Assembly (NCBI GenBank): GCA_944320495.1
Contig: CALUHR010000003.1
Span: 139,313 to 203,312 of the forward strand
Source of the DNA: Candidatus Methanomethylophilaceae archaeon
GTDB lineage: Archaea; Thermoplasmatota; Thermoplasmata; Methanomassiliicoccales; Methanomethylophilaceae
DNA: 64,000 nt
Direction of reading: 5' to 3'
In this document: positions 1 through 64,000 of the stretch, piece after piece
How positions within the stretch are numbered: position 1 is the stretch's first letter
Layout of the letters: the number at the start of each line of letters is the position of its first letter
Notes under the pieces: generated by a model
Database searches by the model: none
What the model was told of the DNA's origin: nothing
Seen by the model: the letters and a program-made list of their open reading frames with translations, nothing else
Program-made: the position numbers and the translations under genes

Positions 1-800
1 CCCGCCTCGAACCTGTCCGGTATCGGGGCAAGGTTGACGGAGTCGTAGGTGGCCAGTCCGACGGTGCCGCCTCCGAGCTCCAGCGGGCGCATCCTCTCCA
101 GGACCTCGCGCCTGCCGTACATCACGCCCATGCCGGACGGCCCGAGCATCTTGTGGACGGACATGCAGTAGACGTCCGCCCCAAGATCCTCGAGGTCTAT
201 CGGCATGTGCGGGGCGGCCTGGGCGCCGTCCACTATGACGATGGCACCGTAGTCGTGGGCGATCTCCGCGACCGCCTTCACCGGGACTGTGCATCCGGTG
301 ACGTTGCCCGCATGCTGAACGGAGACCACCTTCACATCATGGTCCATGCACCTGTGGAAAGATTCCAGGTCGAACGTGCCGTCGGCCCTCGACTTGGTCA
401 TGCGCCTCCTTATCCCCACCGTCTCCTGGAGACGGAGCCAGGGCACATGGTTGGAGTTGTGCTCGGTGTCGGTGGTGACCACCACATCCCCCCTCTTCAG
501 CGGTACGCCGTATGCCGCCGTGTTGAGTGCGCCGGTGCAGTTGCGCGTGAACGCATAGCAGTCGGGATCCTTCGTGTGGAAGAAGCGGGCGAGGGTCTCG
601 CGGGTCTCGTCGATGGCGATGGACACGCGTGTCGCCATGGAGTGGACGCTGCGGCCCCCGCAGGCGGGGTAGTCCTCGTAGTACTCGGTGATCGCACGTA
701 TGACGCTGTCCGGCCTGAGGGACTGGCATGCACTGTCCAGATAGATCCCCTTGCCCTTGCGGATGGTCGGGAAGTCCGCACGCACCGAGTCGACGTCCAT
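1..800 (-). CDS. sufS: Cysteine desulfurase, SufS/class V PLP aminotransferase family (partial, runs off the left edge)
   Basis: Manual translation from ATG at 800: MDVDSVRADFP...YLDSAC..., EHNSN, DGAQ and SVHKMLGPSG (PLP lysine), ending RFEAG at the window edge. Missing from the ORF track because there is no stop in the window. Confidence 0.85.
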   Translation of the reverse strand, partial: MDVDSVRADFPTIRKGKGIYLDSACQSLRPDSVIRAITEYYEDYPACGGRSVHSMATRVSIAIDETRETLARFFHTKDPDCYAFTRNCTGALNTAAYGVPLKRGDVVVTTDTEHNSNHVPWLRLQETVGIRRRMTKSRADGTFDLESFHRCMDHDVKVVSVQHAGNVTGCTVPVKAVAEIAHDYGAIVIVDGAQAAPHMPIDLEDLGADVYCMSVHKMLGPSGMGVMYGRREVLERMRPLELGGGTVGLATYDSVNLAPIPDRFEA

Positions 801-894
801 GACGGTACGATGGGCTTCGCCGTAATAAGACCTGGGTATGCGCCGGAGCGCGGAGTTCGCCATCTTTATAGTCGCGCCATCCATCATCTCGGAC

Positions 895-1800
895 ATGGCA
901 TCGCTGAAAACCCGCGTCGGGACGCTGGACCTCGAGAGGCCCGGCATGGTCGCGTCCGGGATCATGGATGAGACCGGACCGTCGCTGGTGCGCATGATGG
1001 AATGCGGCTGCGGTGCGGTTGTCACTAAATCGATAGGGCTGCAGCCCAACCAGGGCCACGCCAATCCCTGCTTCACCGAGGTGGACGGCGGATACGTGAA
1101 CGCCATGGGGCTCCCCAACCCGGGAATCGAGGAGTTCGCCTCCGAGATGGAGGTCGCTGTGAGGGCGGGGCCCGTCATCGGATCGATATACGGAGCCGGA
1201 CCAGGGGACTTCTCCGAACTCGCCGGCAGGATGGAGGACTACGGTGCCAGCGCCGTGGAGCTGAACCTCTCCTGCCCCCACGCCAAGGGATTCGGCATGG
1301 AGGTCGGGACCGACCCGGCCATGGTCGGATCCATCGTCTCCGCCGTGAAGTCGGCGGTATCCATACCCGTATGGGCCAAGCTCACGCCCAACACCCACAT
1401 CCTGCAGGACATCGGACGTGCGGTGCAGGACGCCGGCGGTGACGCAATCGTCGCGATCAACACCTTGAAGGCCATGGTCATCGAGCCGGAGTTCGCCAGG
1501 CCGCTCCTGAGCAACAGGTTCGGCGGGCTCTCGGGGAAGTGCCTCCTGCCGGTCGGCGTCAGGGCGATCTACGACCTGAGAACGGCCGTCGACATCCCTC
1601 TGGTGGGTGTCGGAGGCATCGAGACCTGGAGGGACGCGGCCCAGTACATCATGGCCGGCGCATCCGCGTTCCAGATCGGCAGCGCCGTCGGGACGATAGG
1701 GCCGGAGGTCTTCTCCTTGATAAACGACGACCTTTCGGCATTCATGGACGAGTACGGCTACGGCCACATCTCCGACATGGTGGGGGTGGCCCATGACTGA
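895..1800 (+). CDS. pyrD: Dihydroorotate dehydrogenase, catalytic subunit (family 1B)
   Basis: Motifs VTKS, NAMGLPNPG, ELNLSCPH, KLTPN, INT, GGLSG. Start at MASLKT, with TTTATA at 865-870. Confidence 0.95.
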   Translation: MASLKTRVGTLDLERPGMVASGIMDETGPSLVRMMECGCGAVVTKSIGLQPNQGHANPCFTEVDGGYVNAMGLPNPGIEEFASEMEVAVRAGPVIGSIYGAGPGDFSELAGRMEDYGASAVELNLSCPHAKGFGMEVGTDPAMVGSIVSAVKSAVSIPVWAKLTPNTHILQDIGRAVQDAGGDAIVAINTLKAMVIEPEFARPLLSNRFGGLSGKCLLPVGVRAIYDLRTAVDIPLVGVGGIETWRDAAQYIMAGASAFQIGSAVGTIGPEVFSLINDDLSAFMDEYGYGHISDMVGVAHD

Positions 1801-2557
1801 CGTCGTGAGGATCGTCGATGTCGTGGACGAATGCTACGACACTAAGACGTTCGTCTTCGAGTGGGGCGCCGAGGTCAGGCCTGGACAGTTCGTCATGGTC
1901 TGGGTCCCCGGCGTGGACGAGATCCCCATGTCCGTCTCGGGCATCGACGGGAACAGGAAGAGCATTACCGTCAAGGCGATCGGAGAGGCCACCAGGGCCA
2001 TACACCAGCTCAAGGCAGGCGACCACCTGAGGATCCGCGGGCCCTTCGGCAACGGGTTCGACCTCGGTTGCGGGGAGATGCTGATCATCGGCGGAGGCGT
2101 GGGCACCGCCGCCATCATGCCCGCAGTGAAGGCCACCGGAGCGGACACGATCATCGCCGCGCGCTCGGACAGGGACGTCATCATGGAATCCGTAGCATCC
2201 GGCAGCGCCGGGAGCCTCTGGATCGCCACCGACGACGGCAGCCGCGGGTTCCACGGCAACGCCGTCCAGCTCATGAGGGAGCGCATCGCCGAGAAGCACT
2301 ACGACTGCGTGCTCGCCTGCGGACCCGAGGTCATGCTCTGGTTCACCTACAAGGCTTGCGAGGAGCTCGGCGTGGACTGCCAGCTCTCATTGGAGAGGTA
2401 CATGAAATGCGGCGCCGGCGTCTGCGGCTGCTGTGTGATGGACGACTCCCGCGTCTGCAGGGACGGACCGGTCTTCACCAGGGACCAGCTCTCGAAACTC
2501 ACCGAATTCGGGAAGTCCAAGAGGGACGCCTGCGGACGCGTCGTGAGCTTCAGATGA
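1793..2557 (+). CDS. pyrK: Dihydroorotate dehydrogenase electron transfer subunit
   Basis: PGQFVMVW, RGPFGNGF, GGGVG and CGAGVCGCC...VCRDGPVF (2Fe-2S). Overlaps the end of pyrD. Confidence 0.95.
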   Translation: MTDVVRIVDVVDECYDTKTFVFEWGAEVRPGQFVMVWVPGVDEIPMSVSGIDGNRKSITVKAIGEATRAIHQLKAGDHLRIRGPFGNGFDLGCGEMLIIGGGVGTAAIMPAVKATGADTIIAARSDRDVIMESVASGSAGSLWIATDDGSRGFHGNAVQLMRERIAEKHYDCVLACGPEVMLWFTYKACEELGVDCQLSLERYMKCGAGVCGCCVMDDSRVCRDGPVFTRDQLSKLTEFGKSKRDACGRVVSFR

Positions 2558-2988
2558 CTCAGGCGGGCCACATCACGGTGGTCCACGGGAACCTCACCGT
2601 GGACGTCCCCCGCAGGCTGTTCAGGGGACCGGACTGCGAGATAGACGAGGAGGCCGCCAGACCATTCAGGGACATGGTCAGGGCCAGGTACCCGTGGGTC
2701 TCCGAGAGCTCCATGGACGTCCTGATGAGCAAGGCCCGCAAGGAGATGATCCGCGTCATCGACGAGGAGACCGGAGGCAGGAGCCACAGCTCCAACCTCG
2801 CCCAGCAGGGCAAGCTCGACGAGGCGATTGCCCACATGAGGCTCCACATAGAGCAGGACCCAGAGGATGCGGACTCGTGGTACGCCCTCGGGAACCTGCT
2901 CTGCCAGGCCGGAAGGACCGACGAGGGATACAGGGCGTTCAACAGGGGACGCGAGCTCGCTCAGAAGGCCCAGAGAAGAGGTCGTTGA
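2554..2988 (+). CDS. TPR-repeat protein
   Basis: C-terminal TPR-like segment (DEAIAH...DPEDADSWYALGNLLCQAGRTDEG). ATGA overlap with the pyrK stop. Confidence 0.75.
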   Translation: MTQAGHITVVHGNLTVDVPRRLFRGPDCEIDEEAARPFRDMVRARYPWVSESSMDVLMSKARKEMIRVIDEETGGRSHSSNLAQQGKLDEAIAHMRLHIEQDPEDADSWYALGNLLCQAGRTDEGYRAFNRGRELAQKAQRRGR

Positions 2989-3799
2989 TCGCTTCGACGA
3001 CCTCCGGGACCGTGGCGCCCCACGGAACGCGCACGACGTCTCCGTCGCGCTCGTGACCCTGCTTCACCTTGCAGCATTTCACTATCGTCCTCTCCCCCGG
3101 AACGACGTAGTCCGCAGGGCAGACGTTTATGAACACGGGAACGTCGGAGCCGTACAGCTCACGGTAGATCCTGCGGGACAGATGGCATCCTATCAGCGTG
3201 ACCTCGCCGTCGACCTCGGGCGCATCGTCCAGGAAGAGGAACGGACGGTCCGCGGTGAGATGGGAGACCCTGCACGGGAACATGACGATGGGCGTGAACA
3301 CATCCGACACACGGTCGGCCATGTCTATGATGCGGTCCTCGGGGATTATTGGATGCTCCACGAAACCGGATGCGAGCGCCCTGCGGACGAGAACCCCGAG
3401 CTTCGAGGGCGACGGGGGCACGTTGTCCACCACGACGAGGCTCTGCGGCTCCAGGTCCTTCACGTAGCTTATGTGCGAGAACATCCCGCGGACCACCACG
3501 GCCTTGCCCGGATGCCTCGCCTGCACCTCGGCCATGGCCGGGAGGTTGAGGACATCCAGGTCCGGGATCTCCTCGAAAACCGTGTCTTCGGGCATTGACA
3601 CGATCTCATAGCCGTCCAGATCCCTGAAGAGACCTGTGCCGGGATGCTTGCGGAGCTCCACCACGGCGTATTCGTCCCCGTTCCTGAGGACAAGAGCCTC
3701 CGTGCGGACGTATGACCTCCAGCCGTCCATCAGGGACGCAACGGATTCGCGGGTCAGCGGCACATCCACATCCTTCATGGAGACATCCTTGCAGTGCAT
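2957..3799 (-). CDS. Conserved hypothetical protein with Cys motifs (resembles DUF7714-type proteins)
   Basis: Likely start MHCKDVS. Motifs FPC, IGCHLS, NVCP and KCCK. First in-frame CGA at 2957-2959; the standard-code stop is at 2939. Confidence 0.7.
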
Positions 3800-3874
3800 C
3801 AGCCCTCGATGCGGGAGCCAGTATAAAGGGGTGGCCTCAACGATTATATAGAACTGATGAATCGGGTGATTCAA

Positions 3875-3948
3875 GTCGGGGTACCACAGCGGCCATGGGG
3901 CGGACTGCAGATCCGTTTATGGGGGTTCAACTCCCTCCCCCGACTCCA
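3875..3948 (+). tRNA. tRNA-Cys (GCA)
   Basis: Acceptor GTCGGGG/CCCCGAC, anticodon arm GCGGA-CTGCAGA-TCCGT, T-loop TTCAACT, U73 discriminator and encoded CCA. TTATATA at 3844-3850. Confidence 0.95.
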
Positions 3949-4004
3949 TACAATTTATGAGAATTGGTGTTTCGTTCCCGGTCCTATTGGACCGGGAGTT
4001 GGGT

Positions 4005-4490
4005 TCAGTCCTCGCCCTCCTCGTCGTCCTCGCCGAGCATCAGACGGACCATGAACTCGTCCGATGTCTCACCGAAGGCCTCTATGAGGGCGTCGTCCTC
4101 CACATACATGCCGTAGGCGGTGCCGTCGTAGGACACGAACACGGAGGCGGCGAAGGGCTCGCCGTCGTACTCCTTGTCGAGATACTCGTCTATCTCGTCG
4201 TTACGGTCGTCGATGGCCTCGTAGACCTCGTCCATGCACTCCTCCTCGAACATCTCCTCCAGGGGGTAGGCCCCCGGATCGACGTAGAAGTCGTCGAACT
4301 CTGGATAGTCGTACTGGACCATGAGCGCCCTGGACCCTACTGCATCCGCGAACTTCAGCACCGAGTAGATGTCGTTGGAACCGACCTGCACCGGTCCGGT
4401 CATCGGTTCGAGGGCACCAGCCACCTCGAACACCGGGATGTCCGCTCTCGCCCTGATATCCTCCATCGTCGGTATGACGCTCTGCTTCAT
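4005..4490 (-). CDS. Highly acidic hypothetical protein
   Basis: 161-aa ORF with host-like codon usage, rich in D/E. Confidence 0.7.
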   Translation of the reverse strand: MKQSVIPTMEDIRARADIPVFEVAGALEPMTGPVQVGSNDIYSVLKFADAVGSRALMVQYDYPEFDDFYVDPGAYPLEEMFEEECMDEVYEAIDDRNDEIDEYLDKEYDGEPFAASVFVSYDGTAYGMYVEDDALIEAFGETSDEFMVRLMLGEDDEEGED

Positions 4491-4659
4491 GGATTTGGAA
4501 TCTCATCCCAGACGTATAATTGTACCCTCTATGGGCCAGCCACAAGACACCTGGCATGTGCCAGACGTACGATTCCCGATGCTTGCGCCCTGTGACCGGA
4601 CATACGCGGCGAAGCAAAGCTATATAAAAGGCATTTAAATAGCCCGATTCGGTGCTTAG

Positions 4660-5208
4660 ATGGCAAAGATGAACATCGAGAATGTGGTCGCCTCTACCTA
4701 TCTCGGCCAGGAGCTCGACCTCAACAGGATTGAGGAGGCTCTGGAGGGCGCCGAATACAACCCTCAGCAGTTCCCCGGACTCGTCTACAGGCTCAAGGAG
4801 CCCAAGACCGCTACCCTGATCTTCAGGAGCGGAAAGGTCGTCTGCACGGGAGCCAAGTGCAGGGACGACGTCAAGGTCGCAATCTCGAAGGTGGCCAAGG
4901 ATCTCGAGAAGGCCGATGTCCACATCACCATCGAACCCAAGATCGAGGTGCAGAACATCGTCGCATCCTCCGACCTCGAGCAGGAGATCAACCTCAACAC
5001 GGTCGCCATCACACTCGGTCTGGAGAAGGTCGAGTACGAGCCCGAGCAGTTCCCCGGACTCGTCTACAGGCTGGACGACCCCAAGGTCGTCGTCCTGCTC
5101 TTCGGATCCGGCAAGATGGTCTGCACCGGCGCGAAGGTCCCCGAGGACGTCACCCGCGCCGTAGACAAGATCGCCGCGGAGCTCAGGGCCGCCAGCCTGA
5201 TGAGCTGA
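4660..5208 (+). CDS. tbp: TATA-box binding protein
   Basis: Two direct repeats: NVVAS/NIVAS, EY(N/E)P(Q/E)QFPGLVYRL, F(R/G)SGK(V/M)VCTGAK. TTTAAATA at 4634-4641. Confidence 0.98.
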   Translation: MAKMNIENVVASTYLGQELDLNRIEEALEGAEYNPQQFPGLVYRLKEPKTATLIFRSGKVVCTGAKCRDDVKVAISKVAKDLEKADVHITIEPKIEVQNIVASSDLEQEINLNTVAITLGLEKVEYEPEQFPGLVYRLDDPKVVVLLFGSGKMVCTGAKVPEDVTRAVDKIAAELRAASLMS

Positions 5209-5213
5209 ACCGA

Positions 5214-5250
5214 GGGCGCCGGAAGGCGTCCTCCGGGAAAACACCCTTAC
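5214..5250 (+). terminator. Hairpin plus AAAACACCCTTAC tail after tbp
   Basis: GGGCGCC-GGAA-GGCGTCC stem followed by an A/C/T-rich tail. Confidence 0.55.
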
Positions 5251-5651
5251 TCCTTCTTCCCAACTATCGCTTCAGGATCCGTCCACGCATATCCCGAATC
5301 ATGCAGGATGTGCAGGGATTCACCGAACCTCCCCTCCTTGACGAGGACGTAGTCAGTGTCGTAAGTCGAGACGACGAAGATCGCTATGCCGGCATCCGCG
5401 AGGACGCGCGATATCCCCGCCAGGACTCCGACCATCGAGAATTCGAGCTGTCCCGCAATCCTGAACGCCCTCCATCCGTCGTCGCGCTCCACTGTATTTC
5501 CAGGAACCATGTCGGTTGGACAGACCACTGAGGTCTCGTCGTCCGTCCTGCCGATGAACAGCGGCTCCGAATCCGGATCCACCTGCGACAGGTCCGCGAC
5601 CTTGCACACCGAGAGGGCCTGAGGCAGAGGCTGGATGGTCAGACCAGTCAT
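5247..5651 (-). CDS. ACT-domain protein (CASTOR/DUF2241-like)
   Basis: RTDDETSVVC, GWRAFRIAGQLEFSMVGVLA, IFVVSTYDTDYVLVK. Confidence 0.85.
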   Translation of the reverse strand: MTGLTIQPLPQALSVCKVADLSQVDPDSEPLFIGRTDDETSVVCPTDMVPGNTVERDDGWRAFRIAGQLEFSMVGVLAGISRVLADAGIAIFVVSTYDTDYVLVKEGRFGESLHILHDSGYAWTDPEAIVGKKE

Positions 5652-6031
5652 TGGATCACGACGACGGTGTCTGCGATCGCCCTCTTGAGCTCCTTGAGGG
5701 CCTGATGGGTGACCTTCTCCTCCTTGACGGAGGGGCCGATCTCCCGGAGGTACTTCGCGTAGAGCTTCGGCGATATGTCCTTGGCGGAGGCCAGCACGAG
5801 CAGATCCTCCTCGTCCCCCGTGTCCAGGGAGTCGATGTCCCCACCGTAATAGGCAGCGGCCATCCTGTAGAAGCGTATGTCGGTGTTGAGGAACTCCGCG
5901 ATGTCCAGGAAATCCGCCGAGTTATCCGGCTCCTCGAAGGCACGCATTATGAACTTCTCGCGCTCGGAGAGCTTCCGGTCCGCCCCTGTGGAAAATCTAT
6001 CGGCCAAATCCCTCCTCTCTACTCTTATCAT
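5648..6031 (-). CDS. Hypothetical protein
   Basis: Start placed at MIRVERRD. The longer 6097 start in the ORF track crosses an in-frame CGA in AT-richer sequence. Confidence 0.6.
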   Translation of the reverse strand: MIRVERRDLADRFSTGADRKLSEREKFIMRAFEEPDNSADFLDIAEFLNTDIRFYRMAAAYYGGDIDSLDTGDEEDLLVLASAKDISPKLYAKYLREIGPSVKEEKVTHQALKELKRAIADTVVVIQ

Positions 6032-6093
6032 GGTATCACACTGAATCTTCGATCCATTCCATCGGTGAATGTCTATCCGCATCCTCCGACCGA

Positions 6094-6861
6094 TCACGTC
6101 TTGAGAGCATCCGCAAAATCAGCCCTCTTCGACCAACTCACAGGATTCATGCCATACTCCTCAGAGGCTTTGGTGAACTCCTTCACCCTATTCTTCGATT
6201 CCGTATCATCTATCAAAAGATACAGTTCTACATCCTGCCTCTTCTGGAGATCCTGGAAGACCAACAATTGATCCGCGAACTTCGATTTCGTCGGTTGGAC
6301 CACCAGCTGTATGATCCGACGGGGTTCCTTTGATGACCTCTCCGACAGGATGAAATCCACATGATGAGTGAAACTGCCACCCTGTAGCAAGACATTGCTG
6401 CTATGAGGTATTCCAGCACCACAGAGCCAATCAGAGACATCGTAGAAGAACAGATTCGCCACATGATCCCTGGAGGTATAATACAGATCATCGATGGCCT
6501 GCATGGATTGAACAAGATTGTGTTTCTTCGATGGGAAATCATCTGCATTGCTGTAAACACAGATGCAGTCTCCATTCAACATCGTTCCATAACCATTGAG
6601 GATCGAACTAACGAATTTTTCCCTCTTGCCAGAAAGAACGTCACATCCTGATGACCTGAGATCACGTATCGTGTGACCATCGTCGGTTAGTAGATATCCT
6701 CCATCCTCCTCCTTGACATAAATCTCGAAATTATCATTGTGCCTATCAAGGAAAGGGGTTGTTATCGAGAACCAACCGTCAGACTCCGCCTGAATCAAAA
6801 TATTGTCACGAAGCCACCTGACATAGCTGTCCGTCAGACTGTCAATATCTGCCCTGGTCAT
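6094..6861 (-). CDS. DUF1828/DUF1829-domain protein
   Basis: ITTPFLDRHND.FEIYV...LTDDG.T..DL..SG (DUF1828-like) and FF.DV..WL...G..F.H.VDFI (DUF1829-like). AT-richer than its flanks. Confidence 0.8.
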   Translation of the reverse strand: MTRADIDSLTDSYVRWLRDNILIQAESDGWFSITTPFLDRHNDNFEIYVKEEDGGYLLTDDGHTIRDLRSSGCDVLSGKREKFVSSILNGYGTMLNGDCICVYSNADDFPSKKHNLVQSMQAIDDLYYTSRDHVANLFFYDVSDWLCGAGIPHSSNVLLQGGSFTHHVDFILSERSSKEPRRIIQLVVQPTKSKFADQLLVFQDLQKRQDVELYLLIDDTESKNRVKEFTKASEEYGMNPVSWSKRADFADALKT

Positions 6862-7366
6862 CGAATGTCCCCTGAATCGGAATGCTATCTATATTACAGA
6901 ACCCCAGGAACTTGAAAAACACTTGTCCCATATCCTCGTAGGAATCAATATCCAATAGATCCTTGGGACGATATGCCCACTTGTCTTCGAATCCCTCACG
7001 GTATATGTGGATGTGAGGTTCTTTGATAAAACGGCGACCCGCGTATCCTGGCTGAATATCCTTCAGCCAATCTCCGTCGCCAAGCTCCAATTCCACAGGA
7101 GGATTCGTATGTGAACCGCCAACATCCAGCCTTACAAGACTGTATGTCTTTGAATATCTGGTCTGGAAAGTGTACTTTAGAATCACCCTCCCACGTTCCA
7201 CATCCAAAGTAAAGATATCATGGAGATTGCTCGTGTAGAGATCTATGTGTCTATCTGTTCCTGGGCTGATAACGACACTGCGACAATCAGAGAACTTCTT
7301 TCTGGATATCAGCTCGAATACCTGCTCTTGAGAAAGATTTGGGTGGGCCGTAGCATCAGAATCCAT
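6842..7366 (-). CDS. DUF6978-like protein
   Basis: LVRLDVGG.HTNP...PHIHIYREG..DKWAY. Overlaps the start of the downstream gene; AT-richer. Confidence 0.7.
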   Translation of the reverse strand: MDSDATAHPNLSQEQVFELISRKKFSDCRSVVISPGTDRHIDLYTSNLHDIFTLDVERGRVILKYTFQTRYSKTYSLVRLDVGGSHTNPPVELELGDGDWLKDIQPGYAGRRFIKEPHIHIYREGFEDKWAYRPKDLLDIDSYEDMGQVFFKFLGFCNIDSIPIQGTFDDQGRY

Positions 7367-7414
7367 ACGAATCCTGATAGATATGCGAATATATATGAGT
7401 ATTCGATTGCTTAT

Positions 7415-8074
7415 TCACATCCTCTTGCAGCCGCGGAGCAGCCACTCGCCAATGGACTTGACACCGTACTTCAGCGTGGCCTTCATGTGGCGGCTGTGAC
7501 TGCAGACGATGGGCGCGTCGTTGTGCATGATGTACTCGACGACCTCCTGCCATGTGGTGAGGTCGTCGGGGACCTCCACGTAGCCCTCGCCTATGTGGCG
7601 GGGCGTATGGGCGTCGCTGCCGGCAGTCATCGGCTTGCCGATCCTCCTGGCCAGCTTCTCCGAGCGCCTGTTGCCCCTCGGGGTGGAGCGCCCGTTGCGG
7701 GCCTCGATCCCGTCGAAGGGATACGCCAGGGTGTTCTTCTCCCCGAGGCCGGACCACCATCTGTAGGGATGGGCGGCGAACGCGTAACCGCCGGCCTCGT
7801 GGATCCTGTCTATGGTCTCCTGGATGGAGAGGTCCCGCGGGATCAGCCTGTCGATGCCGAGGGCGACTATGTGGCCCTCGGCCGACGAGACCTCTTCCGC
7901 GGGTATGATTATGACGCGGCCGTTGTCCTTGAGGCGCTCGTACGCCTCGAACTGGTTGTGGTCGGTCACGGCGATGCAGCCGATCCCCATGCGCTCCGCG
8001 TATTCCAGCAGCTCCTCCAGCGTGGTCTTGCCGTCGTTGGAGTACAGCGTGTGCACATGGAGATCCGCCTTCAT
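7415..8074 (-). CDS. PHP-domain metal-dependent phosphoesterase
   Basis: MKADLHVHT.YS.DG, AVTDHN, EEVS, AHPY, GSDAH. ATGA overlap with the metG stop. Confidence 0.9.
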   Translation of the reverse strand: MKADLHVHTLYSNDGKTTLEELLEYAERMGIGCIAVTDHNQFEAYERLKDNGRVIIIPAEEVSSAEGHIVALGIDRLIPRDLSIQETIDRIHEAGGYAFAAHPYRWWSGLGEKNTLAYPFDGIEARNGRSTPRGNRRSEKLARRIGKPMTAGSDAHTPRHIGEGYVEVPDDLTTWQEVVEYIMHNDAPIVCSHSRHMKATLKYGVKSIGEWLLRGCKRM

Positions 8075-10320
8075 CTGACCCTCGCCCCGTCGATGAAGTC
8101 GTTGTCGTCGACGGTGATGAAGCATCCCTTGCCGTCTCCCATGGGGACGCGGATGTCTCCGTCGTAGACGAACGCGGCGGTGTCCGGACACTCCTCCGGG
8201 ACGTTCTCCCCGAGGACCTTGCCGTCGGTCATCTTGCCGACGCGGATGTCGACCTTCTCGCAGTGCTTGACCTCTATCCTCGAGGACGAGCACTCCAGAC
8301 CGCAGTCGATCCTGGTGCCGTCGGGGACGTCGGCCGAGGGCTTCAGCAGCTTGATCGCATGTCCACCGAGGTCCTCGTCGTCCAGCGCCATGAGCATTCC
8401 GTCTGACTTCACGCCGCGGAACTTGGCCGGCTTGAGGTTGGAGATGACGAGCAGCCTCCTGCCCTCCATCTGCTCCCTCGGGTAGACGGTCTTGAGGTTG
8501 GTGACTATCTGCCTGGGCTCGGCCTCGCCGAGGCTGATCTTCAGAACGTAGAGCTTCTCCGCGTCCGGGTGGTCGGCGACCTCCACGACGGTGCCGACGC
8601 GGATGTCCATCCTCCTGAAGTCGGCGAACGGTCCCGCCGGCGCCTGCTGCTGCGTCTCCTTGGGCTTCTCCTGCTTCTCCTCCATCTTCGGTTCCTCCTT
8701 CTGGACCTCGACCTTCTTGTATACCGGTACGGGCTCCCCGAGCTCCTGTCCGGCGACGACGGGCCTCAGGGCCTCGTCGAGTCCCGCGTCCTCGGGCGTG
8801 CCCTGGTATCCCAGGTACTGCCACACCCTCTCGGACGAGCGGGGCATGAACGGCCACATCATTATGCTGAGGGCCTTGGCTATGCGGAGGGCGGTGTTCA
8901 TCGCGGCTCCGCAGGCCTCCCTGTCCTCCTTGATGAGGGCCCAGGGCTTCATCGAATCGAAGAACCTGTTCCCGTAGCGGGCCAGGTCCATGACAAGTTT
9001 GATGCCGCGCTTGAGCTCGCACGCGCCCATGAGATCGCGGTACTCGGCGACGGTCCTCTCGATCTCGGCGACCGTCTCCGGGTCGGTCTCGCCTGCGGGG
9101 ATGGCGCCGAAGTTCTTCTTGGTGAAGCTCAGGCACCTGTGGTAGTAGTTGCCGAGGGTGGCGACCAGGTCGTTGTTGATCTTGGTGTCCAGATCCTCCC
9201 AGGTGAACTCGGTGTCGTGGGAATCGGGCATGTTGATCGATAGGTAGAACCTGATCGCGTCCGCATCGTACCTGGACAGGACGCTGGGGATGTCGATCGC
9301 CCCTCCGCGGCTGCGGCTCTTGGAGAGCTTCCCACCGCCGATCATGAGGTACTCGTTGGCGGGGATGTCGTACGGCAGGTCGAGTCCGCCCTCGCCCATG
9401 AGGATCGCCGGCCATATGATCGAATGGAACGGGATGTTGTCCTTCCCGATGAAGTAGTAGTGCCTCGCCTCGGGGTCCTTCCAGAACGCCTCCCAGTAAT
9501 CGGGCTTCCCAATCATCCTGGAGTACTCCACCGATGCGCTCAGGTATCCGATGACGGCCTCGAACCACACGTAGATGACCTTGTCGTCCCATCCCTCGAC
9601 GGGGATCGGGACGCCCCAGGACATGTCCCTGGTGATGGCCCTGTCGTGAAGGCCGTCCTCCAGCCAGTTCCTGGTGAAGGCCTTGACGTTGGCCCTCCAT
9701 CCCTCCTTGCCCTCGAGGTATTTGAGCAGGGGCTCCCTGAACGCGCTCAGCTTCAGGAAGAAGTGCTCGGTCTTGCGGATCTCCGGGGTGCCGTTGCACA
9801 GGGTACAGTACGGCCTGAGGAGGTCCCCGGGCTCGAACGTCATGCCGCACGCGTCGCACTGGTCGCTGCGGGTCTTCTCGGCACCGCAGTTGGGGCAGAC
9901 TCCCTCGACGTACCTGTCGGGGAGGAACCTGGCGCAGTGGGGGCAGTAGTACTGGTCCGTCTCCTTGGTGTAGACGTACCCCTTGTCCCTGAGGTCGTTG
10001 AACAGTCTCTGGACGACCTCGAAGTGGGTCGGGCAGTGGGTCTTGTTGTACAGGGTGTACTCGATGCCCATGTCCTCGATGGCCTTCTTGTTGATCTCGT
10101 GGAACTTGTCAGCGTACTGCTCCGGCGTCATGCCCGCCTTCTCGGCGGAGACGGTGATGGGGGTGCCGTGCTGGTCGGAGCCGCCGACCATGAGGACCTC
10201 GTTGCCGATGACGCGGTTGTACCTGCTGAATATGTCCGCCGGCAGTAGGGACCCGGCGAGATGTCCCAGATGGATGGCGCCGTTGGCGTACGGCCAGGCG
10301 ACGTTGACAACTACCTTCAT
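8071..10320 (-). CDS. metG: Methionyl-tRNA synthetase with C-terminal tRNA-binding domain(s)
   Basis: AWPYANGAIHLGH (HIGH), Zn knuckles, YVWFEA, GKDN, KLSKS (KMSKS) and a C-terminal DIRVG OB domain. Confidence 0.98.
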   Translation of the reverse strand: MKVVVNVAWPYANGAIHLGHLAGSLLPADIFSRYNRVIGNEVLMVGGSDQHGTPITVSAEKAGMTPEQYADKFHEINKKAIEDMGIEYTLYNKTHCPTHFEVVQRLFNDLRDKGYVYTKETDQYYCPHCARFLPDRYVEGVCPNCGAEKTRSDQCDACGMTFEPGDLLRPYCTLCNGTPEIRKTEHFFLKLSAFREPLLKYLEGKEGWRANVKAFTRNWLEDGLHDRAITRDMSWGVPIPVEGWDDKVIYVWFEAVIGYLSASVEYSRMIGKPDYWEAFWKDPEARHYYFIGKDNIPFHSIIWPAILMGEGGLDLPYDIPANEYLMIGGGKLSKSRSRGGAIDIPSVLSRYDADAIRFYLSINMPDSHDTEFTWEDLDTKINNDLVATLGNYYHRCLSFTKKNFGAIPAGETDPETVAEIERTVAEYRDLMGACELKRGIKLVMDLARYGNRFFDSMKPWALIKEDREACGAAMNTALRIAKALSIMMWPFMPRSSERVWQYLGYQGTPEDAGLDEALRPVVAGQELGEPVPVYKKVEVQKEEPKMEEKQEKPKETQQQAPAGPFADFRRMDIRVGTVVEVADHPDAEKLYVLKISLGEAEPRQIVTNLKTVYPREQMEGRRLLVISNLKPAKFRGVKSDGMLMALDDEDLGGHAIKLLKPSADVPDGTRIDCGLECSSSRIEVKHCEKVDIRVGKMTDGKVLGENVPEECPDTAAFVYDGDIRVPMGDGKGCFITVDDNDFIDGARVR

Positions 10321-10387
10321 GATAACATCCCCCGGAGGGAGGGTTGCAGACTTATATTCATCGTCCGGAAGGGAATGTGGCGGGAGT

Positions 10388-11773
10388 TCACTCGGCCCCA
10401 GCACGCGGATCGGCGACGGATTCCTCGTGCTCGACCCTGCGGAGGACAATGCGTGCATGGGCGTACATCATCAGACCTCCGAGGATCTCCGCGATGGCCG
10501 TTGCCCACCAGAGCGATGTGAGCGTACCGATGGCGACCATGGCGGCGTACATGCCCGCACTGAGGATTATGTTCCTGGCCAGCGAGTTGATCATCCCGCC
10601 CGTCGCCCTGTTTATGGACTGCATGAGCGAGGATCCCGTGTACACCAGTGACATCACGGGAAGGAACAGGGCGAAGATCATCAGCATCTCGGTCATGTCG
10701 CCGTGCAGGTAGGCCAGGTCGTCGGACATGGTGAACACCGACGACAGGGGACCTGCCGCCAGCGCAAGGACGACGGAGAGCGCGGCGGTCATCAGCACCG
10801 ATGTGACGACGGAGTATCTGAATGCGGTACGTATGAGATCGAACCTCCGCATACCGTATTCGGCGGCACACACGGCCACCATAGCGCCTCCCATGGCCTG
10901 GCCGACGATCATGATGAAGTTGGCGATCCTCCAGCCGGTGGAGTACAGGCCGACCATGTCCGTGCCCCCGACCTCGATGACGACGTAGTTCAGGAAGATG
11001 TTGAACAGGTACATGATCGAGAGCTCGAGGGCCTCGGGACCCCCGACGGACATTATGCCCCTCCATACGCGGGCATCGGGCCTGTAGTCCGACCTGGTGA
11101 TGGAGATGTACATGCTCTTGTCGCGGAGGTACCAGTACGCCGCGATGGCGCAGGAGACGACGAACGCTATCACCGTCGCCCATGCGGCTCCGGCCACGCC
11201 CATGTCCAGGGTGTAGATCATGATCGGGTCTAGGACGATGTTGACCAGGGCGCCGATGACCTGTATGGCCATGGAGCGCTTGGCGGCGCCCTCCCCGCGC
11301 AGCATGCCGGACATCACGCCGCTGAGGATGATGAAGAACGTCGACAGATAGAGGGGATTGGCATATGCCAGGCAGTCCCCGACGGTGTCGCCTGCCCCCA
11401 TGATCACCATCAGCGGCTCCGCCGTCAGCAGCAGGAACGGTGTGAGTATGAGGCTCACTACCAGCGTTATCACTATGCCCTGTGCGGCGGACCTGTTGGC
11501 ATCAGCGTGATTGCGATGCCCGATGTCCCTGGCTATCGCGGCCCCGACACCGATGCCCAGGCCGTTCCCGATCCCGATGAGGATTGTGTAGATCGGGTAG
11601 ACGATTCCGAGCGCTCCCATGGCGGAGCCCCCGAGCCCGGCGACCCAGAGGCTGTCGACGATGTTGTTCAGCTGCTGGAAGAAGAGCGCCACTCCTATCG
11701 GTATCGCTAACGCGATGACCCCCTTGCGCGGGTCGCCCAGCAGGGTCCTCGTCCCGACGGTGCTCTCCTCCAT
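10388..11773 (-). CDS. MATE family efflux transporter
   Basis: LAIP...NNIVDSLWVAGLG, LRGEG.AK, NIVLDPI and about 12 hydrophobic segments. Confidence 0.9.
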   Translation of the reverse strand: MEESTVGTRTLLGDPRKGVIALAIPIGVALFFQQLNNIVDSLWVAGLGGSAMGALGIVYPIYTILIGIGNGLGIGVGAAIARDIGHRNHADANRSAAQGIVITLVVSLILTPFLLLTAEPLMVIMGAGDTVGDCLAYANPLYLSTFFIILSGVMSGMLRGEGAAKRSMAIQVIGALVNIVLDPIMIYTLDMGVAGAAWATVIAFVVSCAIAAYWYLRDKSMYISITRSDYRPDARVWRGIMSVGGPEALELSIMYLFNIFLNYVVIEVGGTDMVGLYSTGWRIANFIMIVGQAMGGAMVAVCAAEYGMRRFDLIRTAFRYSVVTSVLMTAALSVVLALAAGPLSSVFTMSDDLAYLHGDMTEMLMIFALFLPVMSLVYTGSSLMQSINRATGGMINSLARNIILSAGMYAAMVAIGTLTSLWWATAIAEILGGLMMYAHARIVLRRVEHEESVADPRAGAE

Positions 11774-11835
11774 GACCGCGTCACCTGATGTCCTCGTTAT
11801 AATGACTGCGAAAGGGACGCCCCGACCATGGTCCG

Positions 11836-12720
11836 TCAGGGACCCATGGACGTTATCGGAACGACGCAGACGCCGTCCGGACGCCTGTACGCGTACCTGG
11901 TCATGCCGCATACCACACACAGGACCGACGGCGGGGTTCTCTCCTTCCTGAAGAACTCCTCCATCCTTTTCAGGTTCTCCGCCGCAGCATCGATCTGCCC
12001 CGCCCCGAGTTTGATCTCGAATGCGCCCCATCTGCCGTCCTCGGCCTCCACCACCGCATCGATCTCCCTCCCACGGCCGTCGCGGTAATGGAAGAGCCTG
12101 CCGCCCTCATGTTCCGCGTATATCTGGAGGTCATGTTCGCAGAGTGCCTCGAACAGGAATCTCGTGGTTCTGAGGTCGTTCCTGAGCATCTGGGCGTTGA
12201 GCCTCATGGCCGCCACAGCAAGTGACACGTCTGTCAGATGACGCTTCGACTCTTCCCGATGCGGGCATCGGACCTCACATTCGGACTGAAACTGGGCATA
12301 TCATCGATGAGATGCATCCTGTACAGGCAGTTCATGTAGTCCGCGAACGTGTCGTTCGAGATGCTCTCGTTCTCGTACTCCCTCATATCCGATTTGATCT
12401 TCGAGTTCGAAGCCAAGGTGCTCTCGTTGCGGGCCAGCGAGCGGATCAGCATCGACATCTTCCGTTCGTCACGGCTCCTGCCGTCCATACGGGCCGCGTC
12501 CTCCGTAGCATTGTCCACGTACGCTCTGGCCAACATGGAGGGATACCCTCGGGATCCAAGTGCACCGGGCCAGCCCCCGCGAATCGGCATGGTTCTCTGC
12601 GGTCCATGTCTTACCGCACCAGCGTGGATTCTCGATCGATATTGCCCCGAACGCCTCGAGCATCTCCTCCATCTCCTCGTCGAGAAGTCTGGGTCTGTTT
12701 CCTTTAGGAGTCGGGGTCAT
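11836..12720 (-). pseudogene. Degraded AAA_14/DUF4143 ATPase
   Basis: Three fragments in different frames: RPRLLD...PRWCGKT, GWP...RSLARN...FSPNVRS, and KRHLTD.SL...FHYRD..GREIDAVVE...EIK. Central region deleted; frameshift near 12250. Confidence 0.85.
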
Positions 12721-12935
12721 GGTACCCGGATGACCTCTAATCATGATACATCTATGGATTTCCTTCCACCGACTAGAAGGATTTCCAAGTTCGGTCGATA
12801 GTATGTCTTGGACCCCCGATGACGATAAGGGGACGTGTCCTCCACACGGATCATGCCAGATGCCGTCCCTGGAGTCGCACCAGCGGATCGGACCCTCGTG
12901 CGAGTCTATTTAACAGATAAGGAAATGGAACTCGC

Positions 12936-14708
12936 ATGCGGATAGCGGCGGTACTGAACGACAGATGCCAGAACAAGAAATGCAACCAGGAGTGCGCCAA
13001 GTTCTGTCCCCTGAACAGGACGGGAGTGGAGTGCGTCACCTTCGGCGAGAGGGGGAAGCCCATCATCTCCGAGACCCTGTGCCAGGGATGCGGCATCTGC
13101 GTGAACAAGTGCCAGTTCGAGGCCGTCAAGATCATCGGCCTCGCCGACGAGCTGAAGGAGGATCTCATGCACCAGTACGGTCTGAACTCCTTCCGCCTGT
13201 ACCGCCTTCCCGTGCCCAAGAAGGGCATCGTCACCGGAATCCTGGGTCCGAACGGTATCGGTAAGACCACCGCCATCAAGATGCTCTGCGGCATCGAGGT
13301 CCCCAACCTGGGCAACTACGAGAACCCCCCGACCAAGGAGGAGGTCCTCGCCAGCTTCGCCGGCACCGAGCTCCACGACTACCTCGAGAACCTGTACGCC
13401 GGCAAGATCAAGACCGCCATGAAGCCGCAGTACGTCGACAAGCTCCCCAAGGCCACCCAGGGAGTGGTCAGGGACCTGCTGTCCAAGGTCCAGGAGCGCA
13501 TGACCCTGGAGGAGGCCGCCGAGACCTTCGAGCTCACCGAGGTCCTCGACAGGGAGCTCTCCAAGCTCTCCGGAGGGGAGCTGCAGAGGGTCGCCATGGC
13601 CGCGACCATGATGAAGGACGCGGACGTCTACTTCTTCGACGAGCCCACCTCCTACCTCGACATCTACCAGAGGGTCAAGATGGCCCGCCTGATCAAGGAG
13701 CTCGCAGCCGAGAAGCAGGTCATGGTCATCGAGCACGACCTGGCCATCCTGGACTTCCTGGCGGACAACGTCAACGTCGTCTACGGTTCCGAGGGGGCGT
13801 ACGGAGTCTTCACCCTTGCCCGCCAGGTCAGGACCGCCATCAACGTCTACCTGGACGGATACCTCCCCGAGGAGAACATCAGGTTCAGGGACAGACCCAT
13901 CGAGTTCGAGGCCTCGCCTCCCCGCGGAGACTGGCAGACCGGGGACCTGATATCGTTCAAGGCCCTGCACAAGGATTTCGGCGAGTTTAAGCTGGACGTC
14001 ACCGGCGGGGCCGTCAAGATCGGTGAGTCCGTCGGAATCGTCGGACCCAACGCCACCGGTAAGACCACCCTGGTCAAGATGCTGGCCGGGATCATCGACC
14101 CCGACTCGGGAGAGATGGACAACAAGGTCAAGGTGTCCTACAAGCCCCAGTACATCACCGGGGACTTCGACGGCACCGTGCAGGAGCTCCTCTACGCCAA
14201 GGCCTACGAGACCGTCACATCCAGCTTCTTCACCGGCGAGGTCATCGAGCCCCTCGGCATCAAGTACCTGATGGACAAGGATGTTGCCAAGCTCTCCGGA
14301 GGTGAGCTGCAGAGGGTCGCCATAACGCTGTGCCTCGCCACCGACGCGGACATCTACCTCTTCGACGAGCCGTCGGCCTACCTCGATTCCAATCAGAGGA
14401 TGAATGCCGCCAAGACCATCCGCCGCATGATGGAGAAGTCCGGGCGCAGCGCCATGGTCGTCGACCACGACATCTACTTCCTTGACATGGTCTCCGACTC
14501 CATGATGGTGTTCGGAGGCGAGCCCGGCCACCATGGAATCGGCGACGGTCCGTTCGACATGCGCGAGGGCATGAACAGGTTCCTCTCCGCCGTGGACATC
14601 ACGTTCCGCAGGGACGCGGACACCCACAGGCCCAGGATCAACAAGCCCGACTCCAGGCTGGACAGGGAGCAGAAGTCCAAGGGCGAGTACTACTACGCCA
14701 GCTCCTGA
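12936..14708 (+). CDS. rli: Ribosome recycling ATPase ABCE1/RLI
   Basis: N-terminal 2x[4Fe-4S] Cys motifs, two ABC domains (GPNGIGKT, GPNATGKT, LSGGELQR) and the C-terminal FRRD...RPRINK. Confidence 0.97.
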   Translation: MRIAAVLNDRCQNKKCNQECAKFCPLNRTGVECVTFGERGKPIISETLCQGCGICVNKCQFEAVKIIGLADELKEDLMHQYGLNSFRLYRLPVPKKGIVTGILGPNGIGKTTAIKMLCGIEVPNLGNYENPPTKEEVLASFAGTELHDYLENLYAGKIKTAMKPQYVDKLPKATQGVVRDLLSKVQERMTLEEAAETFELTEVLDRELSKLSGGELQRVAMAATMMKDADVYFFDEPTSYLDIYQRVKMARLIKELAAEKQVMVIEHDLAILDFLADNVNVVYGSEGAYGVFTLARQVRTAINVYLDGYLPEENIRFRDRPIEFEASPPRGDWQTGDLISFKALHKDFGEFKLDVTGGAVKIGESVGIVGPNATGKTTLVKMLAGIIDPDSGEMDNKVKVSYKPQYITGDFDGTVQELLYAKAYETVTSSFFTGEVIEPLGIKYLMDKDVAKLSGGELQRVAITLCLATDADIYLFDEPSAYLDSNQRMNAAKTIRRMMEKSGRSAMVVDHDIYFLDMVSDSMMVFGGEPGHHGIGDGPFDMREGMNRFLSAVDITFRRDADTHRPRINKPDSRLDREQKSKGEYYYASS

Positions 14709-14776
14709 GCTGCCCTCCGCATCGGTCGAAGTGTTCGGGAGAACTCTAAAAATACACGAAAGGATGCGTTATCCCG

Positions 14777-15832
14777 ATGGGAAAAGCCGATACCCATGTC
14801 CATACCGAATTCTCGGGGTTCCAGAAGCTCGGGGTGATCAAGTTCCCCGAGTCGGTCGCGCAACCCGAGACGCAGGTGGACAGGGCCCGCGACAACGGCA
14901 TGGACGTCTTGTGCATCACGGACCACGACGAGGTCCACGGCGCGATGATCGCCCAGAAGTACGCGCATCAGAAGTACGACGACATCGAGGTAGTGGTCGG
15001 CGAGGAGGTCACCACCAGGGACGGCGAGATCATCGGCCTGTTCCTGACCGAGAGGGTGCCTGACATGCTGTCCGTCGAGGAGACCGTCGATATCATAAGG
15101 GAGCAGGGCGGCCTCGTCATCGCCCCGCATCCGTTCAGCTTCCACGTGCCGGGCCTGAAGGAAAGGATCCTCGACCTGGACATAGACGGCTTCGAGGTCA
15201 TCAACGGCGGTCATCCGGACGCCTACACCAACATGTTCGCCAGGCTGGTCATGGACCGCTATCCCGGCAGATGGTGCGAGACCTCCGGGAGCGACGCTCA
15301 CTCCGTCTACACCACGGGATACAACTGGACCGAGTTCCCCGGCAGGACCGCGGACGACCTGCGCCGGGCCATACTCGATAAGACCACCAAGGCCTGCGGA
15401 ACGGCGGCCCCGGTCTTCGGACAGGTCCAGTGGAGCGTGGACGTCGTCATCGGCGGACAGAAGCTCATGTACAGGTCACTCAAGGGGAGACTCAAGAACG
15501 TCCCGAAGGACCACCTCGTCGAGAAGATCAACAGTATAAGCGACCTGAAGAAGGCCACCGGGATCTTCGCCGGGATGCTCTACGTCATCCCGCCGCTGTC
15601 CTTCATCGCCACCGTCGCCAGCACTTCGTTCCTGAGGAAGGGGGCCGAGAGGATGACCATGGGGATTCCCGACAGGCTTGAGTTCATCGACTCCGTCATA
15701 AGGGAGGTCGACGCCAACGGCGGCCCCGGCCACCACCGCCCGGCATACCTGGACGAGAGGGACGAGAGCCCGCTCGCCGCATACAAGGGCCTTCCGTTCA
15801 AACTGCCCTTCGACGTCGCCCGCAACAAATGA
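14777..15832 (+). CDS. PHP-domain protein with C-terminal extension
   Basis: DTHVHT, CITDHD, GEEV, APHP, GSDAH, followed by a ~130-aa tail that includes a hydrophobic segment. Confidence 0.85.
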   Translation: MGKADTHVHTEFSGFQKLGVIKFPESVAQPETQVDRARDNGMDVLCITDHDEVHGAMIAQKYAHQKYDDIEVVVGEEVTTRDGEIIGLFLTERVPDMLSVEETVDIIREQGGLVIAPHPFSFHVPGLKERILDLDIDGFEVINGGHPDAYTNMFARLVMDRYPGRWCETSGSDAHSVYTTGYNWTEFPGRTADDLRRAILDKTTKACGTAAPVFGQVQWSVDVVIGGQKLMYRSLKGRLKNVPKDHLVEKINSISDLKKATGIFAGMLYVIPPLSFIATVASTSFLRKGAERMTMGIPDRLEFIDSVIREVDANGGPGHHRPAYLDERDESPLAAYKGLPFKLPFDVARNK

Positions 15833-15857
15833 TATCCGCCGACGCGTTCCACCCCCG

Positions 15858-16202
15858 ATGGAAGCATACAAGATCGGCGTCACGGTGCCTCTCGGCACCG
15901 AGCATGAGATGATGGACACCCTCGACGGATACTTCTCCCCGCTCTATCCCGGATACGACCACGTTTACTCGTGGTGGGAGACCGAGGGGAGCTGGAGACC
16001 CCTGGAGGGGTCGCACCCGCACCAGGGGGAGATCGGCAGGATCGAACGCGCCCGCGAGGTGCGCATAGAGTTCGCGGTACATGCCCGGGACGCGCCCGCG
16101 GTGGTCCGCCGCATCGCGGAGGTCCATCCCTTCGAGGAACCCGCGATAGACGTGATCCCGCTGATCCCGTGGAAGGACGTCGCTGTGCTGGACGGTAGTT
16201 GA
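15858..16202 (+). CDS. Stand-alone PII/CutA-like domain (YqfO/Nif3 insert-like)
   Basis: YKIGVTVP...G.WRPLEGS.P..GEIG.IE...E.RIEF...HPFEEPAIDVIPL. Confidence 0.75.
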   Translation: MEAYKIGVTVPLGTEHEMMDTLDGYFSPLYPGYDHVYSWWETEGSWRPLEGSHPHQGEIGRIERAREVRIEFAVHARDAPAVVRRIAEVHPFEEPAIDVIPLIPWKDVAVLDGS

Positions 16203-16740
16203 ACAGGTTGTCGAAGGACTTCTGCATCCTGTGGATCTTGAGGCTCTGCTTCCTGTACGCGAGCTCCCCGTCGTCGATCAGTCCCATGGCGTTGTACCTG
16301 TCCAGGACCGCGAAGGCACCGTCGTAGTCGCCGTCGACGCCGACCATGATGTCGATTAGCCTGTTCCTGCATGAGAGCCTGCCCTCGGGCGGGAACGATG
16401 CGGAGACGGCTGGATACAGATCCAGATTCCTCAGGCACATGGCCTTGGCGTCGGCGAACCTGTCGGAGCCGAAGAGGCCCTCGATGAGACCCTCCGTCGC
16501 CCTGAACCTGGAGACGTCGTCGAGCTCGGCTGCCTCGAGGAACTCCCCAGCTGTCACGGCGAGTTTGTAGTTGTGGTCGTCGACCGCGCGGGACATCAGG
16601 TCCGTGAGGAATCCGAGCTGGGAGGACGTGTCTATGCCGTCAACGTACCTGCGAACCCTGACCCTGTCCTGGGAGGACAGGCCGGAGTACCATCCGTCAA
16701 GCCCCGCCTGGGTGACCTGAGAGGGGATCTCATCTGCCAT
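16180..16740 (-). CDS. Hypothetical helical (TPR-like) protein
   Basis: Host-like codons up to ...NLFNYRPAQ, then CGA at 16180-16182. The standard-code ORF continues to 15880, antisense over most of the neighbouring gene. Confidence 0.7.
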
Positions 16741-16764
16741 GGGACCGGAATCGTCGCATCTGGT

Positions 16765-17781
16765 TTAAACCTCGGCTTCGTCCGTCTCCCTCTCCACGGG
16801 TGATGTCATGGACTCGGTGGTCCACTCGATCCTCCCCTCGAACTCGACGGTGCGGGTGAAGCAGTTCCTCTCGCACACCCTGCAGTATCCCTCGGTGCAG
16901 GGGACGGGTGTGATGGAGACCTCGATGGAATCGCCGTACTTGTCGCAGACCGCCTCGTTGATCTCGTCCTCCTCCCTTCCGACCTCCTCGACCGTCATGC
17001 AGCGGGGGAAGACCACCTTCATGTCGGCGTAGATCCTGGGGCCGTACTTTATCAGACGGAGGTTGCGGACGTCGATCCAGTCGTCATGGCGGTATCCGCG
17101 GATGGTTCCGGCCACCTCCTCCAGGAGGCCCGCGTCGGCGGTGTCCATGATGTCGTCCATGGCCCTCTTGATGACCTTGATTCCCGTGACGACGATGATC
17201 ACGCCGAACACCGCCGCGATCGATGAGTCCAGCCACCTGGCGTCGTACCCCATGCTCTCTGCGATGTAGACGACGACCAGACCGATCAGGATACCGATCG
17301 AGGAATATGTGTCGGAGCAGAGGTGCCTGCCGCTGGCCTCCAGGGCGGGGGACCTGTTCCTCCTTCCCTTGACGATGGCCGCGCGTCCGACAGCGAAATT
17401 CGCCACGGCGGCTATCGCGACGAGTATCAGACCGATGTCCAACTCGTCGGTGATCTCCCCCGGGTTGATGAAGGACTGGACGGTCTCGTAGAGGATCAGG
17501 AGACCGGCTGCCATGATCATCGTTCCCTCGATCGCCGAGGAGATGATCTCGATCTTCCCGTGGCCGAACGGATGGTTCCTGTCGGCCGGCTTCGCCGACA
17601 GGTAGAGCGCGTAGATGCCGATGCACGCGGCGACCACATTGACGATGGACTCGGTAGCATCGGTAAAGATGGCGACGGATCCCGTGAGGAAGTATGCCAC
17701 ATACTTGATGATCAGGAGTGTGAAACCGAGGACCACGATGATCTTCTGGAACTCGAAGTTCTCATCCGCCGCTTTCGACAT
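16765..17781 (-). CDS. Cation diffusion facilitator (FieF-like)
   Basis: GSVAIFTDATES, KPADRNHPFGHGKIE, HLCSDTYSS. Confidence 0.92.
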   Translation of the reverse strand: MSKAADENFEFQKIIVVLGFTLLIIKYVAYFLTGSVAIFTDATESIVNVVAACIGIYALYLSAKPADRNHPFGHGKIEIISSAIEGTMIMAAGLLILYETVQSFINPGEITDELDIGLILVAIAAVANFAVGRAAIVKGRRNRSPALEASGRHLCSDTYSSIGILIGLVVVYIAESMGYDARWLDSSIAAVFGVIIVVTGIKVIKRAMDDIMDTADAGLLEEVAGTIRGYRHDDWIDVRNLRLIKYGPRIYADMKVVFPRCMTVEEVGREEDEINEAVCDKYGDSIEVSITPVPCTEGYCRVCERNCFTRTVEFEGRIEWTTESMTSPVERETDEAEV

Positions 17782-17905
17782 ACATCTAGGAAAACCGCAC
17801 CAGATATATGCTTATTCGATTAGAAACGCCTAATCCTATCACAAATGTGATAATCAAACTGGTTCCGAGACTCTTTAGATTAGACGGCATCCCTTTAAGT
17901 GAACC

Positions 17906-19300
17906 TCATTCGGAGTACGCGGAGGTCTCCCTCCCCCTGAGGAAGGATGCGAACGTCCCCACGATGCACATGCCGAGGCACACGGCGAAGGAGATGTGTA
18001 TCACGTCGAGGAACGAATCATAGTTCTCCGGCACGAGATTGTCCGACCCTCCCATTATCACCGAGATGAACAGCATCGCGATGCCCATGCTGACCATCAT
18101 GCCGGATTGGCGCATGACCGCCACCATGGCGGAGGCCTCCCCGGTCTCCTCAGGCCTGACAGAGCCCATGACGACCGACGTGTTGGGTGCGGAGAACATC
18201 CCCATGCCGAACCCGACCACGAGCATGGTGGCGATGACGAGCGTGTAGTCGACCTCTAGCCCGTAGAACAGGAAGAACGAGACACCTACGCCTGTGATGA
18301 TCATCCCGGTGGTCGGCAGGATGCGTTTGTCCTCGACGCGATCGGACAGACGGCCGAAAAGCGGTGTCACGACGGCCTGCAAGGCGGCCTGCACGAGCAT
18401 GAGGATTCCAGCCTCCGTGGCGGAGATGGCGCCGATGCTCTGGAGATAGAGCGCCAGGAAGTAGGATATGGAGTAGGACGCGGCATAGTTGAGGAACGTG
18501 GCGAGACAGGACCCGGCGAAGACCTTGGTCCTGAACAGCCCCACGTTCAGCAGATGGTCGGGCGTCCTGGATTCCCATCTGGCGAACAGAGCGATGACGA
18601 CCACCCCGATGACGAGCATCGCGACCGCCCAGAGCTCGGGCATGTTGATCACACCGCCCATGGCGAGCATGATGCCCACCCCGTACAGCACGCTCCCCCT
18701 ACCGTCGAAACGGTGTCCGGCGGACGGGGATATCTCATGCCTGAACGAGAGCATGCATATCGCCGATACGATGGCGAGCGGGACCACGAACAGAAACAGG
18801 GCGTGCCATCCAATCAGATCGTTGAGGGTCCCTCCCAGCGGGGGTCCCAGGGACAGGCCGATGTAGACGCACATGGTCTGCATGCCGATCGCGCCTCCCC
18901 TGGACTCGCGGGGATAGACGTCGGTGATGAGCGACACGCTGGTGGTCACGAGCGCGGCGGAGCCGAACCCCATGATGACCCTGCATCCTATGAGCCACCA
19001 GAACGTGGGCGACACAGCGCCCAGCAGGCAGGCGACAGCGATCGCGGTCAGCCCTATGAGATACATCCTCTTCTTGCCGATGATGTCCCCGGCGCGGGCC
19101 AGCGGGACCATGAACACGACCGACGATAGCAGGAACGCGGTGTTCACGTAGGCGAGCTGATGCGAACCCACGCCGAAGCTGTCCCCGATGTTGACCAGGG
19201 AGAGGTTCATCATCGTGCTCAGCAGCGGCGTGACAAGGCCGGAGATGCAGCAGGCGAGCAGGACGATGCCCCTCTCCCTCTTGCTGAATCCCTCCCCCAT
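17906..19300 (-). CDS. MFS transporter (14-TM, DHA2-like)
   Basis: ARAGDIIGKKR motif A, RGGAIG, GPPLGG and multiple TM segments. Confidence 0.9.
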   Translation of the reverse strand: MGEGFSKRERGIVLLACCISGLVTPLLSTMMNLSLVNIGDSFGVGSHQLAYVNTAFLLSSVVFMVPLARAGDIIGKKRMYLIGLTAIAVACLLGAVSPTFWWLIGCRVIMGFGSAALVTTSVSLITDVYPRESRGGAIGMQTMCVYIGLSLGPPLGGTLNDLIGWHALFLFVVPLAIVSAICMLSFRHEISPSAGHRFDGRGSVLYGVGIMLAMGGVINMPELWAVAMLVIGVVVIALFARWESRTPDHLLNVGLFRTKVFAGSCLATFLNYAASYSISYFLALYLQSIGAISATEAGILMLVQAALQAVVTPLFGRLSDRVEDKRILPTTGMIITGVGVSFFLFYGLEVDYTLVIATMLVVGFGMGMFSAPNTSVVMGSVRPEETGEASAMVAVMRQSGMMVSMGIAMLFISVIMGGSDNLVPENYDSFLDVIHISFAVCLGMCIVGTFASFLRGRETSAYSE

Positions 19301-19372
19301 GTCCGTCACATCTCCAATCGAATGACCCGGCGGTCCCTCCAATGAAAGGGACCGCCGATAAAACCATTTTTC

Positions 19373-20593
19373 TCAGGCGGCGGGACCGGCTGACGAGAAC
19401 CTGCGGTCCTTCGCGCAGTAGAGGATGAACAGGACCGCGACAACGACCGCCAGCGAACCCATGACACCGAACAGGTCGGGTATGCTGTCGTTGACGGCGG
19501 CGAGCAGAGGGACGCTGACGAGGGAGATCGAGAACTGGCCGAAGTTGAGGAAGGTGGAGTACCCTCCCATGATCTTCCCCGATGTGGATCCGGTGGCCTC
19601 ACCGGCGAGGACGTTCGTCACCGCCGGGCAGATCATCCCGATGCCGAGGCCGGCAAGCACCATCGTGAAGAACGCGGTTACGACGGCCGGATGGGTCATG
19701 ATGATGACCATCCCCACGCCCATGATGAGGAACCCGACCCCCATGATCATGAACGGCCTTATGCGGTCGGCCAGACGCCTATAGAACAGCGCCATGACGG
19801 CGTTGCTGATCCCGTTCACACCCAGGAACAGACCCACCACGGATGCGCTGAGATGACCCGGGAGCTCCGGATCCTCGAGGAATGTGGGCATCTTTGTGGG
19901 GAGGAGGAACGACATGGTCTGGCACACGAAGATGGCGACATAGCAGATCACGATGAGGCGGGTGTTGGCCTTCTTCGCCGGACGCTCCGCGGGCGTCGCC
20001 TCCCTGGCGGGCTCGCGGGACGGCTCCCTCATCGATGCGATGCAGAGAAGCAGGATCGGTATGCCGATCAGATAGACGAGGAACGGCTCATGCCAGCTGA
20101 ACGCCGCGAGCGAACCGCCGGTGTACTCCAGGATGAGTACACCGAGACCCATGGCGGCGGACTGGTAGCTCAGGACCTTTACCCTCGACACGCCGGTGTA
20201 GTACTCGGCCATCAGGGCGGTCACGGCGGCCGATATGCCGGCGATGCCGACACCGACCAGGAACCTCATGGCGAGGATGACCATCAGATCCTCGAGGAAG
20301 AAGCTGGCCACACCTGCGGCGGTGAACAGCACCAGCGCGACGCAAAGTGTGCGGACCTTCCCGAATTTGTCGGCAAGCGATCCGATGACCAGACCCAGGA
20401 GACCGACGGCGAGCGATGGGAGGGTGATGACCAGCGAGACCGCGAAGTCCTGGCCGGGGAACGCCTCGTTTATGAGCGGCAGAGCGGGTGCGACCGCGGC
20501 GCCTCCCATCAACATGAGCATGGATGCGAGAAGCATTGCGACGAGCGTGAGCCTCGTCGGAACGAACGGCTTCCCGTCGTTCTTCGTTTGCAT
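19373..20593 (-). CDS. MFS transporter (12-TM)
   Basis: GSLADKFGK motif A, VAPALP, multiple TM segments. Confidence 0.9.
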   Translation of the reverse strand: MQTKNDGKPFVPTRLTLVAMLLASMLMLMGGAAVAPALPLINEAFPGQDFAVSLVITLPSLAVGLLGLVIGSLADKFGKVRTLCVALVLFTAAGVASFFLEDLMVILAMRFLVGVGIAGISAAVTALMAEYYTGVSRVKVLSYQSAAMGLGVLILEYTGGSLAAFSWHEPFLVYLIGIPILLLCIASMREPSREPAREATPAERPAKKANTRLIVICYVAIFVCQTMSFLLPTKMPTFLEDPELPGHLSASVVGLFLGVNGISNAVMALFYRRLADRIRPFMIMGVGFLIMGVGMVIIMTHPAVVTAFFTMVLAGLGIGMICPAVTNVLAGEATGSTSGKIMGGYSTFLNFGQFSISLVSVPLLAAVNDSIPDLFGVMGSLAVVVAVLFILYCAKDRRFSSAGPAA

Positions 20594-20679
20594 GGCCTGC
20601 CTAGAATCGGCATCCGATTTAACGGTTTACAGAATCCCCCTCGCGCGACTATATATCATATCTCTGCATCGCAACGGCC

Positions 20680-21261
20680 ATGGATGCCACCCCCAAGATT
20701 CCCGAGATTGCAGAGAGGATACGCGCACTCCGCGAGATGTGCGGATTCACCGTCGAAGAGATGGCCGAGGCCACCGGCGTAACCGCGGAGGAGTTCTCCA
20801 GGCTCGAGACCGGCACCGAGGACTTCGGATTCACGTTCCTCTACAAATGCGCGGAGAAGCTTGGCGTGGACATCATCGAGATCATCACCGGCAGGGACCC
20901 GAAGCTCAGCGGGTTCTCCCTCGTCAGGTCGGGGGAGGGGCTGCCGATCAAGAGGCGCGAAGGATTCACCTACTATCACCTGGCACCCACCTTCAAGGAC
21001 AAGATCTCGGAACCGTTCCTCGTGTTCGCACCGTACATCCCCGAGGAGCAGGACAAGGAGATCCACCTCTCGTGCCACGAGGGGCAGGAGTTCGACTACA
21101 TCCTGTCCGGCTCCCTGCGCTTCTGCCACGAGGGCCGCACCGTGGACGTCGGACCCGGCGACACCCTCTACTACGACTCGGGAAAGGGGCACGGCATGAT
21201 CGCCACGTCCAGGGAGGGGTGCACCTTCCTCGCCGTGGTCATGAGGAGGGATACCGAGTGA
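20680..21261 (+). CDS. XRE-family HTH plus cupin transcriptional regulator
   Basis: IAERIRALRE..G..VEEMA HTH and the H.GQEFDYILSG...GDTLYYDS..GH cupin motif. Confidence 0.9.
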   Translation: MDATPKIPEIAERIRALREMCGFTVEEMAEATGVTAEEFSRLETGTEDFGFTFLYKCAEKLGVDIIEIITGRDPKLSGFSLVRSGEGLPIKRREGFTYYHLAPTFKDKISEPFLVFAPYIPEEQDKEIHLSCHEGQEFDYILSGSLRFCHEGRTVDVGPGDTLYYDSGKGHGMIATSREGCTFLAVVMRRDTE

Positions 21262-22898
21262 TCGGCATCTGGAAGGAGTACCTGAGGGAGGAGTTCGACG
21301 ACCAGGGACGCACCTCCAAGGCCCACATCGAGATCCCCCCGAACTTCAACTTCGCATACGACGTCGTGGACCGCATAGCGGCCGCTGAACCGGACAGGCG
21401 CGCGCTCCAGTGGTGCAGCGTGACCGGGGCCGAGAGGACGTTCACCTTCGGCGACATCAGCAGGCTCTCGAACAAGGCCGCCAACTATCTCACCTCCATG
21501 GGCATCACCAAGGGGGACTACGTGCTCGTCGTCGTCAAGCACAGCTGGCAGTTCTGGTACCTCTCGATCGCACTCCACAAGATCGGAGCGGTCATGGTGC
21601 CCGCCACCTTCATGCTCAGGAAGCACGACATCGAGTACCGCGTGAACGCAGCCAGGATCAAGGCGTGCATCTGTACCGCCACCTGCGACATACCCGATCA
21701 GGTGGACATCTCCGAGGACATACCGTCGCTGAAGATGAAGTTCCTGCTCAACGGTCACCGCGACGGCTGGATCGACATCGACGCCGGCGTGGAGACAGCA
21801 CCCGAGGAATGGACCAGGGTCCCGAACCGCTCCACCGACACCATGCTCATGTACTTCACCTCGGGGACCGCCGGGGACCCCAAGATGGTCCTCCACGACT
21901 TCTCCTACCCGCTGGGCCACATCCTCACCGCCAAGAACTGGTACTGCGTCGACCCCGAGGGCCTCCACTTCACCATCGCCGACACCGGCTGGATCAAGTG
22001 CGCCTGGGGGAAGCTGTACGCCCCGTGGATGATGGAGGCCGGGATCTTCGTCTACGAGTTCGAGAGGTTCGACCCCTCGGACATCATGGACAAAGTCGAG
22101 AGGTACAGGATCACCACCCTCTGCAGCCCGCCCACCATGTTCAGGATGTTCCTCAACGCCGGGACCGAAGGGCACGACCTGTCCTCGCTGAAGCACACCG
22201 GCATCGCCGGCGAGGCCCTGAGCCCCAACACCTACAAGATGTGGCTGGAGAACACAGGGCTGAAGCTCATGGAGGCCTTCGGGCAGACCGAGACCCCGCC
22301 GATCATCGGGACCTGGGACGGATACGAACCGAAGCCGGGATCGATGGGCGTCCCCTCCCCGCTGTTCGATGTTGACCTTGTGGATCCGGACGGCAACCCC
22401 GTGCCCCCTGGTGTCGACGGCGAGATCATCGTCCGCGTGGCTAACCGCGAGCCTGGAATCACCGTCGGCTACCTGAAGAACGACAAGGGCAACCGCGAGC
22501 TCCAGGTGGAGCACGTCCACCACACCGGCGACGTCGCCTGGAGGGATGAGGACGGCTACTTCTGGTACGTCGGCAGGAACGACGACATCATCAAGTCCTC
22601 CGGATACAGGATCAGCCCGTTCGAGATCGAGAGCGTCCTGATGCACCACCCCGCTGTTCTGGAGTGCGCCATCACCGGCATACCGGACCCCGTCAGGGGC
22701 CAGCTAGTGAAGGCCACCATCGTCCTCCGCGCAGGATACGAGGGCACGGACGAGCTGGCGAAGGAGCTCCAGAACTACGTCAAGAAGGGCACAGCCCCGT
22801 ACAAGTACCCCAGGGCCATCGAGTTCGTCAAGGAACTGCCCAAGTCCACCTCCGGGAAGATCATGCGGCGCACGATCAGGAAGAAGGACGCGGAGTGA
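21258..22898 (+). CDS. AMP-binding acyl-CoA synthetase
   Basis: YFTSGTAGDPK, EAFGQTET, TGD, GRNDDIIKSSGYRI, PKSTSGK. GTG start overlapping the regulator stop. Confidence 0.93.
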   Translation: MIGIWKEYLREEFDDQGRTSKAHIEIPPNFNFAYDVVDRIAAAEPDRRALQWCSVTGAERTFTFGDISRLSNKAANYLTSMGITKGDYVLVVVKHSWQFWYLSIALHKIGAVMVPATFMLRKHDIEYRVNAARIKACICTATCDIPDQVDISEDIPSLKMKFLLNGHRDGWIDIDAGVETAPEEWTRVPNRSTDTMLMYFTSGTAGDPKMVLHDFSYPLGHILTAKNWYCVDPEGLHFTIADTGWIKCAWGKLYAPWMMEAGIFVYEFERFDPSDIMDKVERYRITTLCSPPTMFRMFLNAGTEGHDLSSLKHTGIAGEALSPNTYKMWLENTGLKLMEAFGQTETPPIIGTWDGYEPKPGSMGVPSPLFDVDLVDPDGNPVPPGVDGEIIVRVANREPGITVGYLKNDKGNRELQVEHVHHTGDVAWRDEDGYFWYVGRNDDIIKSSGYRISPFEIESVLMHHPAVLECAITGIPDPVRGQLVKATIVLRAGYEGTDELAKELQNYVKKGTAPYKYPRAIEFVKELPKSTSGKIMRRTIRKKDAE

Positions 22899-22946
22899 AG
22901 GACCTGTAAGAAGGATGCCCCGACCGAATCCGGACGGTGTCCGTCC

Positions 22947-23316
22947 ATGACTGGACACATATCGATCGACGAGTCAGGCGACCTCGGTTCCAAAGAGTCG
23001 ACATGCTTGCCATAGCTGCGCTGGTGATGCTGAGGTAAGTCCTCGCGGATGCTGTGGGTGTCCTCTTTGCAGGGATTTCAACGTGATCGTGGACCGTAGC
23101 AGCTTCATCGAGATCGAAAGACTCAGGTAGATGACGAGAGAGGAAGCTGTGAAGACCCGGAGTCAATCTGATGAAGTGCGACAAAGTGACATCTGAGCAG
23201 AACAGGTGTGTCCATCTGGTCGACTATTGCCGGTGCTTCCAGGACAAGATTCGAGGATGAGGACACATCGATACACGTTAATCGAGAAGAGAATATCCGT
23301 TGCCCGCAGGTACTAA
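22947..23316 (+). pseudogene. DUF3800 (RNase H-like) gene remnant
   Basis: N-terminus MTGHISIDESGDLG, C-terminal SEQNRCVHLVDY-(frameshift)-AGA motif, end IEKRISVARRY*. The middle is deleted and interrupted. Confidence 0.7.
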
Positions 23317-23394
23317 GGGCCACCCAACGGCGACCGACACTGCGGGTCTTATCTGGATACCTGTAACCTGTTTCTTTACTATTTGAATGGTTTA

Positions 23395-24936
23395 TCAGTA
23401 GAAGTACAGTCTTGTTCTTCTCAGGTGAAGGTACAGGACGGCTGTCAGGATCAGCACGATCATCGCCGTCACACCCATCGTGAGATCGGGCACCGGGCTC
23501 ATGCCGGATACCATCAATGGGACGATCACAGATGCCAGGCCTATCCCCATGGACCCCAGCATGGACACGGAGCCACCCTTCACCGCATAGTACTCGCTGC
23601 TCCAGTCGTACCTCGGATAACGTATGTTCATGACCATTCCCAGAGCGGGGGTGAACAGGGCGTATGAGGTTGAAACCACGACGAGCAGAACGAGATCCAC
23701 GCCCGAGATCCCCAGGCCGATGGCAAGCATCGCTATGCTCACGAGTTCCAGAGGGACGACGATCGTGAGGTTGACTAGAATCTTCGATAGGAAGATGTCC
23801 CATGGCCTCAGAGGCGACGAACCCAAGATCCAGCGGGTATCGCCCTCCATCGAAAGAGACACGGACGTCGTGCAGGAGAGCGCGACGAAGAACGAGACGA
23901 ACAACGGCATAGCCGTCGTCAACAGCGGCATGAGCTGTCCGAGCTCGGAGGAGTCAAGACCGTCGGTGAAGGCAATCATGTACGACAGCACGACCAGGAG
24001 AAGCATCCCGACGGCCGTGTTCGTGATGTAGATCCTGCTGGATACGTATCTCCTGATGTCTCTTCTGTACAGGGAGAACAGGCGTCCGCTGGCACGGGCT
24101 TCGGCAGCGGAAGCCTTGCGGGCGGCAGAGGCATTCCTCGAGTTGAGGCTCATCAGACATCTCGATGCGACCAGCACCACGACTGTTGCTGATGCGAGCG
24201 ATGCGACGATCAGCAGGATGATGCACGGGACATCCCAAGCGGCCCATCCGGCGATCCATGCGGCAGGAGGACAGAATGCTAGAACCACATCCCCGAGGGA
24301 TGTGATCATGTCGGATCCTCCGACCTCTCCGGACATCCAGTCCATCAGCACGGCCAGGACGGCTACGATGACCACCAGTGCGACGATCGAGGTCGCACCC
24401 TTGTGAGACGATGTCGAACCGACCCTGCTGACGATGGTGCCAAGGGCGGCTCCGACGGATGCGGGTATGAGCGAACCGATGAGTGTGGCGACTGTGAATG
24501 CGAATATGGAGCCCATGGAATAGTGACCGGACATCGCCAGAGCTCCGATAAGTGACAGATACAGTCCGATCGCCGCCGACACCAAATACACCGACAGGAA
24601 GCGGGATAGGGCGACATGGGTCGAACTGACCGGCATGGACATCACGAGGTCGTAGTCATCGAACACGAACGCATGGGTTCCCCTGAAGAAGGAGAATCCC
24701 AGGGAAGCCGTGACGGAGATGAAGGCGGCAATCAGAGGAATCTGATCGGCAAGCCCCATCTGGACCAGAGCGTCCATGAACATATATTGGATGAAACCGA
24801 ACAACACAGCGACAAGGGCCACCGATGCGAAGTAGGTCAGGGCATCGCGATTACCGCTCCGCCTGTGGAACACCGCTCCGAGGCGCAGCTCCTCGCACAG
24901 CTGTATCTTCATGAGGGCTGCGATGTCACTGCCCAT
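23395..24936 (-). CDS. ABC-2 type exporter permease
   Basis: DYDLVMSMPV, SLSMEG..RWIL.SSP, SKILVN; many TM segments; follows an ABC ATPase. Confidence 0.85.
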   Translation of the reverse strand: MGSDIAALMKIQLCEELRLGAVFHRRSGNRDALTYFASVALVAVLFGFIQYMFMDALVQMGLADQIPLIAAFISVTASLGFSFFRGTHAFVFDDYDLVMSMPVSSTHVALSRFLSVYLVSAAIGLYLSLIGALAMSGHYSMGSIFAFTVATLIGSLIPASVGAALGTIVSRVGSTSSHKGATSIVALVVIVAVLAVLMDWMSGEVGGSDMITSLGDVVLAFCPPAAWIAGWAAWDVPCIILLIVASLASATVVVLVASRCLMSLNSRNASAARKASAAEARASGRLFSLYRRDIRRYVSSRIYITNTAVGMLLLVVLSYMIAFTDGLDSSELGQLMPLLTTAMPLFVSFFVALSCTTSVSLSMEGDTRWILGSSPLRPWDIFLSKILVNLTIVVPLELVSIAMLAIGLGISGVDLVLLVVVSTSYALFTPALGMVMNIRYPRYDWSSEYYAVKGGSVSMLGSMGIGLASVIVPLMVSGMSPVPDLTMGVTAMIVLILTAVLYLHLRRTRLYFY

Positions 24937-25675
24937 CAGCCATCAGCTCCAGGAACGCATCCTCAAGCGTGCCGTCGCCACGGACCCCATCCATGCCGCC
25001 AGATGCCACCAGCCTGCCCGACTTGATCACAGACACGGTGTCGCAGAGCCTCTCGGCCACGTCCAGGACGTGGGTCGAGAAGAACACGGCGCATCCCGAA
25101 TCGCACATCTCGCGCATCATCATCTTCAGGGAATGGGTCGACTCCGGATCGAGACCGACGAACGGCTCATCGAGTATCAGGAGCTTCGGGTCGTGCGACA
25201 GGGCACCGATGATGGCCAATTTCTGCTTCATGCCGTGGCTGTACGAACCGATGAGACTGCCAAGGTCGTCCCGGAGCCCGAACACGGAAGACAGCCTGTC
25301 GATCCTCTCGCGGCGATCCCCTTCGGAGACACCGTACATGTCGCACACGAAGTCGAGGTACTGTATTCCGGAGATGTAGTCGTAGAGGTCGGGGTTGTCC
25401 GGGATGTACGCCAGTACCCTCTTGCATTGAACCGGCTCCTCTTTGATGGAGTGCCCGTCGATCGTGATCTCGCCCTCATCGAAATCCATCAGCCCAACCA
25501 CTGCGCGAAGTGTGGTGGTCTTCCCGGCCCCGTTGCGTCCTATGAACGCGTGGATCTCCCCGGGACGGACATTCAGAGAAAGGTCGGAGACAGCCTTCTT
25601 GCCTCCCTTGTAGGTCTTGGACAGATTCTCTATGCGGAGTATGCCCCCGTTGTTCCGATTCCCACCCATGGTCAT
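24926..25675 (-). CDS. ABC transporter ATP-binding protein
   Basis: GRNGAGKTT, YSHGMKQK, LILDEP, FSTH. Confidence 0.95.
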   Translation of the reverse strand: MTMGGNRNNGGILRIENLSKTYKGGKKAVSDLSLNVRPGEIHAFIGRNGAGKTTTLRAVVGLMDFDEGEITIDGHSIKEEPVQCKRVLAYIPDNPDLYDYISGIQYLDFVCDMYGVSEGDRRERIDRLSSVFGLRDDLGSLIGSYSHGMKQKLAIIGALSHDPKLLILDEPFVGLDPESTHSLKMMMREMCDSGCAVFFSTHVLDVAERLCDTVSVIKSGRLVASGGMDGVRGDGTLEDAFLELMADGQ

Positions 25676-25752
25676 CGGTTACCATGGTATCTCGATTCTG
25701 TATTTATTAAGCGTTAATCCAAGATTGATACTAATCATCTAATAGTGAAGCA

Positions 25753-26310
25753 TCAGGAGTGGGGCGGTGAGAGGATGAGACCGATGGTGTGGAACCTGCG
25801 GCCATCGGCAGGCTCGTTCTCCCTGAGCCTCCCGATGATGTCGGCGATCTCCCTCATGGCGCCGTTGATCTCCTCGTTGGTTGCAAGGACAGGGCTCATG
25901 GAGAATCCGGCATCGTGGGTGAGGTTAGCGTCGGAGTCGTCGCAGAACTCGCGGAACTGTTGCACGAAGCTCAGAACGTACTGCATGAACATGGAGAAGT
26001 ACATCTCTGATGGGTTCGACCGGAGGACTGATTCCATATCTTCGAACACCCTCTTTACCGGAGCATAGGTGCGTTCCACGGTGCCACGTTTCTTCACTTC
26101 GTCGACGATCTCGATCAACCCATCGTCGGTGAGGCGTTTGAGTTGACGATACATGGTGGCACGAGGTATGTTCGGGCATCTGCTGTGAAGCTCGCTGGCT
26201 TTGGAACATGTACCGCGGAGTATCTCCACGAAAAGCTGACATCTGTAGGGATCGGACAGACAATCCACGATATGGCGGTTGAACTCCTCAGCAGACTCAG
26301 CTTTCTCCAT
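25753..26310 (-). CDS. ArsR-like wHTH transcriptional regulator
   Basis: LSDPYRCQL...IPRATMYRQLKRL...G.IEIV.E..KRG.VE..Y. Confidence 0.8.
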   Translation of the reverse strand: MEKAESAEEFNRHIVDCLSDPYRCQLFVEILRGTCSKASELHSRCPNIPRATMYRQLKRLTDDGLIEIVDEVKKRGTVERTYAPVKRVFEDMESVLRSNPSEMYFSMFMQYVLSFVQQFREFCDDSDANLTHDAGFSMSPVLATNEEINGAMREIADIIGRLRENEPADGRRFHTIGLILSPPHS

Positions 26311-26507
26311 CGATCGGGAGATGGAGACGATATTAATGTGGATTGTTCAGTAATCCCGGGGGATGTGTGACGTGGTTCGTTGATTCATCGAGTTCCCACT
26401 CAGATGTTCCCCTGTCAAAACCTGACCTTCGACGCTCGATTGATCCGATTCACGTATCTCGAACACCGCACGACAGCTCTGATGCGAACGATTAACCCCG
26501 GTGGGTC

Positions 26508-26530
26508 CTCCGGCGGATCTCCCGCCGGAG
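26508..26530 (-). terminator. Hairpin downstream of the nitrite/sulfite reductase gene
   Basis: Perfect 9-bp stem CTCCGGCGG/CCGCCGGAG. Confidence 0.65.
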
Positions 26531-26536
26531 TATGTT

Positions 26537-28060
26537 TCATGCTATGTAGTCCGCCAGGACCTGTCTGATGTCGTTGGAGCTCAGCCACTCGTCGAAGCAC
26601 TTGCCGCTGTCCCTGACGGCCTTCCCCAGTGTGACGACCATCTCCGGGATCCTGTCCTGGGCGATGGTCCCGACCTCCTCGCCCATGCGCTCCCTGCCCT
26701 CGGCTCCGCATCCGTTGATGGACATCTTGAACGCCGGCACGGCCTGACCGTCGACGGTCTTCGAGGCTCCCTGGAGGCCGACGATCCCGACCTGGTGACA
26801 TCCGCACGAGGACGGGCATCCGGAGATCCTGAACCTCGGGAGGTACTCCCCGACGCCGGCCTCGCGGACCGCCGCGATCATGGCGTTGAGCAGGCCGCTG
26901 GAGTCGCGGACACCCTGCTGGCAGATCGTCCCGCCGATGCACGACACGGAGGTCTCGAACAGGTTCCGGGCGCCGCCCTCGGTAGCGTCCCTCACCCTGA
27001 CCGCCTCCGCGCCGTCCAGGTTGATGATGTACAGGGCGCTGTCGGGGGACACGCGAACCTCCGCGCCGTCTGCGTCGGCGATGGCGTCCCTTATCCTCTC
27101 TAGCATCTCCAGGGGCACGTCCCCTCCCACGGGATGGTACTCCACATAGTACAGCCCTTCCTGGCTCTGCCTGTGGATCCTCTCCCCGGAGACGTCCTTG
27201 ACCTCCTTGATCGGGAACACCGACGGGGCGGGATGGATGTCCATGCCGCCCTGCTCCAGCAGTCTGGATAGGTGCTTGCCGTACTCCTTGGCGAACAGCT
27301 CGTCCCCGAGCCTGTCCCTCATGTACCTGGTGCGGGCCCTGCCGCGGTTCTCGTAGTCGCCGTGCTCCATGAAGGTGTCCACCATGGCGCGCACGTAGTA
27401 CAGCACCTTGGACGGGTCCACGCCCTCGGCGAGCATCATGCCGAACTTCGGGTTGTTACCCAGACCGCCTGCCCCCCAGACGTCGAACCTCCCGTCCGGC
27501 CTGGAGACGAATCCCAGGTCCCTGAAGGTGGCGTGCGTCTCGTTCCTCGGCGAGCTGGAGAACGTGACCTTCAGCTTGCGGGGCATCTTGACATCGGGCA
27601 TGATGTCCAGCAGGTACGTCTCGGCGGCCTTCGCGTAGGGGTACACGTCGAAGTTCTCCCCCGGCTCGACGCCGGACAGCGACGTCGCGGACACGTTCCT
27701 CGGGTTGTCCCCTCCCCCTCCCTGGGTGTTGATGCCATGGTCCAGTGCGCGGTCCATGATCTCCGCGATCTCGTCCCCCTTGAGGTTGTGCAGCTGTACG
27801 GTCTCGCAGGTGGTGGTATGGATCCTGGACACCCCGTACCTCCTGCACTCGTCTATGATGAACGACAGCTTGTCCCTGTCCATGTGGCCGCCGCACATGC
27901 GGAGCCTGATCATACCAAGCTCTCCGCCCCTCTGGGCATAGCTGCCGAACCTGCCGGATATGCCCTTGTACGTCTTGGCGTCCATCTCGCCGGAGAAGAA
28001 CTTCCTCTCGGCGTCGACGAACTCCGGTATCCTCGACCTGAAGAACTCGCTGTCCCTCAT
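26537..28060 (-). CDS. Ferredoxin-type nitrite/sulfite reductase (siroheme-[4Fe-4S])
   Basis: MIRLR, HTTT..TVQLH, GDNPRNV, PRKLKV.FS, DLGF, C-x5-C (CIGGTIC) and SGCPSSCG ligands. Confidence 0.88.
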   Translation of the reverse strand: MRDSEFFRSRIPEFVDAERKFFSGEMDAKTYKGISGRFGSYAQRGGELGMIRLRMCGGHMDRDKLSFIIDECRRYGVSRIHTTTCETVQLHNLKGDEIAEIMDRALDHGINTQGGGGDNPRNVSATSLSGVEPGENFDVYPYAKAAETYLLDIMPDVKMPRKLKVTFSSSPRNETHATFRDLGFVSRPDGRFDVWGAGGLGNNPKFGMMLAEGVDPSKVLYYVRAMVDTFMEHGDYENRGRARTRYMRDRLGDELFAKEYGKHLSRLLEQGGMDIHPAPSVFPIKEVKDVSGERIHRQSQEGLYYVEYHPVGGDVPLEMLERIRDAIADADGAEVRVSPDSALYIINLDGAEAVRVRDATEGGARNLFETSVSCIGGTICQQGVRDSSGLLNAMIAAVREAGVGEYLPRFRISGCPSSCGCHQVGIVGLQGASKTVDGQAVPAFKMSINGCGAEGRERMGEEVGTIAQDRIPEMVVTLGKAVRDSGKCFDEWLSSNDIRQVLADYIA

Positions 28061-28150
28061 CTCTTACACCTGCGGGCGAATCAGGTCAGGCGTTTATACG
28101 GATGGCGGGCGACGGCAGGCATTAAACCCCCCTTTAGAGATTCACATGAC

Positions 28151-28705
28151 ATGTCAGGAACCACCGGGTGTCCGAAGGATGTCAAGGAGGGCCTGGGACT
28201 CGTCCAGGTCTACACGGGGAACGGAAAGGGCAAGACGACATGCGCCCTGGGACTCGCCTTCAGGGCGGTAGGGTGCGGACTGAACGTCATCATGATACAG
28301 TTCCTAAAGCCCGACGGAGGGTACGGGGAGCACATCTCCGCCTCCAGGATGGATGGGTTCGAGATCGTACCGATGGGCGTCGACCACATGGATGAGAAGG
28401 TGCCGCTGGAGAAGGACCTGGAGCTCACCAGGGCAGCCATGGCGAAGGCCCGCGAGGTCCTCACCTCCGGCGAGTACGACCTTGTGATACTCGACGAGAT
28501 CAACAACTCGCTGAAGTTCAAACACGTCACACCGCAGGAGGTCATCGATCTGCTGGATTCGAGGGCTCCCCACACCGAGGTCGTGCTGACCGGGCGCGGG
28601 GCCCCGCAGGAGATCATCGACTACGCCGACCTCGTGACCGAGATGAGGATGATCAAGCACCCCATGGACAGGGGCGTGCCCGCCAGGAGAGGCATCGAGT
28701 TCTGA
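28151..28705 (+). CDS. cobO: Cob(I)yrinic acid a,c-diamide adenosyltransferase
   Basis: GLVQVYTGNGKGKTT.A.G, QFLK, LVILDEI, LTGR, ADLVTEM..IKHP, GIEF. Confidence 0.95.
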   Translation: MSGTTGCPKDVKEGLGLVQVYTGNGKGKTTCALGLAFRAVGCGLNVIMIQFLKPDGGYGEHISASRMDGFEIVPMGVDHMDEKVPLEKDLELTRAAMAKAREVLTSGEYDLVILDEINNSLKFKHVTPQEVIDLLDSRAPHTEVVLTGRGAPQEIIDYADLVTEMRMIKHPMDRGVPARRGIEF

Positions 28706-28765
28706 CCGCTCCGCCGAAGGGCGGGGCGGAACCCCTAAATCGTACCCATGGGGTAGGCCACGCAT

Positions 28766-29674
28766 ATGACAGTCTACAACAGCATAACCGAGACGATCGG
28801 GGACACGCCGATGATCCGCCTCAACAGCATGGCGCCGCCGGGATCCCACGTCTACGTCAAGAGGGAGAGCGTCAACCCCAGCGGCTCCATCAAGGACCGC
28901 GCCGCGCTGTCCATCATCGACGACGCGGTCGCCCGCGGTCTGCTGAAGGAGGGCGGGACGATCATCGAGCCCACCTCCGGGAACATGGGCATCGGCCTCG
29001 CGATGATAGCCGCGGCCCGCGGCTACAAGGCGGTCATCGTCATGCCGGAAACCATGAGCAAGGAACGCATCTCCCTGATGCGCGCCTACGGGGCTGAGGT
29101 CGTCCTCTCCCCTGGCGCGCAGGGCATGCAGGGCTCCGTGGACATGGCGAACGAGATCGCGAGGGAGCGCGGCGGATTCATCGCGGGACAGTTCGACAAC
29201 CCCGCCAACTCCGCGGCCCACCGCACCGGGACTGGGAAGGAGATCCTCAGGGACCTCCCCGACGTGGACCTCGTCTACGCCGGCTTCGGCACCGGCGGCA
29301 CGGCCACCGGGATCGCCATGGCCTTCAGGGACGCGGGGTCCAAGGCCCAGGTCATCGGGATAGAGCCGGCCGAGAGCCCCCTGGTCTCCGAGGGGAGGGC
29401 GGGCCCGCACGCCATCCAGGGCATCGGAGCCAACTTCGTCCCCGGTAACCTGAACAGGGACCTCCTCGGAGGGGTCGAGACCGTCACCGGCGATGACGCC
29501 GTACGCACGGCGGTCGAGCTCTGCAGGAAAGAAGGCATCTTCTGCGGCATATCCTCCGGCGCCAACGTATTCGCCGCCATCCGCGCCGCCAGGGAGCATC
29601 CCGAGAAGCGCATCGTCGCCATCCTGCCGGACGGAGGGGACAGATACCTCAGCACCGGCATGTTCGACGAGTGA
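28766..29674 (+). CDS. cysK: Cysteine synthase (O-acetylserine sulfhydrylase)
   Basis: [44 protein letters not shown]. Confidence 0.95.
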
Positions 29675-29678
29675 TAGG

Positions 29679-30605
29679 ATGCCGGTCAAGATCCCGGACG
29701 ACCTGCCGGCAGCGGCCGTGCTGGAATCCGAGAACATATTCGTGATGTCCGCCAGGAGGGCGGACACCCAGGACATCCGCCCGCTGGAGATCCTCATCCT
29801 GAACCTCATGCCCACCAAGGTCGAGACCGAGATCCAGATCCTCAGGTGCCTGAGCAACAGCCCGCTCCAGACGAACGTCACGCTGCTCCAGATGTCCTCT
29901 CACGAATCGAAGAACACCTCCGCGGAGTACCTGGAACGCTTCTACAAGACCTTCGACGACGTCAGAGAGATGAAGTTCGACGGGATGATCATCACCGGGG
30001 CCCCCCTCGAATCGATAGAATACGAGGACGTGGACTACTGGCCGGAGTTCTGCGAGATCATGGACTGGACGCTCACCAACGTCTGCTCCACCCTCTACAT
30101 CTGCTGGGGCGCCCTCGCCGGGCTGTACTACCACTACGGGATACCGAAGCACTCCATGGACTCGAAGGTCTCAGGGATCTTCGAGCACCGCGTGCTCATA
30201 CCGAACGAGCCCATAGTCAGAGGCTTCGACGACCGCTTCTTCATGCCTCAGTCGAGGCACTCGGAGGTCAGGGCGGAGGACATCGCGGCGAACCCGCATC
30301 TGCACATCATCTGCGCCTCCGAGGACTCCGGCGTCGCCGTGGTCCAGTCGGAGATGAACCAGACGTTCATCACGGGACATCTGGAGTATGATGCCGCGAC
30401 GCTGTCGTACGAGTACGAGAGGGACCTGAACGCCGGCAAGAACCCGCACGTGCCGGACAACTACTTCGAGGACGACGACCCGCACAAAGACCCGGTGGTC
30501 AGGTGGAGGGCCCATGCCACGCTCTTCTACACCAACTGGCTCAACTACTGCGTGTACCAGGAGACCCCGTACGACATCGACGAGATCGGCAGGCGCCGAT
30601 CGTGA
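29679..30605 (+). CDS. metA: MetA-family homoserine O-acyltransferase, predicted acetyltransferase
   Basis: [22 protein letters not shown] (Glu at the acyl-specificity position), ICWGA, GHLEYD. Confidence 0.92.
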
Positions 30606-30611
30606 AAACCA

Positions 30612-30635
30612 GGCGGTCCGAGGGATCGGACCGCC
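30612..30635. terminator. Hairpin between convergent metA and radical SAM genes
   Basis: Perfect 10-bp stem GGCGGTCCGA-GGGA-TCGGACCGCC. Confidence 0.75.
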
Positions 30636-30727
30636 GCCTCCTTTCGATGTGTGACCTCATGCCAGCGCATCGGCAGAATTCCTCGGAGATCCCCATGGGA
30701 CCATGAGAAGGGCGCTGCAATCCGGGA

Positions 30728-31861
30728 TCGCTGGCTGACCACCCTCGGGTTCACGAGCTTCCCGACGAGGGCGTCCCTGACGAACATGTTTATGCCCGAG
30801 TAGTCGCCGTCCGAATCCAGGAGCTTCTGGACCTCGTCGGCTATGTGTGTGAACACCTCGCGGAAGATCCTGCATGAGTCCCCGTCGGTGTTCTCGAGGC
30901 CTACCTCGTGGTAGGCGTCCATGCTGCACCCTCCGTTGCAGAACCTGTAGATGGGACACGAGGCGCACTTCTCCCTGCGGGCGACGGAACCCGCCAGGAT
31001 CCTACGGAAGCCCTCAGAATGGAAGGCCTCGTCGAGGCTGGAGATGGAATTCACATTGCCCATGCAGAACTCTGGCGGGCAGGCCTTGGCACACGGGTAT
31101 ATCGAACCGTCGGGGTTGACGCAGACCCACTTGGTGAGACAGGATGTGTGGGCGCAGTCCGAGGGCGTGGGATCGCCCAGATAGTTGAGGACGTAGAGGT
31201 AGTGCGGGATCAGGGGGACCTTGCTGCCGGCGTCATGGAGCCATGTGTCGAAGGCCTCTATGCTGCCCCTGATGTACTCGTCCGGATCCGGGACGGTGCC
31301 GTTGCATCTGGCGCATCCCGCCGGAATCACCGGGGACATGGAGATGTTCGTCCCCCTGTCGCGATAGTACTCGTAGATCTCCCTCTGCTTCAGCGCCGTC
31401 TCGCGGGAGATTGTGGCGCTGACGGAGTACTTGTTATCCTTGTCGGATAGCATCGAGATGGCCTTCTCGGGATCCAGCTCCCTCAGAACATTGTTGTAGG
31501 GACCTTCGCACGACACGCCGACGTTGATCATCTTCTCGCGGCAGTATGCCATGAGACGGCGGTTGAGGAGCGTCCCGTTGGTCTGTATGGTGTTCCCCAC
31601 ACGGAAGGAGGACTTTCCGAAGTGCTTCTCCTCCAGCTCGATGGCCTTCTTGTAGAAAGACATCGGGACGGTGAGCGGCTCCCCGCCGTGCCATATGAAC
31701 CAGGCCGCCTGGTACTCGGTGGCGACCATGCCCATGAGACGGTCCAGCGTCTCAAGGCTCATCTCTCCCCGGACGCGCTCGTCCGGGGCATGATAGCAAT
31801 GGCTGCAGGATTCGTTGCAGAAAAGGGTCGGTTTTATGACGACCGATATGTACGGCTTCAT
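30728..31861 (-). CDS. Radical SAM/SPASM-domain protein (anSME-like, probable peptide maturase)
   Basis: CNESCSHC, WHGGEPL, QTNGTL; SPASM CAHTSC...YPC...CASC.....CNGGC...C. Ends NPRVVSQ-CGA at 30728-30730. The standard-code ORF runs through the terminator into metA, to 30545. Confidence 0.9.
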
Positions 31862-31878
31862 GGCCGGCTTCCGCCGGC

Positions 31879-32187
31879 TCAGAAGGGCCAGTAGGTCCAG
31901 ACGCCGTTGAATCCATTGGTGGCGTAGCAGCAGCAGATGCAGCAGACCACGACGCAACCGACGACGCAGGCGTGCCATCCCATACTGTTGCAGTATCCCT
32001 TCTCGCTGCAGCAGCAGTAGTCGCACTTGGAGTCTCCGCCGTGGTCCTCGTCGGCCGCCTTGTCGAAGCGCTCGTCATGGGTGTGCTCCTGGGGGAGTCC
32101 CTCCATCGCGAACGCGATGAAAGCCGAGGGGGACTGGCTCTCGTAAATCGCTGTCAGGTTGTCTACGGATTCCACGTCGTAAGCCAT
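31879..32187 (-). CDS. Cys-rich small protein, candidate RiPP precursor
   Basis: 102 aa: an acidic Cys-free half ending in GG (residues 50-51), then 12 Cys in residues 55-87. Ends 17 nt upstream of the rSAM start. Confidence 0.8.
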   Translation of the reverse strand: MAYDVESVDNLTAIYESQSPSAFIAFAMEGLPQEHTHDERFDKAADEDHGGDSKCDYCCCSEKGYCNSMGWHACVVGCVVVCCICCCYATNGFNGVWTYWPF

Positions 32188-32315
32188 TGCTCAATCACCT
32201 ACCACTGCTGGCTGGTTGAGCTTCCGAACCTATATTGCGTATTTATGACTTTTCGGAACGACCGTACATCAGACAGCCCAGCGGAACCCTTATCCGCACG
32301 ATACGTTCACGGTGC

Positions 32316-32417
32316 ATGGACGACAGGACGCTCGGATACATCCTGATCGCGGCGGTCTTCGCCGTGGCACTGTATGCCTCGTTCCTCATGGCCCGGCGGA
32401 TCCCGCCCAAGGAGCGA
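32316..32417 (+). CDS. 33-aa single-TM small protein
   Basis: MDDRTLGYILIAAVFAVALYASFLMARRIPPKE, then CGA. A gene only if CGA is a stop; otherwise it reads out of frame across the DUF5685 gene. Confidence 0.55.
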
Positions 32418-32472
32418 GTGGGATCGCAGGGAAGTACGGCATCCGTCGACCACACGCATACGGGCGAACGAC

Positions 32473-33381
32473 ATGTTCGGATACACCACCCCAGCTTACG
32501 GAAGGCTCTCCCCGACCGACAACCGCACCTACCGCAGGTACTACTGCGAGGGATGCCATCAGCTCAGGGACGGCTACGGCCTCACCGGGACCGGGACGGT
32601 GAACTACGACATGACGTTCAACACCATCCTCCTCGAGGGGCTGGTCTGCGACTGCCCCGACTTCGGGCCCACGACCCGCAGGATCTGCGTACTAGACTCC
32701 CCCAAGGCCGACTCCAGGCTTATGCACGAGATGGCCGCCTACACCCTCATACTCACGAAATGGGAGCTCTACGACGACGAGACCGACATGCCGTCGATAA
32801 AGACGAAGCTCATCTCCCTGACTCTGAACCGCGCCATACAGAAGGCCGTCTCCGAGTTCCCGGAGTACGACAGGATGGTCGGGGAGGGATTCATGCGCCT
32901 CCGCGACATGGAGCTGGCGGGATGCAGGGACGCTCTCTCCATGGGAAGGGAGTTCGGCAGGGGCCTGACGGGACCGCTCGAGGGCATCGCCGGCGACTTC
33001 TACACGGAGGACCTGGGCGACGTCTTCACCCAGCTGACCGCCGCGGTGTACGTCATGGATACGATAGACGACCTGGACGACGACTTCATGGACGGTACCT
33101 ACAACCCGCTGCTCCCCGAGACGGGATACGTCAACGCGCGCACCCTCGTCGACAGGGACGTCATGAGGTTCACGTCCCTCGTGTCCGAGGCGGTGGGATC
33201 CCTCCAGTCCGCCTACTCCAAGGTGCGCCCCTCCATGCGCGGGAACGTCTCCCTCTGCGACAACATCGTCTACTACGGCATACCGGAATCGGCCAAGCGC
33301 GTCATAATGGGCGATGCGAAGGCCAAGGCCAGCGTCAAGAACATCCTGTCGAACAGGAAGGACAGGCTGGCATCGGAATGA
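32473..33381 (+). CDS. DUF5685-like protein with DDxxD motifs
   Basis: MFGY..P, YCEGC..L...YG, NYDM.F, WELYDDETD, YVMDTIDDLDDD..G.YNPL. Confidence 0.8.
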   Translation: MFGYTTPAYGRLSPTDNRTYRRYYCEGCHQLRDGYGLTGTGTVNYDMTFNTILLEGLVCDCPDFGPTTRRICVLDSPKADSRLMHEMAAYTLILTKWELYDDETDMPSIKTKLISLTLNRAIQKAVSEFPEYDRMVGEGFMRLRDMELAGCRDALSMGREFGRGLTGPLEGIAGDFYTEDLGDVFTQLTAAVYVMDTIDDLDDDFMDGTYNPLLPETGYVNARTLVDRDVMRFTSLVSEAVGSLQSAYSKVRPSMRGNVSLCDNIVYYGIPESAKRVIMGDAKAKASVKNILSNRKDRLASE

Positions 33382-33606
33382 TCCGGCGGGGTCGAAGTCC
33401 GAGCACACGTCCAGGGAGTCCCTGGGCTCCGAATGCCTGGAGCACATGCCCCCACTCCACGACCTGCAGCTGCCACAGCATCCCGGACGGTACCTCCCGC
33501 ATCCGTCCTCCGGTCCCGTCGGCCTGGATTCCGGCATGCACACCCACACATCGTCCGAATGAGCGCAGAGGCGACACGTGCGGCACTTCCCGTAGCTCTC
33601 GTCCAT
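33373..33606 (-). CDS. Small protein with a tandem 4-Cys repeat
   Basis: Two copies of CxxC-x7/8-C-x12-C-xx[YF]xP in 77 aa. Ends at CGA 33373-33375. Buried inside track ORF 32692..33669. Confidence 0.65.
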
Positions 33607-33629
33607 GGACGGACATGTGCGGGAGGACC

Positions 33630-34331
33630 TTATCGGTTTCCGTCGGCCGTGAGACGGTCCAGCATCCATGACATCCCGCGCGCCATCCTGCCGGCCGGAT
33701 CGGTGAAGTGGTTGCCGGGATTCATCTCCAGTACCACATCGGACACGTTCGGATCGCTCCCGTACGCCGTCCTGACGGATCTTATAGCATCGCCGACCGA
33801 TGCCATCACCGGGTTCCTCGCCTTCTCCTCCTTGGTCCCGAGGCTCAGATACACGTATGAACCCTCAGGGGCGCCGCGTCCGGCCGCGTACTCGGTCCAT
33901 CCCGGATACCATACGGACGGGGAGCATGCCACCGCCCCTCTGAACAGGCCGGTCTCGTGGAACGCCCAGAGGGAGAACAGGCCAGCCAGCGAGTATCCGC
34001 ATACGGCGAGAGGGACATCGTCCCCCGCCTCCAGAGCGTCCCTCGCCCGAGGGACCCATTCGTCCCTCAGACGCTCGAGGGTCTCCCCTCCGCCTCCCGT
34101 GAAAGCCCTCGCTCCCATGACGGGTTCGGATGACCAGGGCGTGAGCCCCGAATCCCAGTCCCCCACCCTGCATTCGACGATCGCGAAGCGCGGATCCGTC
34201 GCAGACAGCCTCACCTTCCGGATCACATCGTCCGCGATGCCCGCCTCATGATCCCCGGTCATCCAGAACAGCACCGCGTCGGGACCCGGGTCCCCCGTGA
34301 TGCGGATGTCGTCCGCCCAGACTCCGTCCAT
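33630..34331 (-). CDS. Alpha/beta hydrolase (esterase, IroE-like)
   Basis: GYSLAGLF nucleophile elbow, SPSVW, YLSLG.KE, NPGNHF. Ends AAC CGA TAA. Confidence 0.85.
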   Translation of the reverse strand: MDGVWADDIRITGDPGPDAVLFWMTGDHEAGIADDVIRKVRLSATDPRFAIVECRVGDWDSGLTPWSSEPVMGARAFTGGGGETLERLRDEWVPRARDALEAGDDVPLAVCGYSLAGLFSLWAFHETGLFRGAVACSPSVWYPGWTEYAAGRGAPEGSYVYLSLGTKEEKARNPVMASVGDAIRSVRTAYGSDPNVSDVVLEMNPGNHFTDPAGRMARGMSWMLDRLTADGNR

Positions 34332-34388
34332 TGAGATCGCCTACGCACCGCAGTTCATTGATTAAATATGGAATGGGGTTGGGGGTGC

Positions 34389-34955
34389 ATGGTCGTCAGG
34401 GTAGCGTACATGGGAATCCCGGGCTCCAACTCCGAGCAGGCGGCGACTGAGCTCGCCGGCGCCATGGGCTGGGACGTCTTCGTACTCATTCCTAAGGAGG
34501 ACTCCAGGAACACTGTTGCAGCCCTCGATTCCGGGGAGGCGGACTACGGTGTCGTCGCATCCCGCAACGTCACCGCCGGACCCGTAGAGGAGACTGAGAG
34601 GTCCCTCGAGGGGAGGGGTGACATCGAGATCCTCAGGGCCCTCTGGCTGCCCATCCACCACTGCGTCTTCGTTAAGCATCCCGGGGTGAGCGTCAGACGC
34701 GTCGCCTCCCACATCCAGGCCCTCCTGCAGACGAAGGAGCACCTCAATATGCTCTATCCGGACTCCGACAGGGTCGAGGTATCCGACACGGCCGTCGCGG
34801 CCGAGATGCTCTCGGACGGCAGGCTCCCCGAGGACACCGCGGTGGTCTGCCGCCGCAACGCAGGGGAGATGTTCAGGCTCCACCTCGTCCACGAGAACAT
34901 CGAGGACATGGAGGGGAACATGACGGAGTTCGAACTCCTGAGGCTCAGACGATGA
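34389..34955 (+). CDS. pheA: Prephenate dehydratase catalytic domain (no ACT domain)
   Basis: VAYMGIPGSNSEQA, LPIHHC, SHIQAL.Q, DTA.AA, NIED..GNMT.F. Ends AGA CGA TGA. Confidence 0.8.
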   Translation: MVVRVAYMGIPGSNSEQAATELAGAMGWDVFVLIPKEDSRNTVAALDSGEADYGVVASRNVTAGPVEETERSLEGRGDIEILRALWLPIHHCVFVKHPGVSVRRVASHIQALLQTKEHLNMLYPDSDRVEVSDTAVAAEMLSDGRLPEDTAVVCRRNAGEMFRLHLVHENIEDMEGNMTEFELLRLRR

Positions 34956-35488
34956 TCGCCGAACAGATAGAGAAGGACGCCCGCCGTCTGGACGAGATCA
35001 TCGCCGGATACAACAAAGAGGCGAACCGCGCCAAGCAGTCCAGGGATGAGTTCCACAGACGCGCCTCCGAGCTCGCGGACCGCAGGGACAAGCTCCAGAA
35101 GAAGGCCAAGTCCCTCTCCGCGGAGGCTGCCGTCTACAAAGCTCGCAGGGACGACGCCAACCTCACCGCCAAGGAATGCCGCGCCCGCAGGGACGAGTGG
35201 AACGACCGCGGGGCCAGAATGCGCGCGTCCGGAGGCCTCGGCGACATCGGCGAGTGCAAATCGCAGGCGAACAGCTGGCACCAGAAGGCGGTCAAGGCCT
35301 CCGAGGACGCCAACACCGCCCACGAGAAGATGCATCAGCTCTACGACGAGGCGGACAGGCTTAGGGCGGAGGCGCAGAAGTGCCACGAACAGTACCTCGA
35401 CTGCAAAAGGGGCGCCGACGCGGAGCACACGAGATACATCCAGGCCGTCAGGAGCATAGAGCGCGTGAGGGAGAACCTCCCCGATCGA
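34952..35488 (+). CDS. Archaeal coiled-coil protein (COG1340-like)
   Basis: Heptad-rich R/K/E sequence. Ends RENLPD-CGA at 35486-35488; the standard-code stop is at 35638. Confidence 0.75.
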
Positions 35489-36036
35489 GGGCGCAGCATC
35501 ACGTCCCCGCGCCTTATCGCCATGAAACGGTACTCGCGCATCCTCCCGGTCTTCGGGTCCGGGAGCTCGAGGATGCCTGTCTCCCTGAAGTTCGATTTCT
35601 CGAGACATCTGCCGGAAGCCTCGTTCTCGGTATCGTGACGGGCCTGGATCCACTCGTAGCTGGTGGTGTCGAACACATAGTTCACCACCGCCCTCAGGGC
35701 CTCGGTCATGTAACCGCGGTCCCAGTACCGCTGAGAGAGGCAGTATCCTATCTCACAGTAGCCCTTCTCCGGATGCTCCCTCACCACGGTTATGCTGCCT
35801 ATCGGCTCGTCGCTCCCGCGCAGCGTTATGCACCAGTCCATGGTGCCGCTCGCGTATTCTGACACCCACTCGGCTATCGTCCGGCGGCTCACCTCCGGAT
35901 CTGGATGGGTCTCCCACGACAGGAATCTGGTGACGTCCGGGTCGGACATCCAGTTCCTGAACGCGGCCTCGGCATCGTCCTCCCTGAACCTCCTCAGTTG
36001 GAGGCGCTCGGTCAGGAGGCGCGCCGTACCCCTCAT
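35485..36036 (-). CDS. GNAT N-acetyltransferase (RimJ/RimL-like)
   Basis: TERLQLRRF, EIGYCL..RYW.RGYMTEAL, N.ASGRCLEK. Ends at CGA 35485-35487, giving 183 aa. The standard-code stop is at 35341. Confidence 0.9.
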
Positions 36037-36171
36037 CTCGAAGCCTCCGCGGCCACTGGACGGCCCGACTGAACATCAGACATCGGACATCCGTATGCCG
36101 GGCATTAGAAAAATGGATGCGTCCCATCGGATCGACGGAACACATCCTGGAATTTGATCCGGCCTCCGGGA

Positions 36172-36678
36172 TCGCACCCGGGGCTCGGTACCGGGGCTCC
36201 TGCGATGGATTATCCCCCGGACGACGCTGTACGGGATGTCCATGGACAAGGATATGTCCAGGCATCCGCGGCCTCTGCGGTACTCCCTCATGACGTCGTC
36301 CTCCATCAGCATGGACATCTCCCTCGGAGGTATCACGACCTCCGGCTCGATGTCCCACAGACGGGTTCCGCAGAACGGGCAGCGCTTCGGCAAATGGGAG
36401 CTCTTGGAGTCCCAGGAGACGCCGCACCTCAGGCACCTGTACGACTTCAGGGGGACGTTCCACTGATGGGATCCGCAGGACGGGCAGCGCTTGGGCTTGC
36501 CGTCATGGGAGTTCCATGTGTGGCCGCATCTTACGCAGGTGACCTTCAGGTCCGGATTGTTCCATTTGACCGAACGGCAGCGTGGGCAACGCTTGGGTGG
36601 CTGTCCCCTGCGGGGCATCCACTCATAGGAGCACCTGTGACACACCAATCTGGATTCTGGGGCGAACTGTGGATGCAT
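36172..36678 (-). CDS. Triple zinc-ribbon repeat protein with a C-terminal HTH-like segment
   Basis: Three copies of CxRC.x.W...PKRCPxC.S/T..W. Ends EPRV-CGA at 36172-36174; the standard-code stop is at 36076. Confidence 0.8.
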
Positions 36679-36775
36679 AATAAATATTCTACCTTATGGA
36701 TATATGAACATTTGTACTTAGAAAATGAAACAAACGTTATTGGTCCGACGACCTTAGTCGATTTAGAATGCTACA

Positions 36776-37816
36776 TCACCATCCAAGATTGAATGCGATG
36801 TAGACAGACATGTACACTTCTGCCCACTTGGGTCTGCGCATCATCGCGTAGGCTCCGCGGGCGAGCGAGTACCCCTTGCGGAAAGGCCCCATGGCGTCGG
36901 CGATCTCCTCCGGCCCCCATGACGCGAACGTGTCGTGCGCGCCCATGAAGTGGGGACTGAACATCGGGTTGCGGGACACCCAGTGCTGGTACCTCTCGAG
37001 CCTGCCGTCTGCCATCGCCCTGGCCGCCTCCCTTCCGGATAGGAGCGCAGCGCCTATGCCTCCGAAGCACAGGGGGTTGGCGAGGCATGCGGCGTCACCC
37101 GCGATTGCGCAGCACCCGTCCACGACCCTCTCCTGGACGCCGAACGGCAGGTCCCTGGCGCCCCAGTCCACGATCCCCTCCACCTCGGACGGGTCTGTGT
37201 GCCCCCTCGGGAACCCGATGGACACTTTTCCGGGGCCGGAGGGGAAGCGCCAGCCGTAGAACCCGTCCCCGTATCCTCCGACGGTGAACGAGAGCACGTC
37301 CTCCTCGCCCTCGGCTATGCAGTTGAATACCTGCAGCCTCCTCGTCGGACCGGTGCCGAAGACGTCTCTCCGAACCGCCGAATGCGCACCGTCGGCACCT
37401 ATCAGACCGCGACAGCGGATCCTGCGTCCGTCGGTGAGCTCCAGGGTGTATCCGACGTCGTCCGTCCCAACGGAGCGGACGGACCCGCGGATGATGTCGG
37501 CATCACAGCCGTCCATGAGCTCCGACAGCATCAACGGGCGGTCTACGACCATGCCGCCGACCGGGATGTCGACGGAGATCTCGTCGGAGAACGCTATGCG
37601 GATCGTGTCCACCCTGCGGACGCAGCCGCTGGGCCTCCAGCCCAGCTTCCCGAACGTCCTGTCGCTGACCGCCTCCCCGCAAATCCTGTGGTAGCGGCCG
37701 AAGCCCTCGTCGTGGAGGCGCTCGATGCACGCGACGGAGATGCCCCTCCCGGACAGCTCCCTGACCGCGGACGCACCGGCGGGACCGGATCCCACCACCG
37801 CGACGTCGTACGTCAT
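36776..37816 (-). CDS. Geranylgeranyl reductase-like FAD oxidoreductase
   Basis: DVAVVGSGPAG, ICGEAV, DR..L, GADG..S.VR, YGW.FP, GDAA...NP..FGGI. Confidence 0.85.
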   Translation of the reverse strand: MTYDVAVVGSGPAGASAVRELSGRGISVACIERLHDEGFGRYHRICGEAVSDRTFGKLGWRPSGCVRRVDTIRIAFSDEISVDIPVGGMVVDRPLMLSELMDGCDADIIRGSVRSVGTDDVGYTLELTDGRRIRCRGLIGADGAHSAVRRDVFGTGPTRRLQVFNCIAEGEEDVLSFTVGGYGDGFYGWRFPSGPGKVSIGFPRGHTDPSEVEGIVDWGARDLPFGVQERVVDGCCAIAGDAACLANPLCFGGIGAALLSGREAARAMADGRLERYQHWVSRNPMFSPHFMGAHDTFASWGPEEIADAMGPFRKGYSLARGAYAMMRRPKWAEVYMSVYIAFNLGW

Positions 37817-39297
37817 GCCAGGAGCTTCATCTGCCATGATACCGCCATCCTGATCCTCATCATGAGCGTGCTCCTGCCGTACTCCTCGCAGGAGTACTCG
37901 GTGCTCCTCTCCAGGTCCGCCAGGAACTGGTCCGCCGCCTGGGCGTTGAGCCTGCGGGAGTACATCATGACGTTCGTCTCGAAGTTCAGGGTCAGGGACC
38001 TGTGGTCCAGGTTGGCCGACCCCACGGAGACGCACATGTCGTCCATCAGGATCATCTTCTCGTGGACGAAGCCGTCGTTGTATCTGAAGACCCTCACGCC
38101 CGACTTCATCAGCTCGTTCGCGCAGGTCAGATTGTTCCAGAAGAGGAAGATGTGGTCCTTCTTGTCGGGTATGAGTATCCTGACGTCCACCCCCGACCTG
38201 GCCGCGTTGGCCAGGGCGACCATCATCGAGTCGTCCGGGGACAGGTACGGGGTGGTAACGTAGAGGCGCCTGCGGGCGTTGACGATCATCGAGAGGTACT
38301 GCATCTGGACCGGGTTGTTCGGCATGGTGTCCGGACCGCCGGAGACGAGCTGCATCCTGTCCCTGCCCCCGGTTCCGGCGAAGTCTATGTCCATGTAGTG
38401 CTCCACCGGGCGGAGCGGATCCCTCTTGGCGCAGTACTGCCAGTCGGCGCAGAAGCGGATCATCATCGGCAGGATGCCCTCGCCGACCACCTTCACGGTC
38501 GCGTCCCTCCAGTGGCCCAGCGGCCCCTCGCCGCGGTACTCGTCCCCGATGTTGAAACCTCCGCAATAGGCCATGGAGCCGTCGATGATGGCGATCTTCC
38601 TGTGGTTGCGGTTGTTCTTCTTCGGGCTGAGGAGCAGGTTGAGGGAGGAGTGGAAGGTGGCGTAATGGCCTCCAGCGTTCCTGAACCTGAAGATGCCCTC
38701 CTTCGGACCCTTCCCGATGCCGAAGGCGTCCGTCAGCAGACGGACCTCGACGCCCTCGCGGACCTTGGATATCAAGAGGTCCATGAGCGCGTTGCCGTCG
38801 TGGTCGTTGCGTATGATGTAATACTCGATGAGGATCGACTTCCTCGCGTTCGCGATGTCCCTCATCATGTCGTTGAACAGCGGCTCCCCCTCGGTGTACA
38901 GGGTGATGTCGTTGTTTGCGGAGTACGGCCATGCGCCTGCGTTCTCCAGGGACTTGGCCATGTGGAAGATGTCCGCCCTGTCCGGATGCGCCGCGTAGTC
39001 CTCCTCGATGCGACCCCTCTGCCACTGGTAGGCCCTCATCATCTGGGTGTCGGTGATGTTCTTGGGGGTGAACCTGTAGCGGTTGTAGAACGTCGCGCCC
39101 ATGTAGAGATACAGGATGAAGCCCACGGGCGGGAGGAAGATCAGCAGGATCAGCCAGGTCACGAACACGCGGGGATCGTACTTCTCGAGGAAGAGCATGA
39201 TGAAGATGGCCACTATGTCCAGTACGACGAAAAGCATGACGAGGTCCGAGAACACGTTGGTCACGGACAGTACATCATCGACGGTGACCTCTTCCAC
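37813..39297 (-). CDS. cls: Cardiolipin synthase (PLD family)
   Basis: Two HKD motifs (RNHRKIAIIDG, HEKMILMD), two N-terminal TMs, GSANLD.RS..LNFE. Confidence 0.92.
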   Translation of the reverse strand: MEEVTVDDVLSVTNVFSDLVMLFVVLDIVAIFIMLFLEKYDPRVFVTWLILLIFLPPVGFILYLYMGATFYNRYRFTPKNITDTQMMRAYQWQRGRIEEDYAAHPDRADIFHMAKSLENAGAWPYSANNDITLYTEGEPLFNDMMRDIANARKSILIEYYIIRNDHDGNALMDLLISKVREGVEVRLLTDAFGIGKGPKEGIFRFRNAGGHYATFHSSLNLLLSPKKNNRNHRKIAIIDGSMAYCGGFNIGDEYRGEGPLGHWRDATVKVVGEGILPMMIRFCADWQYCAKRDPLRPVEHYMDIDFAGTGGRDRMQLVSGGPDTMPNNPVQMQYLSMIVNARRRLYVTTPYLSPDDSMMVALANAARSGVDVRILIPDKKDHIFLFWNNLTCANELMKSGVRVFRYNDGFVHEKMILMDDMCVSVGSANLDHRSLTLNFETNVMMYSRRLNAQAADQFLADLERSTEYSCEEYGRSTLMMRIRMAVSWQMKLLA

Positions 39298-39430
39298 GCC
39301 CGACCATCCTGGAATGAATATAAAGACGATTCCAATTTAAATCCATATTGGATTATACATCCAATCATGTCACACGTTTTCCGAAGAACCCATCAAGAAG
39401 GTTTTTAACGAGGAGGGGAGACGACCGGCC

Positions 39431-40711
39431 ATGCGTTGCGGCGAGTGCGGCAGGGAGATCGAGGACGGGTCCAGATACTGCCCGTGGTGCGGTGCAACAT
39501 CCTCCTTCATCCCCTCGGACAGGAGAAGTGGCAGGAAGCGGACAGCCATGCTGGCGGCATTCGCCGTGGTAGCGCTGGTCATCGTGGCGGCGTTCATCGC
39601 CTCCATGGACTACGACAGGACCGATGACAGGACCCTGAACCCTCAGACCCAGCCCGACGGCGGATCCACGGTGGTATTCACCGATGGAGTCTACTACGTC
39701 AGCGGCGAGGATGCGGGCCTCTTCGACTTCGAATTGACCGAAAGCGACGGGGTCAGACAGCTCGTCGTCACCCTCGACGAATCGGTCGCATCGCAGTACG
39801 GCAGCTTCACGTGGTACGTCAATGACGAGAGCAAGTGGCCGTGGGGGTACCAGCAGATCGAGAAGACGGAGCCCGTGCTCTACTGGACCCTGAACGATGA
39901 CACCGTCGGCGATTTCAGCGTCGGCGTGGTGTGCAGGGAATCCTCCGACTTCCCGTCGTTCTTCCCCGTCGGCGGCACGGAGTACTCGGTCGACGTCTCC
40001 ATAGACGGGACCTACATCCAGCAGTACTCCTGGACCCACCAGGGGAAGTCCTACGAGCTCTCGGTCGACTACACCTACTCCGACTTCATCGAGGTGTCCG
40101 GATCCAGCGGTGCGAGCCTCGCCAAGAGGATGGGGTACGGCAACGGGACCTATTCGGTCGTGACCGACTTCATCACCGTGGACGAGACCGTCACCGAGAT
40201 GGAGAAGGGCCTCTCTGAGCTGTATCTGGGCACCTACGGCGCGATGGACGCTGCCGGATACACGGAGTTCGTCCTCGCCTTCGTCCAGACATGCTTCGGA
40301 TACACATACGACAGCGTCCTCTACGGACAGCAGGAGTACTACGCGTTCCCCCTGGAGACCATACACAACGGGGGAGGGGACTGCGAGGACACATCCATCC
40401 TGTGCGCAGCGCTCTACGAGGCCGCCGGATACGATGCCGGCGTGTTCATCATCCCCGGCCACGCGATCGCCGCGGTGGCCCTGGACGGATTCACCCCAGC
40501 CGAGACCTCCGTCACGACGGTGTCCGTGTTCAGCTTCGATATGGACGGCAAGACCTACTACGGGTGCGAGACGACCCTCGACTACAACACCTACGGCATC
40601 GGCTGGATCGGCAGCGAATACGCCATCGCCGCGGACGGCACCGTGTACTGCGAGGGGGAGGCCTACAGGGACCAGGGCTACGGGCTGTACGTCGTCAGCG
40701 AGAAGGATTGA
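39431..40711 (+). CDS. Zinc-ribbon/TM-anchored transglutaminase-like protein
   Basis: N-terminal CGECG...CPWCG, then a TM helix, then GDCEDTSIL.AAL...GYD...PGHA. Confidence 0.8.
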   Translation: MRCGECGREIEDGSRYCPWCGATSSFIPSDRRSGRKRTAMLAAFAVVALVIVAAFIASMDYDRTDDRTLNPQTQPDGGSTVVFTDGVYYVSGEDAGLFDFELTESDGVRQLVVTLDESVASQYGSFTWYVNDESKWPWGYQQIEKTEPVLYWTLNDDTVGDFSVGVVCRESSDFPSFFPVGGTEYSVDVSIDGTYIQQYSWTHQGKSYELSVDYTYSDFIEVSGSSGASLAKRMGYGNGTYSVVTDFITVDETVTEMEKGLSELYLGTYGAMDAAGYTEFVLAFVQTCFGYTYDSVLYGQQEYYAFPLETIHNGGGDCEDTSILCAALYEAAGYDAGVFIIPGHAIAAVALDGFTPAETSVTTVSVFSFDMDGKTYYGCETTLDYNTYGIGWIGSEYAIAADGTVYCEGEAYRDQGYGLYVVSEKD

Positions 40712-40886
40712 TCCAAACCCCTTACCGGCCGTCCGATGGCCGGGCCCATCATCTTATCTTCACGTCTTACCTGTATAGACTCCTCACATCTATTTGAATC
40801 TATGATTTTTCCTCATGATTCAATCGTCTAATCATCTTGTTTTCTGCCAGATATCCGTCTAAATCATCGTCTCCGAATCATTTTCT

Positions 40887-40932
40887 ACAATATTATACAA
40901 TAACTCACAATAAAATACATTAAATAACAAAA
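40887..40932 (+). repeat. Five ACAATA-like hexamers phased every 10 bp
   Basis: ACAATA at 40887, 40897 and 40907, ACATTA at 40917, ACAAAA at 40927. Confidence 0.75.
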
Positions 40933-40970
40933 GAGGCATCTCTAAATCACAACGAAAGAGAGAGGCGGAG

Positions 40971-41918
40971 ATGTACAGCCCAACGTTCGAAGAATCCAGG
41001 AAGTACGCATCCGAAGGATACGGCGCGATTCCGGTGTCGCGCACGATCCCGGCGGATGTCAGGACCCCGATCGAGACCCTCAGGGCGCTCATGCGCGAGG
41101 ATTTCATCATAAGGGTCCATAAACTGCTTGGCATGGTTCTCGAAGAAGCCAAGCGTAAAGGGATCATCGAAATCAACGTTGTTCGTGAGAGAATGCGCAC
41201 CCCCAGACATCCACGGAAATCGAAGTTGGAAGAAGACAAGAAGGCGCTCAAACCCGAGGATGTCATTGAAATCGTCCGTTGTCTGGATGAGGAGCCGATT
41301 ACATGGCGTTGCATCCTCTATACAATGGTCATCACCGGTGCTCGCAGAGGTGAAGTCTGTGCCCTGACTTGGGACAGTCTGGATTTCAAAAACAACAACA
41401 TCTGGATAGACAAGGCAGTCAGACGGATGCCTCACGAAGAGTTAATCATCAAGGATCCCAAGACATTCAGTTCGGAAAGAATCGTCTACATGACTCCGGA
41501 CCTCAAGAATCTGTACGATCTCCTGAAAAAGACGCAGGGAGGACCAGCATCGGGCTTCATCTTCAAAAATCAGAGGAATCCCGAAATGCCAATGCACCCA
41601 GATTCCATCACGTCCCATCTGAAGACGTTCAGCAAGAAACATGGGATGGAGTTCTCTCCGAAGATGCTGAGAGCGTCCTTCGTATCATTCCTGATAGCAA
41701 CGCTTCATGTTGATCCTAGAACCGCACAGGACATCGTAGGACACTCGTCCATTGAAGTCACTATGGGCATCTACGCACGTTCTAACAACGGATCCAGAGA
41801 GCTTGCACAAATTGAGATGGAAGAGTATATCCGCAACATGGTGGCGAGGAGTTCCGACGATGAATTGAATGCTCAAAATCATCCCTCTCAGGCAATATCT
41901 TGTGAAGAGTCAGAGTAA
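40971..41918 (+). mobile_element. Chimeric ORF: TrpE N-terminus (~44 aa) fused in frame to a tyrosine integrase catalytic domain
   Basis: MYSPTFEE...AIPVSRTIPADVRTPIETLRAL resembles the start of anthranilate synthase component I. From about 41100 the sequence is AT-richer and carries TGARRGE, PKT, MLRAS, GHS and IY integrase motifs. Adjacent to the tRNA-Thr 3' end. Confidence 0.8.
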
Positions 41919-42008
41919 CGTTTTTCCCTGATTTTTCCCAATTTTGCCTTTAGAGTTGGAAAAAAGCAAGTAGAAACCTCTCCATATTTAAAGAGCTTAA
42001 ATAAGGTA

Positions 42009-42083
42009 TGGAGCCGCCTGAGGGATTTGAACCCCCGGCCTGCTGATTACAAGTCAGCCGCTATACCCCTAAGCCAAGGCGGC
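42009..42083 (-). tRNA. tRNA-Thr (TGT)
   Basis: GCCGCCTTGGCTTAGGGGTATAGCGGCTGACTTGTAATCAGCAGGCCGGGGGTTCAAATCCCTCAGGCGGCTCCA. Confidence 0.97.
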
Positions 42084-42213
42084 ACTGAGACCGCCGATGT
42101 CGGCATCGTTTAAATCCGTTTGCGCTGGATTCTCCGATTGTCTAATCGTTACCGACACCATTATATCAGAAAAAGCGTTGGGCGCGTTTAATTTAAATTA
42201 AAGGTGAATCCAA

Positions 42214-42906
42214 ATGGCAGACACCAAGAAGCTCTTCCACATCAACTACACCGCCTCCTTCGCCGACACCGAGAAGATGTTCGACACCAACATCGAGTCC
42301 GTTGCCAAAGAGAACGACCTCTACAACGAGAAGGTCACCTACGCCCCCATGCCGTACATCACCGGCTCCAAGATGTTCTTCCCCGAGGTCGACGAGGCCA
42401 TCGCCAACGGAGAGGTCGGAAAGGAGATCGAGATCACCGTCCCCTGCGAGAAGGCCGCCGGAGCCAGGAACCCCAAGAACATCGAGCTCCACGCCCTGAA
42501 GGACTTCTACAAGAACGAGATCAACCCCTACCCCGGCATGCCCGTCTCCCTCGGCAACCGCACCGGAGTCGTCATGTCCGTCGGAGCCGGCCGTGTCAAG
42601 GTCGACTTCAACAGCCCCCTCGCCGGCCACGACATCACCTACAAGGTGACCATCGTCGACGAGATCACCGATGCCGTCGAGAAGGCCAAGGCCATCATGG
42701 GCATCCACTTCACCGCCGCCGACGACTTCGGCTACGCCGTCATGGAGGACAAGGTCGTCATCACCGAGGCCGACGTCTGCAAGTTCCACGAGTCCTGGCC
42801 CATCGCCAAGTACTCCCTGGTCAGCGACTACCGCAACGTCTTCGGTGTCGACCGCGTCGAGTTCGTCCAGGTCTGGGAGACCGCCAAGAAGCCCGAGACC
42901 GAGTGA
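42214..42906 (+). CDS. Long-type archaeal FKBP peptidyl-prolyl isomerase
   Basis: FDTN, GKE.EITVP.EKA.G.R, GRVKVDFNSPLAG..I.YKV. Strongly biased, high-expression-type codon usage. Confidence 0.92.
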   Translation: MADTKKLFHINYTASFADTEKMFDTNIESVAKENDLYNEKVTYAPMPYITGSKMFFPEVDEAIANGEVGKEIEITVPCEKAAGARNPKNIELHALKDFYKNEINPYPGMPVSLGNRTGVVMSVGAGRVKVDFNSPLAGHDITYKVTIVDEITDAVEKAKAIMGIHFTAADDFGYAVMEDKVVITEADVCKFHESWPIAKYSLVSDYRNVFGVDRVEFVQVWETAKKPETE

Positions 42907-42913
42907 TTCTCAA

Positions 42914-42951
42914 CCAGGGGCCTCCGGGCCCCTGGCCCCAAACACCTTGAC
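42914..42951 (+). terminator. Hairpin plus AAACACCTT tail
   Basis: Perfect 9-bp stem CCAGGGGCC-TCCG-GGCCCCTGG. Confidence 0.7.
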
Positions 42952-42977
42952 CTTGATTTCTGAAAAATTAAAACGGC

Positions 42978-43406
42978 TCACTCCTGCGTGAACCTGACAT
43001 CCGAGACGGGACCCTTGCGCAGGGCCCCGTTGATCTCGGATTCCATCCTGTCCGCGAATCTGCCCTCGTACACGACCTCGATACTCCGCAACCTTACGGA
43101 GTCCATCGGCAGAGGTACGTTGCCCCCACAGCCCGTGTACGCATCCAACATGTTTGACAGCCGCTCAACGGCCTTCCTGACCCTATCGGGGACGGTCCCA
43201 TGCTCCGGCGACATCCTGATCTCGAGACACTCCGAGCGGAGAATCTCATCCATGACGTCCGTGAACTGATCCTCTATCTCGCATCTGCCCTTGTGATCAG
43301 TCAGGCACTTGACGCAGCCCCTGCATCTGCGTATGCGAAGGGTACTCAGATCCGCATCGCAGGGCTTCCCCGGGGAATCCGCGAGCACGAAGCGTTCACC
43401 GTCCAT
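42978..43406 (-). CDS. Flavodoxin-like/iron-sulfur flavoprotein-related protein (short)
   Basis: L.I..CRGC.KC......C.IED....VMD.I, an Isf-type Cys motif. Confidence 0.6.
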   Translation of the reverse strand: MDGERFVLADSPGKPCDADLSTLRIRRCRGCVKCLTDHKGRCEIEDQFTDVMDEILRSECLEIRMSPEHGTVPDRVRKAVERLSNMLDAYTGCGGNVPLPMDSVRLRSIEVVYEGRFADRMESEINGALRKGPVSDVRFTQE

Positions 43407-43467
43407 GACCGGTGGATGGTTTCCCGCGATATCTTCATTTCCATGGCAGCACCGCATCCGGACCGCT

Positions 43468-43614
43468 TCAGTCGAAGTACGCGAGGATTGAGTTGATCCC
43501 GCTGTTGGTGTTCACGTTCCTGGATCCGCGTCCGGCGGGACGCCTGCGGAAGTCCCTCTCACTGAAGCGCTGGGTGGGCTTGGGTATGATCAGTGTCTGC
43601 TGGTAGTATGCCAT
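43468..43614 (-). CDS. 48-aa basic small protein
   Basis: MAYYQQTLIIPKPTQRFSERDFRRR...; upstream AGGAG and a TATA-like TTATTATA. Confidence 0.5.
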   Translation of the reverse strand: MAYYQQTLIIPKPTQRFSERDFRRRPAGRGSRNVNTNSGINSILAYFD

Positions 43615-43680
43615 TTCCGTTCTCCTGCGGCCGTCAGGGCCGCGATATGACATTCCCCGGACACTATAATAACTGCTGGC

Positions 43681-43725
43681 TGTAATCTTGGTAATACTTG
43701 TAATATTAGTTAATTCTGTAATTCG
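43681..43725. repeat. Five 9-bp tandem units containing GTAAT
   Basis: TGTAATCTT GGTAATACT TGTAATATT AGTTAATTC TGTAATTCG. Confidence 0.75.
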
Positions 43726-43794
43726 CATGGATTGACAGGATATGGCTCACGCTGGGGGAATCTGAACGAAAGAAGAATGTCCGGGAACCGGATG

Positions 43795-44646
43795 TCACTC
43801 GTCGGTGTAGAAGGTCCCGATGATGTTGCGGCCCTCGTCGGTGAGCACGTAGCGGGAGCGGCGATCGTCCTTCTCCGCCCAGCCGAACTTCACCCATTTG
43901 GATATGAAGTCCCTCTGATAGTACACGGCCTCGGTCTGCCTCTGGTTGGACTTGATATCCTTTCCGCGGGATTCGGTATCCCTGTACCAGAGACCTGCCT
44001 CCTTCAGGGCAGCGACCATCTTGCCGCTGGTGACCGAGTCTCCGGCATCGTTCCTCTGGCTGAGGATCCTGAGACCGCGGACCAGATGCTCCTCCGGCAT
44101 CTCTATGACATAGCTGGGGAGCGTGCGAGGATCGTATGTGGACTTGGTGAGCCCGACGGGCTTCCCGTCCAGATAGTACACTTCGGGTATCCTCTCGGTG
44201 GGGACGGTGTACTCTTTCGATCCCACTGAGAACGGAATCGTGCCCGGTACCATCATGGACGCGATGGCCGAGGCAGCGGCATATTCCGGCGAACCGGCGG
44301 AGATATTGACATAAATCTCGCAGCCGTCCTCAGAGGAGTTCTCTTCCTGGATGATGGAGAGGACCGTGCGGAGCATCGTGGAGAAGTCGCTGACGCGCTC
44401 GTTGTGGTCGACGATCTCTATCGGAAGAGGGGACTCATTCTCGAGCAGCTCCTTGACGCGATTGCAGAAACTGTCGTAGACCTTTCCGCTCTCAGAGGCC
44501 GGATCCTTCACATAATGGATTATGTGGACCTTGTTGACCTCGTAGTAGAGAGATGGCTCCACGACCTTCGAGGTCTCGAAGGTCACGCATGCTACCATGA
44601 TCCTCTTCTTGCGGCCAGACGGCAAAGTACATCCCGATTTGAGCAT
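43795..44646 (-). CDS. DUF6293/HFX_2341-like regulator (CARF-like domain plus wHTH)
   Basis: ACVTFET..VVEP, KVHII, IYVNISAGS and a C-terminal winged-helix end (GW.EKD.RRSRYVLTDEG). Confidence 0.65.
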   Translation of the reverse strand: MLKSGCTLPSGRKKRIMVACVTFETSKVVEPSLYYEVNKVHIIHYVKDPASESGKVYDSFCNRVKELLENESPLPIEIVDHNERVSDFSTMLRTVLSIIQEENSSEDGCEIYVNISAGSPEYAAASAIASMMVPGTIPFSVGSKEYTVPTERIPEVYYLDGKPVGLTKSTYDPRTLPSYVIEMPEEHLVRGLRILSQRNDAGDSVTSGKMVAALKEAGLWYRDTESRGKDIKSNQRQTEAVYYQRDFISKWVKFGWAEKDDRRSRYVLTDEGRNIIGTFYTDE

Positions 44647-44920
44647 GAAACTAATGATATAAATAACTCTCATTACAGGAAGAACTTGGATAACGAGCAT
44701 TATCCATCAATCACATATTACGAAGATAACTTGCGATAGTTTAATAATATGGAGAGAAATCACTGTGCCAGTACCTCTCCCCGAGGTGCCAAGGGTAGCC
44801 CCATCCCAAGGAGCGGCTCATGAAAAGCAGGCCGGGGATCGAATCTTTTCGCATCTCCATCCATCAGATTCCCGGCCGACCCAAATCCTTATATCCAACA
44901 TCGTTATCGCTCGTCTCAAC

Positions 44921-44998
44921 GGACGGGTGGCCTAGTCTGGATATGGCGGCAGCCTCCTAAGCTGCAAGCCGGGGGTTCGAATCCCCTCCCGTTCGCCA
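44921..44998 (+). tRNA. tRNA-Arg (CCT)
   Basis: Acceptor GGACGGG/CCCGTTC, arm GCAGC-CTCCTAA-GCTGC, GTTCGAATC, encoded CCA. TTATAT at 44889. Confidence 0.96.
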
Positions 44999-45427
44999 TT
45001 TATCCCATCATATTGCGACCAGCGTGAGTTCTGCACCCTCAATCGCTACGAACAAGGATTCATCGTCACGCATGTACGCACAATGCTGGCAACACGCACC
45101 TTAGTACAACCGAGGACGGCATTGTGCATTGAGATTCCTGGATCAAGCTCATTGGGATCGACCAGACGGTAGTCGCCGAAAGTAACCTCTCTGACAAACA
45201 CCGCGACATTCCCGGCCCCATCATTTAGCCGTGACAGAAGAGAGGAATCGAAGTGCCAGACTGCGCAAGTAGGACACGCCCTGCCGCATCCCCATAGAAT
45301 ATGTGTCTCAATATAGACAACATATGTCACATCCTAACACATCTGGTCGTAGACAAACGCATTGTCGGATTCCTATTATATGCCATATCGAGGGATAGCC
45401 AGATAACCAGAACATCCGGTTGGTATA

Positions 45428-47677
45428 ATGGAAAAAAGGCAACTGATAGCGATCGTCGCCGTCATGTCGGTGATATGCCTCCTGGGGACATCCCTGTGCA
45501 TATCATCCGATGTGGAGGCTGATGACGGAAGGACCCTGATAGTCGAGACGAGTCCAGACTTCGCTCCCTTCGACTACCAGGTCGGCAAGGAATATGCCGG
45601 CATAGACATGGACATAGTCCGTGCCGTGTGCAACGACATGGGATGCAAGGTCGAATTCAGGACCAACACCTTCGACTCCATCCTCATGTCCGTGCCGTCC
45701 GGCAAGTGCGACATCGGCGCATCCGGTTTCAGCATCAACCCCGACAGGGAGAAGCAGGTCGATTTCTCGCTCCCCTATGCGGAGATCAACCAGGTGGTCG
45801 TCGCACCCAAGGACACGACCATCCAGACCAAGGAGGATCTCGAGGGGAAGATCATCTCTGTCCAGAACGGCACCACCGGCGCTGACTACGCGGCGGAGCG
45901 CTACTCCACTAGCAACATAAAATTCCAGAAGACGTACTCGGACGTCCTCCTGGATCTGAACACCGGCAAGGCCGATGCGGAGATCGTCGACAGCACAGTC
46001 GCCCTCGCCCAGTGCGCGGCGAACCCCAACCTCACAGTCCTCGACATCCTCGACGACTCCCCCGTCGAGCAGTATGGATTCATCTTCTCCAAGGAGAACA
46101 CCGCTCTGCGCGACGAGTTCAACGAGTCTCTCCAGCACATCATGGACAACGGTCTGTACGACATGATCATGGAGTACTACGAGGACAACGGATACTCCGC
46201 TGACACCCCCTCGTTCTTCACCACCAAGGGCACCCTCGTCGTCGAGACCAGCCCCGACTTCCCGCCGTTCGACAACATGCACGGCCAGGAGTACGTAGGC
46301 ATCGACATGGACATCATGAGGGCCATCGGGTACCAGATCGGCTACAACATCGAGTTCAGGCAGAACACCTTCGACTCCATCGTCCTCTCCGTCCAGCAGG
46401 GCAAGTGCGACGTCGGGGCCTCCGGATTCACCATCGACGACGACAGGAAGGAGCAGGTCGACTTCTCCACCCCGTACGCCGAGATCCACCAGGTCCTCGT
46501 CGTGAAGGAGAGCACGAATATCGAATCCAAGGAGGATCTGAAAGGCAAGACGGTCACATCCCAGCTCGGATCCAGTGGAGCCCAATACGCGACTGATCAT
46601 CTTCCGGGCACCAACCTGGTGGCGCAGAAGGACTACACCACCGCGCTGCTGGACGTCATCAGCGGCAAAGCCATCGCCGAGGTCGTCGACAGCACCGTGG
46701 CCGAGGCCCAGGTCGCCGCGAACGACGGACTGAAGATCCTCGACATCCTCGACGACGCCGAGACCGAGTACTACGGACTCATCTTCCAAAAGGGGGACAC
46801 CGCGACCTACAACCTGGTCAACGACGCCCTTGAGAAGCTCATCGAGAACGGCACCGTCGACAAGATCATCAACTACTACTCGTCGCACATCGGCGAGGAC
46901 GTCGCCTCATTCTACAGCGGAGATGCCGCCAGGGATGACACGGACGGAGACGATACTGACAAGGACGACGAGGAGGAAGAGGACGTCGGATGGTGGCAGG
47001 AGCTCAAGGACCGCTTCCACAACGACTTCCTGAAGAACGACCGTTACCTGTACATCTTCGAGGGTCTGAAGAACACCCTCATCATCACCGTCATTGCCCT
47101 CATCATCGGTCTGATCATCGGGTCCGTGGTCGCCATGGTCCGTAGCACCCACGACATGACGGGGAAGCTGAAGATCCTCAACGCGATATGCCATGTGTAC
47201 ATCACGGTCATACGCGGGACCCCTGTGATGGTCCAGCTGCTGCTGATCTACTATGTGGTGTTCGCCACGTCGGACCAGGGCATATTGATAGCATCGGTGG
47301 CGTTCGGAGTGAACTCGGGAGCGTACGTGGCCGAGGTGGTCCGTTCAGGCATAACCGCCGTCCCGAAGGGACAGATGGAGGCCTGCAGAAGCCTCGGTAT
47401 GAACAACAGGATGTCGATGACCAACGTCATCCTCCCGCAGGCGATCAGGAACATCACACCCGCCATCGGTAACGAGGGTATCTCCCTGCTCAAGGAGACC
47501 TCCGTCGCCGGTTATATAGGACTCATGGACCTGACCAGGGGAGCGGACATCATCAGAGGACAGACCTACGACGCGCTGCTGCCGATCCTGGTCGCTGCCG
47601 CCATCTATCTGGCCATAGTCCTCGTGCTGACATATGTGATCAGAAGAGTCGAGAAGAGGTTGAACGATGCCTACTGA
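45428..47677 (+). CDS. Polar amino-acid ABC transporter: two substrate-binding domains fused to a permease
   Basis: Two copies of ETSPDF.PFD...GIDMDI..A, an acidic linker, then a GlnP-type permease ([20 protein letters not shown]). Confidence 0.93.
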
Positions 47678-48410
47678 CGGAGAAGTCCTGATAGAGGTGA
47701 GGAACCTCGAGAAGTCCTTCGGTGACCACCAGGTCCTGAAGGACATCAGCCTGGACGTGCACAAAGGAGAGGTCATCTCCATCATCGGGCCGTCCGGATG
47801 CGGGAAGTCCACCTTCCTGAGATCCATCAACCTGCTGGAGAGGCCAACGGGCGGAAGCATAGTGTTCGAGGGTGTGGACATCCTCGACCCGAAGACCGAC
47901 GTGGACCTGCTCCGCCGCAAGATCGGCATGGTGTTCCAGAGCTTCAACCTCTTCCCGCACAAGAAGGTGAAGGAGAACATCATGCTCGCCCCTGTCAAGC
48001 TGAAGCTCATGACCGAGGAGGAGGCCTCCGCGAAGGCGGACGAGCTCCTCAGGAGGATCGGCCTCCTGGACAAGGCGGACCAGTACCCCTCGAGGCTGTC
48101 CGGCGGACAGCAGCAGCGTGTGGCCATCGCCAGGGCGCTCGCCATGAACCCGGACGTCATGCTCTTCGACGAACCGACGTCGGCGCTGGACCCCGAGATG
48201 GTCGGGGAGGTCCTGAAGATCATCAAGGACCTGGCGGACTCGGGCATGACCATGATCGTGGTCACCCATGAGATGGGATTCGCCAGGGAGATCTCCGACA
48301 GGGTGCTGTTCTTCAACGACGGCATCATCGCCGAGGAGAACACCCCGGAGGAGTTCTTCGGGAACCCGCAGAACGAGCGTCTCAAGGACTTCCTGTCCAA
48401 GATACTCTGA
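47667..48410 (+). CDS. glnQ: Polar amino-acid ABC transporter ATPase
   Basis: [38 protein letters not shown]. Confidence 0.95.
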
Positions 48411-48537
48411 ACAAACCGAGGGGGCGACCCCTCATTCCAAATTATCCCACATTTTACAATAGATCGTAGACAGCACATCCGGAAAACCGCTAGGAATCGA
48501 TGGCCGGGTCTTGTGACCCGGCACGATTTGGATGGTT

Positions 48538-49224
48538 TCACTGAGACCCTACGGTATCCTCGGCCGACTGGATGCACTTGGTGAGGACCGAGTAGGCGTT
48601 GATCATATCGGACTCGCCGACGATGAAGATCGTATCAGTGTGACAGCTGACGGTCTCCTCGATGTTTATGCCAGCATCCGAGAGGTTCGTGATCAGATAG
48701 GCGATGACACCGCTGGTGTCCACAATCTTCTCTGGGGACTTGACGGCGATCTCCACCAGGTTCTCGCGGACCTTGATCAGATTGAAACGGCCGACCGTAT
48801 CTATGATGCGTTCCTTCAGACGGGAATCGGCGATGATCGTGACCGCCGAGGCGGACTGGACGCACTGCATGATGCTGTCCTCGTTCCACAGGTCCTTGAA
48901 GAGGTTGTCCATCTTGTGCAAAACGGACCAATCGTTCTTCGCGGTAACGATGCAGGTCTTGGTGCGCATCTCGAGCCTGCTGTCCTTGAGGATGCTCAGG
49001 ATGCTCATCTCGTGGTCGGTGGTCACCGAGAGCTTGGACGAGTACCTGCGACAGGCTATCATGACCGCCTCCTCGTTGTCCACACCGAGGTCCTTCATTA
49101 TGGTACGGGCCAGTGACGAGTAGTTGATCAGACCTTTCGAAACACAGTCCTTGATGCTCGGATGTGCGTCGATGTACATGCGAGTCTTCTCGGCGAGACT
49201 CTCCTTGCTGACGCTCTTGGACAT
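48538..49224 (-). CDS. Archaeal ACT-domain regulator-like protein
   Basis: N-terminal YIDAHPSIKDC...GLINYSSLAR and a C-terminal ACT-like segment (GINI.E.VSC.TD). Confidence 0.75.
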   Translation of the reverse strand: MSKSVSKESLAEKTRMYIDAHPSIKDCVSKGLINYSSLARTIMKDLGVDNEEAVMIACRRYSSKLSVTTDHEMSILSILKDSRLEMRTKTCIVTAKNDWSVLHKMDNLFKDLWNEDSIMQCVQSASAVTIIADSRLKERIIDTVGRFNLIKVRENLVEIAVKSPEKIVDTSGVIAYLITNLSDAGINIEETVSCHTDTIFIVGESDMINAYSVLTKCIQSAEDTVGSQ

Positions 49225-49322
49225 GCGGAAACAATCGCCTTCGGGGTATATTATCCTGTCTCAAACTGGACAGAACAAAGTAAACCGTTCAGAAAAATGA
49301 ACAGAATGTCCCGAACGGAGAA

Positions 49323-49979
49323 TCAGTGGGAACCAGACGACTCCTCGTTCCCGATCTTCTTCATCATCTCGAAGGCGGTCTCGCTGTAGATGTCGGCACC
49401 GATCTTGTCGGCGAACGCCTGCGTGACCGGGGTTCCGCCGACCATGACAACGACACCGTTCCTGATGTCATTTTCCTGCAGATTGTCGATGACGTCCTTG
49501 AGGACCATCATGGTCGTCGTCATCAGAGACGACATCCCGCAGTATTCGGCCCCGTTCTTGATCTCCTTGATGAAACTCGTGGCCGGTACATCCCTCCCCA
49601 TATCATGGACCTCATATCCCGCAATCCTCAGGAGCACCGTGCAGATGTTCTTGCCGATGTCGTGTGTATCGCCCTCGACGGTTCCGATCACGACGATCTT
49701 GTTCTTGGGAGCGGAGACCTCATCTGATTCGAGCTGAGGCATGATGAGCTCCATAGCGCTCTCGATACCCGCCGAGGTCATCAGGATCTGCGGAAGGAAG
49801 ATCTTTCCCCTGTCGAAGAGGATACCGACCTCGCGCATGCAGATCTGGATGGAGTTGATGAGTGTCACGGCGTCCACACCGTTGTCGAGGTAGTCGGCGA
49901 CCACCCTCTTGACGTCGGCATCGGAGCCACCCATCAGCACCTTCTTCAGTTCCTTGAGATCAGGTCCATTCTCCGCCAT
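49323..49979 (-). CDS. Methyltransferase cognate corrinoid protein
   Basis: B12-binding DTHDIGKNI (DxHxxG), IFLPQI, SSLMTTTM, VMVGG.PVT...A..IGAD. Confidence 0.92.
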   Translation of the reverse strand: MAENGPDLKELKKVLMGGSDADVKRVVADYLDNGVDAVTLINSIQICMREVGILFDRGKIFLPQILMTSAGIESAMELIMPQLESDEVSAPKNKIVVIGTVEGDTHDIGKNICTVLLRIAGYEVHDMGRDVPATSFIKEIKNGAEYCGMSSLMTTTMMVLKDVIDNLQENDIRNGVVVMVGGTPVTQAFADKIGADIYSETAFEMMKKIGNEESSGSH

Positions 49980-50103
49980 TTCATCACCAGGGAAACTTTA
50001 TCCGCTCTTCAAATCTGATATAATACCACTAAGCGAAGGGCATATACAATACTTGCTCGAAGTGTCGCATATCTCTGGCCGACGCCCGAGGTGATACGTA
50101 CCG

Positions 50104-50937
50104 TCACTTCTTTTTCTTCTTCCTCTCCTTGAAGGGCTCCTCGAAGTATATGTCCAGGAACTTATCCAGCTTCTTTTCGGCGTCCCCCTCCTTCCTCTCG
50201 GAGGGCCTCTTGGCGGTCCACACCCGGGAGTAGTTCATGGACGCATCCATCAGCTGCTCGATGTAGGACAGCACGGGCTGTTCCATCCAGAATTTCACCG
50301 CTTTGGAGACGCGGTCGCGACCCTCCTTGTTCAGCCTCATTTTGATCTTGTTGGCCAGGAAGGGCATGTACTCTACGAAGAAGCCCATCTCCTCTTCGGC
50401 CCTCTTCGCCTCGCCGGGAAGCGTGGGTAGCCTGTCCTGGAACCGCACGAACACATCGTGCGCCTCGTTGAGCAGCTTGACCATATCGCTCAGATCCGGA
50501 TAGACCTTGAACGATTCGAAGGTGACGTATACATACTCGGAGAACAGCCTGTGCAGCTGTCTCTTGGTCACGGCCTCCGGGATGGCGTTGACGTACATCC
50601 CCATCACATCCTCCATCAGGTCCCTCTCGGTGAGGACCGATGCAAGATCGGCGAGACCGTTGCGGTTGTAGAACTCCGAGTCGGGAAGGTGGCTGATGAC
50701 ACAGTCGCGCATGGCCTGGAGCATCTCCCTGTACTCCCCGTCCGTCGGCTGGCCGTTGCTCTTGACGAATGCCCTCCAAACGTTGGTAGCTTCGGAGAAA
50801 TTGTTCCTCTTCATGACCTGGATGCCGCCTTCGAGACTGCGACTGGCGGCGCTTCCGGGCATCGGAGCACCGCACTTGGTGCAGAATTCGGGCTTCTCCC
50901 CCAGGATCAGCTTCCCACAGCAGACACATTTTGCCAT
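50104..50937 (-). CDS. Zinc-ribbon-containing hypothetical protein
   Basis: N-terminal CVCCG...FCTKCG followed by a helical body. Confidence 0.75.
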   Translation of the reverse strand: MAKCVCCGKLILGEKPEFCTKCGAPMPGSAASRSLEGGIQVMKRNNFSEATNVWRAFVKSNGQPTDGEYREMLQAMRDCVISHLPDSEFYNRNGLADLASVLTERDLMEDVMGMYVNAIPEAVTKRQLHRLFSEYVYVTFESFKVYPDLSDMVKLLNEAHDVFVRFQDRLPTLPGEAKRAEEEMGFFVEYMPFLANKIKMRLNKEGRDRVSKAVKFWMEQPVLSYIEQLMDASMNYSRVWTAKRPSERKEGDAEKKLDKFLDIYFEEPFKERKKKKK

Positions 50938-51106
50938 TGGTTCACACCTGTCCTCCCGCGGGTCCGACGGACTCGGCGATGGTCGTACGAACCGACGCCG
51001 GGGATGACGCTCCTGCACGCATGTACCCCCTCACGGAAACTGACGGTCAATGGTACCACCCGCTTAAAAGGTTGCTACTGGCACTTCTTCGTTTTAGGAG
51101 GTTTTC

Positions 51107-51126
51107 GGGCGGGGAGGACCCCGCCC
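51107..51126 (-). terminator. Hairpin just downstream of the argD CGA codon
   Basis: 8-bp stem GGGCGGGG-TCCT-CCCCGCCC followed by GAAAACCTCCT on the minus strand. Confidence 0.7.
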
Positions 51127-51139
51127 GCGGGCATCGCCC

Positions 51140-52321
51140 TCGGAGCTGCTCCAACACCTCCCTCAGGAGGCCGGTGAACACATCCTTCTGCGCATCCGTG
51201 AGGATTAGCGGGGGTATGAGACGGATTGTCCCTCCATGGGCGACGTTTATCAGGACGCCGTTCTCGCGACAGTACCTCTGGACGTGGGCGGCCGTCTCCT
51301 TGGAGTCCATCTCCACCCCGATGATGAGCCCGCATCCGCGGACCTCCCTAATCCTTGGGGAGTCGATGGCCTTCAGATCGGCCATCCAGCGGGCGCCCAT
51401 CTCCTTGACATGGGGCACGATCCCATCGCGCTTCATGATGTCGATGGTCGCGCATCCTGCGGCGCACACCAGCGGGTTCCCTCCGAACGTGGTGCCATGA
51501 GACCCGGGCGTCATCACCTTGGAGATCTCATCGGTGGAGTTCACCGCACCGATCGGCACACCTCCGCCGAGGGCCTTCGCCATGGTCATGATGTCTGGAA
51601 CGACACCGTAGTTCTGTATGCCGTACCATTCGCCGGTGCGGCCTATCCCGGTCTGCACCTCGTCGGTGATCATTAGCGTACCGTTGTCGGTGCACAGGTC
51701 GCGGACGCCCTTGAAGAACTCGACGGTGGCCGTGTGGACGCCGCTCTCCCCCTGTATCGGTTCTACGATGAGCGCTGCGACGTCCCGTGTCATGAGCTCC
51801 TTCACCGATTCCAGGTCACCGAAGCGGAAATACCCGTACGAATGGGCGATAAGCGGCTCAAAGGACCTCTGGATGGACTCCTGGCCCGTGGCGCCCATGG
51901 CGGCGGACGTTCTCCCGTGGAAACCGTCGAAGGCCGCGATGACCTTGGAGCGTCCTGTGTAGCGGACCGCCAGCTTCAGTGCCCCTTCGTTGGCCTCCGC
52001 CCCACTGTTGACGAACAGCGTGCGGTCCATGCCGTCGGGCGTGATCGATGCGACCCTCTCGGCCAGATCCGCCTGCTCCCCCACGTAGTAGAGGTTGGAG
52101 ACGTGAGCCATCTTGGCTGCCTGCGCCTGGACCGCCGCGACCCAGTCTGGATGCGCGTATCCGAGAGCGTTGACGGCTATGCCGGCCACCAGGTCGAGGT
52201 ACTCGCGCCCATCGCTCCCGTGGAGGTAGCAGCCGCTGCCGTGTGTAAAGGACAGCGGTATGCGGCCGTAGTTCTGGAACAGATAACGGTCGCTCTTCTC
52301 CTTGACTGATTCGAAACCCAT
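51140..52321 (-). CDS. argD: Acetylornithine aminotransferase
   Basis: YLDLVAGIAVNALG, NSGAEANE, FHGRT, EPIQGESG, DEVQTG.GRTG, MAKALGGG, HGTTFGGNP. Ends LREVLEQL-CGA (393 aa). The standard-code stop is at 51047. Confidence 0.95.
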
Positions 52322-52327
52322 CTTGCA

Positions 52328-53143
52328 TCACTTCGTGATAACGGTCCCGTGCGGGACCCCCTTCGTTATGTCTGTGACTATGTTGCGCGGATCCTTCCCG
52401 TTGACCATCCTCACGGTGGAAACGCCGGCCAACAGCGCGTTCCTGCAGGCCTCGACCTTGGGGATCATCCCTCCGGAGATGGTTCCGTCGGCGATGAGCG
52501 CGTCAACCTCCCCCAGCGTGAGCGAGTTGACCTTGGACGACGGGTCGTTCACGTCCAGCAGTATCCCGGGTACGTCGGTTATCGTGATCATCTCCTCGCA
52601 TCCGACACCGGCGGCAATTCCTGCCACCATTGTGTCTGCGTTGACGTTCAGCTTCGTCCCCTCTGCATCCTTCCCTATCGGATAGATGACGGGCGTGATC
52701 CCCTGATTGAGCAGATCGAACAGGCACTGCGGGTCCGTCCCGGACACCTCCCCGACGAGTCCCAGGTCCACCTCGCCGGTAACACCGTCCTCCTCGATGG
52801 CCATAGGGGGCTTGCGGCTGCACACGGTGCAGAAGTACCCTGGGATCCCGAGCGCCTGAACTCCGGAGTCCTGGAGGCATCCGACGACCTCTGAGTTCAG
52901 TCTCCTGAGGACGGTCTCGGCGACCTCCAGTGAATCCTCGTCGGTCACTCTGATCCCGTGGACCTTGCGAGGGATCATGCCCCTACGCTCCATCTCCTCC
53001 GAGATCTCAGGGCCGCCACCGTGAACCAGTATGATTCTGCATCCGTCGTGTATGAGCTCCGCGATCTCGGCGGAGAGGCGCATCATGTCCTCCCTGCCGC
53101 GGATGGCATTGCCCCCGAACTTGAGGACGTACAGACCCTTCAT
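52328..53143 (-). CDS. argB: Acetylglutamate kinase
   Basis: VLKFGGN, VHGGGP, RVTD, NVNAD, TDVPG, GGMIPKV. Confidence 0.95.
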   Translation of the reverse strand: MKGLYVLKFGGNAIRGREDMMRLSAEIAELIHDGCRIILVHGGGPEISEEMERRGMIPRKVHGIRVTDEDSLEVAETVLRRLNSEVVGCLQDSGVQALGIPGYFCTVCSRKPPMAIEEDGVTGEVDLGLVGEVSGTDPQCLFDLLNQGITPVIYPIGKDAEGTKLNVNADTMVAGIAAGVGCEEMITITDVPGILLDVNDPSSKVNSLTLGEVDALIADGTISGGMIPKVEACRNALLAGVSTVRMVNGKDPRNIVTDITKGVPHGTVITK

Positions 53144-53148
53144 CGGGA

Positions 53149-54375
53149 TCAGCTCGCGTACTCCGCGTTGATGCGGACGTAGTCGTAGGTGAGATCGCAT
53201 CCCCAGCCGGTGGACGACTCCTCGCCCACTCCCAGGTCTACGACGATTGTGACCTCCTTGTTGTCCATGGCCATGCGCACGACTTCGACGGCGCGCTCGT
53301 CCTGGAAGACCGGAGACCCGGAATCCAGGATCGGGACCTCCATGTCGCCCCCCTTTATCGTCAGACGCACCTCGTTGATGTCGAAGGCGCATCCGGATTT
53401 ACCGATGGCCATCATGATGCGCCCGTAGTTCGGGTCGGCCCCGAATATGGCGGTCTTCACCAGCGGGGAGTTGATGATCGCCTTCACGGCCTTGCGGGCG
53501 TCCTCCTTTGACGCGGCCCCGTTGACGTCGACCTCGATGAGCTTCGAGGCGCCCTCCCCGTCGGTAGCGATGCACCTGGCGATGTGGGTCATTATGGTCC
53601 TCAGCGCGGCCGCGAACTCCGGGTCGCGGTCCGCCGGCTTGCTGTTGGACATCCCGTTCGCCAGCAGGATGCAGGTGTCGTTGGTGGACTGGTCGCCGTC
53701 CACCGAGACCATGTTGACCGTGTCGTCGAGGATGGACTGCCAGGTGTCCGCGAAGTCCGGACCGAGCGTGGCGTCGGTGGTGATGATCGTGAGTGTGGTC
53801 CCGTGCAGGACCTTCATATGGGGCTCGATCATCCCACTGCCCTTCGATATTCCAGCCACGTAGACGAGGGTGCCGTCGGACAGGCGGACGCGGACCGCGC
53901 ATTCCTTCTTGATGGTATCGGTGGTCATTATCGCCTGGCAAATTAGACCATCCGCCTCACGGCCCACGTCCAGCGTCTTGGCCGCACGAGATATGCCGTA
54001 GCGGATCTTGTGCATGTCCAGGAAGCGACCTATCAGTCCGGTGGACATGACCCCGACCTGTTTCGGATCCAGCTCCAGCTCAGCGGCGGCGACCTGCTTC
54101 ATGGTGTAGACGTCCTCGATGCCGCGATGGCCTGTCAGGGCGTTCGCGTTGCCGCTGTTGATGACCACCGCCGACAGCGTGGGGGAGTTCTCCTCCATCA
54201 TCACCTGGACGGGCGCCGCCTTGACGTTGTTGCTTGTGAACGCGCAGTACGCCGTGGCCGGCACCTCAGAGTACACCATCCCCATGTCGAGGGACCTGTA
54301 CTTCACTCCGCTGTGGACCCCCGCGGCCTTGAAGCCCTGGGGCGTCGTTATTCCTCCATCTATGATCTCTACCAT
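53149..54375 (-). CDS. argJ: Ornithine acetyltransferase
   Basis: PQGFKAAG, NSGNANA, IMTTDT, KGSGMI.P.M, DGDQSTND, DGEGA, WGCDLTYDYV.IN. Confidence 0.96.
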   Translation of the reverse strand: MVEIIDGGITTPQGFKAAGVHSGVKYRSLDMGMVYSEVPATAYCAFTSNNVKAAPVQVMMEENSPTLSAVVINSGNANALTGHRGIEDVYTMKQVAAAELELDPKQVGVMSTGLIGRFLDMHKIRYGISRAAKTLDVGREADGLICQAIMTTDTIKKECAVRVRLSDGTLVYVAGISKGSGMIEPHMKVLHGTTLTIITTDATLGPDFADTWQSILDDTVNMVSVDGDQSTNDTCILLANGMSNSKPADRDPEFAAALRTIMTHIARCIATDGEGASKLIEVDVNGAASKEDARKAVKAIINSPLVKTAIFGADPNYGRIMMAIGKSGCAFDINEVRLTIKGGDMEVPILDSGSPVFQDERAVEVVRMAMDNKEVTIVVDLGVGEESSTGWGCDLTYDYVRINAEYAS

Positions 54376-54378
54376 CTC

Positions 54379-55401
54379 TCACACCCCCAACCCGGGCGTG
54401 TCCATCCCGGTGGTCTCCTTCAATCCGAGCATCAGATTCATGCACTGCACCGCCTGTCCCGCGGCGCCCTTGACGAGGTTGTCCACCACACCGAACGCGA
54501 CCACCTTGCCGCCGACTACGCGGGACGCCACCTGGGCGTGGTTCGACCCTGCAACGGCACGTATGGACGGTTCCGAGACATAGTGGACAAAGCGCTCCCC
54601 GCCATACTGGGACACGTAGATCGTGTCGACCTCCTCCTGCGTAGCATCGCGCCTGAGGTTGAAGTAGCACGACGACAGGATTCCGCGAACGATGGGCACC
54701 AGCTGCGGAACGAACGTCACCCTCATGCAGGACCCGGCGAAGCGGTCCACCGCCATCTCCACCTCGGGCGTGTGGCGATGATTGCCCACACTGTACGGAA
54801 TGATGGACTCCCCACAGGTGGAGTGGTGGGTGCGGGTGGTCGGGACCATCCCGGCGCCCGACGTGCCGGACTTCGCATCGACGATCACGTCCTCCTCGAC
54901 GAGGCCGGATTTCAGGAGCGGCGCGCAGGCCAGTATTATGGACGTCGCATAGCACCCAGGGTTCGCTACAAGGTCCGCACCACGAATCTCGTCCCTGAAG
55001 AACTCCGGCAGTCCGTAGACGGCACGTTGGAGGTTCTCTGCATCCGTATGCTCGTGTCCGTACCATTTCTTATAGACATCCACATCGTGAATCCTGTAGT
55101 CCCCGGACAGGTCGATTGCCTTGATGCCACGTTCCAGCAGGGCCGGCACCTCCTTCATGGCGACACCGTGGGGCGTCGCGACGAAGACCAGGTCGAGGTC
55201 GTCGGTATCCGAGATCCTCTCGGTGAACGAGATGTCGACGTATCCTCTGAGGTAGGGATGTACGTCGCTGACCTTGGCACCCGCGTTCTGACGGGAAGTC
55301 ATGGCCGAGATCTCAACGTCGGGATGGGTGCATAGTATGCGTGCGAGCTCCCCCCCGGCGTAACCGGTTCCTCCTATTATGCCGACCTTTGTCATTTCCA
55401 T
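54379..55401 (-). CDS. argC: N-acetyl-gamma-glutamyl-phosphate reductase
   Basis: IIGGTGYAG, DLSGDYR, VANPGCY, SGTSGAG, HRHTPE, DNLVKGAAGQA. Confidence 0.96.
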   Translation of the reverse strand: MEMTKVGIIGGTGYAGGELARILCTHPDVEISAMTSRQNAGAKVSDVHPYLRGYVDISFTERISDTDDLDLVFVATPHGVAMKEVPALLERGIKAIDLSGDYRIHDVDVYKKWYGHEHTDAENLQRAVYGLPEFFRDEIRGADLVANPGCYATSIILACAPLLKSGLVEEDVIVDAKSGTSGAGMVPTTRTHHSTCGESIIPYSVGNHRHTPEVEMAVDRFAGSCMRVTFVPQLVPIVRGILSSCYFNLRRDATQEEVDTIYVSQYGGERFVHYVSEPSIRAVAGSNHAQVASRVVGGKVVAFGVVDNLVKGAAGQAVQCMNLMLGLKETTGMDTPGLGV

Positions 55402-55706
55402 CACTCGGATTATATACGCCAGCCGACACGAATACCGTTAAAATAGATATTGTTCTATTTCAGACATACTATGTACACCCCGTCCTTTCGGCAACATGCG
55501 TGGCGCATTAGGAACCGACCTGTGGACAGACTGACAGACTGTCCACGTCCTGTCCATCCGACCATTGAGATGCCCGGATAGGCGACGTCGGGATTGTGGA
55601 GACACTGCATGTCTGATAACAGACATCCCATTTCCCGTTTGTCCGTGCACGCACATGCGCATGGACAACGCTTTATTACCTGATAGAATGCGCACCTCCG
55701 ATCACA

Positions 55707-56945
55707 ATGACTTGCTGCAGCGACAACAAGGACAAGAACGGGAAAGGGACGAGGGACAAAGTCGTCCTCGCTTACTCCGGAGGACTGGACACCTCCGTGG
55801 CCATACACTGGCTCCAAGAGACCTACGACGTGGACGTCATCGCCATCGCCATCAATGTCGGACAGCCCCCCAGCAACGACGACATCGTCACCCGCGCCCT
55901 GAGGAACGGCGCCATTAAATCGGACTTCATCAACGCCACCGAGGAGTTCGTCTCCGATTACGTCTGGCCCTCGCTGAAAGCCAACGCTCTCTATCAAAAC
56001 GTCTACCCCCTCAGCACCGCCATCGCCAGGCCCCTCATCGCCAAAAAACTCGTTGAAGTCGCCAAGGCCGAGGGTGCCAAGTACATCGCCCACGGATGCA
56101 CCGCCAAGGGTAACGATCAGGTCAGGTTTGACGTGGGCATCGTCTCCCAGGACCCTAACCTGAAGATCATCGCACCCATGCGCGAGTGGGTCACCACCAG
56201 AGAGAAGGAGATCGAGTACGCCAAAGAGCACGGCATCGAGATCATCGTCAAGAAGGAAAGCCCCTACTCCAGGGACGAGAATCTCTGGGGAAGCTCCTGC
56301 GAGTGCGGTATCCTCGAGGACCCTTGGGCGGAGCCTCCCGCGGACGTATGGGAGAACACCGTCGACCCAGAGAAGGCCCCCAACGAGCCTGAGTACATCG
56401 AGATCGAGTTCGAACAGGGCATCCCCGTTGCCCTGAACGGCGAGAGGATGGACGGCGTCCAGCTCATCGAGAAGCTAGACAGAGTCGCCGGAGCCCACGG
56501 CGTCGGAAGGATCGACCACGTCGAGGACCGTCTCATGGGAATCAAGAGTCGCGAGACCTACGAGTGCCCCGCCGCCGTCACCCTCATCAAGGCCCACCAG
56601 GCCCTCGAGGGCATGACCCTCCCCAGGGACACCATCGAGTACAAGCGCGGCATCGAGCAGAAGTACTGCCAGCTCGTCTACGACGGCCTCTGGTTCGGCG
56701 GGCTCATGGAGCCCCTCCAGGCCTTCATCGACAAGACCCAGGAGTTCGTCTCCGGAACCGTCCGCGTGAAGCTGTACAAAGGCAGCGCAACCGTCGTCGG
56801 CAGGAAGTCCCCCTACTCCATGTACGACGAGGGGCTGAGCACCTACGCCGAGGGCGACGTGTTCGACCACAAGTCCGCCACCGGGTTCATCTACGTCTGG
56901 GGACTGCCCGGAAGGACCGCCGCGAAGAGCCACGGGAAGAAGTGA
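55707..56945 (+). CDS. argG: Argininosuccinate synthase
   Basis: AYSGGLDTS, HGCTAKGNDQVRF, YSRDENLWG, IKSRE.YE.P. Confidence 0.97.
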   Translation: MTCCSDNKDKNGKGTRDKVVLAYSGGLDTSVAIHWLQETYDVDVIAIAINVGQPPSNDDIVTRALRNGAIKSDFINATEEFVSDYVWPSLKANALYQNVYPLSTAIARPLIAKKLVEVAKAEGAKYIAHGCTAKGNDQVRFDVGIVSQDPNLKIIAPMREWVTTREKEIEYAKEHGIEIIVKKESPYSRDENLWGSSCECGILEDPWAEPPADVWENTVDPEKAPNEPEYIEIEFEQGIPVALNGERMDGVQLIEKLDRVAGAHGVGRIDHVEDRLMGIKSRETYECPAAVTLIKAHQALEGMTLPRDTIEYKRGIEQKYCQLVYDGLWFGGLMEPLQAFIDKTQEFVSGTVRVKLYKGSATVVGRKSPYSMYDEGLSTYAEGDVFDHKSATGFIYVWGLPGRTAAKSHGKK

Positions 56946-58393
56946 TCCGCTTGCAGCAAGCCCTTTGGTCGGGGAGGTTCTCCGCCGGGATGGACGACTC
57001 CACCCTGGCGTTCACCTCCTCTCTGGATGTGGACTCGCACCTGGCGTTCTACGACGTCATGGGGTCGCTCGCCCATGTCAGGATGCTGAGGAAGTGCGGG
57101 ATCATCCCCGCGGAGGATGCCGATGCCATCATCGCCGGCCTGAAGGACATCCTCACCGAGGTGGAGGCCGGGAACTTCGAGTTCGACCACTCCCTTGAGG
57201 ACGTCCACACCTGCATCGAGTTAAGCCTCACCGAGGCCATCGGTCCCGCCGGCGGGAAGCTCCACACCGGCAGGAGCAGGAACGATCAGGTCGCCACCGA
57301 CTTCAGGATGTACCTCCGCGATGCGGCACTCCATGCCGCAGAGGCGATCGACACCCTCATGATGTCCCTGGTCAAGGTGGCCGAGGACAACGGGGACACC
57401 GTGATGCCCGGGTTCACCCACATGCAGCACGCGCAGCCCGTGACCCTTGCGCAGCACATGCTGGCGCACGCCTTCAGGTTCTCCCGCGATGCCGACAGGT
57501 TCCTGGACGCCTTCAGGAGGATGGACAAATGCCCCCTGGGCGCGGCCGCTCTGGCGGGGACCACATACCCCATCGACAGGAGGATGACGGCGGAGGCCCT
57601 CGGATTCAGGGAACCGACCGAGAACTCCATGGATTCCGTCAGCGACAGGGACTTCGTGACGGAGCTGGCGTACTGCGCGGCACAGACCGCGATCCATCTG
57701 TCGAGCCTGTGCGAGGAGCTCGTCCTCTGGTCATCCCAGGAGTTCAACTTCATCGAGATGGACGACAGATACACCACCGGATCGTCCATCATGCCCCAGA
57801 AGAAGAACCCGGACATAGCCGAGCTCGTGCGCGGGAAGACCGGTTCCGTCGTCGGAGCCCTGATGACGATGATCACCATGACCAAGGGGCTGCCGCTGAC
57901 GTACAACCGCGACCTGCAGGAGGATAAGGCGCCTGTGATGGGCTCCATGGAGACCGTCATCTCCAGCGCGCTGATCATGTCCAAGGTAATCTCGACGACC
58001 GTGTTCCATGGGGACAGGATGCTCGAGGTCACCAGCAGAGGGCAGATCAATGCCACAGACCTGGCGGACTACCTGGTCACCAAGGGGGTCCCCTTCAGGG
58101 AGGCCCACGGCATCGTGGGTGCCGCGGTGAGGCACAGCATCGACTCCGGGAGGAACCTGGATGACATGGACCTGGACGAGCTCAGGCAGTTCTCGGACAG
58201 GATCGAGGAGGACGTCTACGACGTCCTTCCCGTCGTCAGATGCGTAGAACGCAGGAACTCCTACGGCGGGACGTCGCCCTCGTCGACCGACGTGCAGATC
58301 TCCAAGGCCGTGGAGCAGATCATGCTCAGGGATGAGGTCGTACGCCAGGAGAAGCAGCTCATCGAGAACTGCTGGAAGGCACTGGTAGAATGA
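56942..58393 (+). CDS. argH: Argininosuccinate lyase
   Basis: LWSGRF, LHTGRSRNDQV, GSSIMPQKKNPD, PFREAH. GTG start overlapping the argG stop. Confidence 0.96.
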   Translation: MIRLQQALWSGRFSAGMDDSTLAFTSSLDVDSHLAFYDVMGSLAHVRMLRKCGIIPAEDADAIIAGLKDILTEVEAGNFEFDHSLEDVHTCIELSLTEAIGPAGGKLHTGRSRNDQVATDFRMYLRDAALHAAEAIDTLMMSLVKVAEDNGDTVMPGFTHMQHAQPVTLAQHMLAHAFRFSRDADRFLDAFRRMDKCPLGAAALAGTTYPIDRRMTAEALGFREPTENSMDSVSDRDFVTELAYCAAQTAIHLSSLCEELVLWSSQEFNFIEMDDRYTTGSSIMPQKKNPDIAELVRGKTGSVVGALMTMITMTKGLPLTYNRDLQEDKAPVMGSMETVISSALIMSKVISTTVFHGDRMLEVTSRGQINATDLADYLVTKGVPFREAHGIVGAAVRHSIDSGRNLDDMDLDELRQFSDRIEEDVYDVLPVVRCVERRNSYGGTSPSSTDVQISKAVEQIMLRDEVVRQEKQLIENCWKALVE

Positions 58394-58398
58394 TTCTG

Positions 58399-58428
58399 GA
58401 CGGGCCGGGCCGTTACGCCCGGTCCGTC
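58399..58428 (+). terminator. Hairpin after argH
   Basis: 12-bp stem GACGGGCCGGGC/GCCCGGTCCGTC (one G-U pair), then AAACTGTTTCTT. Confidence 0.75.
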
Positions 58429-58518
58429 AAACTGTTTCTTGGTGTTTCAAACCGCGATACTGGGACCACCGCAGGGACCAATCTCGGATCCAGATGCGTC
58501 GTCCGAATCGTGATCCAA

Positions 58519-59058
58519 TCATGACTCGGGGCCTGTCAGATCCGGAAAATCCAGATAACCGAATTCATACAGCCACTCGGCGAAATACCTTATTGCCTTG
58601 TCATAGTCCCAATCCATGACTCCGATTGAGTATGCGAGTGACACATTGAATTCTGTCGAGTAAACAGTCGCGTATACATCCCCGTCAACGGGTACCACCG
58701 AAGACATGCCATCGGTATCGAAGATCGAGGGTCCGATCATCGAGACCACAGCTTGTCCCGCACGCATCCGCTCGTTGACGAATTCCACAGTTTCCTCGAA
58801 GTCATCGAATTCCGGGGACGTATAGTACAGGACTATGGCATCGGCATTCCTGAGAACGTCGTGATCCTCAGTATCTGTCACCGACACCACATCCGGACCG
58901 TCAACGTCCAACGCAGCCATCGTCGTCTCATAGTACACTGGAGGTTCGGGTTCCTTCAGCTCGGAAGGAGGAAGGAAATAGCACACGGCCACTAGGCCTA
59001 TGATGACGACGACCAACAGTATTATCGAGTTCGTCTTGTTGATTTCATTCCCCTCCAA
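58519..59058 (-). CDS. Membrane-anchored acidic protein, paralog 1
   Basis: N-terminal TM, then VCYFLPPS...VYYETTM.ALDVDG. AT-richer region. Confidence 0.75.
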   Translation of the reverse strand: MEGNEINKTNSIILLVVVIIGLVAVCYFLPPSELKEPEPPVYYETTMAALDVDGPDVVSVTDTEDHDVLRNADAIVLYYTSPEFDDFEETVEFVNERMRAGQAVVSMIGPSIFDTDGMSSVVPVDGDVYATVYSTEFNVSLAYSIGVMDWDYDKAIRYFAEWLYEFGYLDFPDLTGPES

Positions 59059-59248
59059 TTTAAAATCGATTTATGGTAAAAAAAATTACTATCATAAATC
59101 GGAGATCGAAACATCATGAGACATTTGGGATTCCAGACCAGAATACCCATTTTATGTATTCAACACGGTCCCAGAATAGCTGAAATCCTGAGTCTTGGCA
59201 TATAGGAATATCTTCAACATCTTGATCCGATAACCTAGCTCGACATGA

Positions 59249-59278
59249 GATGGATCAGACATATGAGCCTGATCCATC
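59249..59278 (-). terminator. Hairpin between the two paralogs
   Basis: Perfect 10-bp stem GATGGATCAG/CTGATCCATC. Confidence 0.6.
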
Positions 59279-59294
59279 GAACTGTTTGTTTCGT

Positions 59295-59858
59295 TTATGA
59301 TTCAGGAACATCGCCAGAATCGTTCTCCACTTCCGGAATGTCATAGTGCCATGACGGTTCAGGGGCCTCTATGTCCGGATAACCGAGATCGTACAACCAC
59401 TCGGCCACATTCTCCATGGCATCGAAATAGCTCCCGCCTGCATAGAATGCCGGAGCATTCAGTTCCGGAGAATAGGCTATCGCGAACACATCTGTGTCCA
59501 CACCTATCCCTAGGGACATCCCGTCGCTGCTGAATACAGAGGATCCGATCAACGATACGACCGCCTGGCCAGCCCTCATCCTCTCATTCAGAAATGCGAC
59601 GGTCTCCTCATAGTCATCGAATTCAGGGGATGTATAGTTCAGGACCAGAGCATCTGCGTTCTTGAGGATCTCCAGGTCATCCGTCTCGATCACAGACACC
59701 ACAGTCTTCCCATCCACATCCAATGCGGACATGGTCGTCTCGTAATACACGGGCCGCTCAGGTTCCTCAAACTCATTGGATGGGGGGAGGAAATAGCACA
59801 CAGCCGCCAGAACTATGACGATTCCAATGAAAAGTCCTACACTCGTTCTTTGGTCCAT
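59295..59858 (-). CDS. Membrane-anchored acidic protein, paralog 2
   Basis: Clearly alignable with 58519..59058 (YTSPEFDD.EETV.F.NERMRAGQAVVS.IG). Confidence 0.75.
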   Translation of the reverse strand: MDQRTSVGLFIGIVIVLAAVCYFLPPSNEFEEPERPVYYETTMSALDVDGKTVVSVIETDDLEILKNADALVLNYTSPEFDDYEETVAFLNERMRAGQAVVSLIGSSVFSSDGMSLGIGVDTDVFAIAYSPELNAPAFYAGGSYFDAMENVAEWLYDLGYPDIEAPEPSWHYDIPEVENDSGDVPES

Positions 59859-60065
59859 AATTCCCCTCCAGAATTTACTACGATTATCTCTATATAATAT
59901 TTATGATTGGATATGTAAAAAAAATCATAGTCATGTAGCTCGAAATTATAATTCTTTGAAATACGATATAGTTTGAACGAATTCTGATGAAACCAGGTGG
60001 CTGACGGCTTGAAGCTTATGATATGATTCAGTTAGTCTTATTAACACATATCATGACATAACATC

Positions 60066-60326
60066 ATGGGTGAATTCTGCTACTGTCCGAAGTGCCAAGA
60101 GAACAGATATCTCGGGAGGAGCCTCGAGAACGACCAACTGGCGGCGTTCATCGTCCTGATGCTTCTCGGATATATCACGATCACCATCAATCACAGTGTC
60201 CTGATCATTGGATACACACCGGCGATAATCTACCTGGTATACGTATTAACAAAGAAGAAGAGATGCCCGGTCTGCAGGACCCCCATCGACAAGCTGGAGC
60301 CTCCCAGGATCAAGTTCGAGGAATGA
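60066..60326 (+). CDS. Small split zinc-ribbon membrane protein (LITAF-like layout)
   Basis: CPKC, then a hydrophobic hairpin, then CPVC. Confidence 0.7.
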   Translation: MGEFCYCPKCQENRYLGRSLENDQLAAFIVLMLLGYITITINHSVLIIGYTPAIIYLVYVLTKKKRCPVCRTPIDKLEPPRIKFEE

Positions 60327-60366
60327 GTCCGGAACCCACGATATCGAAATCATCCAAACATGTTTC

Positions 60367-60421
60367 CCGGAACCCCTGACACGATTCAGACACGTTCCAT
60401 GGATCGTGTCACGGGTTCCGG
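60367..60421. terminator. 19-bp imperfect inverted repeat between convergent genes
   Basis: CCGGAACCCCTGACACGAT versus ATCGTGTCACGGGTTCCGG (18 of 19 pairs). Confidence 0.65.
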
Positions 60422-60452
60422 AGATGAACTCCTTGAATTATCCGAGATACGG

Positions 60453-61883
60453 TTAATCCTCGAAATCCGCAGGATGCCCGTTCTCCCCGTACGCCCTGCG
60501 CTCGTTCACCACCCAGGACAGGATGAGCGCCAGGGCGGACACGGCCAGGCCGACGACCATCGTTATCAGATACCCGTCCATGAACACATCCGGTGCGAGA
60601 TCCGCGAAGGACTGGCCCGACGCTCCCGATCCGAGGGTGAAGACACCGGCGAACAGGGCGGAACCGAGCGCACTGCCCAGATACACGTAGAAGGAGAGCA
60701 GCGCGGATCCGTCACCGCGATGGTTCTTCGGCACGTTGTCCACTATCCTGCTCCCGGCGGATCCCCCTCCAACACCCCATACGAGACCGAGGGCGGCGTA
60801 TCCGGCGATGATCAGCCAGAGGGGCGACTCCGCGTCATAGAGGCAGTACAGGAGCATCGCGATGGTGTTGATGACCACGCTGGCGACCACCATGGGCCTG
60901 TTGCCCTTCTTGTCGGCATGCTTGCCCGCCCACATACAGGTCATCAGCGTGAACAGGGCGGTTACCATGAGGAACATACCGCTAGTGACCGAGTCGTATC
61001 CCATCTCCACCCTCATGAAGAACGGGAGGATGTACAGGGACCCTGTGTAGCAGATGTTCATGATTATGTAGACAAGCGTGACGGCGCAGAATCTCCAGTT
61101 GTGGAATAGACGGAAGTTGATGACCGGGAACCTGGTCCTGCGCTCCTTGACGATGAACATAGCGAGGAAGGCCACGAAGACGATGATTGATGCTGTCGTG
61201 ACCGTAGTCAGCCCATCGGACGGTAGGGCCTCCAGGACGTATAGCCCTGCCACCAGGGCTACGAACAGAAGGGCAGAACCCAGATAGTCGAACGAACTCC
61301 TGTCGAATCCCTCGTCCTTGGGTAGCACGCGGTGCGCTATGAAGGCGGCAATCAGCCCTATGGGGATGTTGATGAAGAACACCCAGTGCCATGAGAGCAT
61401 CTGGGTCAGGAATCCCCCGAACACGGGGCCCAGCGCCGCACCGATGAAGTACCCGACGAGACCGACGGACAGGCCGAATGCAGTCCTGTTAGAGGGGAGG
61501 AACTTAACGACGAGTAGGATGCACGATGCTGCGAGCATGGATGCGCCGATGCCCTGTATAGCCCTGAACGCCAGGAGCATCCACATGCTCTGGGACAGCC
61601 CGCATGCCAGCGATGCTATGCTGAAGATGAGGAACCCGCCGATCAGGACCCTCTTGATGGCCCCGCAGTCGGACAGCTTACCGAACATCAGGATCAGACC
61701 GGACATCGTCAGGAAGTAGATCGTGATGACCCAGGACGAAAGTCCAGGGTCCACTCCAAATTCGGCGGAGATGTCCGGAAGGGCGATGTTGACGATCGTG
61801 CCGTCCATACCATCGAGGAACATCCCTAGAACCATCGTTATGAGGATGAACGTCCCCGACTTGGCCAGCTCGTCTGATTCCAT
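60453..61883 (-). CDS. MFS transporter (DHA2/EmrB-like)
   Basis: LDGMDGTIVNIALP, GKLSD, RAIQGIG, GPVFGG.LT...WHWVF.INIPIG. Confidence 0.92.
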   Translation of the reverse strand: MESDELAKSGTFILITMVLGMFLDGMDGTIVNIALPDISAEFGVDPGLSSWVITIYFLTMSGLILMFGKLSDCGAIKRVLIGGFLIFSIASLACGLSQSMWMLLAFRAIQGIGASMLAASCILLVVKFLPSNRTAFGLSVGLVGYFIGAALGPVFGGFLTQMLSWHWVFFINIPIGLIAAFIAHRVLPKDEGFDRSSFDYLGSALLFVALVAGLYVLEALPSDGLTTVTTASIIVFVAFLAMFIVKERRTRFPVINFRLFHNWRFCAVTLVYIIMNICYTGSLYILPFFMRVEMGYDSVTSGMFLMVTALFTLMTCMWAGKHADKKGNRPMVVASVVINTIAMLLYCLYDAESPLWLIIAGYAALGLVWGVGGGSAGSRIVDNVPKNHRGDGSALLSFYVYLGSALGSALFAGVFTLGSGASGQSFADLAPDVFMDGYLITMVVGLAVSALALILSWVVNERRAYGENGHPADFED

Positions 61884-62016
61884 GCCGGAAATATGGTTAA
61901 ATCACTTTAACTAAGTATCGACACGAAGAGGATAGAATCCCGACTCTGGCACTTCAGGATATGGGGAATGGTGTTTATCCCCCGTCGAACGAAGGCCCGA
62001 CGGGGGTCGACGATGG

Positions 62017-63693
62017 TCAGCGGTGGGCGAACACCATGGCTACGCCGCCCTCGCCCTTCCTCTCGATGCGGGCGAATCCGACCCTCTCGAGCTGGACCAT
62101 GTCACCGGTCGCGTCGAGTATGGAACGCTCCACGGACCCGTTCCTGACGGACCCGTCGGGCATGGCCAGGGTGGCGGGCACGGCATCGGCACCGACCCAC
62201 TGGACGGCGTGGACTCCCTGCCTCAGGATGGATAGGTCGTTCCCGGCGTACCTGGCAGGCTGACCGTAGTCGAGGTTGCAGAGGTCCTTGAGACGGACCC
62301 TGCCGGCCTCCTGGAACATCGCGGAATCGGCGGCGGACACGTACACGGTCTTGCTGCCGGTGAGCTCGTACTCCCTGTATCCATGGTCGGGATGGTCCGG
62401 ATGCCTGGGTGCCCTGCCCTCGATCACATCGACGCCTTCGATGTCGTACCTCACTGGATCCTCGACGAAGAAATACCTGTCCGAGACCGGGTCTATGATC
62501 TCCCTGTTCTTCATGTACAGGGTATCCCAGGAGAACTGGACGTCGACCGGCTTGATGCCAGCCTCCAGCCAATAGTTCCTGATTGCCTCGGCGGTGATGC
62601 CACGCCTCTGAAGGGCGCGAACGGTGCCGATCCTGACATCGTTCCATCCGCAGTACTCGCCGGACTTGATGCCCTTGCCGATGACCGAGGTCTTGAGGAT
62701 TGTGTCCTCGATGTGGACGAGACCATAGTGGTAGTACACGGGCTTCTTCCATCCGAAGTAGTCGAAGACGTATTCCTGCCTGAACGTGTTGTTCAGGTGG
62801 TCCTTCCCCCTGATGACATGGGTCATGCCCATCTCGTGATCGTCGACTGCGACGGCCAGATTCATCATCGGGTAGATGCGGTACTTGTCTCCGGTCCTCG
62901 GGTGGGGATGGTCCACGATCCTGAGCGCGACGAAGTCCCTGATGGCGGGGTTCGGATGGTTGAGGTCGGTCTTGACGACGACGACGGCCTCCCCCTCGGC
63001 GTACTCGCCGGCGAGGAACCTGTCGTACCTCTCGAGCTGCTCTTCTACAGGGAGGTCATGGCACGGGCATGCCTGCCCGTGCTCCTTCAGCTCTCTCCAG
63101 TGGTCCCCGTTGCAGGTGCAGACGTATGCTTTGCCCATCTCCAGGAGCTTCCTGGTGTAGTCGTAGTAAATCTCAAACCTGTCCGACTGGTAGTACGTTC
63201 TGCCGATGCCGACGCCCATCCAGTCAAGGTCCTCGATGATCATGTCATAGGCGTCGGGCCAGAGCCTCTCAGGGTTGGTGTCCTCGAACCTGAGCACAAG
63301 CTCCCCGCCGTACCTCTTGACGTACTCGTCGTTGAGCACCGACGCCCTGGTGTGCCCTATGTGCAGAGGACCGGACGGACCGGGTGCGATGCGCATGACG
63401 ACCTTGCCCTCGACGTTCTCGAGCTCTGGGAGCTCGTACTTGCGCTCCTTCTTCTCCTTCACGAGGAGGGACGAGTCGATACCCTCCAGGGCCTTCTTCT
63501 GAGCGTCAAGACCCATGGCGTTGACATCCGCCACGATGGCCTCGACGGCCTCCCTGACCTCGCCTGCCTTGGATCTGAGCTCGGGGCACTCTCCCAGGAC
63601 CTTGCCCAGGACGGCCTTCGGATTCGCCTTCCCATTGAAGAAAACAGCATTCTGCAATGCATATTTTCTGATTGTCTGGGTCTCATCTTCCAT
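62017..63693 (-). CDS. gltX: Glutamyl-tRNA synthetase (archaeal type)
   Basis: RIAPGPSGPLHIGH, LRFEDTNP, YQSDR, DDHEMGMTHVIRGKDH, LERVGFAR. Confidence 0.97.
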   Translation of the reverse strand: MEDETQTIRKYALQNAVFFNGKANPKAVLGKVLGECPELRSKAGEVREAVEAIVADVNAMGLDAQKKALEGIDSSLLVKEKKERKYELPELENVEGKVVMRIAPGPSGPLHIGHTRASVLNDEYVKRYGGELVLRFEDTNPERLWPDAYDMIIEDLDWMGVGIGRTYYQSDRFEIYYDYTRKLLEMGKAYVCTCNGDHWRELKEHGQACPCHDLPVEEQLERYDRFLAGEYAEGEAVVVVKTDLNHPNPAIRDFVALRIVDHPHPRTGDKYRIYPMMNLAVAVDDHEMGMTHVIRGKDHLNNTFRQEYVFDYFGWKKPVYYHYGLVHIEDTILKTSVIGKGIKSGEYCGWNDVRIGTVRALQRRGITAEAIRNYWLEAGIKPVDVQFSWDTLYMKNREIIDPVSDRYFFVEDPVRYDIEGVDVIEGRAPRHPDHPDHGYREYELTGSKTVYVSAADSAMFQEAGRVRLKDLCNLDYGQPARYAGNDLSILRQGVHAVQWVGADAVPATLAMPDGSVRNGSVERSILDATGDMVQLERVGFARIERKGEGGVAMVFAHR

Positions 63694-63866
63694 GGCACGC
63701 CGAACCCTCTGGCACGTATATAAGGGTTTGACAGCGCGCGACCGCCGGTACGAGGGCGTCCATGGACCGCCTGGCACATCGATAGAGAACAGATGATGGA
63801 ATTATCCCCGCTCACGGTTAAAGGAGGAAAACAGGCCGTTCTGAACGGGGGTAAGGGGTTTGGGGT

Positions 63867-63892
63867 GTGATCGCACCCGGGGGTGCGATCAC
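63867..63892 (-). terminator. Perfect 12-bp inverted repeat overlapping a stop codon
   Basis: GTGATCGCACCC-GG-GGGTGCGATCAC, followed on the minus strand by CCCCAAACCCCTTAC. Confidence 0.75.
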
Positions 63893-64000
63893 TGGAGCGC
63901 GGCCTTCATCTTGGCGGCGCAGTCGAGGGCGTTCTCGGAGTAGATGTCGGCTCCGATCTCCTCGGCCCACTGCTGGCTGGTGGGGGCTCCGCCGATGTTG
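63889..64000 (-). CDS. C-terminus of a corrinoid protein (partial)
   Basis: NIGGAPTSQQWAEEIGADIYSENA...*, a typical B12-binding domain end. Confidence 0.85.
   Translation of the reverse strand, partial: NIGGAPTSQQWAEEIGADIYSENALDCAAKMKAALQ

Follow-up and report, generated by a model that had tools for sequence, protein, structure and literature searches.

Does the codon CGA, which stands for arginine in the standard code, bring translation to an end in Candidatus Methanomethylophilaceae? The question arises from a 64,000-nt stretch of contig CALUHR010000003.1 (the window), in which the first-pass annotation listed nine genes that seemed to finish at an in-frame CGA and concluded that CGA terminates translation here. 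All nine triplets are present in the sequence, with coordinates, strands and frames as listed, and seven of them (2957−, 16180−, 30728−, 35486+, 35485−, 36172− and 51140−) held up as gene ends: the genes upstream have true coding potential by codon score, and the Pfam matches in the supported CGA-ended genes stop shortly 5′ of the CGA. Our gene calls reproduced the lengths that had been singled out as family-typical for the ArgD-like (393 aa), GNAT (183 aa) and radical SAM/SPASM (377 aa) products, and bore out two absences noted by eye, with no internal CGA in the window genes and no TAG at the end of any of the 58 genes called in the window. We found four further CGA gene ends that had not been listed (12246−, 30597+, 33633− and 34950+). 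These four of the 11 window CGA ends have a standard stop 0 to 3 codons downstream, and because of that nearby stop they are not diagnostic alone; 12246− is moreover a weak case that may represent a gene fragment. Neighbouring-gene overlap in the window fell from 161 to 106 nt when genes were ended at CGA.

Window genes ending at CGA, with positions counted from the first base of the window
Gene	Coordinates	Strand	Length (aa)	CGA	Downstream of the CGA
DUF7714 gene	2957..3799	−	280	2957-2959	standard TGA 5 codons on
Short DUF4143-like ORF	12246..12536	−	96	12246-12248	TGA 3 codons on
186-aa gene	16180..16740	−	186	16180-16182	standard-code ORF runs 99 codons further
Homoserine O-acyltransferase (MetA/HTS)	29679..30599	+	306	30597-30599	TGA one codon on
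Radical SAM/SPASM gene	30728..31861	−	377	30728-30730	standard ORF runs 60 codons further, to TAG
Gene with weak esterase match	33633..34331	−	232	33633-33635	TAA directly after (tandem CGA-TAA)
Prephenate dehydratase domain gene	34389..34952	+	187	34950-34952	CGA lies within CGATGA
Coiled-coil gene (DUF7121-like)	34952..35488	+	178	35486-35488	standard ORF runs 49 codons further
GNAT acetyltransferase	35485..36036	−	183	35485-35487	
Zinc-ribbon protein	36172..36618	−	148	36172-36174	tail of 31 codons
Acetylornithine-type class III aminotransferase (ArgD-like)	51140..52321	−	393	51140-51142	tail of 30 codons

The other two listed sites were rejected. The CGA at 32415..32417 (+) closes a 60-codon ORF that scores 0.12 and sits between divergent genes, and the long ORF downstream of it is an other-frame overlap of the DUF5685 gene at 32473-33381 (+). 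The CGA at 33373..33375 (−) follows a 98-codon ORF scoring −0.11, and the remainder of that ORF is antisense to the same DUF5685 gene, whose own stop is TGA. We regard both as shadow ORFs, unsupported as gene ends.

Among the supported genes, codon scores fell across the CGA in the DUF7714 gene (from 0.46 before to −0.98 after), in the 186-aa gene (1.05 over the 40 codons preceding the CGA vs −1.33 in the tail) and in the ArgD-like gene (0.50 before, −0.47 after); the tail of the 186-aa gene contains seven more CGAs, and that of the ArgD-like gene two more. A Pfam search returned no family match for the 186-aa gene. The DUF7714 profile was matched over 6-277 of 280 and the match stops 5 residues short of the CGA, HTS was matched completely in the MetA/HTS gene (1-298 of 298), and PDT was matched over 1-176 of 181 in the prephenate dehydratase gene. 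In the GNAT gene the Acetyltransf_3 match (1-138 of 138) finishes at residue 151, and in the ArgD-like gene the Aminotran_3 match (profile 5-402 of 403) finishes at residue 389, the CGA being codon 394. The Radical_SAM and SPASM domains finish well upstream of the CGA of their gene, and its standard-code extension enters the neighbouring gene. The prephenate dehydratase and coiled-coil genes overlap by a single base: the CGA shares its A with the ATG that opens the coiled-coil gene. At the convergent ends of the coiled-coil and GNAT genes, both CGAs lie within one palindrome, TCGA.

Genome-wide, the pattern goes far past chance expectation, and CGA was the top enrichment outlier of all codons over the final 20 codons of ORFs, at 11-fold. 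With CGA masked, the codon score of 112 ORFs stayed at +0.5 as far as the codon that precedes the first late CGA, then dropped to −0.84 right after it. No drop was seen at any of the 15 control codons tested, and the TGA neighbours AGA, GGA, TCA, TTA, TGT and TGG showed no coding step. In a GC-matched outgroup family, which served as a method control, CGA is in ordinary use, at 2.6 per 1000 coding codons, and the score again showed no step. The coding end was a CGA in 220-254 of 1624 genes, and the tails past it, non-coding in composition, extended for at least 100 codons in 42 genes. At the sequence level, comparison shows that coding stops exactly at CGA in ~15-20% of genes.

These ends also differ from other CGAs in their surroundings. 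The base at +4 is U at 60% of terminal CGAs vs 16% of the CGAs that follow in frame in the tails (p ~2e-32); beyond this and a weak preference for G or C at +5, no conserved base is evident between −3 and +7. Terminal CGAs overlap the start of a coding ORF downstream, as CGATG, in 18.6% of cases (later tail CGAs, 1%), about the rate of TGA stop-start overlaps (ATGA and TGATG together, 19.5%), and a backup stop stands at the very next codon in 8.6% of CGA-ended vs 2.8% of TGA-ended genes (p = 3e-4). These three features (U at +4, CGATG overlaps and next-codon backup stops) show that selection acts on CGA in the role of gene end. The top codon-bias decile contains 5 CGA-ended vs 108 TGA-ended genes, and we interpret this scarcity among strongly codon-biased genes, together with the next-codon backup stops, as signs of leakiness.

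In same-genus genomes, the codon aligned with the CGA of CGA-ended genes was TGA in 16 cases, CGA in 3 and a sense codon in 4 (TGA or CGA in 19/23), and the codon aligned with the stop of TGA-ended controls was TGA in 146, TAA in 4, CGA in 1 and sense in 23 (TGA, CGA or TAA in 151/174), the kin genomes behind these and all other orthologue counts being non-independent samples. Each of the six TGA neighbours named above stood opposite orthologous stops only 0-2 times. For the radical SAM/SPASM gene, 26 same-genus orthologues had TGA in 18, CGA in 4 and sense in 4 (22/26 TGA or CGA). The first stop-like codon of the MetA orthologues in the genus was TGA (5) or CGA (3) at offset 0 and TGA (6) at +2, the 2 others having TAA at +2 or TGA at −1. 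The closely similar genome G018 (94% identical across the stretch) conserves the CGA at 35486+ and has TGA at the identical position to the CGA at 36172−; relative to the genome studied here (G000), TGA and CGA are swapped at two sites. Comparison shows that terminal CGAs occupy positions at which TGA stands in relatives. Mid-gene, the CGA frequency is 0.7-0.9 per 1000, vs ~34 per 1000 in the five frames of the two strands that are non-coding. An alignment of 81,140 columns contained 66 outgroup CGAs at positions occupied by Arg in both genomes; of the 6 in-frame CGAs that G000 has within aligned blocks, only 1 pairs with an outgroup Arg. These comparisons show a purge of CGA from conserved arginine positions. 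The trait is found again in dozens of assemblies made independently by different projects, single-contig genomes included, and CGA ends are even commoner (27%) in the genus COG_1.

The proposal that CGA terminates translation here therefore passed all comparative tests that were run, but not in the form of a clean reassignment. Internal CGAs at conserved arginines of core genes, which the first-pass annotation had counted as evidence against its own reading, do exist in part: the aRF1 gene of this genome has an in-frame CGA at conserved residue R88, and ribosomal protein L18e keeps a conserved-Arg CGA in 25/26 same-genus loci, G000's own among them. The core of the proposal otherwise stands. 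Flavodoxin likewise has a CGA at a conserved Arg. Termination at CGA is thus not obligatory, and the conserved-Arg CGAs in core genes indicate a leaky or dual-meaning stop. At the few read-through sites the base at +4 is mostly C or G. The suggestion that tRNA-Arg(UCG) had been lost was refuted, as a covariance model recovered its gene in all genomes to which a sensitive search was applied. In this genus the tRNA has an odd anticodon arm: one subclade has a 31-39 mismatch, the other a 27-43 mismatch together with C33. In other genera with the CGA-end trait, COG_1 among them, the arm is canonical.

The genome has a single aRF1 gene. An altered aRF1 had also been suggested, and here the NIKS, YxCxxxF and GTS-type motifs proved canonical, but a few family-specific substitutions are found elsewhere in the protein. 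The residue at the YxC position is Arg, which aligns with L123 of yeast eRF1; the same 'YRC' residue is present in outgroup families where CGA means Arg, so it cannot suffice for CGA termination. Within the family, aRF1 genes contain at least one CGA in 78/78 cases and exactly one in 63, at N-domain residue R88, R35, R21, R133, R60 or R37 and nearly always in the first 133 codons. In other families of the order, aRF1 has 2-4 CGAs scattered along the gene.

We consider it probable that CGA serves as a fourth stop codon, a leaky one, for which aRF1 and tRNA-Arg(UCG) compete. The single aRF1 would accept CGA as a near-cognate of UGA, upon which the ribosome would terminate; the Arg at the YxC position may matter here, as the aligned Arg in yeast eRF1 raises termination at CGA. 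The retained tRNA-Arg(UCG) would compete at the same codon, and context would set the outcome, with U at +4 leading to termination and C or G at most sites that are read through. Full-length aRF1 could then be made only if termination at its own N-terminal CGA were not too efficient, a possible feedback loop resembling the in-frame UGA of prfB. Bacterial RF2 (prfB) is autoregulated via that UGA and completed by a +1 frameshift. The two cases share an early, clade-conserved in-frame codon that the gene's own product would read as a stop, but aRF1 would be completed by tRNA-Arg(UCG) read-through and its regulation is presumptive. On balance we favour extending this scheme to the Methanomethylophilaceae, a family of gut methanogens, as a whole: CGA would be a context-dependent stop, tRNA-Arg(UCG) would persist to serve a small number of programmed read-through sites, and aRF1 would sense its own activity through one in-frame CGA.

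CGA could instead be an effectively unread, or 'hungry', codon, at which ribosomes stall, the rescue factors aPelota/ABCE1 split them and peptidyl-tRNA hydrolase releases the peptide, with no recognition by aRF1. The canonical aRF1 recognition motifs, the odd tRNA-Arg(UCG) anticodon arm in this genus and the avoidance of CGA ends by strongly codon-biased genes are all in line with such a mechanism. However, genera with a canonical arm, such as COG_1, have more CGA ends rather than fewer, and CGATG overlaps as common as those of TGA point to normal termination followed by re-initiation. Ribosome rescue at a fifth of genes would also be costly, and the retention of CGA in every aRF1 gene of the family would go unexplained. 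We therefore judge this mechanism unlikely.

Less credible still is C-to-U editing of the mRNA, by which terminal CGAs would become UGA under a standard code. A single C-to-U change does separate the two codons, and the bases that terminal CGAs share, U at +4 and G or C at +5, could form an editing motif. Yet reading frame is known only to the ribosome, which makes editing by a frame-blind enzyme improbable: off-frame CGAs occur at ~34 per 1000 in genes whose unedited proteins match Pfam and outgroup orthologues, the context holds no conserved base beyond the weak bias described, and neither the purging of in-frame CGA alone nor the conserved aRF1 CGA would be accounted for. We also consider it very improbable that CGA is no more than a scarce Arg codon, with translated tails that are stop-loss extensions in a gut symbiont undergoing drift, or that an assembly artefact produced the pattern. 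The tRNA-Arg(UCG) gene is there and Arg is certainly the reading of some CGAs, but the TGA neighbours tested show neither a coding step nor frequent alignment with stops, the tails are long and non-coding, CGA ends bear the marks of selection, and the trait recurs in independent assemblies.

Sense codons have become stops in organelles: AGA/AGG in vertebrate mitochondria, UCA in Scenedesmus and UUA in Thraustochytrium mitochondria (NCBI tables 2, 22 and 23). As here, the sense codon is gone inside genes and present at gene ends. Those genomes are tiny, with a handful of genes, whereas the present case concerns a cellular genome of ~1,600 genes that has kept the cognate tRNA, still reads a few sites as Arg and has the codon inside its release-factor gene. 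If our reading is correct, a cellular genome, as opposed to that of an organelle, would for the first time be seen to have turned a sense codon into a stop. Condylostoma and Blastocrithidia have context-dependent stop/sense codons, and here too one codon would have two meanings set by position or context and by competition between tRNA and release factor; in those eukaryotes, though, standard stops gained sense, whereas in this archaeon a sense codon gained a stop function. A tRNA with a 4-bp anticodon stem has been reported for codes of this type.

We found no published description of this use of CGA. Yeast eRF1/eRF3 terminates at CGA, and the UGA-biased eRF1 variants L123F/R/Y enhance this (Wada and Ito 2018, PMC7379694). 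The codon, the release-factor class and the competition with tRNA-Arg are the same as here, and the aligned aRF1 residue is Arg; in yeast, however, this is low-level misdecoding in reporters, whereas about a fifth of genes here rely on CGA ends. In two hydrothermal-vent archaeal assemblies CGG has been read as Trp and CGA raised as a possible stop (Melnykov 2026, bioRxiv 10.64898/2026.04.02.715157). Those assemblies are likewise archaeal and lack CGA in recognisable domains, but they belong to other organisms, tRNA-Arg(UCG) was not found in them, CGG is reassigned and gene ends were not part of that study; in the present genome CGG encodes Arg as usual, and our tests addressed gene ends directly. 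A code in which all TAG is pyrrolysine has been proposed for Methanomethylophilus and others (Kivenson et al. 2024, bioRxiv 10.1101/2024.09.30.615893); it concerns the same family, but is a stop-to-sense change of TAG, and CGA is unmentioned in that paper. The handing over of TAG to pyrrolysine and the CGA change would fall in the same lineage, and in this genome PylS is present and TAG is almost unused as a stop, ending 17/1624 genes.

The source genome (GCA_944320495.1; 1.77 Mb in 14 contigs, 60% G+C) encodes both McrA and PylS, and its release factor aRF1 shares 91% identity with the Candidatus Methanoprimaticola sp. MG2 factor and 68–92% with those of many Methanomethylophilaceae MAGs. It is therefore the genome of a pyrrolysine-using methanogen of the order Methanomassiliicoccales, which bears out the assignment made in the first-pass annotation. 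Coding potential was measured as a codon-usage log-odds score, trained on the middles of long high-GC3 ORFs with CGA masked throughout. With CGA called as a stop, the window held 58 genes, ending in TGA (44), CGA (11), TAA (3) and, as had been noted by eye, never in TAG. Nine CGA gene ends had been proposed in the first-pass annotation; all nine triplets lie where it placed them and seven are among the eleven called CGA ends, while the other two were rejected, as the ORFs upstream of them score poorly and overlap a real DUF5685 gene (see table). Pfam domains stop just before the CGA in every annotated case among the seven, and the window's tails, that is, the standard-code ORF from a terminal CGA to the next standard stop, have non-coding scores and often contain further CGAs. 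The four additional CGA ends are non-diagnostic taken singly. One of these closes a short ORF whose match covers just the first half of DUF4143 and which may be a gene remnant.

Locations of the features discussed (plain numbers are window positions; G000 is the source genome and C2, C3, C5 and C13 are its contigs)
Feature	Location	Strand	Remark
Called CGA ends proposed earlier	2957, 16180, 30728, 35485, 36172, 51140	−	
Called CGA end proposed earlier	35486	+	
Additional called CGA ends	12246, 33633	−	standard stop within 0–3 codons
Additional called CGA ends	30597, 34950	+	standard stop within 0–3 codons
DUF4143-matching ORF	12246-12536	−	96 aa
Rejected CGA end	32415	+	upstream ORF score 0.12
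Rejected CGA end	33373	−	upstream ORF score −0.11
DUF5685 gene	32473-33381	+	
Gene pair with CGATG overlap	34389-34952 / 34952-35488		
TCGA palindrome	35485-35488		
Gene ending in TGA	36776-37816		CGA in 94%-identical genome
aRF1	G000:C2:85936-87195	−	
NifH-like/NifD-like (cfbC/cfbD)	G000:C5:79781-81964	−	
PdxT/Sel1 (Sel1-repeat protein)	G000:C3:96745-99459	−	
Ribosomal protein L18e	G000:C13:191554-191919	−	
GmhA-like SIS + GmhB-like HAD	G000:C13:193618-194718	−	
tRNA-Arg(UCG)	G000:C13:413317-413390		outside window

Counted genome-wide by relative position, in-frame CGA is scarce in mid-gene and enriched at the 3′ end, in agreement with the proposal. Its frequency in 762 high-GC3 ORFs, each 300 aa or longer, is 0.9 per 1000 mid-ORF versus 9.9 per 1000 over the final 20 codons, the strongest such enrichment of any codon; off-frame CGA stands at 34 per 1000. 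In 112 ORFs whose tails run to 30 codons or more, the codon score holds at about +0.5 through the codon preceding the first second-half CGA and is −0.84 at the very next codon, and no drop was seen at any of the control codons tested. Editing of the mRNA from C to U at terminal CGAs is unlikely to account for this pattern, because purging and gene-end placement affect in-frame CGAs alone, and off-frame CGAs are plentiful, unedited, in codons matching conserved proteins. Shadow ORFs were rejected as the source of the 3′ enrichment, as the signal survived greedy overlap filtering. Assembly errors in the form of random frameshifts or indels would blur the transition ahead of the first CGA and are excluded by the exactness of the step. 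After shadow-ORF removal, 220–254 of 1624 genes end in CGA, 1005 in TGA and 41 in TAA; tails have a median length of 19 codons and exceed 100 codons in 42 genes. TAG ends only 17 of the 1624, and this scarcity, together with PylS, agrees with the all-TAG-as-pyrrolysine code proposed for the family (bioRxiv 10.1101/2024.09.30.615893).

For an orthologous-end test, the 60 residues that precede each putative end were located in 594 kb from three same-genus genomes, the count was limited to alignments reaching the last residue, and the next codon in the relative was scored. At CGA ends this codon was TGA in 16 cases, CGA in 3 and sense in 4, so that the relatives' proteins mostly end where the CGA lies, as had been predicted; at TGA-end controls it was TGA (146), TAA (4), CGA (1) or sense (23). 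The 26 genus orthologues of the window's rSAM gene include 18 with TGA and 4 with CGA. A genome with 94% DNA identity has TGA at site 36172, where the source genome has CGA, and the gene at 36776-37816 shows the opposite arrangement. In a Codetta-like count over 81,140 columns aligned between the source genome and two outgroup genomes, the outgroups used CGA 66 times at shared Arg columns, and only one of the six in-frame source-genome CGAs in aligned blocks stood opposite an outgroup Arg, which indicates that CGA has been purged from such columns. That CGA is a real gene-end signal is strongly supported.

An outgroup family that belongs to the same order and has 58.5% G+C uses CGA at 2.6 per 1000 coding codons and lacks the score step (0.69 to 0.62, n = 52), and none was seen in the low-GC outgroup (the codon model for the low-GC genome, G049, was trained with a looser threshold); the signal is therefore not created by the method. 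ORFs combining a late CGA with the step make up 21% (source genome), 10%, 9% and 4% within the genus. For two representatives of other family genera, archaeon COG_1 and a Methanoplasma MAG, the figures are 27% and 9%, respectively. Three more family members, one titled Methanomethylophilus sp., have 0.13–1.6 coding CGAs per 1000, and CGA gene ends are rare in them. Avoidance of CGA is thus family-wide, and in some lineages its role in ending genes has grown.

Terminal CGAs also carry marks of a functioning stop. U occupies +4 at 60% of them, versus 16% of later in-frame tail CGAs and 23% of all CGA triplets (p ~2e-32). A one-base stop-start overlap is typical of coupled genes, and 41/220 terminal CGAs (18.6%; window example in the table) are of the CGATG form, their ATG starting a coding ORF of 60 codons or more; the frequency of stop-start overlap is 19.5% at TGA ends (ATGA plus TGATG) and 1% at later tail CGAs. 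A standard stop directly follows the terminal codon in 8.6% of CGA-ended versus 2.8% of TGA-ended genes (p = 3e-4). Codon bias, used as an expression proxy, is lower in CGA-ended genes (0.72 versus 0.85; p ~1e-21), and among the 113 genes with the strongest bias only 5 have a CGA end. Together, context, overlaps, backup stops and codon bias fit a working but weaker, leaky terminator, and the most probable reading of this sequence evidence is that CGA serves as a fourth stop codon, a leaky one.

The meaning of CGA is not restricted to stop. Only about 10 in-frame CGAs genome-wide have coding signal on both sides, the clearest being those in aRF1, L18e, a flavodoxin gene and a GmhA-like/GmhB-like junction. 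Internal CGAs at conserved Arg in core genes, which the first-pass annotation had named as refuting termination, do occur in aRF1 and L18e, with CGA purged elsewhere. The aRF1 codon, R88, lies inside Pfam eRF1_1 and aligns to a conserved Arg of the human and haloarchaeal factors. The L18e CGA falls on the basic residue conserved in 'IW[R]DVA' and persists in 25/26 loci of same-genus genomes (source genome included), whereas the codon after it may be GAT or GAC; it looks to be under selection. GmhA-like SIS and GmhB-like HAD domains are encoded in a single frame, with a CGA linking them immediately ahead of the HAD DxD motif; the 40 codons after it contain no start codon. At this junction the codon in relatives is CGA (14), AAG or AGA (7), GCG (1) and TAG or TAA (3), the sort of pattern that programmed read-through would give.

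Loss of tRNA-Arg(UCG), which had been suggested as a mechanism, does not hold. ARAGORN identified the gene in the source genome, and although BLAST gave a hit in only 11/24 genus genomes, a covariance model built from eleven genus copies found a diverged copy in the other subclade and one gene in every genome searched, outgroups included. Comparison of the source-genome copy with those of relatives (L086-L095, L101-L104) revealed a mismatched 31-39 pair (A.A, C.A or U.C) in the anticodon arm of one genus subclade; the other subclade has C33, where U33 is universal, together with a 27-43 mismatch. The arm is canonical in other genera of the family and in an outgroup. Since the arms are canonical in further genera that show the trait, a 4-bp anticodon stem was rejected as a general cause, and the odd arm is at most a local reinforcement.

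A domain-2 search gave a single aRF1 gene and no second paralogue; a weak second match to the aRF1 protein is probably Pelota. Alteration of the codon-reading motifs had also been put forward, but NIKS, YxCxxxF and the GT(S/E) loop are canonical, with no change found family-wide. The loop reads RSTE (Ser for Gly) only in the source genome and in G018, a near-identical same-genus relative, versus RGTE in the rest of the genus; these two have the most CGA gene ends of the genomes examined in the genus sample. Residues specific to the family are Met at the human R68 position (Arg in outgroup families) and His-Gln just before GGQ (Arg-Lys/Met in outgroup families). The x of YxC, which from our alignment and the residue numbering we take to be yeast L123, is Arg in 88/88 sequences of the order, and is insufficient for CGA termination because outgroups share it. 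Yeast eRF1 terminates detectably at CGA in competition with tRNA-Arg, and the UGA-biased L123F/R/Y enhance this (PMC7379694). The comparison suggests that aRF1 may have been predisposed, leaning towards UGA, in a lineage that gave TAG to pyrrolysine.

The aRF1 gene itself has a single CGA, at R88, in 22 genus genomes. Among 78 family genes, 63 have one CGA, 8 have two, 7 have three to five and none has zero; the positions are R88 (45), R35 (26), R133, R37, R21 and R60, confined with few exceptions to the first 133 codons. Other families of the order have CGC, CGT, CGG or AGA at the orthologous codon, and their 2–4 CGAs are dispersed along the gene. A frequency of at most 0.7 CGA per 1000 coding codons would predict about 0.3 per aRF1 gene, and by rough arithmetic over at least six independent placements, retention by chance is very unlikely. 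The base at +4 of the aRF1 CGAs is C or G in 83/104 and U in 18/104. We infer that selection may maintain one read-through-dependent codon early in aRF1 as a prfB-like feedback sensor, whereby the activity of aRF1 would be sensed through its own early CGA and the full-length factor would need read-through.

To our knowledge, code changes in cellular genomes have so far been from stop to sense or amino acid swaps, with sense to stop accepted only for organelles. If true, our reading would make sense-to-stop change possible in a free-living-type genome of ~1,600 genes and offer a living 'ambiguous intermediate' of code evolution, with tRNA and release factor contending at one codon. It would also suggest a feedback loop on an archaeal release factor, of a kind otherwise known to us only for bacterial RF2. 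PylRS/tRNA-Pyl pairs from this family are in wide use for genetic code expansion, so its translation system is directly relevant to biotechnology. No account of CGA acting as a stop in Methanomethylophilaceae turned up in a full-text literature search; a 2026 preprint raises the idea, without a test, for two unrelated vent archaea (bioRxiv 10.64898/2026.04.02.715157).

Public gene calls would hide gene boundaries and carry false C-terminal tails on up to a fifth or more of proteins. Two same-frame pairs with CGA between them, cfbC/cfbD and PdxT/Sel1, are fused in the standard-code ORF, and false fusions of this sort are probably present in public annotations of these genomes. The palindrome CGATCG, a terminal CGA followed by TCG, occurs at 37/220 terminal CGAs genome-wide, and in the window a TCGA palindrome ends two convergent genes, each strand using its own CGA with a 2-nt overlap.

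Follow-up and report, generated by a model that had tools for sequence, protein, structure and literature searches.

CGA very likely terminates translation beside TGA, TAA, and TAG in a Candidatus Methanomethylophilaceae archaeon: evidence from convergent genes sharing one TCGA

Two convergent genes of a Candidatus Methanomethylophilaceae archaeon, encoding a coiled-coil protein and a GNAT acetyltransferase, end within a single TCGA tetramer, each on a CGA that the standard code reads as arginine. Both proteins end at this tetramer, and the junction is very probably a clean, ortholog-verified case of CGA termination, although the evidence for that reading is DNA only. Beyond the junction, CGA very likely works as a termination signal throughout this genome and its genus, beside TGA, which predominates, TAA, and the seldom used TAG; this too is inferred from DNA, without protein or ribosome data. 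The junction lies in a window of 64,000 nucleotides (C3:139313-203312) of the source genome, G000, a MAG of 1.77 Mb with 61% GC in 14 contigs. The features at the junction, in positions of the window, are as follows.

35485..35488, no strand: the shared TCGA tetramer, holding the CGA of the plus-strand gene (35486-35488) and the CGA of the minus-strand gene (35487-35485)
34952..35488, plus strand: coiled-coil gene, 178 codons and CGA, with a partial DUF7121 match
36036..35485, minus strand: GNAT acetyltransferase gene (Acetyltransf_3, RimJ/RimL-like), 183 codons and CGA
35489..35638, plus strand: 50-codon tail that the standard code would add to the plus-strand frame, antisense to the GNAT coding sequence
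35341..35484, minus strand: 48-codon tail that the standard code would add to the minus-strand frame, antisense to the 3' portion of the coiled-coil gene
34950..34955, plus strand: CGATGA string at the end of the upstream gene, a tandem CGA-TGA, both codons of which are overlapped by the coiled-coil ATG (34952)

Under the standard code (table 11), the plus-strand frame would run on to 35638 and encode 228 amino acids and the minus-strand frame would run on to 35341 and encode 231, with the sole in-frame CGA of each at codon 179 and codon 184, respectively. The two reading frames would then overlap by 298 nt (35341..35638), compared to 4 nt if CGA is a stop. An earlier note on this stretch had claimed that the first CGA of both genes falls in one TCGA, which held exactly, and that the standard code imposes the 298-nt overlap, which held as well. 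The arrangement has what a shared-stop overlap requires, in that one palindromic tetramer holds both stops and both genes are real. The GNAT protein matches PF13302 with 123 bits over profile positions 1 to 138 of 138 (residues 11 to 151), meeting the family test of a full-length Acetyltransf_3 domain above the curated cutoff, and equivalog profiles for RimJ and AAC(6') put its C terminus near residue 180 to 183. The coiled-coil protein matches PF23435 (DUF7121) in part (E = 4.7e-10, residues 79 to 174). Profile searches found no family match in either tail, and the coiled-coil frame had no match past residue 175. Judged from sequence alone, both tails are the antisense of the opposite gene and do not themselves encode protein.

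The weight of the junction comes from its orthologs rather than from the number of TCGA sites that end genes. The GNAT gene was searched for in 30 relatives and found in most, and the junctions were aligned. In seven species (G014, G002, G006, G013, G004, G016, and G011) GNAT ends with TGA, one codon later than the CGA of G000 and reading ...FPD-TGA in the first three. In those species the convergent coiled-coil gene also has a TGA stop, which reads TCA on the GNAT strand (its end is ...LPD-TGA in G014), and the two stops lie 0 to 3 nt apart, abutting as TGATCA in G013 and G004. Compared to these relatives, G000 and G018 are about 10 nt shorter here through a deletion, and the orthologous stop is CGA in each, with GNAT ending ...LRP-CGA, the coiled-coil protein ending ...LPD-CGA, and an identical tetramer in both. 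G018 is a separate assembly, and its GNAT is 97% identical to that of G000. The coiled-coil CGA aligns codon for codon with the TGA of the relatives. Where relatives show similarity to GNAT residues 184 to 231, it is always behind a TGA or alone beside the coiled-coil gene, and we infer that it reflects the coiled-coil gene rather than an extension of GNAT. Codon periodicity of conservation in the tails was not used, since the third positions of both frames coincide and the measure cannot separate them. The earlier note had proposed this comparison and had named conservation beyond the CGA as the result that would refute its reading; no ortholog of either protein with sequence conserved past the CGA was found in the aligned junctions, and the refuting outcome is absent.

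The same behavior extends across the genome. A codon log-odds model was built from stop-to-stop open reading frames (ORFs), of which 981 were good. CGA occurred in frame in gene centers at about 0.1 to 0.4 per 1,000 codons, compared to 34 per 1,000 off-frame, and across the 981 ORFs only 3 CGA codons were both preceded and followed by coding-like sequence, compared to 305 for CGG, 678 for CGT, and 692 for AGA. One mark of a sense-to-stop change, that the codon has almost gone from conserved sense positions, is therefore met. A late CGA, in the last quarter of the frame, was present in 187 of the ORFs, and mean codon log-odds were +0.62 ahead of it but only −0.91 in the tail (tails of at least 15 codons). 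Altogether CGA closes about 19 to 24% of open frames. Of the 20 longest tails chosen for homology analysis, 19 were scanned against NCBIfam and 13 were informative. In all 13 the profile ended 0 to 30 residues before the CGA, and the scan found no family match after the CGA in any of them. Examples include the following.

SufS: CGA at codon 548, predicted profile end 546
TruD: CGA at codon 487, predicted profile end 486
Type II GAPDH: CGA at codon 401, predicted profile end 400-403
MsbA-like ABC protein: CGA at codon 599, predicted profile end 593
RarA: CGA at codon 448, predicted profile end 444
CbiR: CGA at codon 274, predicted profile end 270

At the C termini of SufS and GAPDH, CGA is found in 5 to 6 species among G000, G018, G010, G001, G003, G039, and G040, and in most members of the genus the aligned codon or its neighbor is TGA or TAA. 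In the genomes with CGA, the first standard stop lies up to 100 or more codons downstream. A second mark of a sense-to-stop change is thus met as well, in that CGA stands where homologs end and a standard stop is found there in orthologs.

Gene layout is consistent with these results. In a four-stop gene set of 1,552 genes, 1,110 end on TGA, 374 on CGA, 47 on TAA, and 21 on TAG. Convergent overlaps of at least 100 nt number 56 under the standard code and 1 with CGA as a stop. Stop/start overlaps of the form CGATG were found 81 times, 49 of them followed by a coding-like frame, with 79 and 39 as the corresponding numbers for TGATG. T is the next base after 55% of CGA stops, compared to 23% of all CGA trinucleotides and 28% of TGA stops. 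Within the window, 10 of the 49 modeled genes end on CGA, including both junction genes, and TAG ends only 2. For one of these 10, a radical-SAM/SPASM maturase, the CGA is codon 449, TIGR04083 predicts an end near 448, and the tail is 60 noncoding codons. The CGA-ended genes of the window other than the junction pair, with their modeled spans, are given below.

30728-32002, minus strand: radical-SAM/SPASM maturase, CGA at 30728..30730
2957-3805, 12246-12548, 16180-16764, 36172-36693, and 51140-52327, minus strand: other CGA-ended genes
29454-30599 and 34362-34952, plus strand: other CGA-ended genes

As a separate observation on the window, GC dips to 0.55 to 0.56 at 4001-8000 and 40001-48000, compared to about 0.61 elsewhere; these stretches are possibly islands, and the second holds tRNA-Thr and tRNA-Arg(CCT).

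How special the sharing of one TCGA is depends on the expectation used. The genome has 14,272 TCGA sites, of which 13 close a coding-like plus-strand frame, 13 close a coding-like minus-strand frame, and 2 do both, where 0.012 would be expected if the two were independent. This null ignores the closeness of convergent gene ends, and with the distribution of convergent gaps as the yardstick, 2 in 233 convergent pairs is no excess. The second double end, at C13:101501, is weaker, its minus-strand gene having a TGA directly after the CGA. The favored layout is instead abutting stops with a gap of 0, YGA|TCR, found in 27 of the 233 pairs, 26 of which involve CGA (13 CGATCG, 13 CGATCA or TGATCG, and 1 TGATCA; for example, C13:75631-75636 and C5:30886-30891). 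The abutting YGATCR arrangement gives each stop a T as its next base. Sharing of TCGA is likely to be a rare by-product of compaction and CGA termination, not an arrangement that is itself favored. The earlier note had called the tetramer the most specific single piece of evidence for CGA as a stop and had called for a genome-wide count; by that count, which is above independence and shows no excess over convergent gaps, it is not the strongest evidence, and the claim held only in part.

This signal extends over the genus (around Ca. Methanoprimaticola), with usage varying between members. In eight genomes, ORFs in which a late CGA precedes a noncoding tail made up the following shares.

G010: 28 of 106 ORFs (26%)
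G001: 25 of 99 ORFs (25%)
G000: 187 of 981 ORFs
G018: 9 of 61 ORFs
G015: 6 of 66 ORFs
G013: 9 of 103 ORFs
G004: 2 of 57 ORFs
G008: 3 of 107 ORFs

All eight have almost no sense CGA. In a control genome from another family (G024, 42% GC), CGA occurs at 1.0 per 1,000 and codon log-odds are 0.38 both before and after a late CGA. CGA is an ordinary sense codon there, and therefore the signal is not created by the method.

The reading of CGA as a stop given in the earlier note is thus supported by orthologs and by genome-wide tests, but CGA is not a clean stop. A third mark of a sense-to-stop change, that the cognate tRNA is lost or disabled, is not met. ARAGORN places a tRNA-Arg(UCG) in G000 at C13:413317-413390, and this tRNA is present in G018, at least 10 more members of the genus, and G008, with compensatory changes in its stems. 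The copy in G008 was found by Rfam scan and ARAGORN and missed by DNA and pattern searches. Conservation of the sequence suggests that the tRNA is likely functional, and its loss as the cause of CGA termination was rejected. Only the anticodon arm departs from the control. All copies in the genus have a 31:39 mismatch, leaving a 4-bp anticodon stem; the loop has U32/C38 in G000 and G018 versus C32/A38 in the others, and G008 has C33 and a 27:43 mismatch. The tRNA-Arg(UCG) of the control has a perfect 5-bp anticodon stem and the loop CUUCGAA.

The three internal CGA codons are at the boundary of tandem flavodoxin-like genes, at a GmhA|GmhB joint, and at Arg78 of the release factor aRF1, and only the last is clear. 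The flavodoxin-like ORF has its CGA at C8:55685-55687 on the plus strand (...GKTI-CGA-PFCTNEGSG), which may be a codon in genuine sense use, a site of readthrough, or part of a dead gene. At the GmhA|GmhB joint (C13:194143-194145, minus strand, in G000), 12 species have an in-frame CGA, 2 have TAG (G017 and G036), 3 have AGA or AAG, and 4 have TAA with a separate overlapping gene. The stretch from the joint CGA to the GmhB DxD motif holds no start codon. This joint could be a readthrough site or a fusion, and its decoding has not been observed. In addition, the conserved Arg of the GmhB DRDD motif is CGA in G011 and G035. Since CGA stands at conserved Arg sites in both aRF1 (Arg78) and GmhB (DRDD), we infer from sequence that it is still read as Arg in places.

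The genome has a single aRF1 gene with intact NIKS and YxCxxxF motifs. Its in-frame CGA encodes the invariant Arg78 (...SIAARLKTY; C2:86932-86934, minus strand). Arg78 is CGA in 61 of 97 relatives and in 44 of the 45 distinct sequences of the clade (at least 80% identity), and this is usually the sole CGA within the aRF1 gene. The context is GCT-CGA-C, with GCT preceding in 36 of 37 cases and C always the next base, and neighboring codons vary freely. No suppression of synonymous change downstream of codon 78, which would be a sign of RNA structure, was evident; only GCT-CGA is fixed. Among about 107 relatives, G28S occurs in aRF1 only in G000 and G018. Its S28 aligns with G31 of the GTS loop of human eRF1, a loop implicated in UGA decoding (PMC3632111). 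G28S was rejected as the cause, as G010 and G001 keep G28, yet 26% and 25% of their ORFs are closed by CGA. Tested as a prediction, G031, whose aRF1 has N at the residue 28 position, showed no CGA-stop signal. No genus-wide aRF1 substitution tied to CGA recognition was identified.

Where proteins end is shown; the mechanism, including recognition of CGA by aRF1, is inferred. The single aRF1 most likely reads YGA (UGA and CGA), best with U as the next base, and would out-compete a tRNA-Arg(UCG) with a noncanonical anticodon arm. The tRNA would probably be kept for the few CGA codons that need readthrough, above all Arg78 of aRF1, and that codon could give feedback control of the release factor level. 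The genus terminates almost only on TGA, with TAG nearly unused and TAA rare at this GC. The near absence of TAG is a likeness to pyrrolysine users; ARAGORN found no tRNA-Pyl in this genome, which is 90% complete. With a UGA-tuned factor accepting C at position 1 and a weakened tRNA, CGA would be purged from coding positions and TGA-to-CGA changes would persist. At the junction itself, the deletion of about 10 nt would have pushed abutting TGA/TCA-type stops into one palindromic TCGA. A bolder reading combines three proposals: that CGA is both a context-dependent fourth stop and Arg via a deliberately weakened tRNA-Arg(UCG), that GCU-CGA-C at Arg78 is a feedback sensor, and that CGA/TAG at the GmhA|GmhB joint is programmed readthrough yielding a single and a fused enzyme. 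Taken jointly, we lean slightly against it.

Of the alternatives to CGA termination, the most conservative is that the standard code holds, with CGA as a very rare Arg codon, mutually antisense extensions of about 50 residues on both proteins, and a true 298-nt overlap. In its favor, tRNA-Arg(UCG) is present and both frames are open to a standard stop. The openness of the tails can be explained, as reasoned from the coordinates, because the two strands share their third codon positions here, and in that register the strand opposite a GC-rich gene seldom contains stops. Against it, orthologs stop with TGA at the junction, the sequence after CGA is noncoding-like genome-wide, and family profiles never pass the CGA. 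About 1 gene in 5 would need a junk extension, and all 56 of the long convergent overlaps would have to be real. This explanation is very unlikely.

A second alternative is that CGA lacks an efficient decoder, so that ribosomes stall and are then rescued (by a Pelota-type pathway or unspecific release) without stop recognition. The noncanonical anticodon arm of tRNA-Arg(UCG) across the genus (the 31:39 mismatch, and C33 in G008), perfect in the control, would fit this view, and release at CGA in yeast has been framed as rescue (PMC7379694). However, about a quarter of genes, including housekeeping genes (GAPDH, SufS, TruD, and PriS), would depend on it, and two features, a strong bias toward T as the following base and overlap with the next start codon in CGATG, resemble an ordinary stop signal. 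We consider stalling very improbable. A third is C-to-U editing of mRNA, which would make UGA from CGA and leave the decoded stop standard. CGA and UGA do differ by C/U alone, and the preferred CGAU context could mark an editing site, but there are about 98,000 off-frame CGA trinucleotides, 23% of them followed by T, and editing those would alter many codons. Archaea are not known to edit mRNA, and while no RNA data are at hand, there is very little to recommend this explanation. Finally, an assembly or sequencing artifact in which the T of TGA was miscalled as C is all but excluded, as no support for it was found, the same TCGA occurs in G018, CGA ends other genes in G010, G001, G003, G040, G039, G013, and the single-contig G008 and G015, and the depletion of sense CGA cannot come from such an error.

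With CGA termination as the preferred reading, the closest known parallels are organellar. Sense-to-stop codes are listed as NCBI table 2 (AGA/AGG, vertebrate mitochondria), table 22 (UCA, Scenedesmus mitochondria), and table 23 (UUA, Thraustochytrium mitochondria), and green-algal cases have been described (PMC6821328). As in these codes, a sense codon leaves coding positions and sits at gene ends. Organelles, however, have tiny genomes in which the cognate tRNA is normally absent, whereas here a free-living or gut archaeon has 374 CGA ends on a 1.77-Mb chromosome, the cognate tRNA is retained, and CGA is apparently still read as Arg at a few sites. TTAA (TAA/TAA) and CTAG (TAG/TAG) shared stops have the same three-of-four-base reading per strand and the same 4-nt overlap; TCGA differs in working only with CGA as a stop and in being rare here (2 pairs, versus 27 abutting).

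Recognition of CGA by a release factor has precedent at low level. Yeast eRF1, the eukaryotic homolog of aRF1, releases peptides at CGA together with eRF3, competing with tRNA-Arg for the codon; release is stronger with UGA-biased eRF1 mutants, and one terminal CGA suffices for detectable termination (Wada and Ito, PMC7379694). In yeast this is a low-level error or rescue seen on reporters, whereas between a fifth and a quarter of the genes of the archaeon seem to depend on it. The stop/pyrrolysine use of UAG in methanogens is a case of one codon both terminating and being decoded by a dedicated tRNA, as CGA may be here. Bacterial prfB, with its in-frame UGA, is a release factor gene carrying a codon that its own factor recognizes, as the aRF1 gene would be if aRF1 reads CGA. 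The prfB gene needs a +1 frameshift, whereas in aRF1 the CGA codes in frame for an invariant Arg and needs none. Autoregulation of the prfB type is not met for aRF1, and only the logic of feedback could be common; neither feedback nor readthrough has been shown.

Absence of CGA from known domains has been reported in two archaeal MAGs, with a CGA stop raised as a possibility, in a 2026 preprint by Melnykov (10.64898/2026.04.02.715157). In that work the CGA stop is speculation only, as the method cannot infer stops. The organisms are also other than this genus, being hydrothermal-vent MAGs of about 50% GC in which CGG is Trp and no tRNA-UCG was found. Full-text literature searches turned up no demonstration that CGA, or any sense codon, serves as a stop in a cellular genome. 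As far as these searches go, no free-living organism has an established CGA stop, and here it is supported without protein-level proof.

Sense-to-stop changes have been accepted only for mitochondria, and a cellular genome that ends about one-fifth of its genes on an Arg codon would, if true, be a new entry among genetic codes. It would also point to a route of reassignment, in a genome where few other stops are in use, via near-cognate reading by a release factor (UGA to YGA). In these common gut methanogens, standard gene callers produce proteins that are wrongly extended or fused, by the hundreds, together with spurious overlaps such as the 298-nt one. With the tRNA retained and a CGA within the aRF1 gene, an ambiguous intermediate stage of codon reassignment becomes open to direct test.
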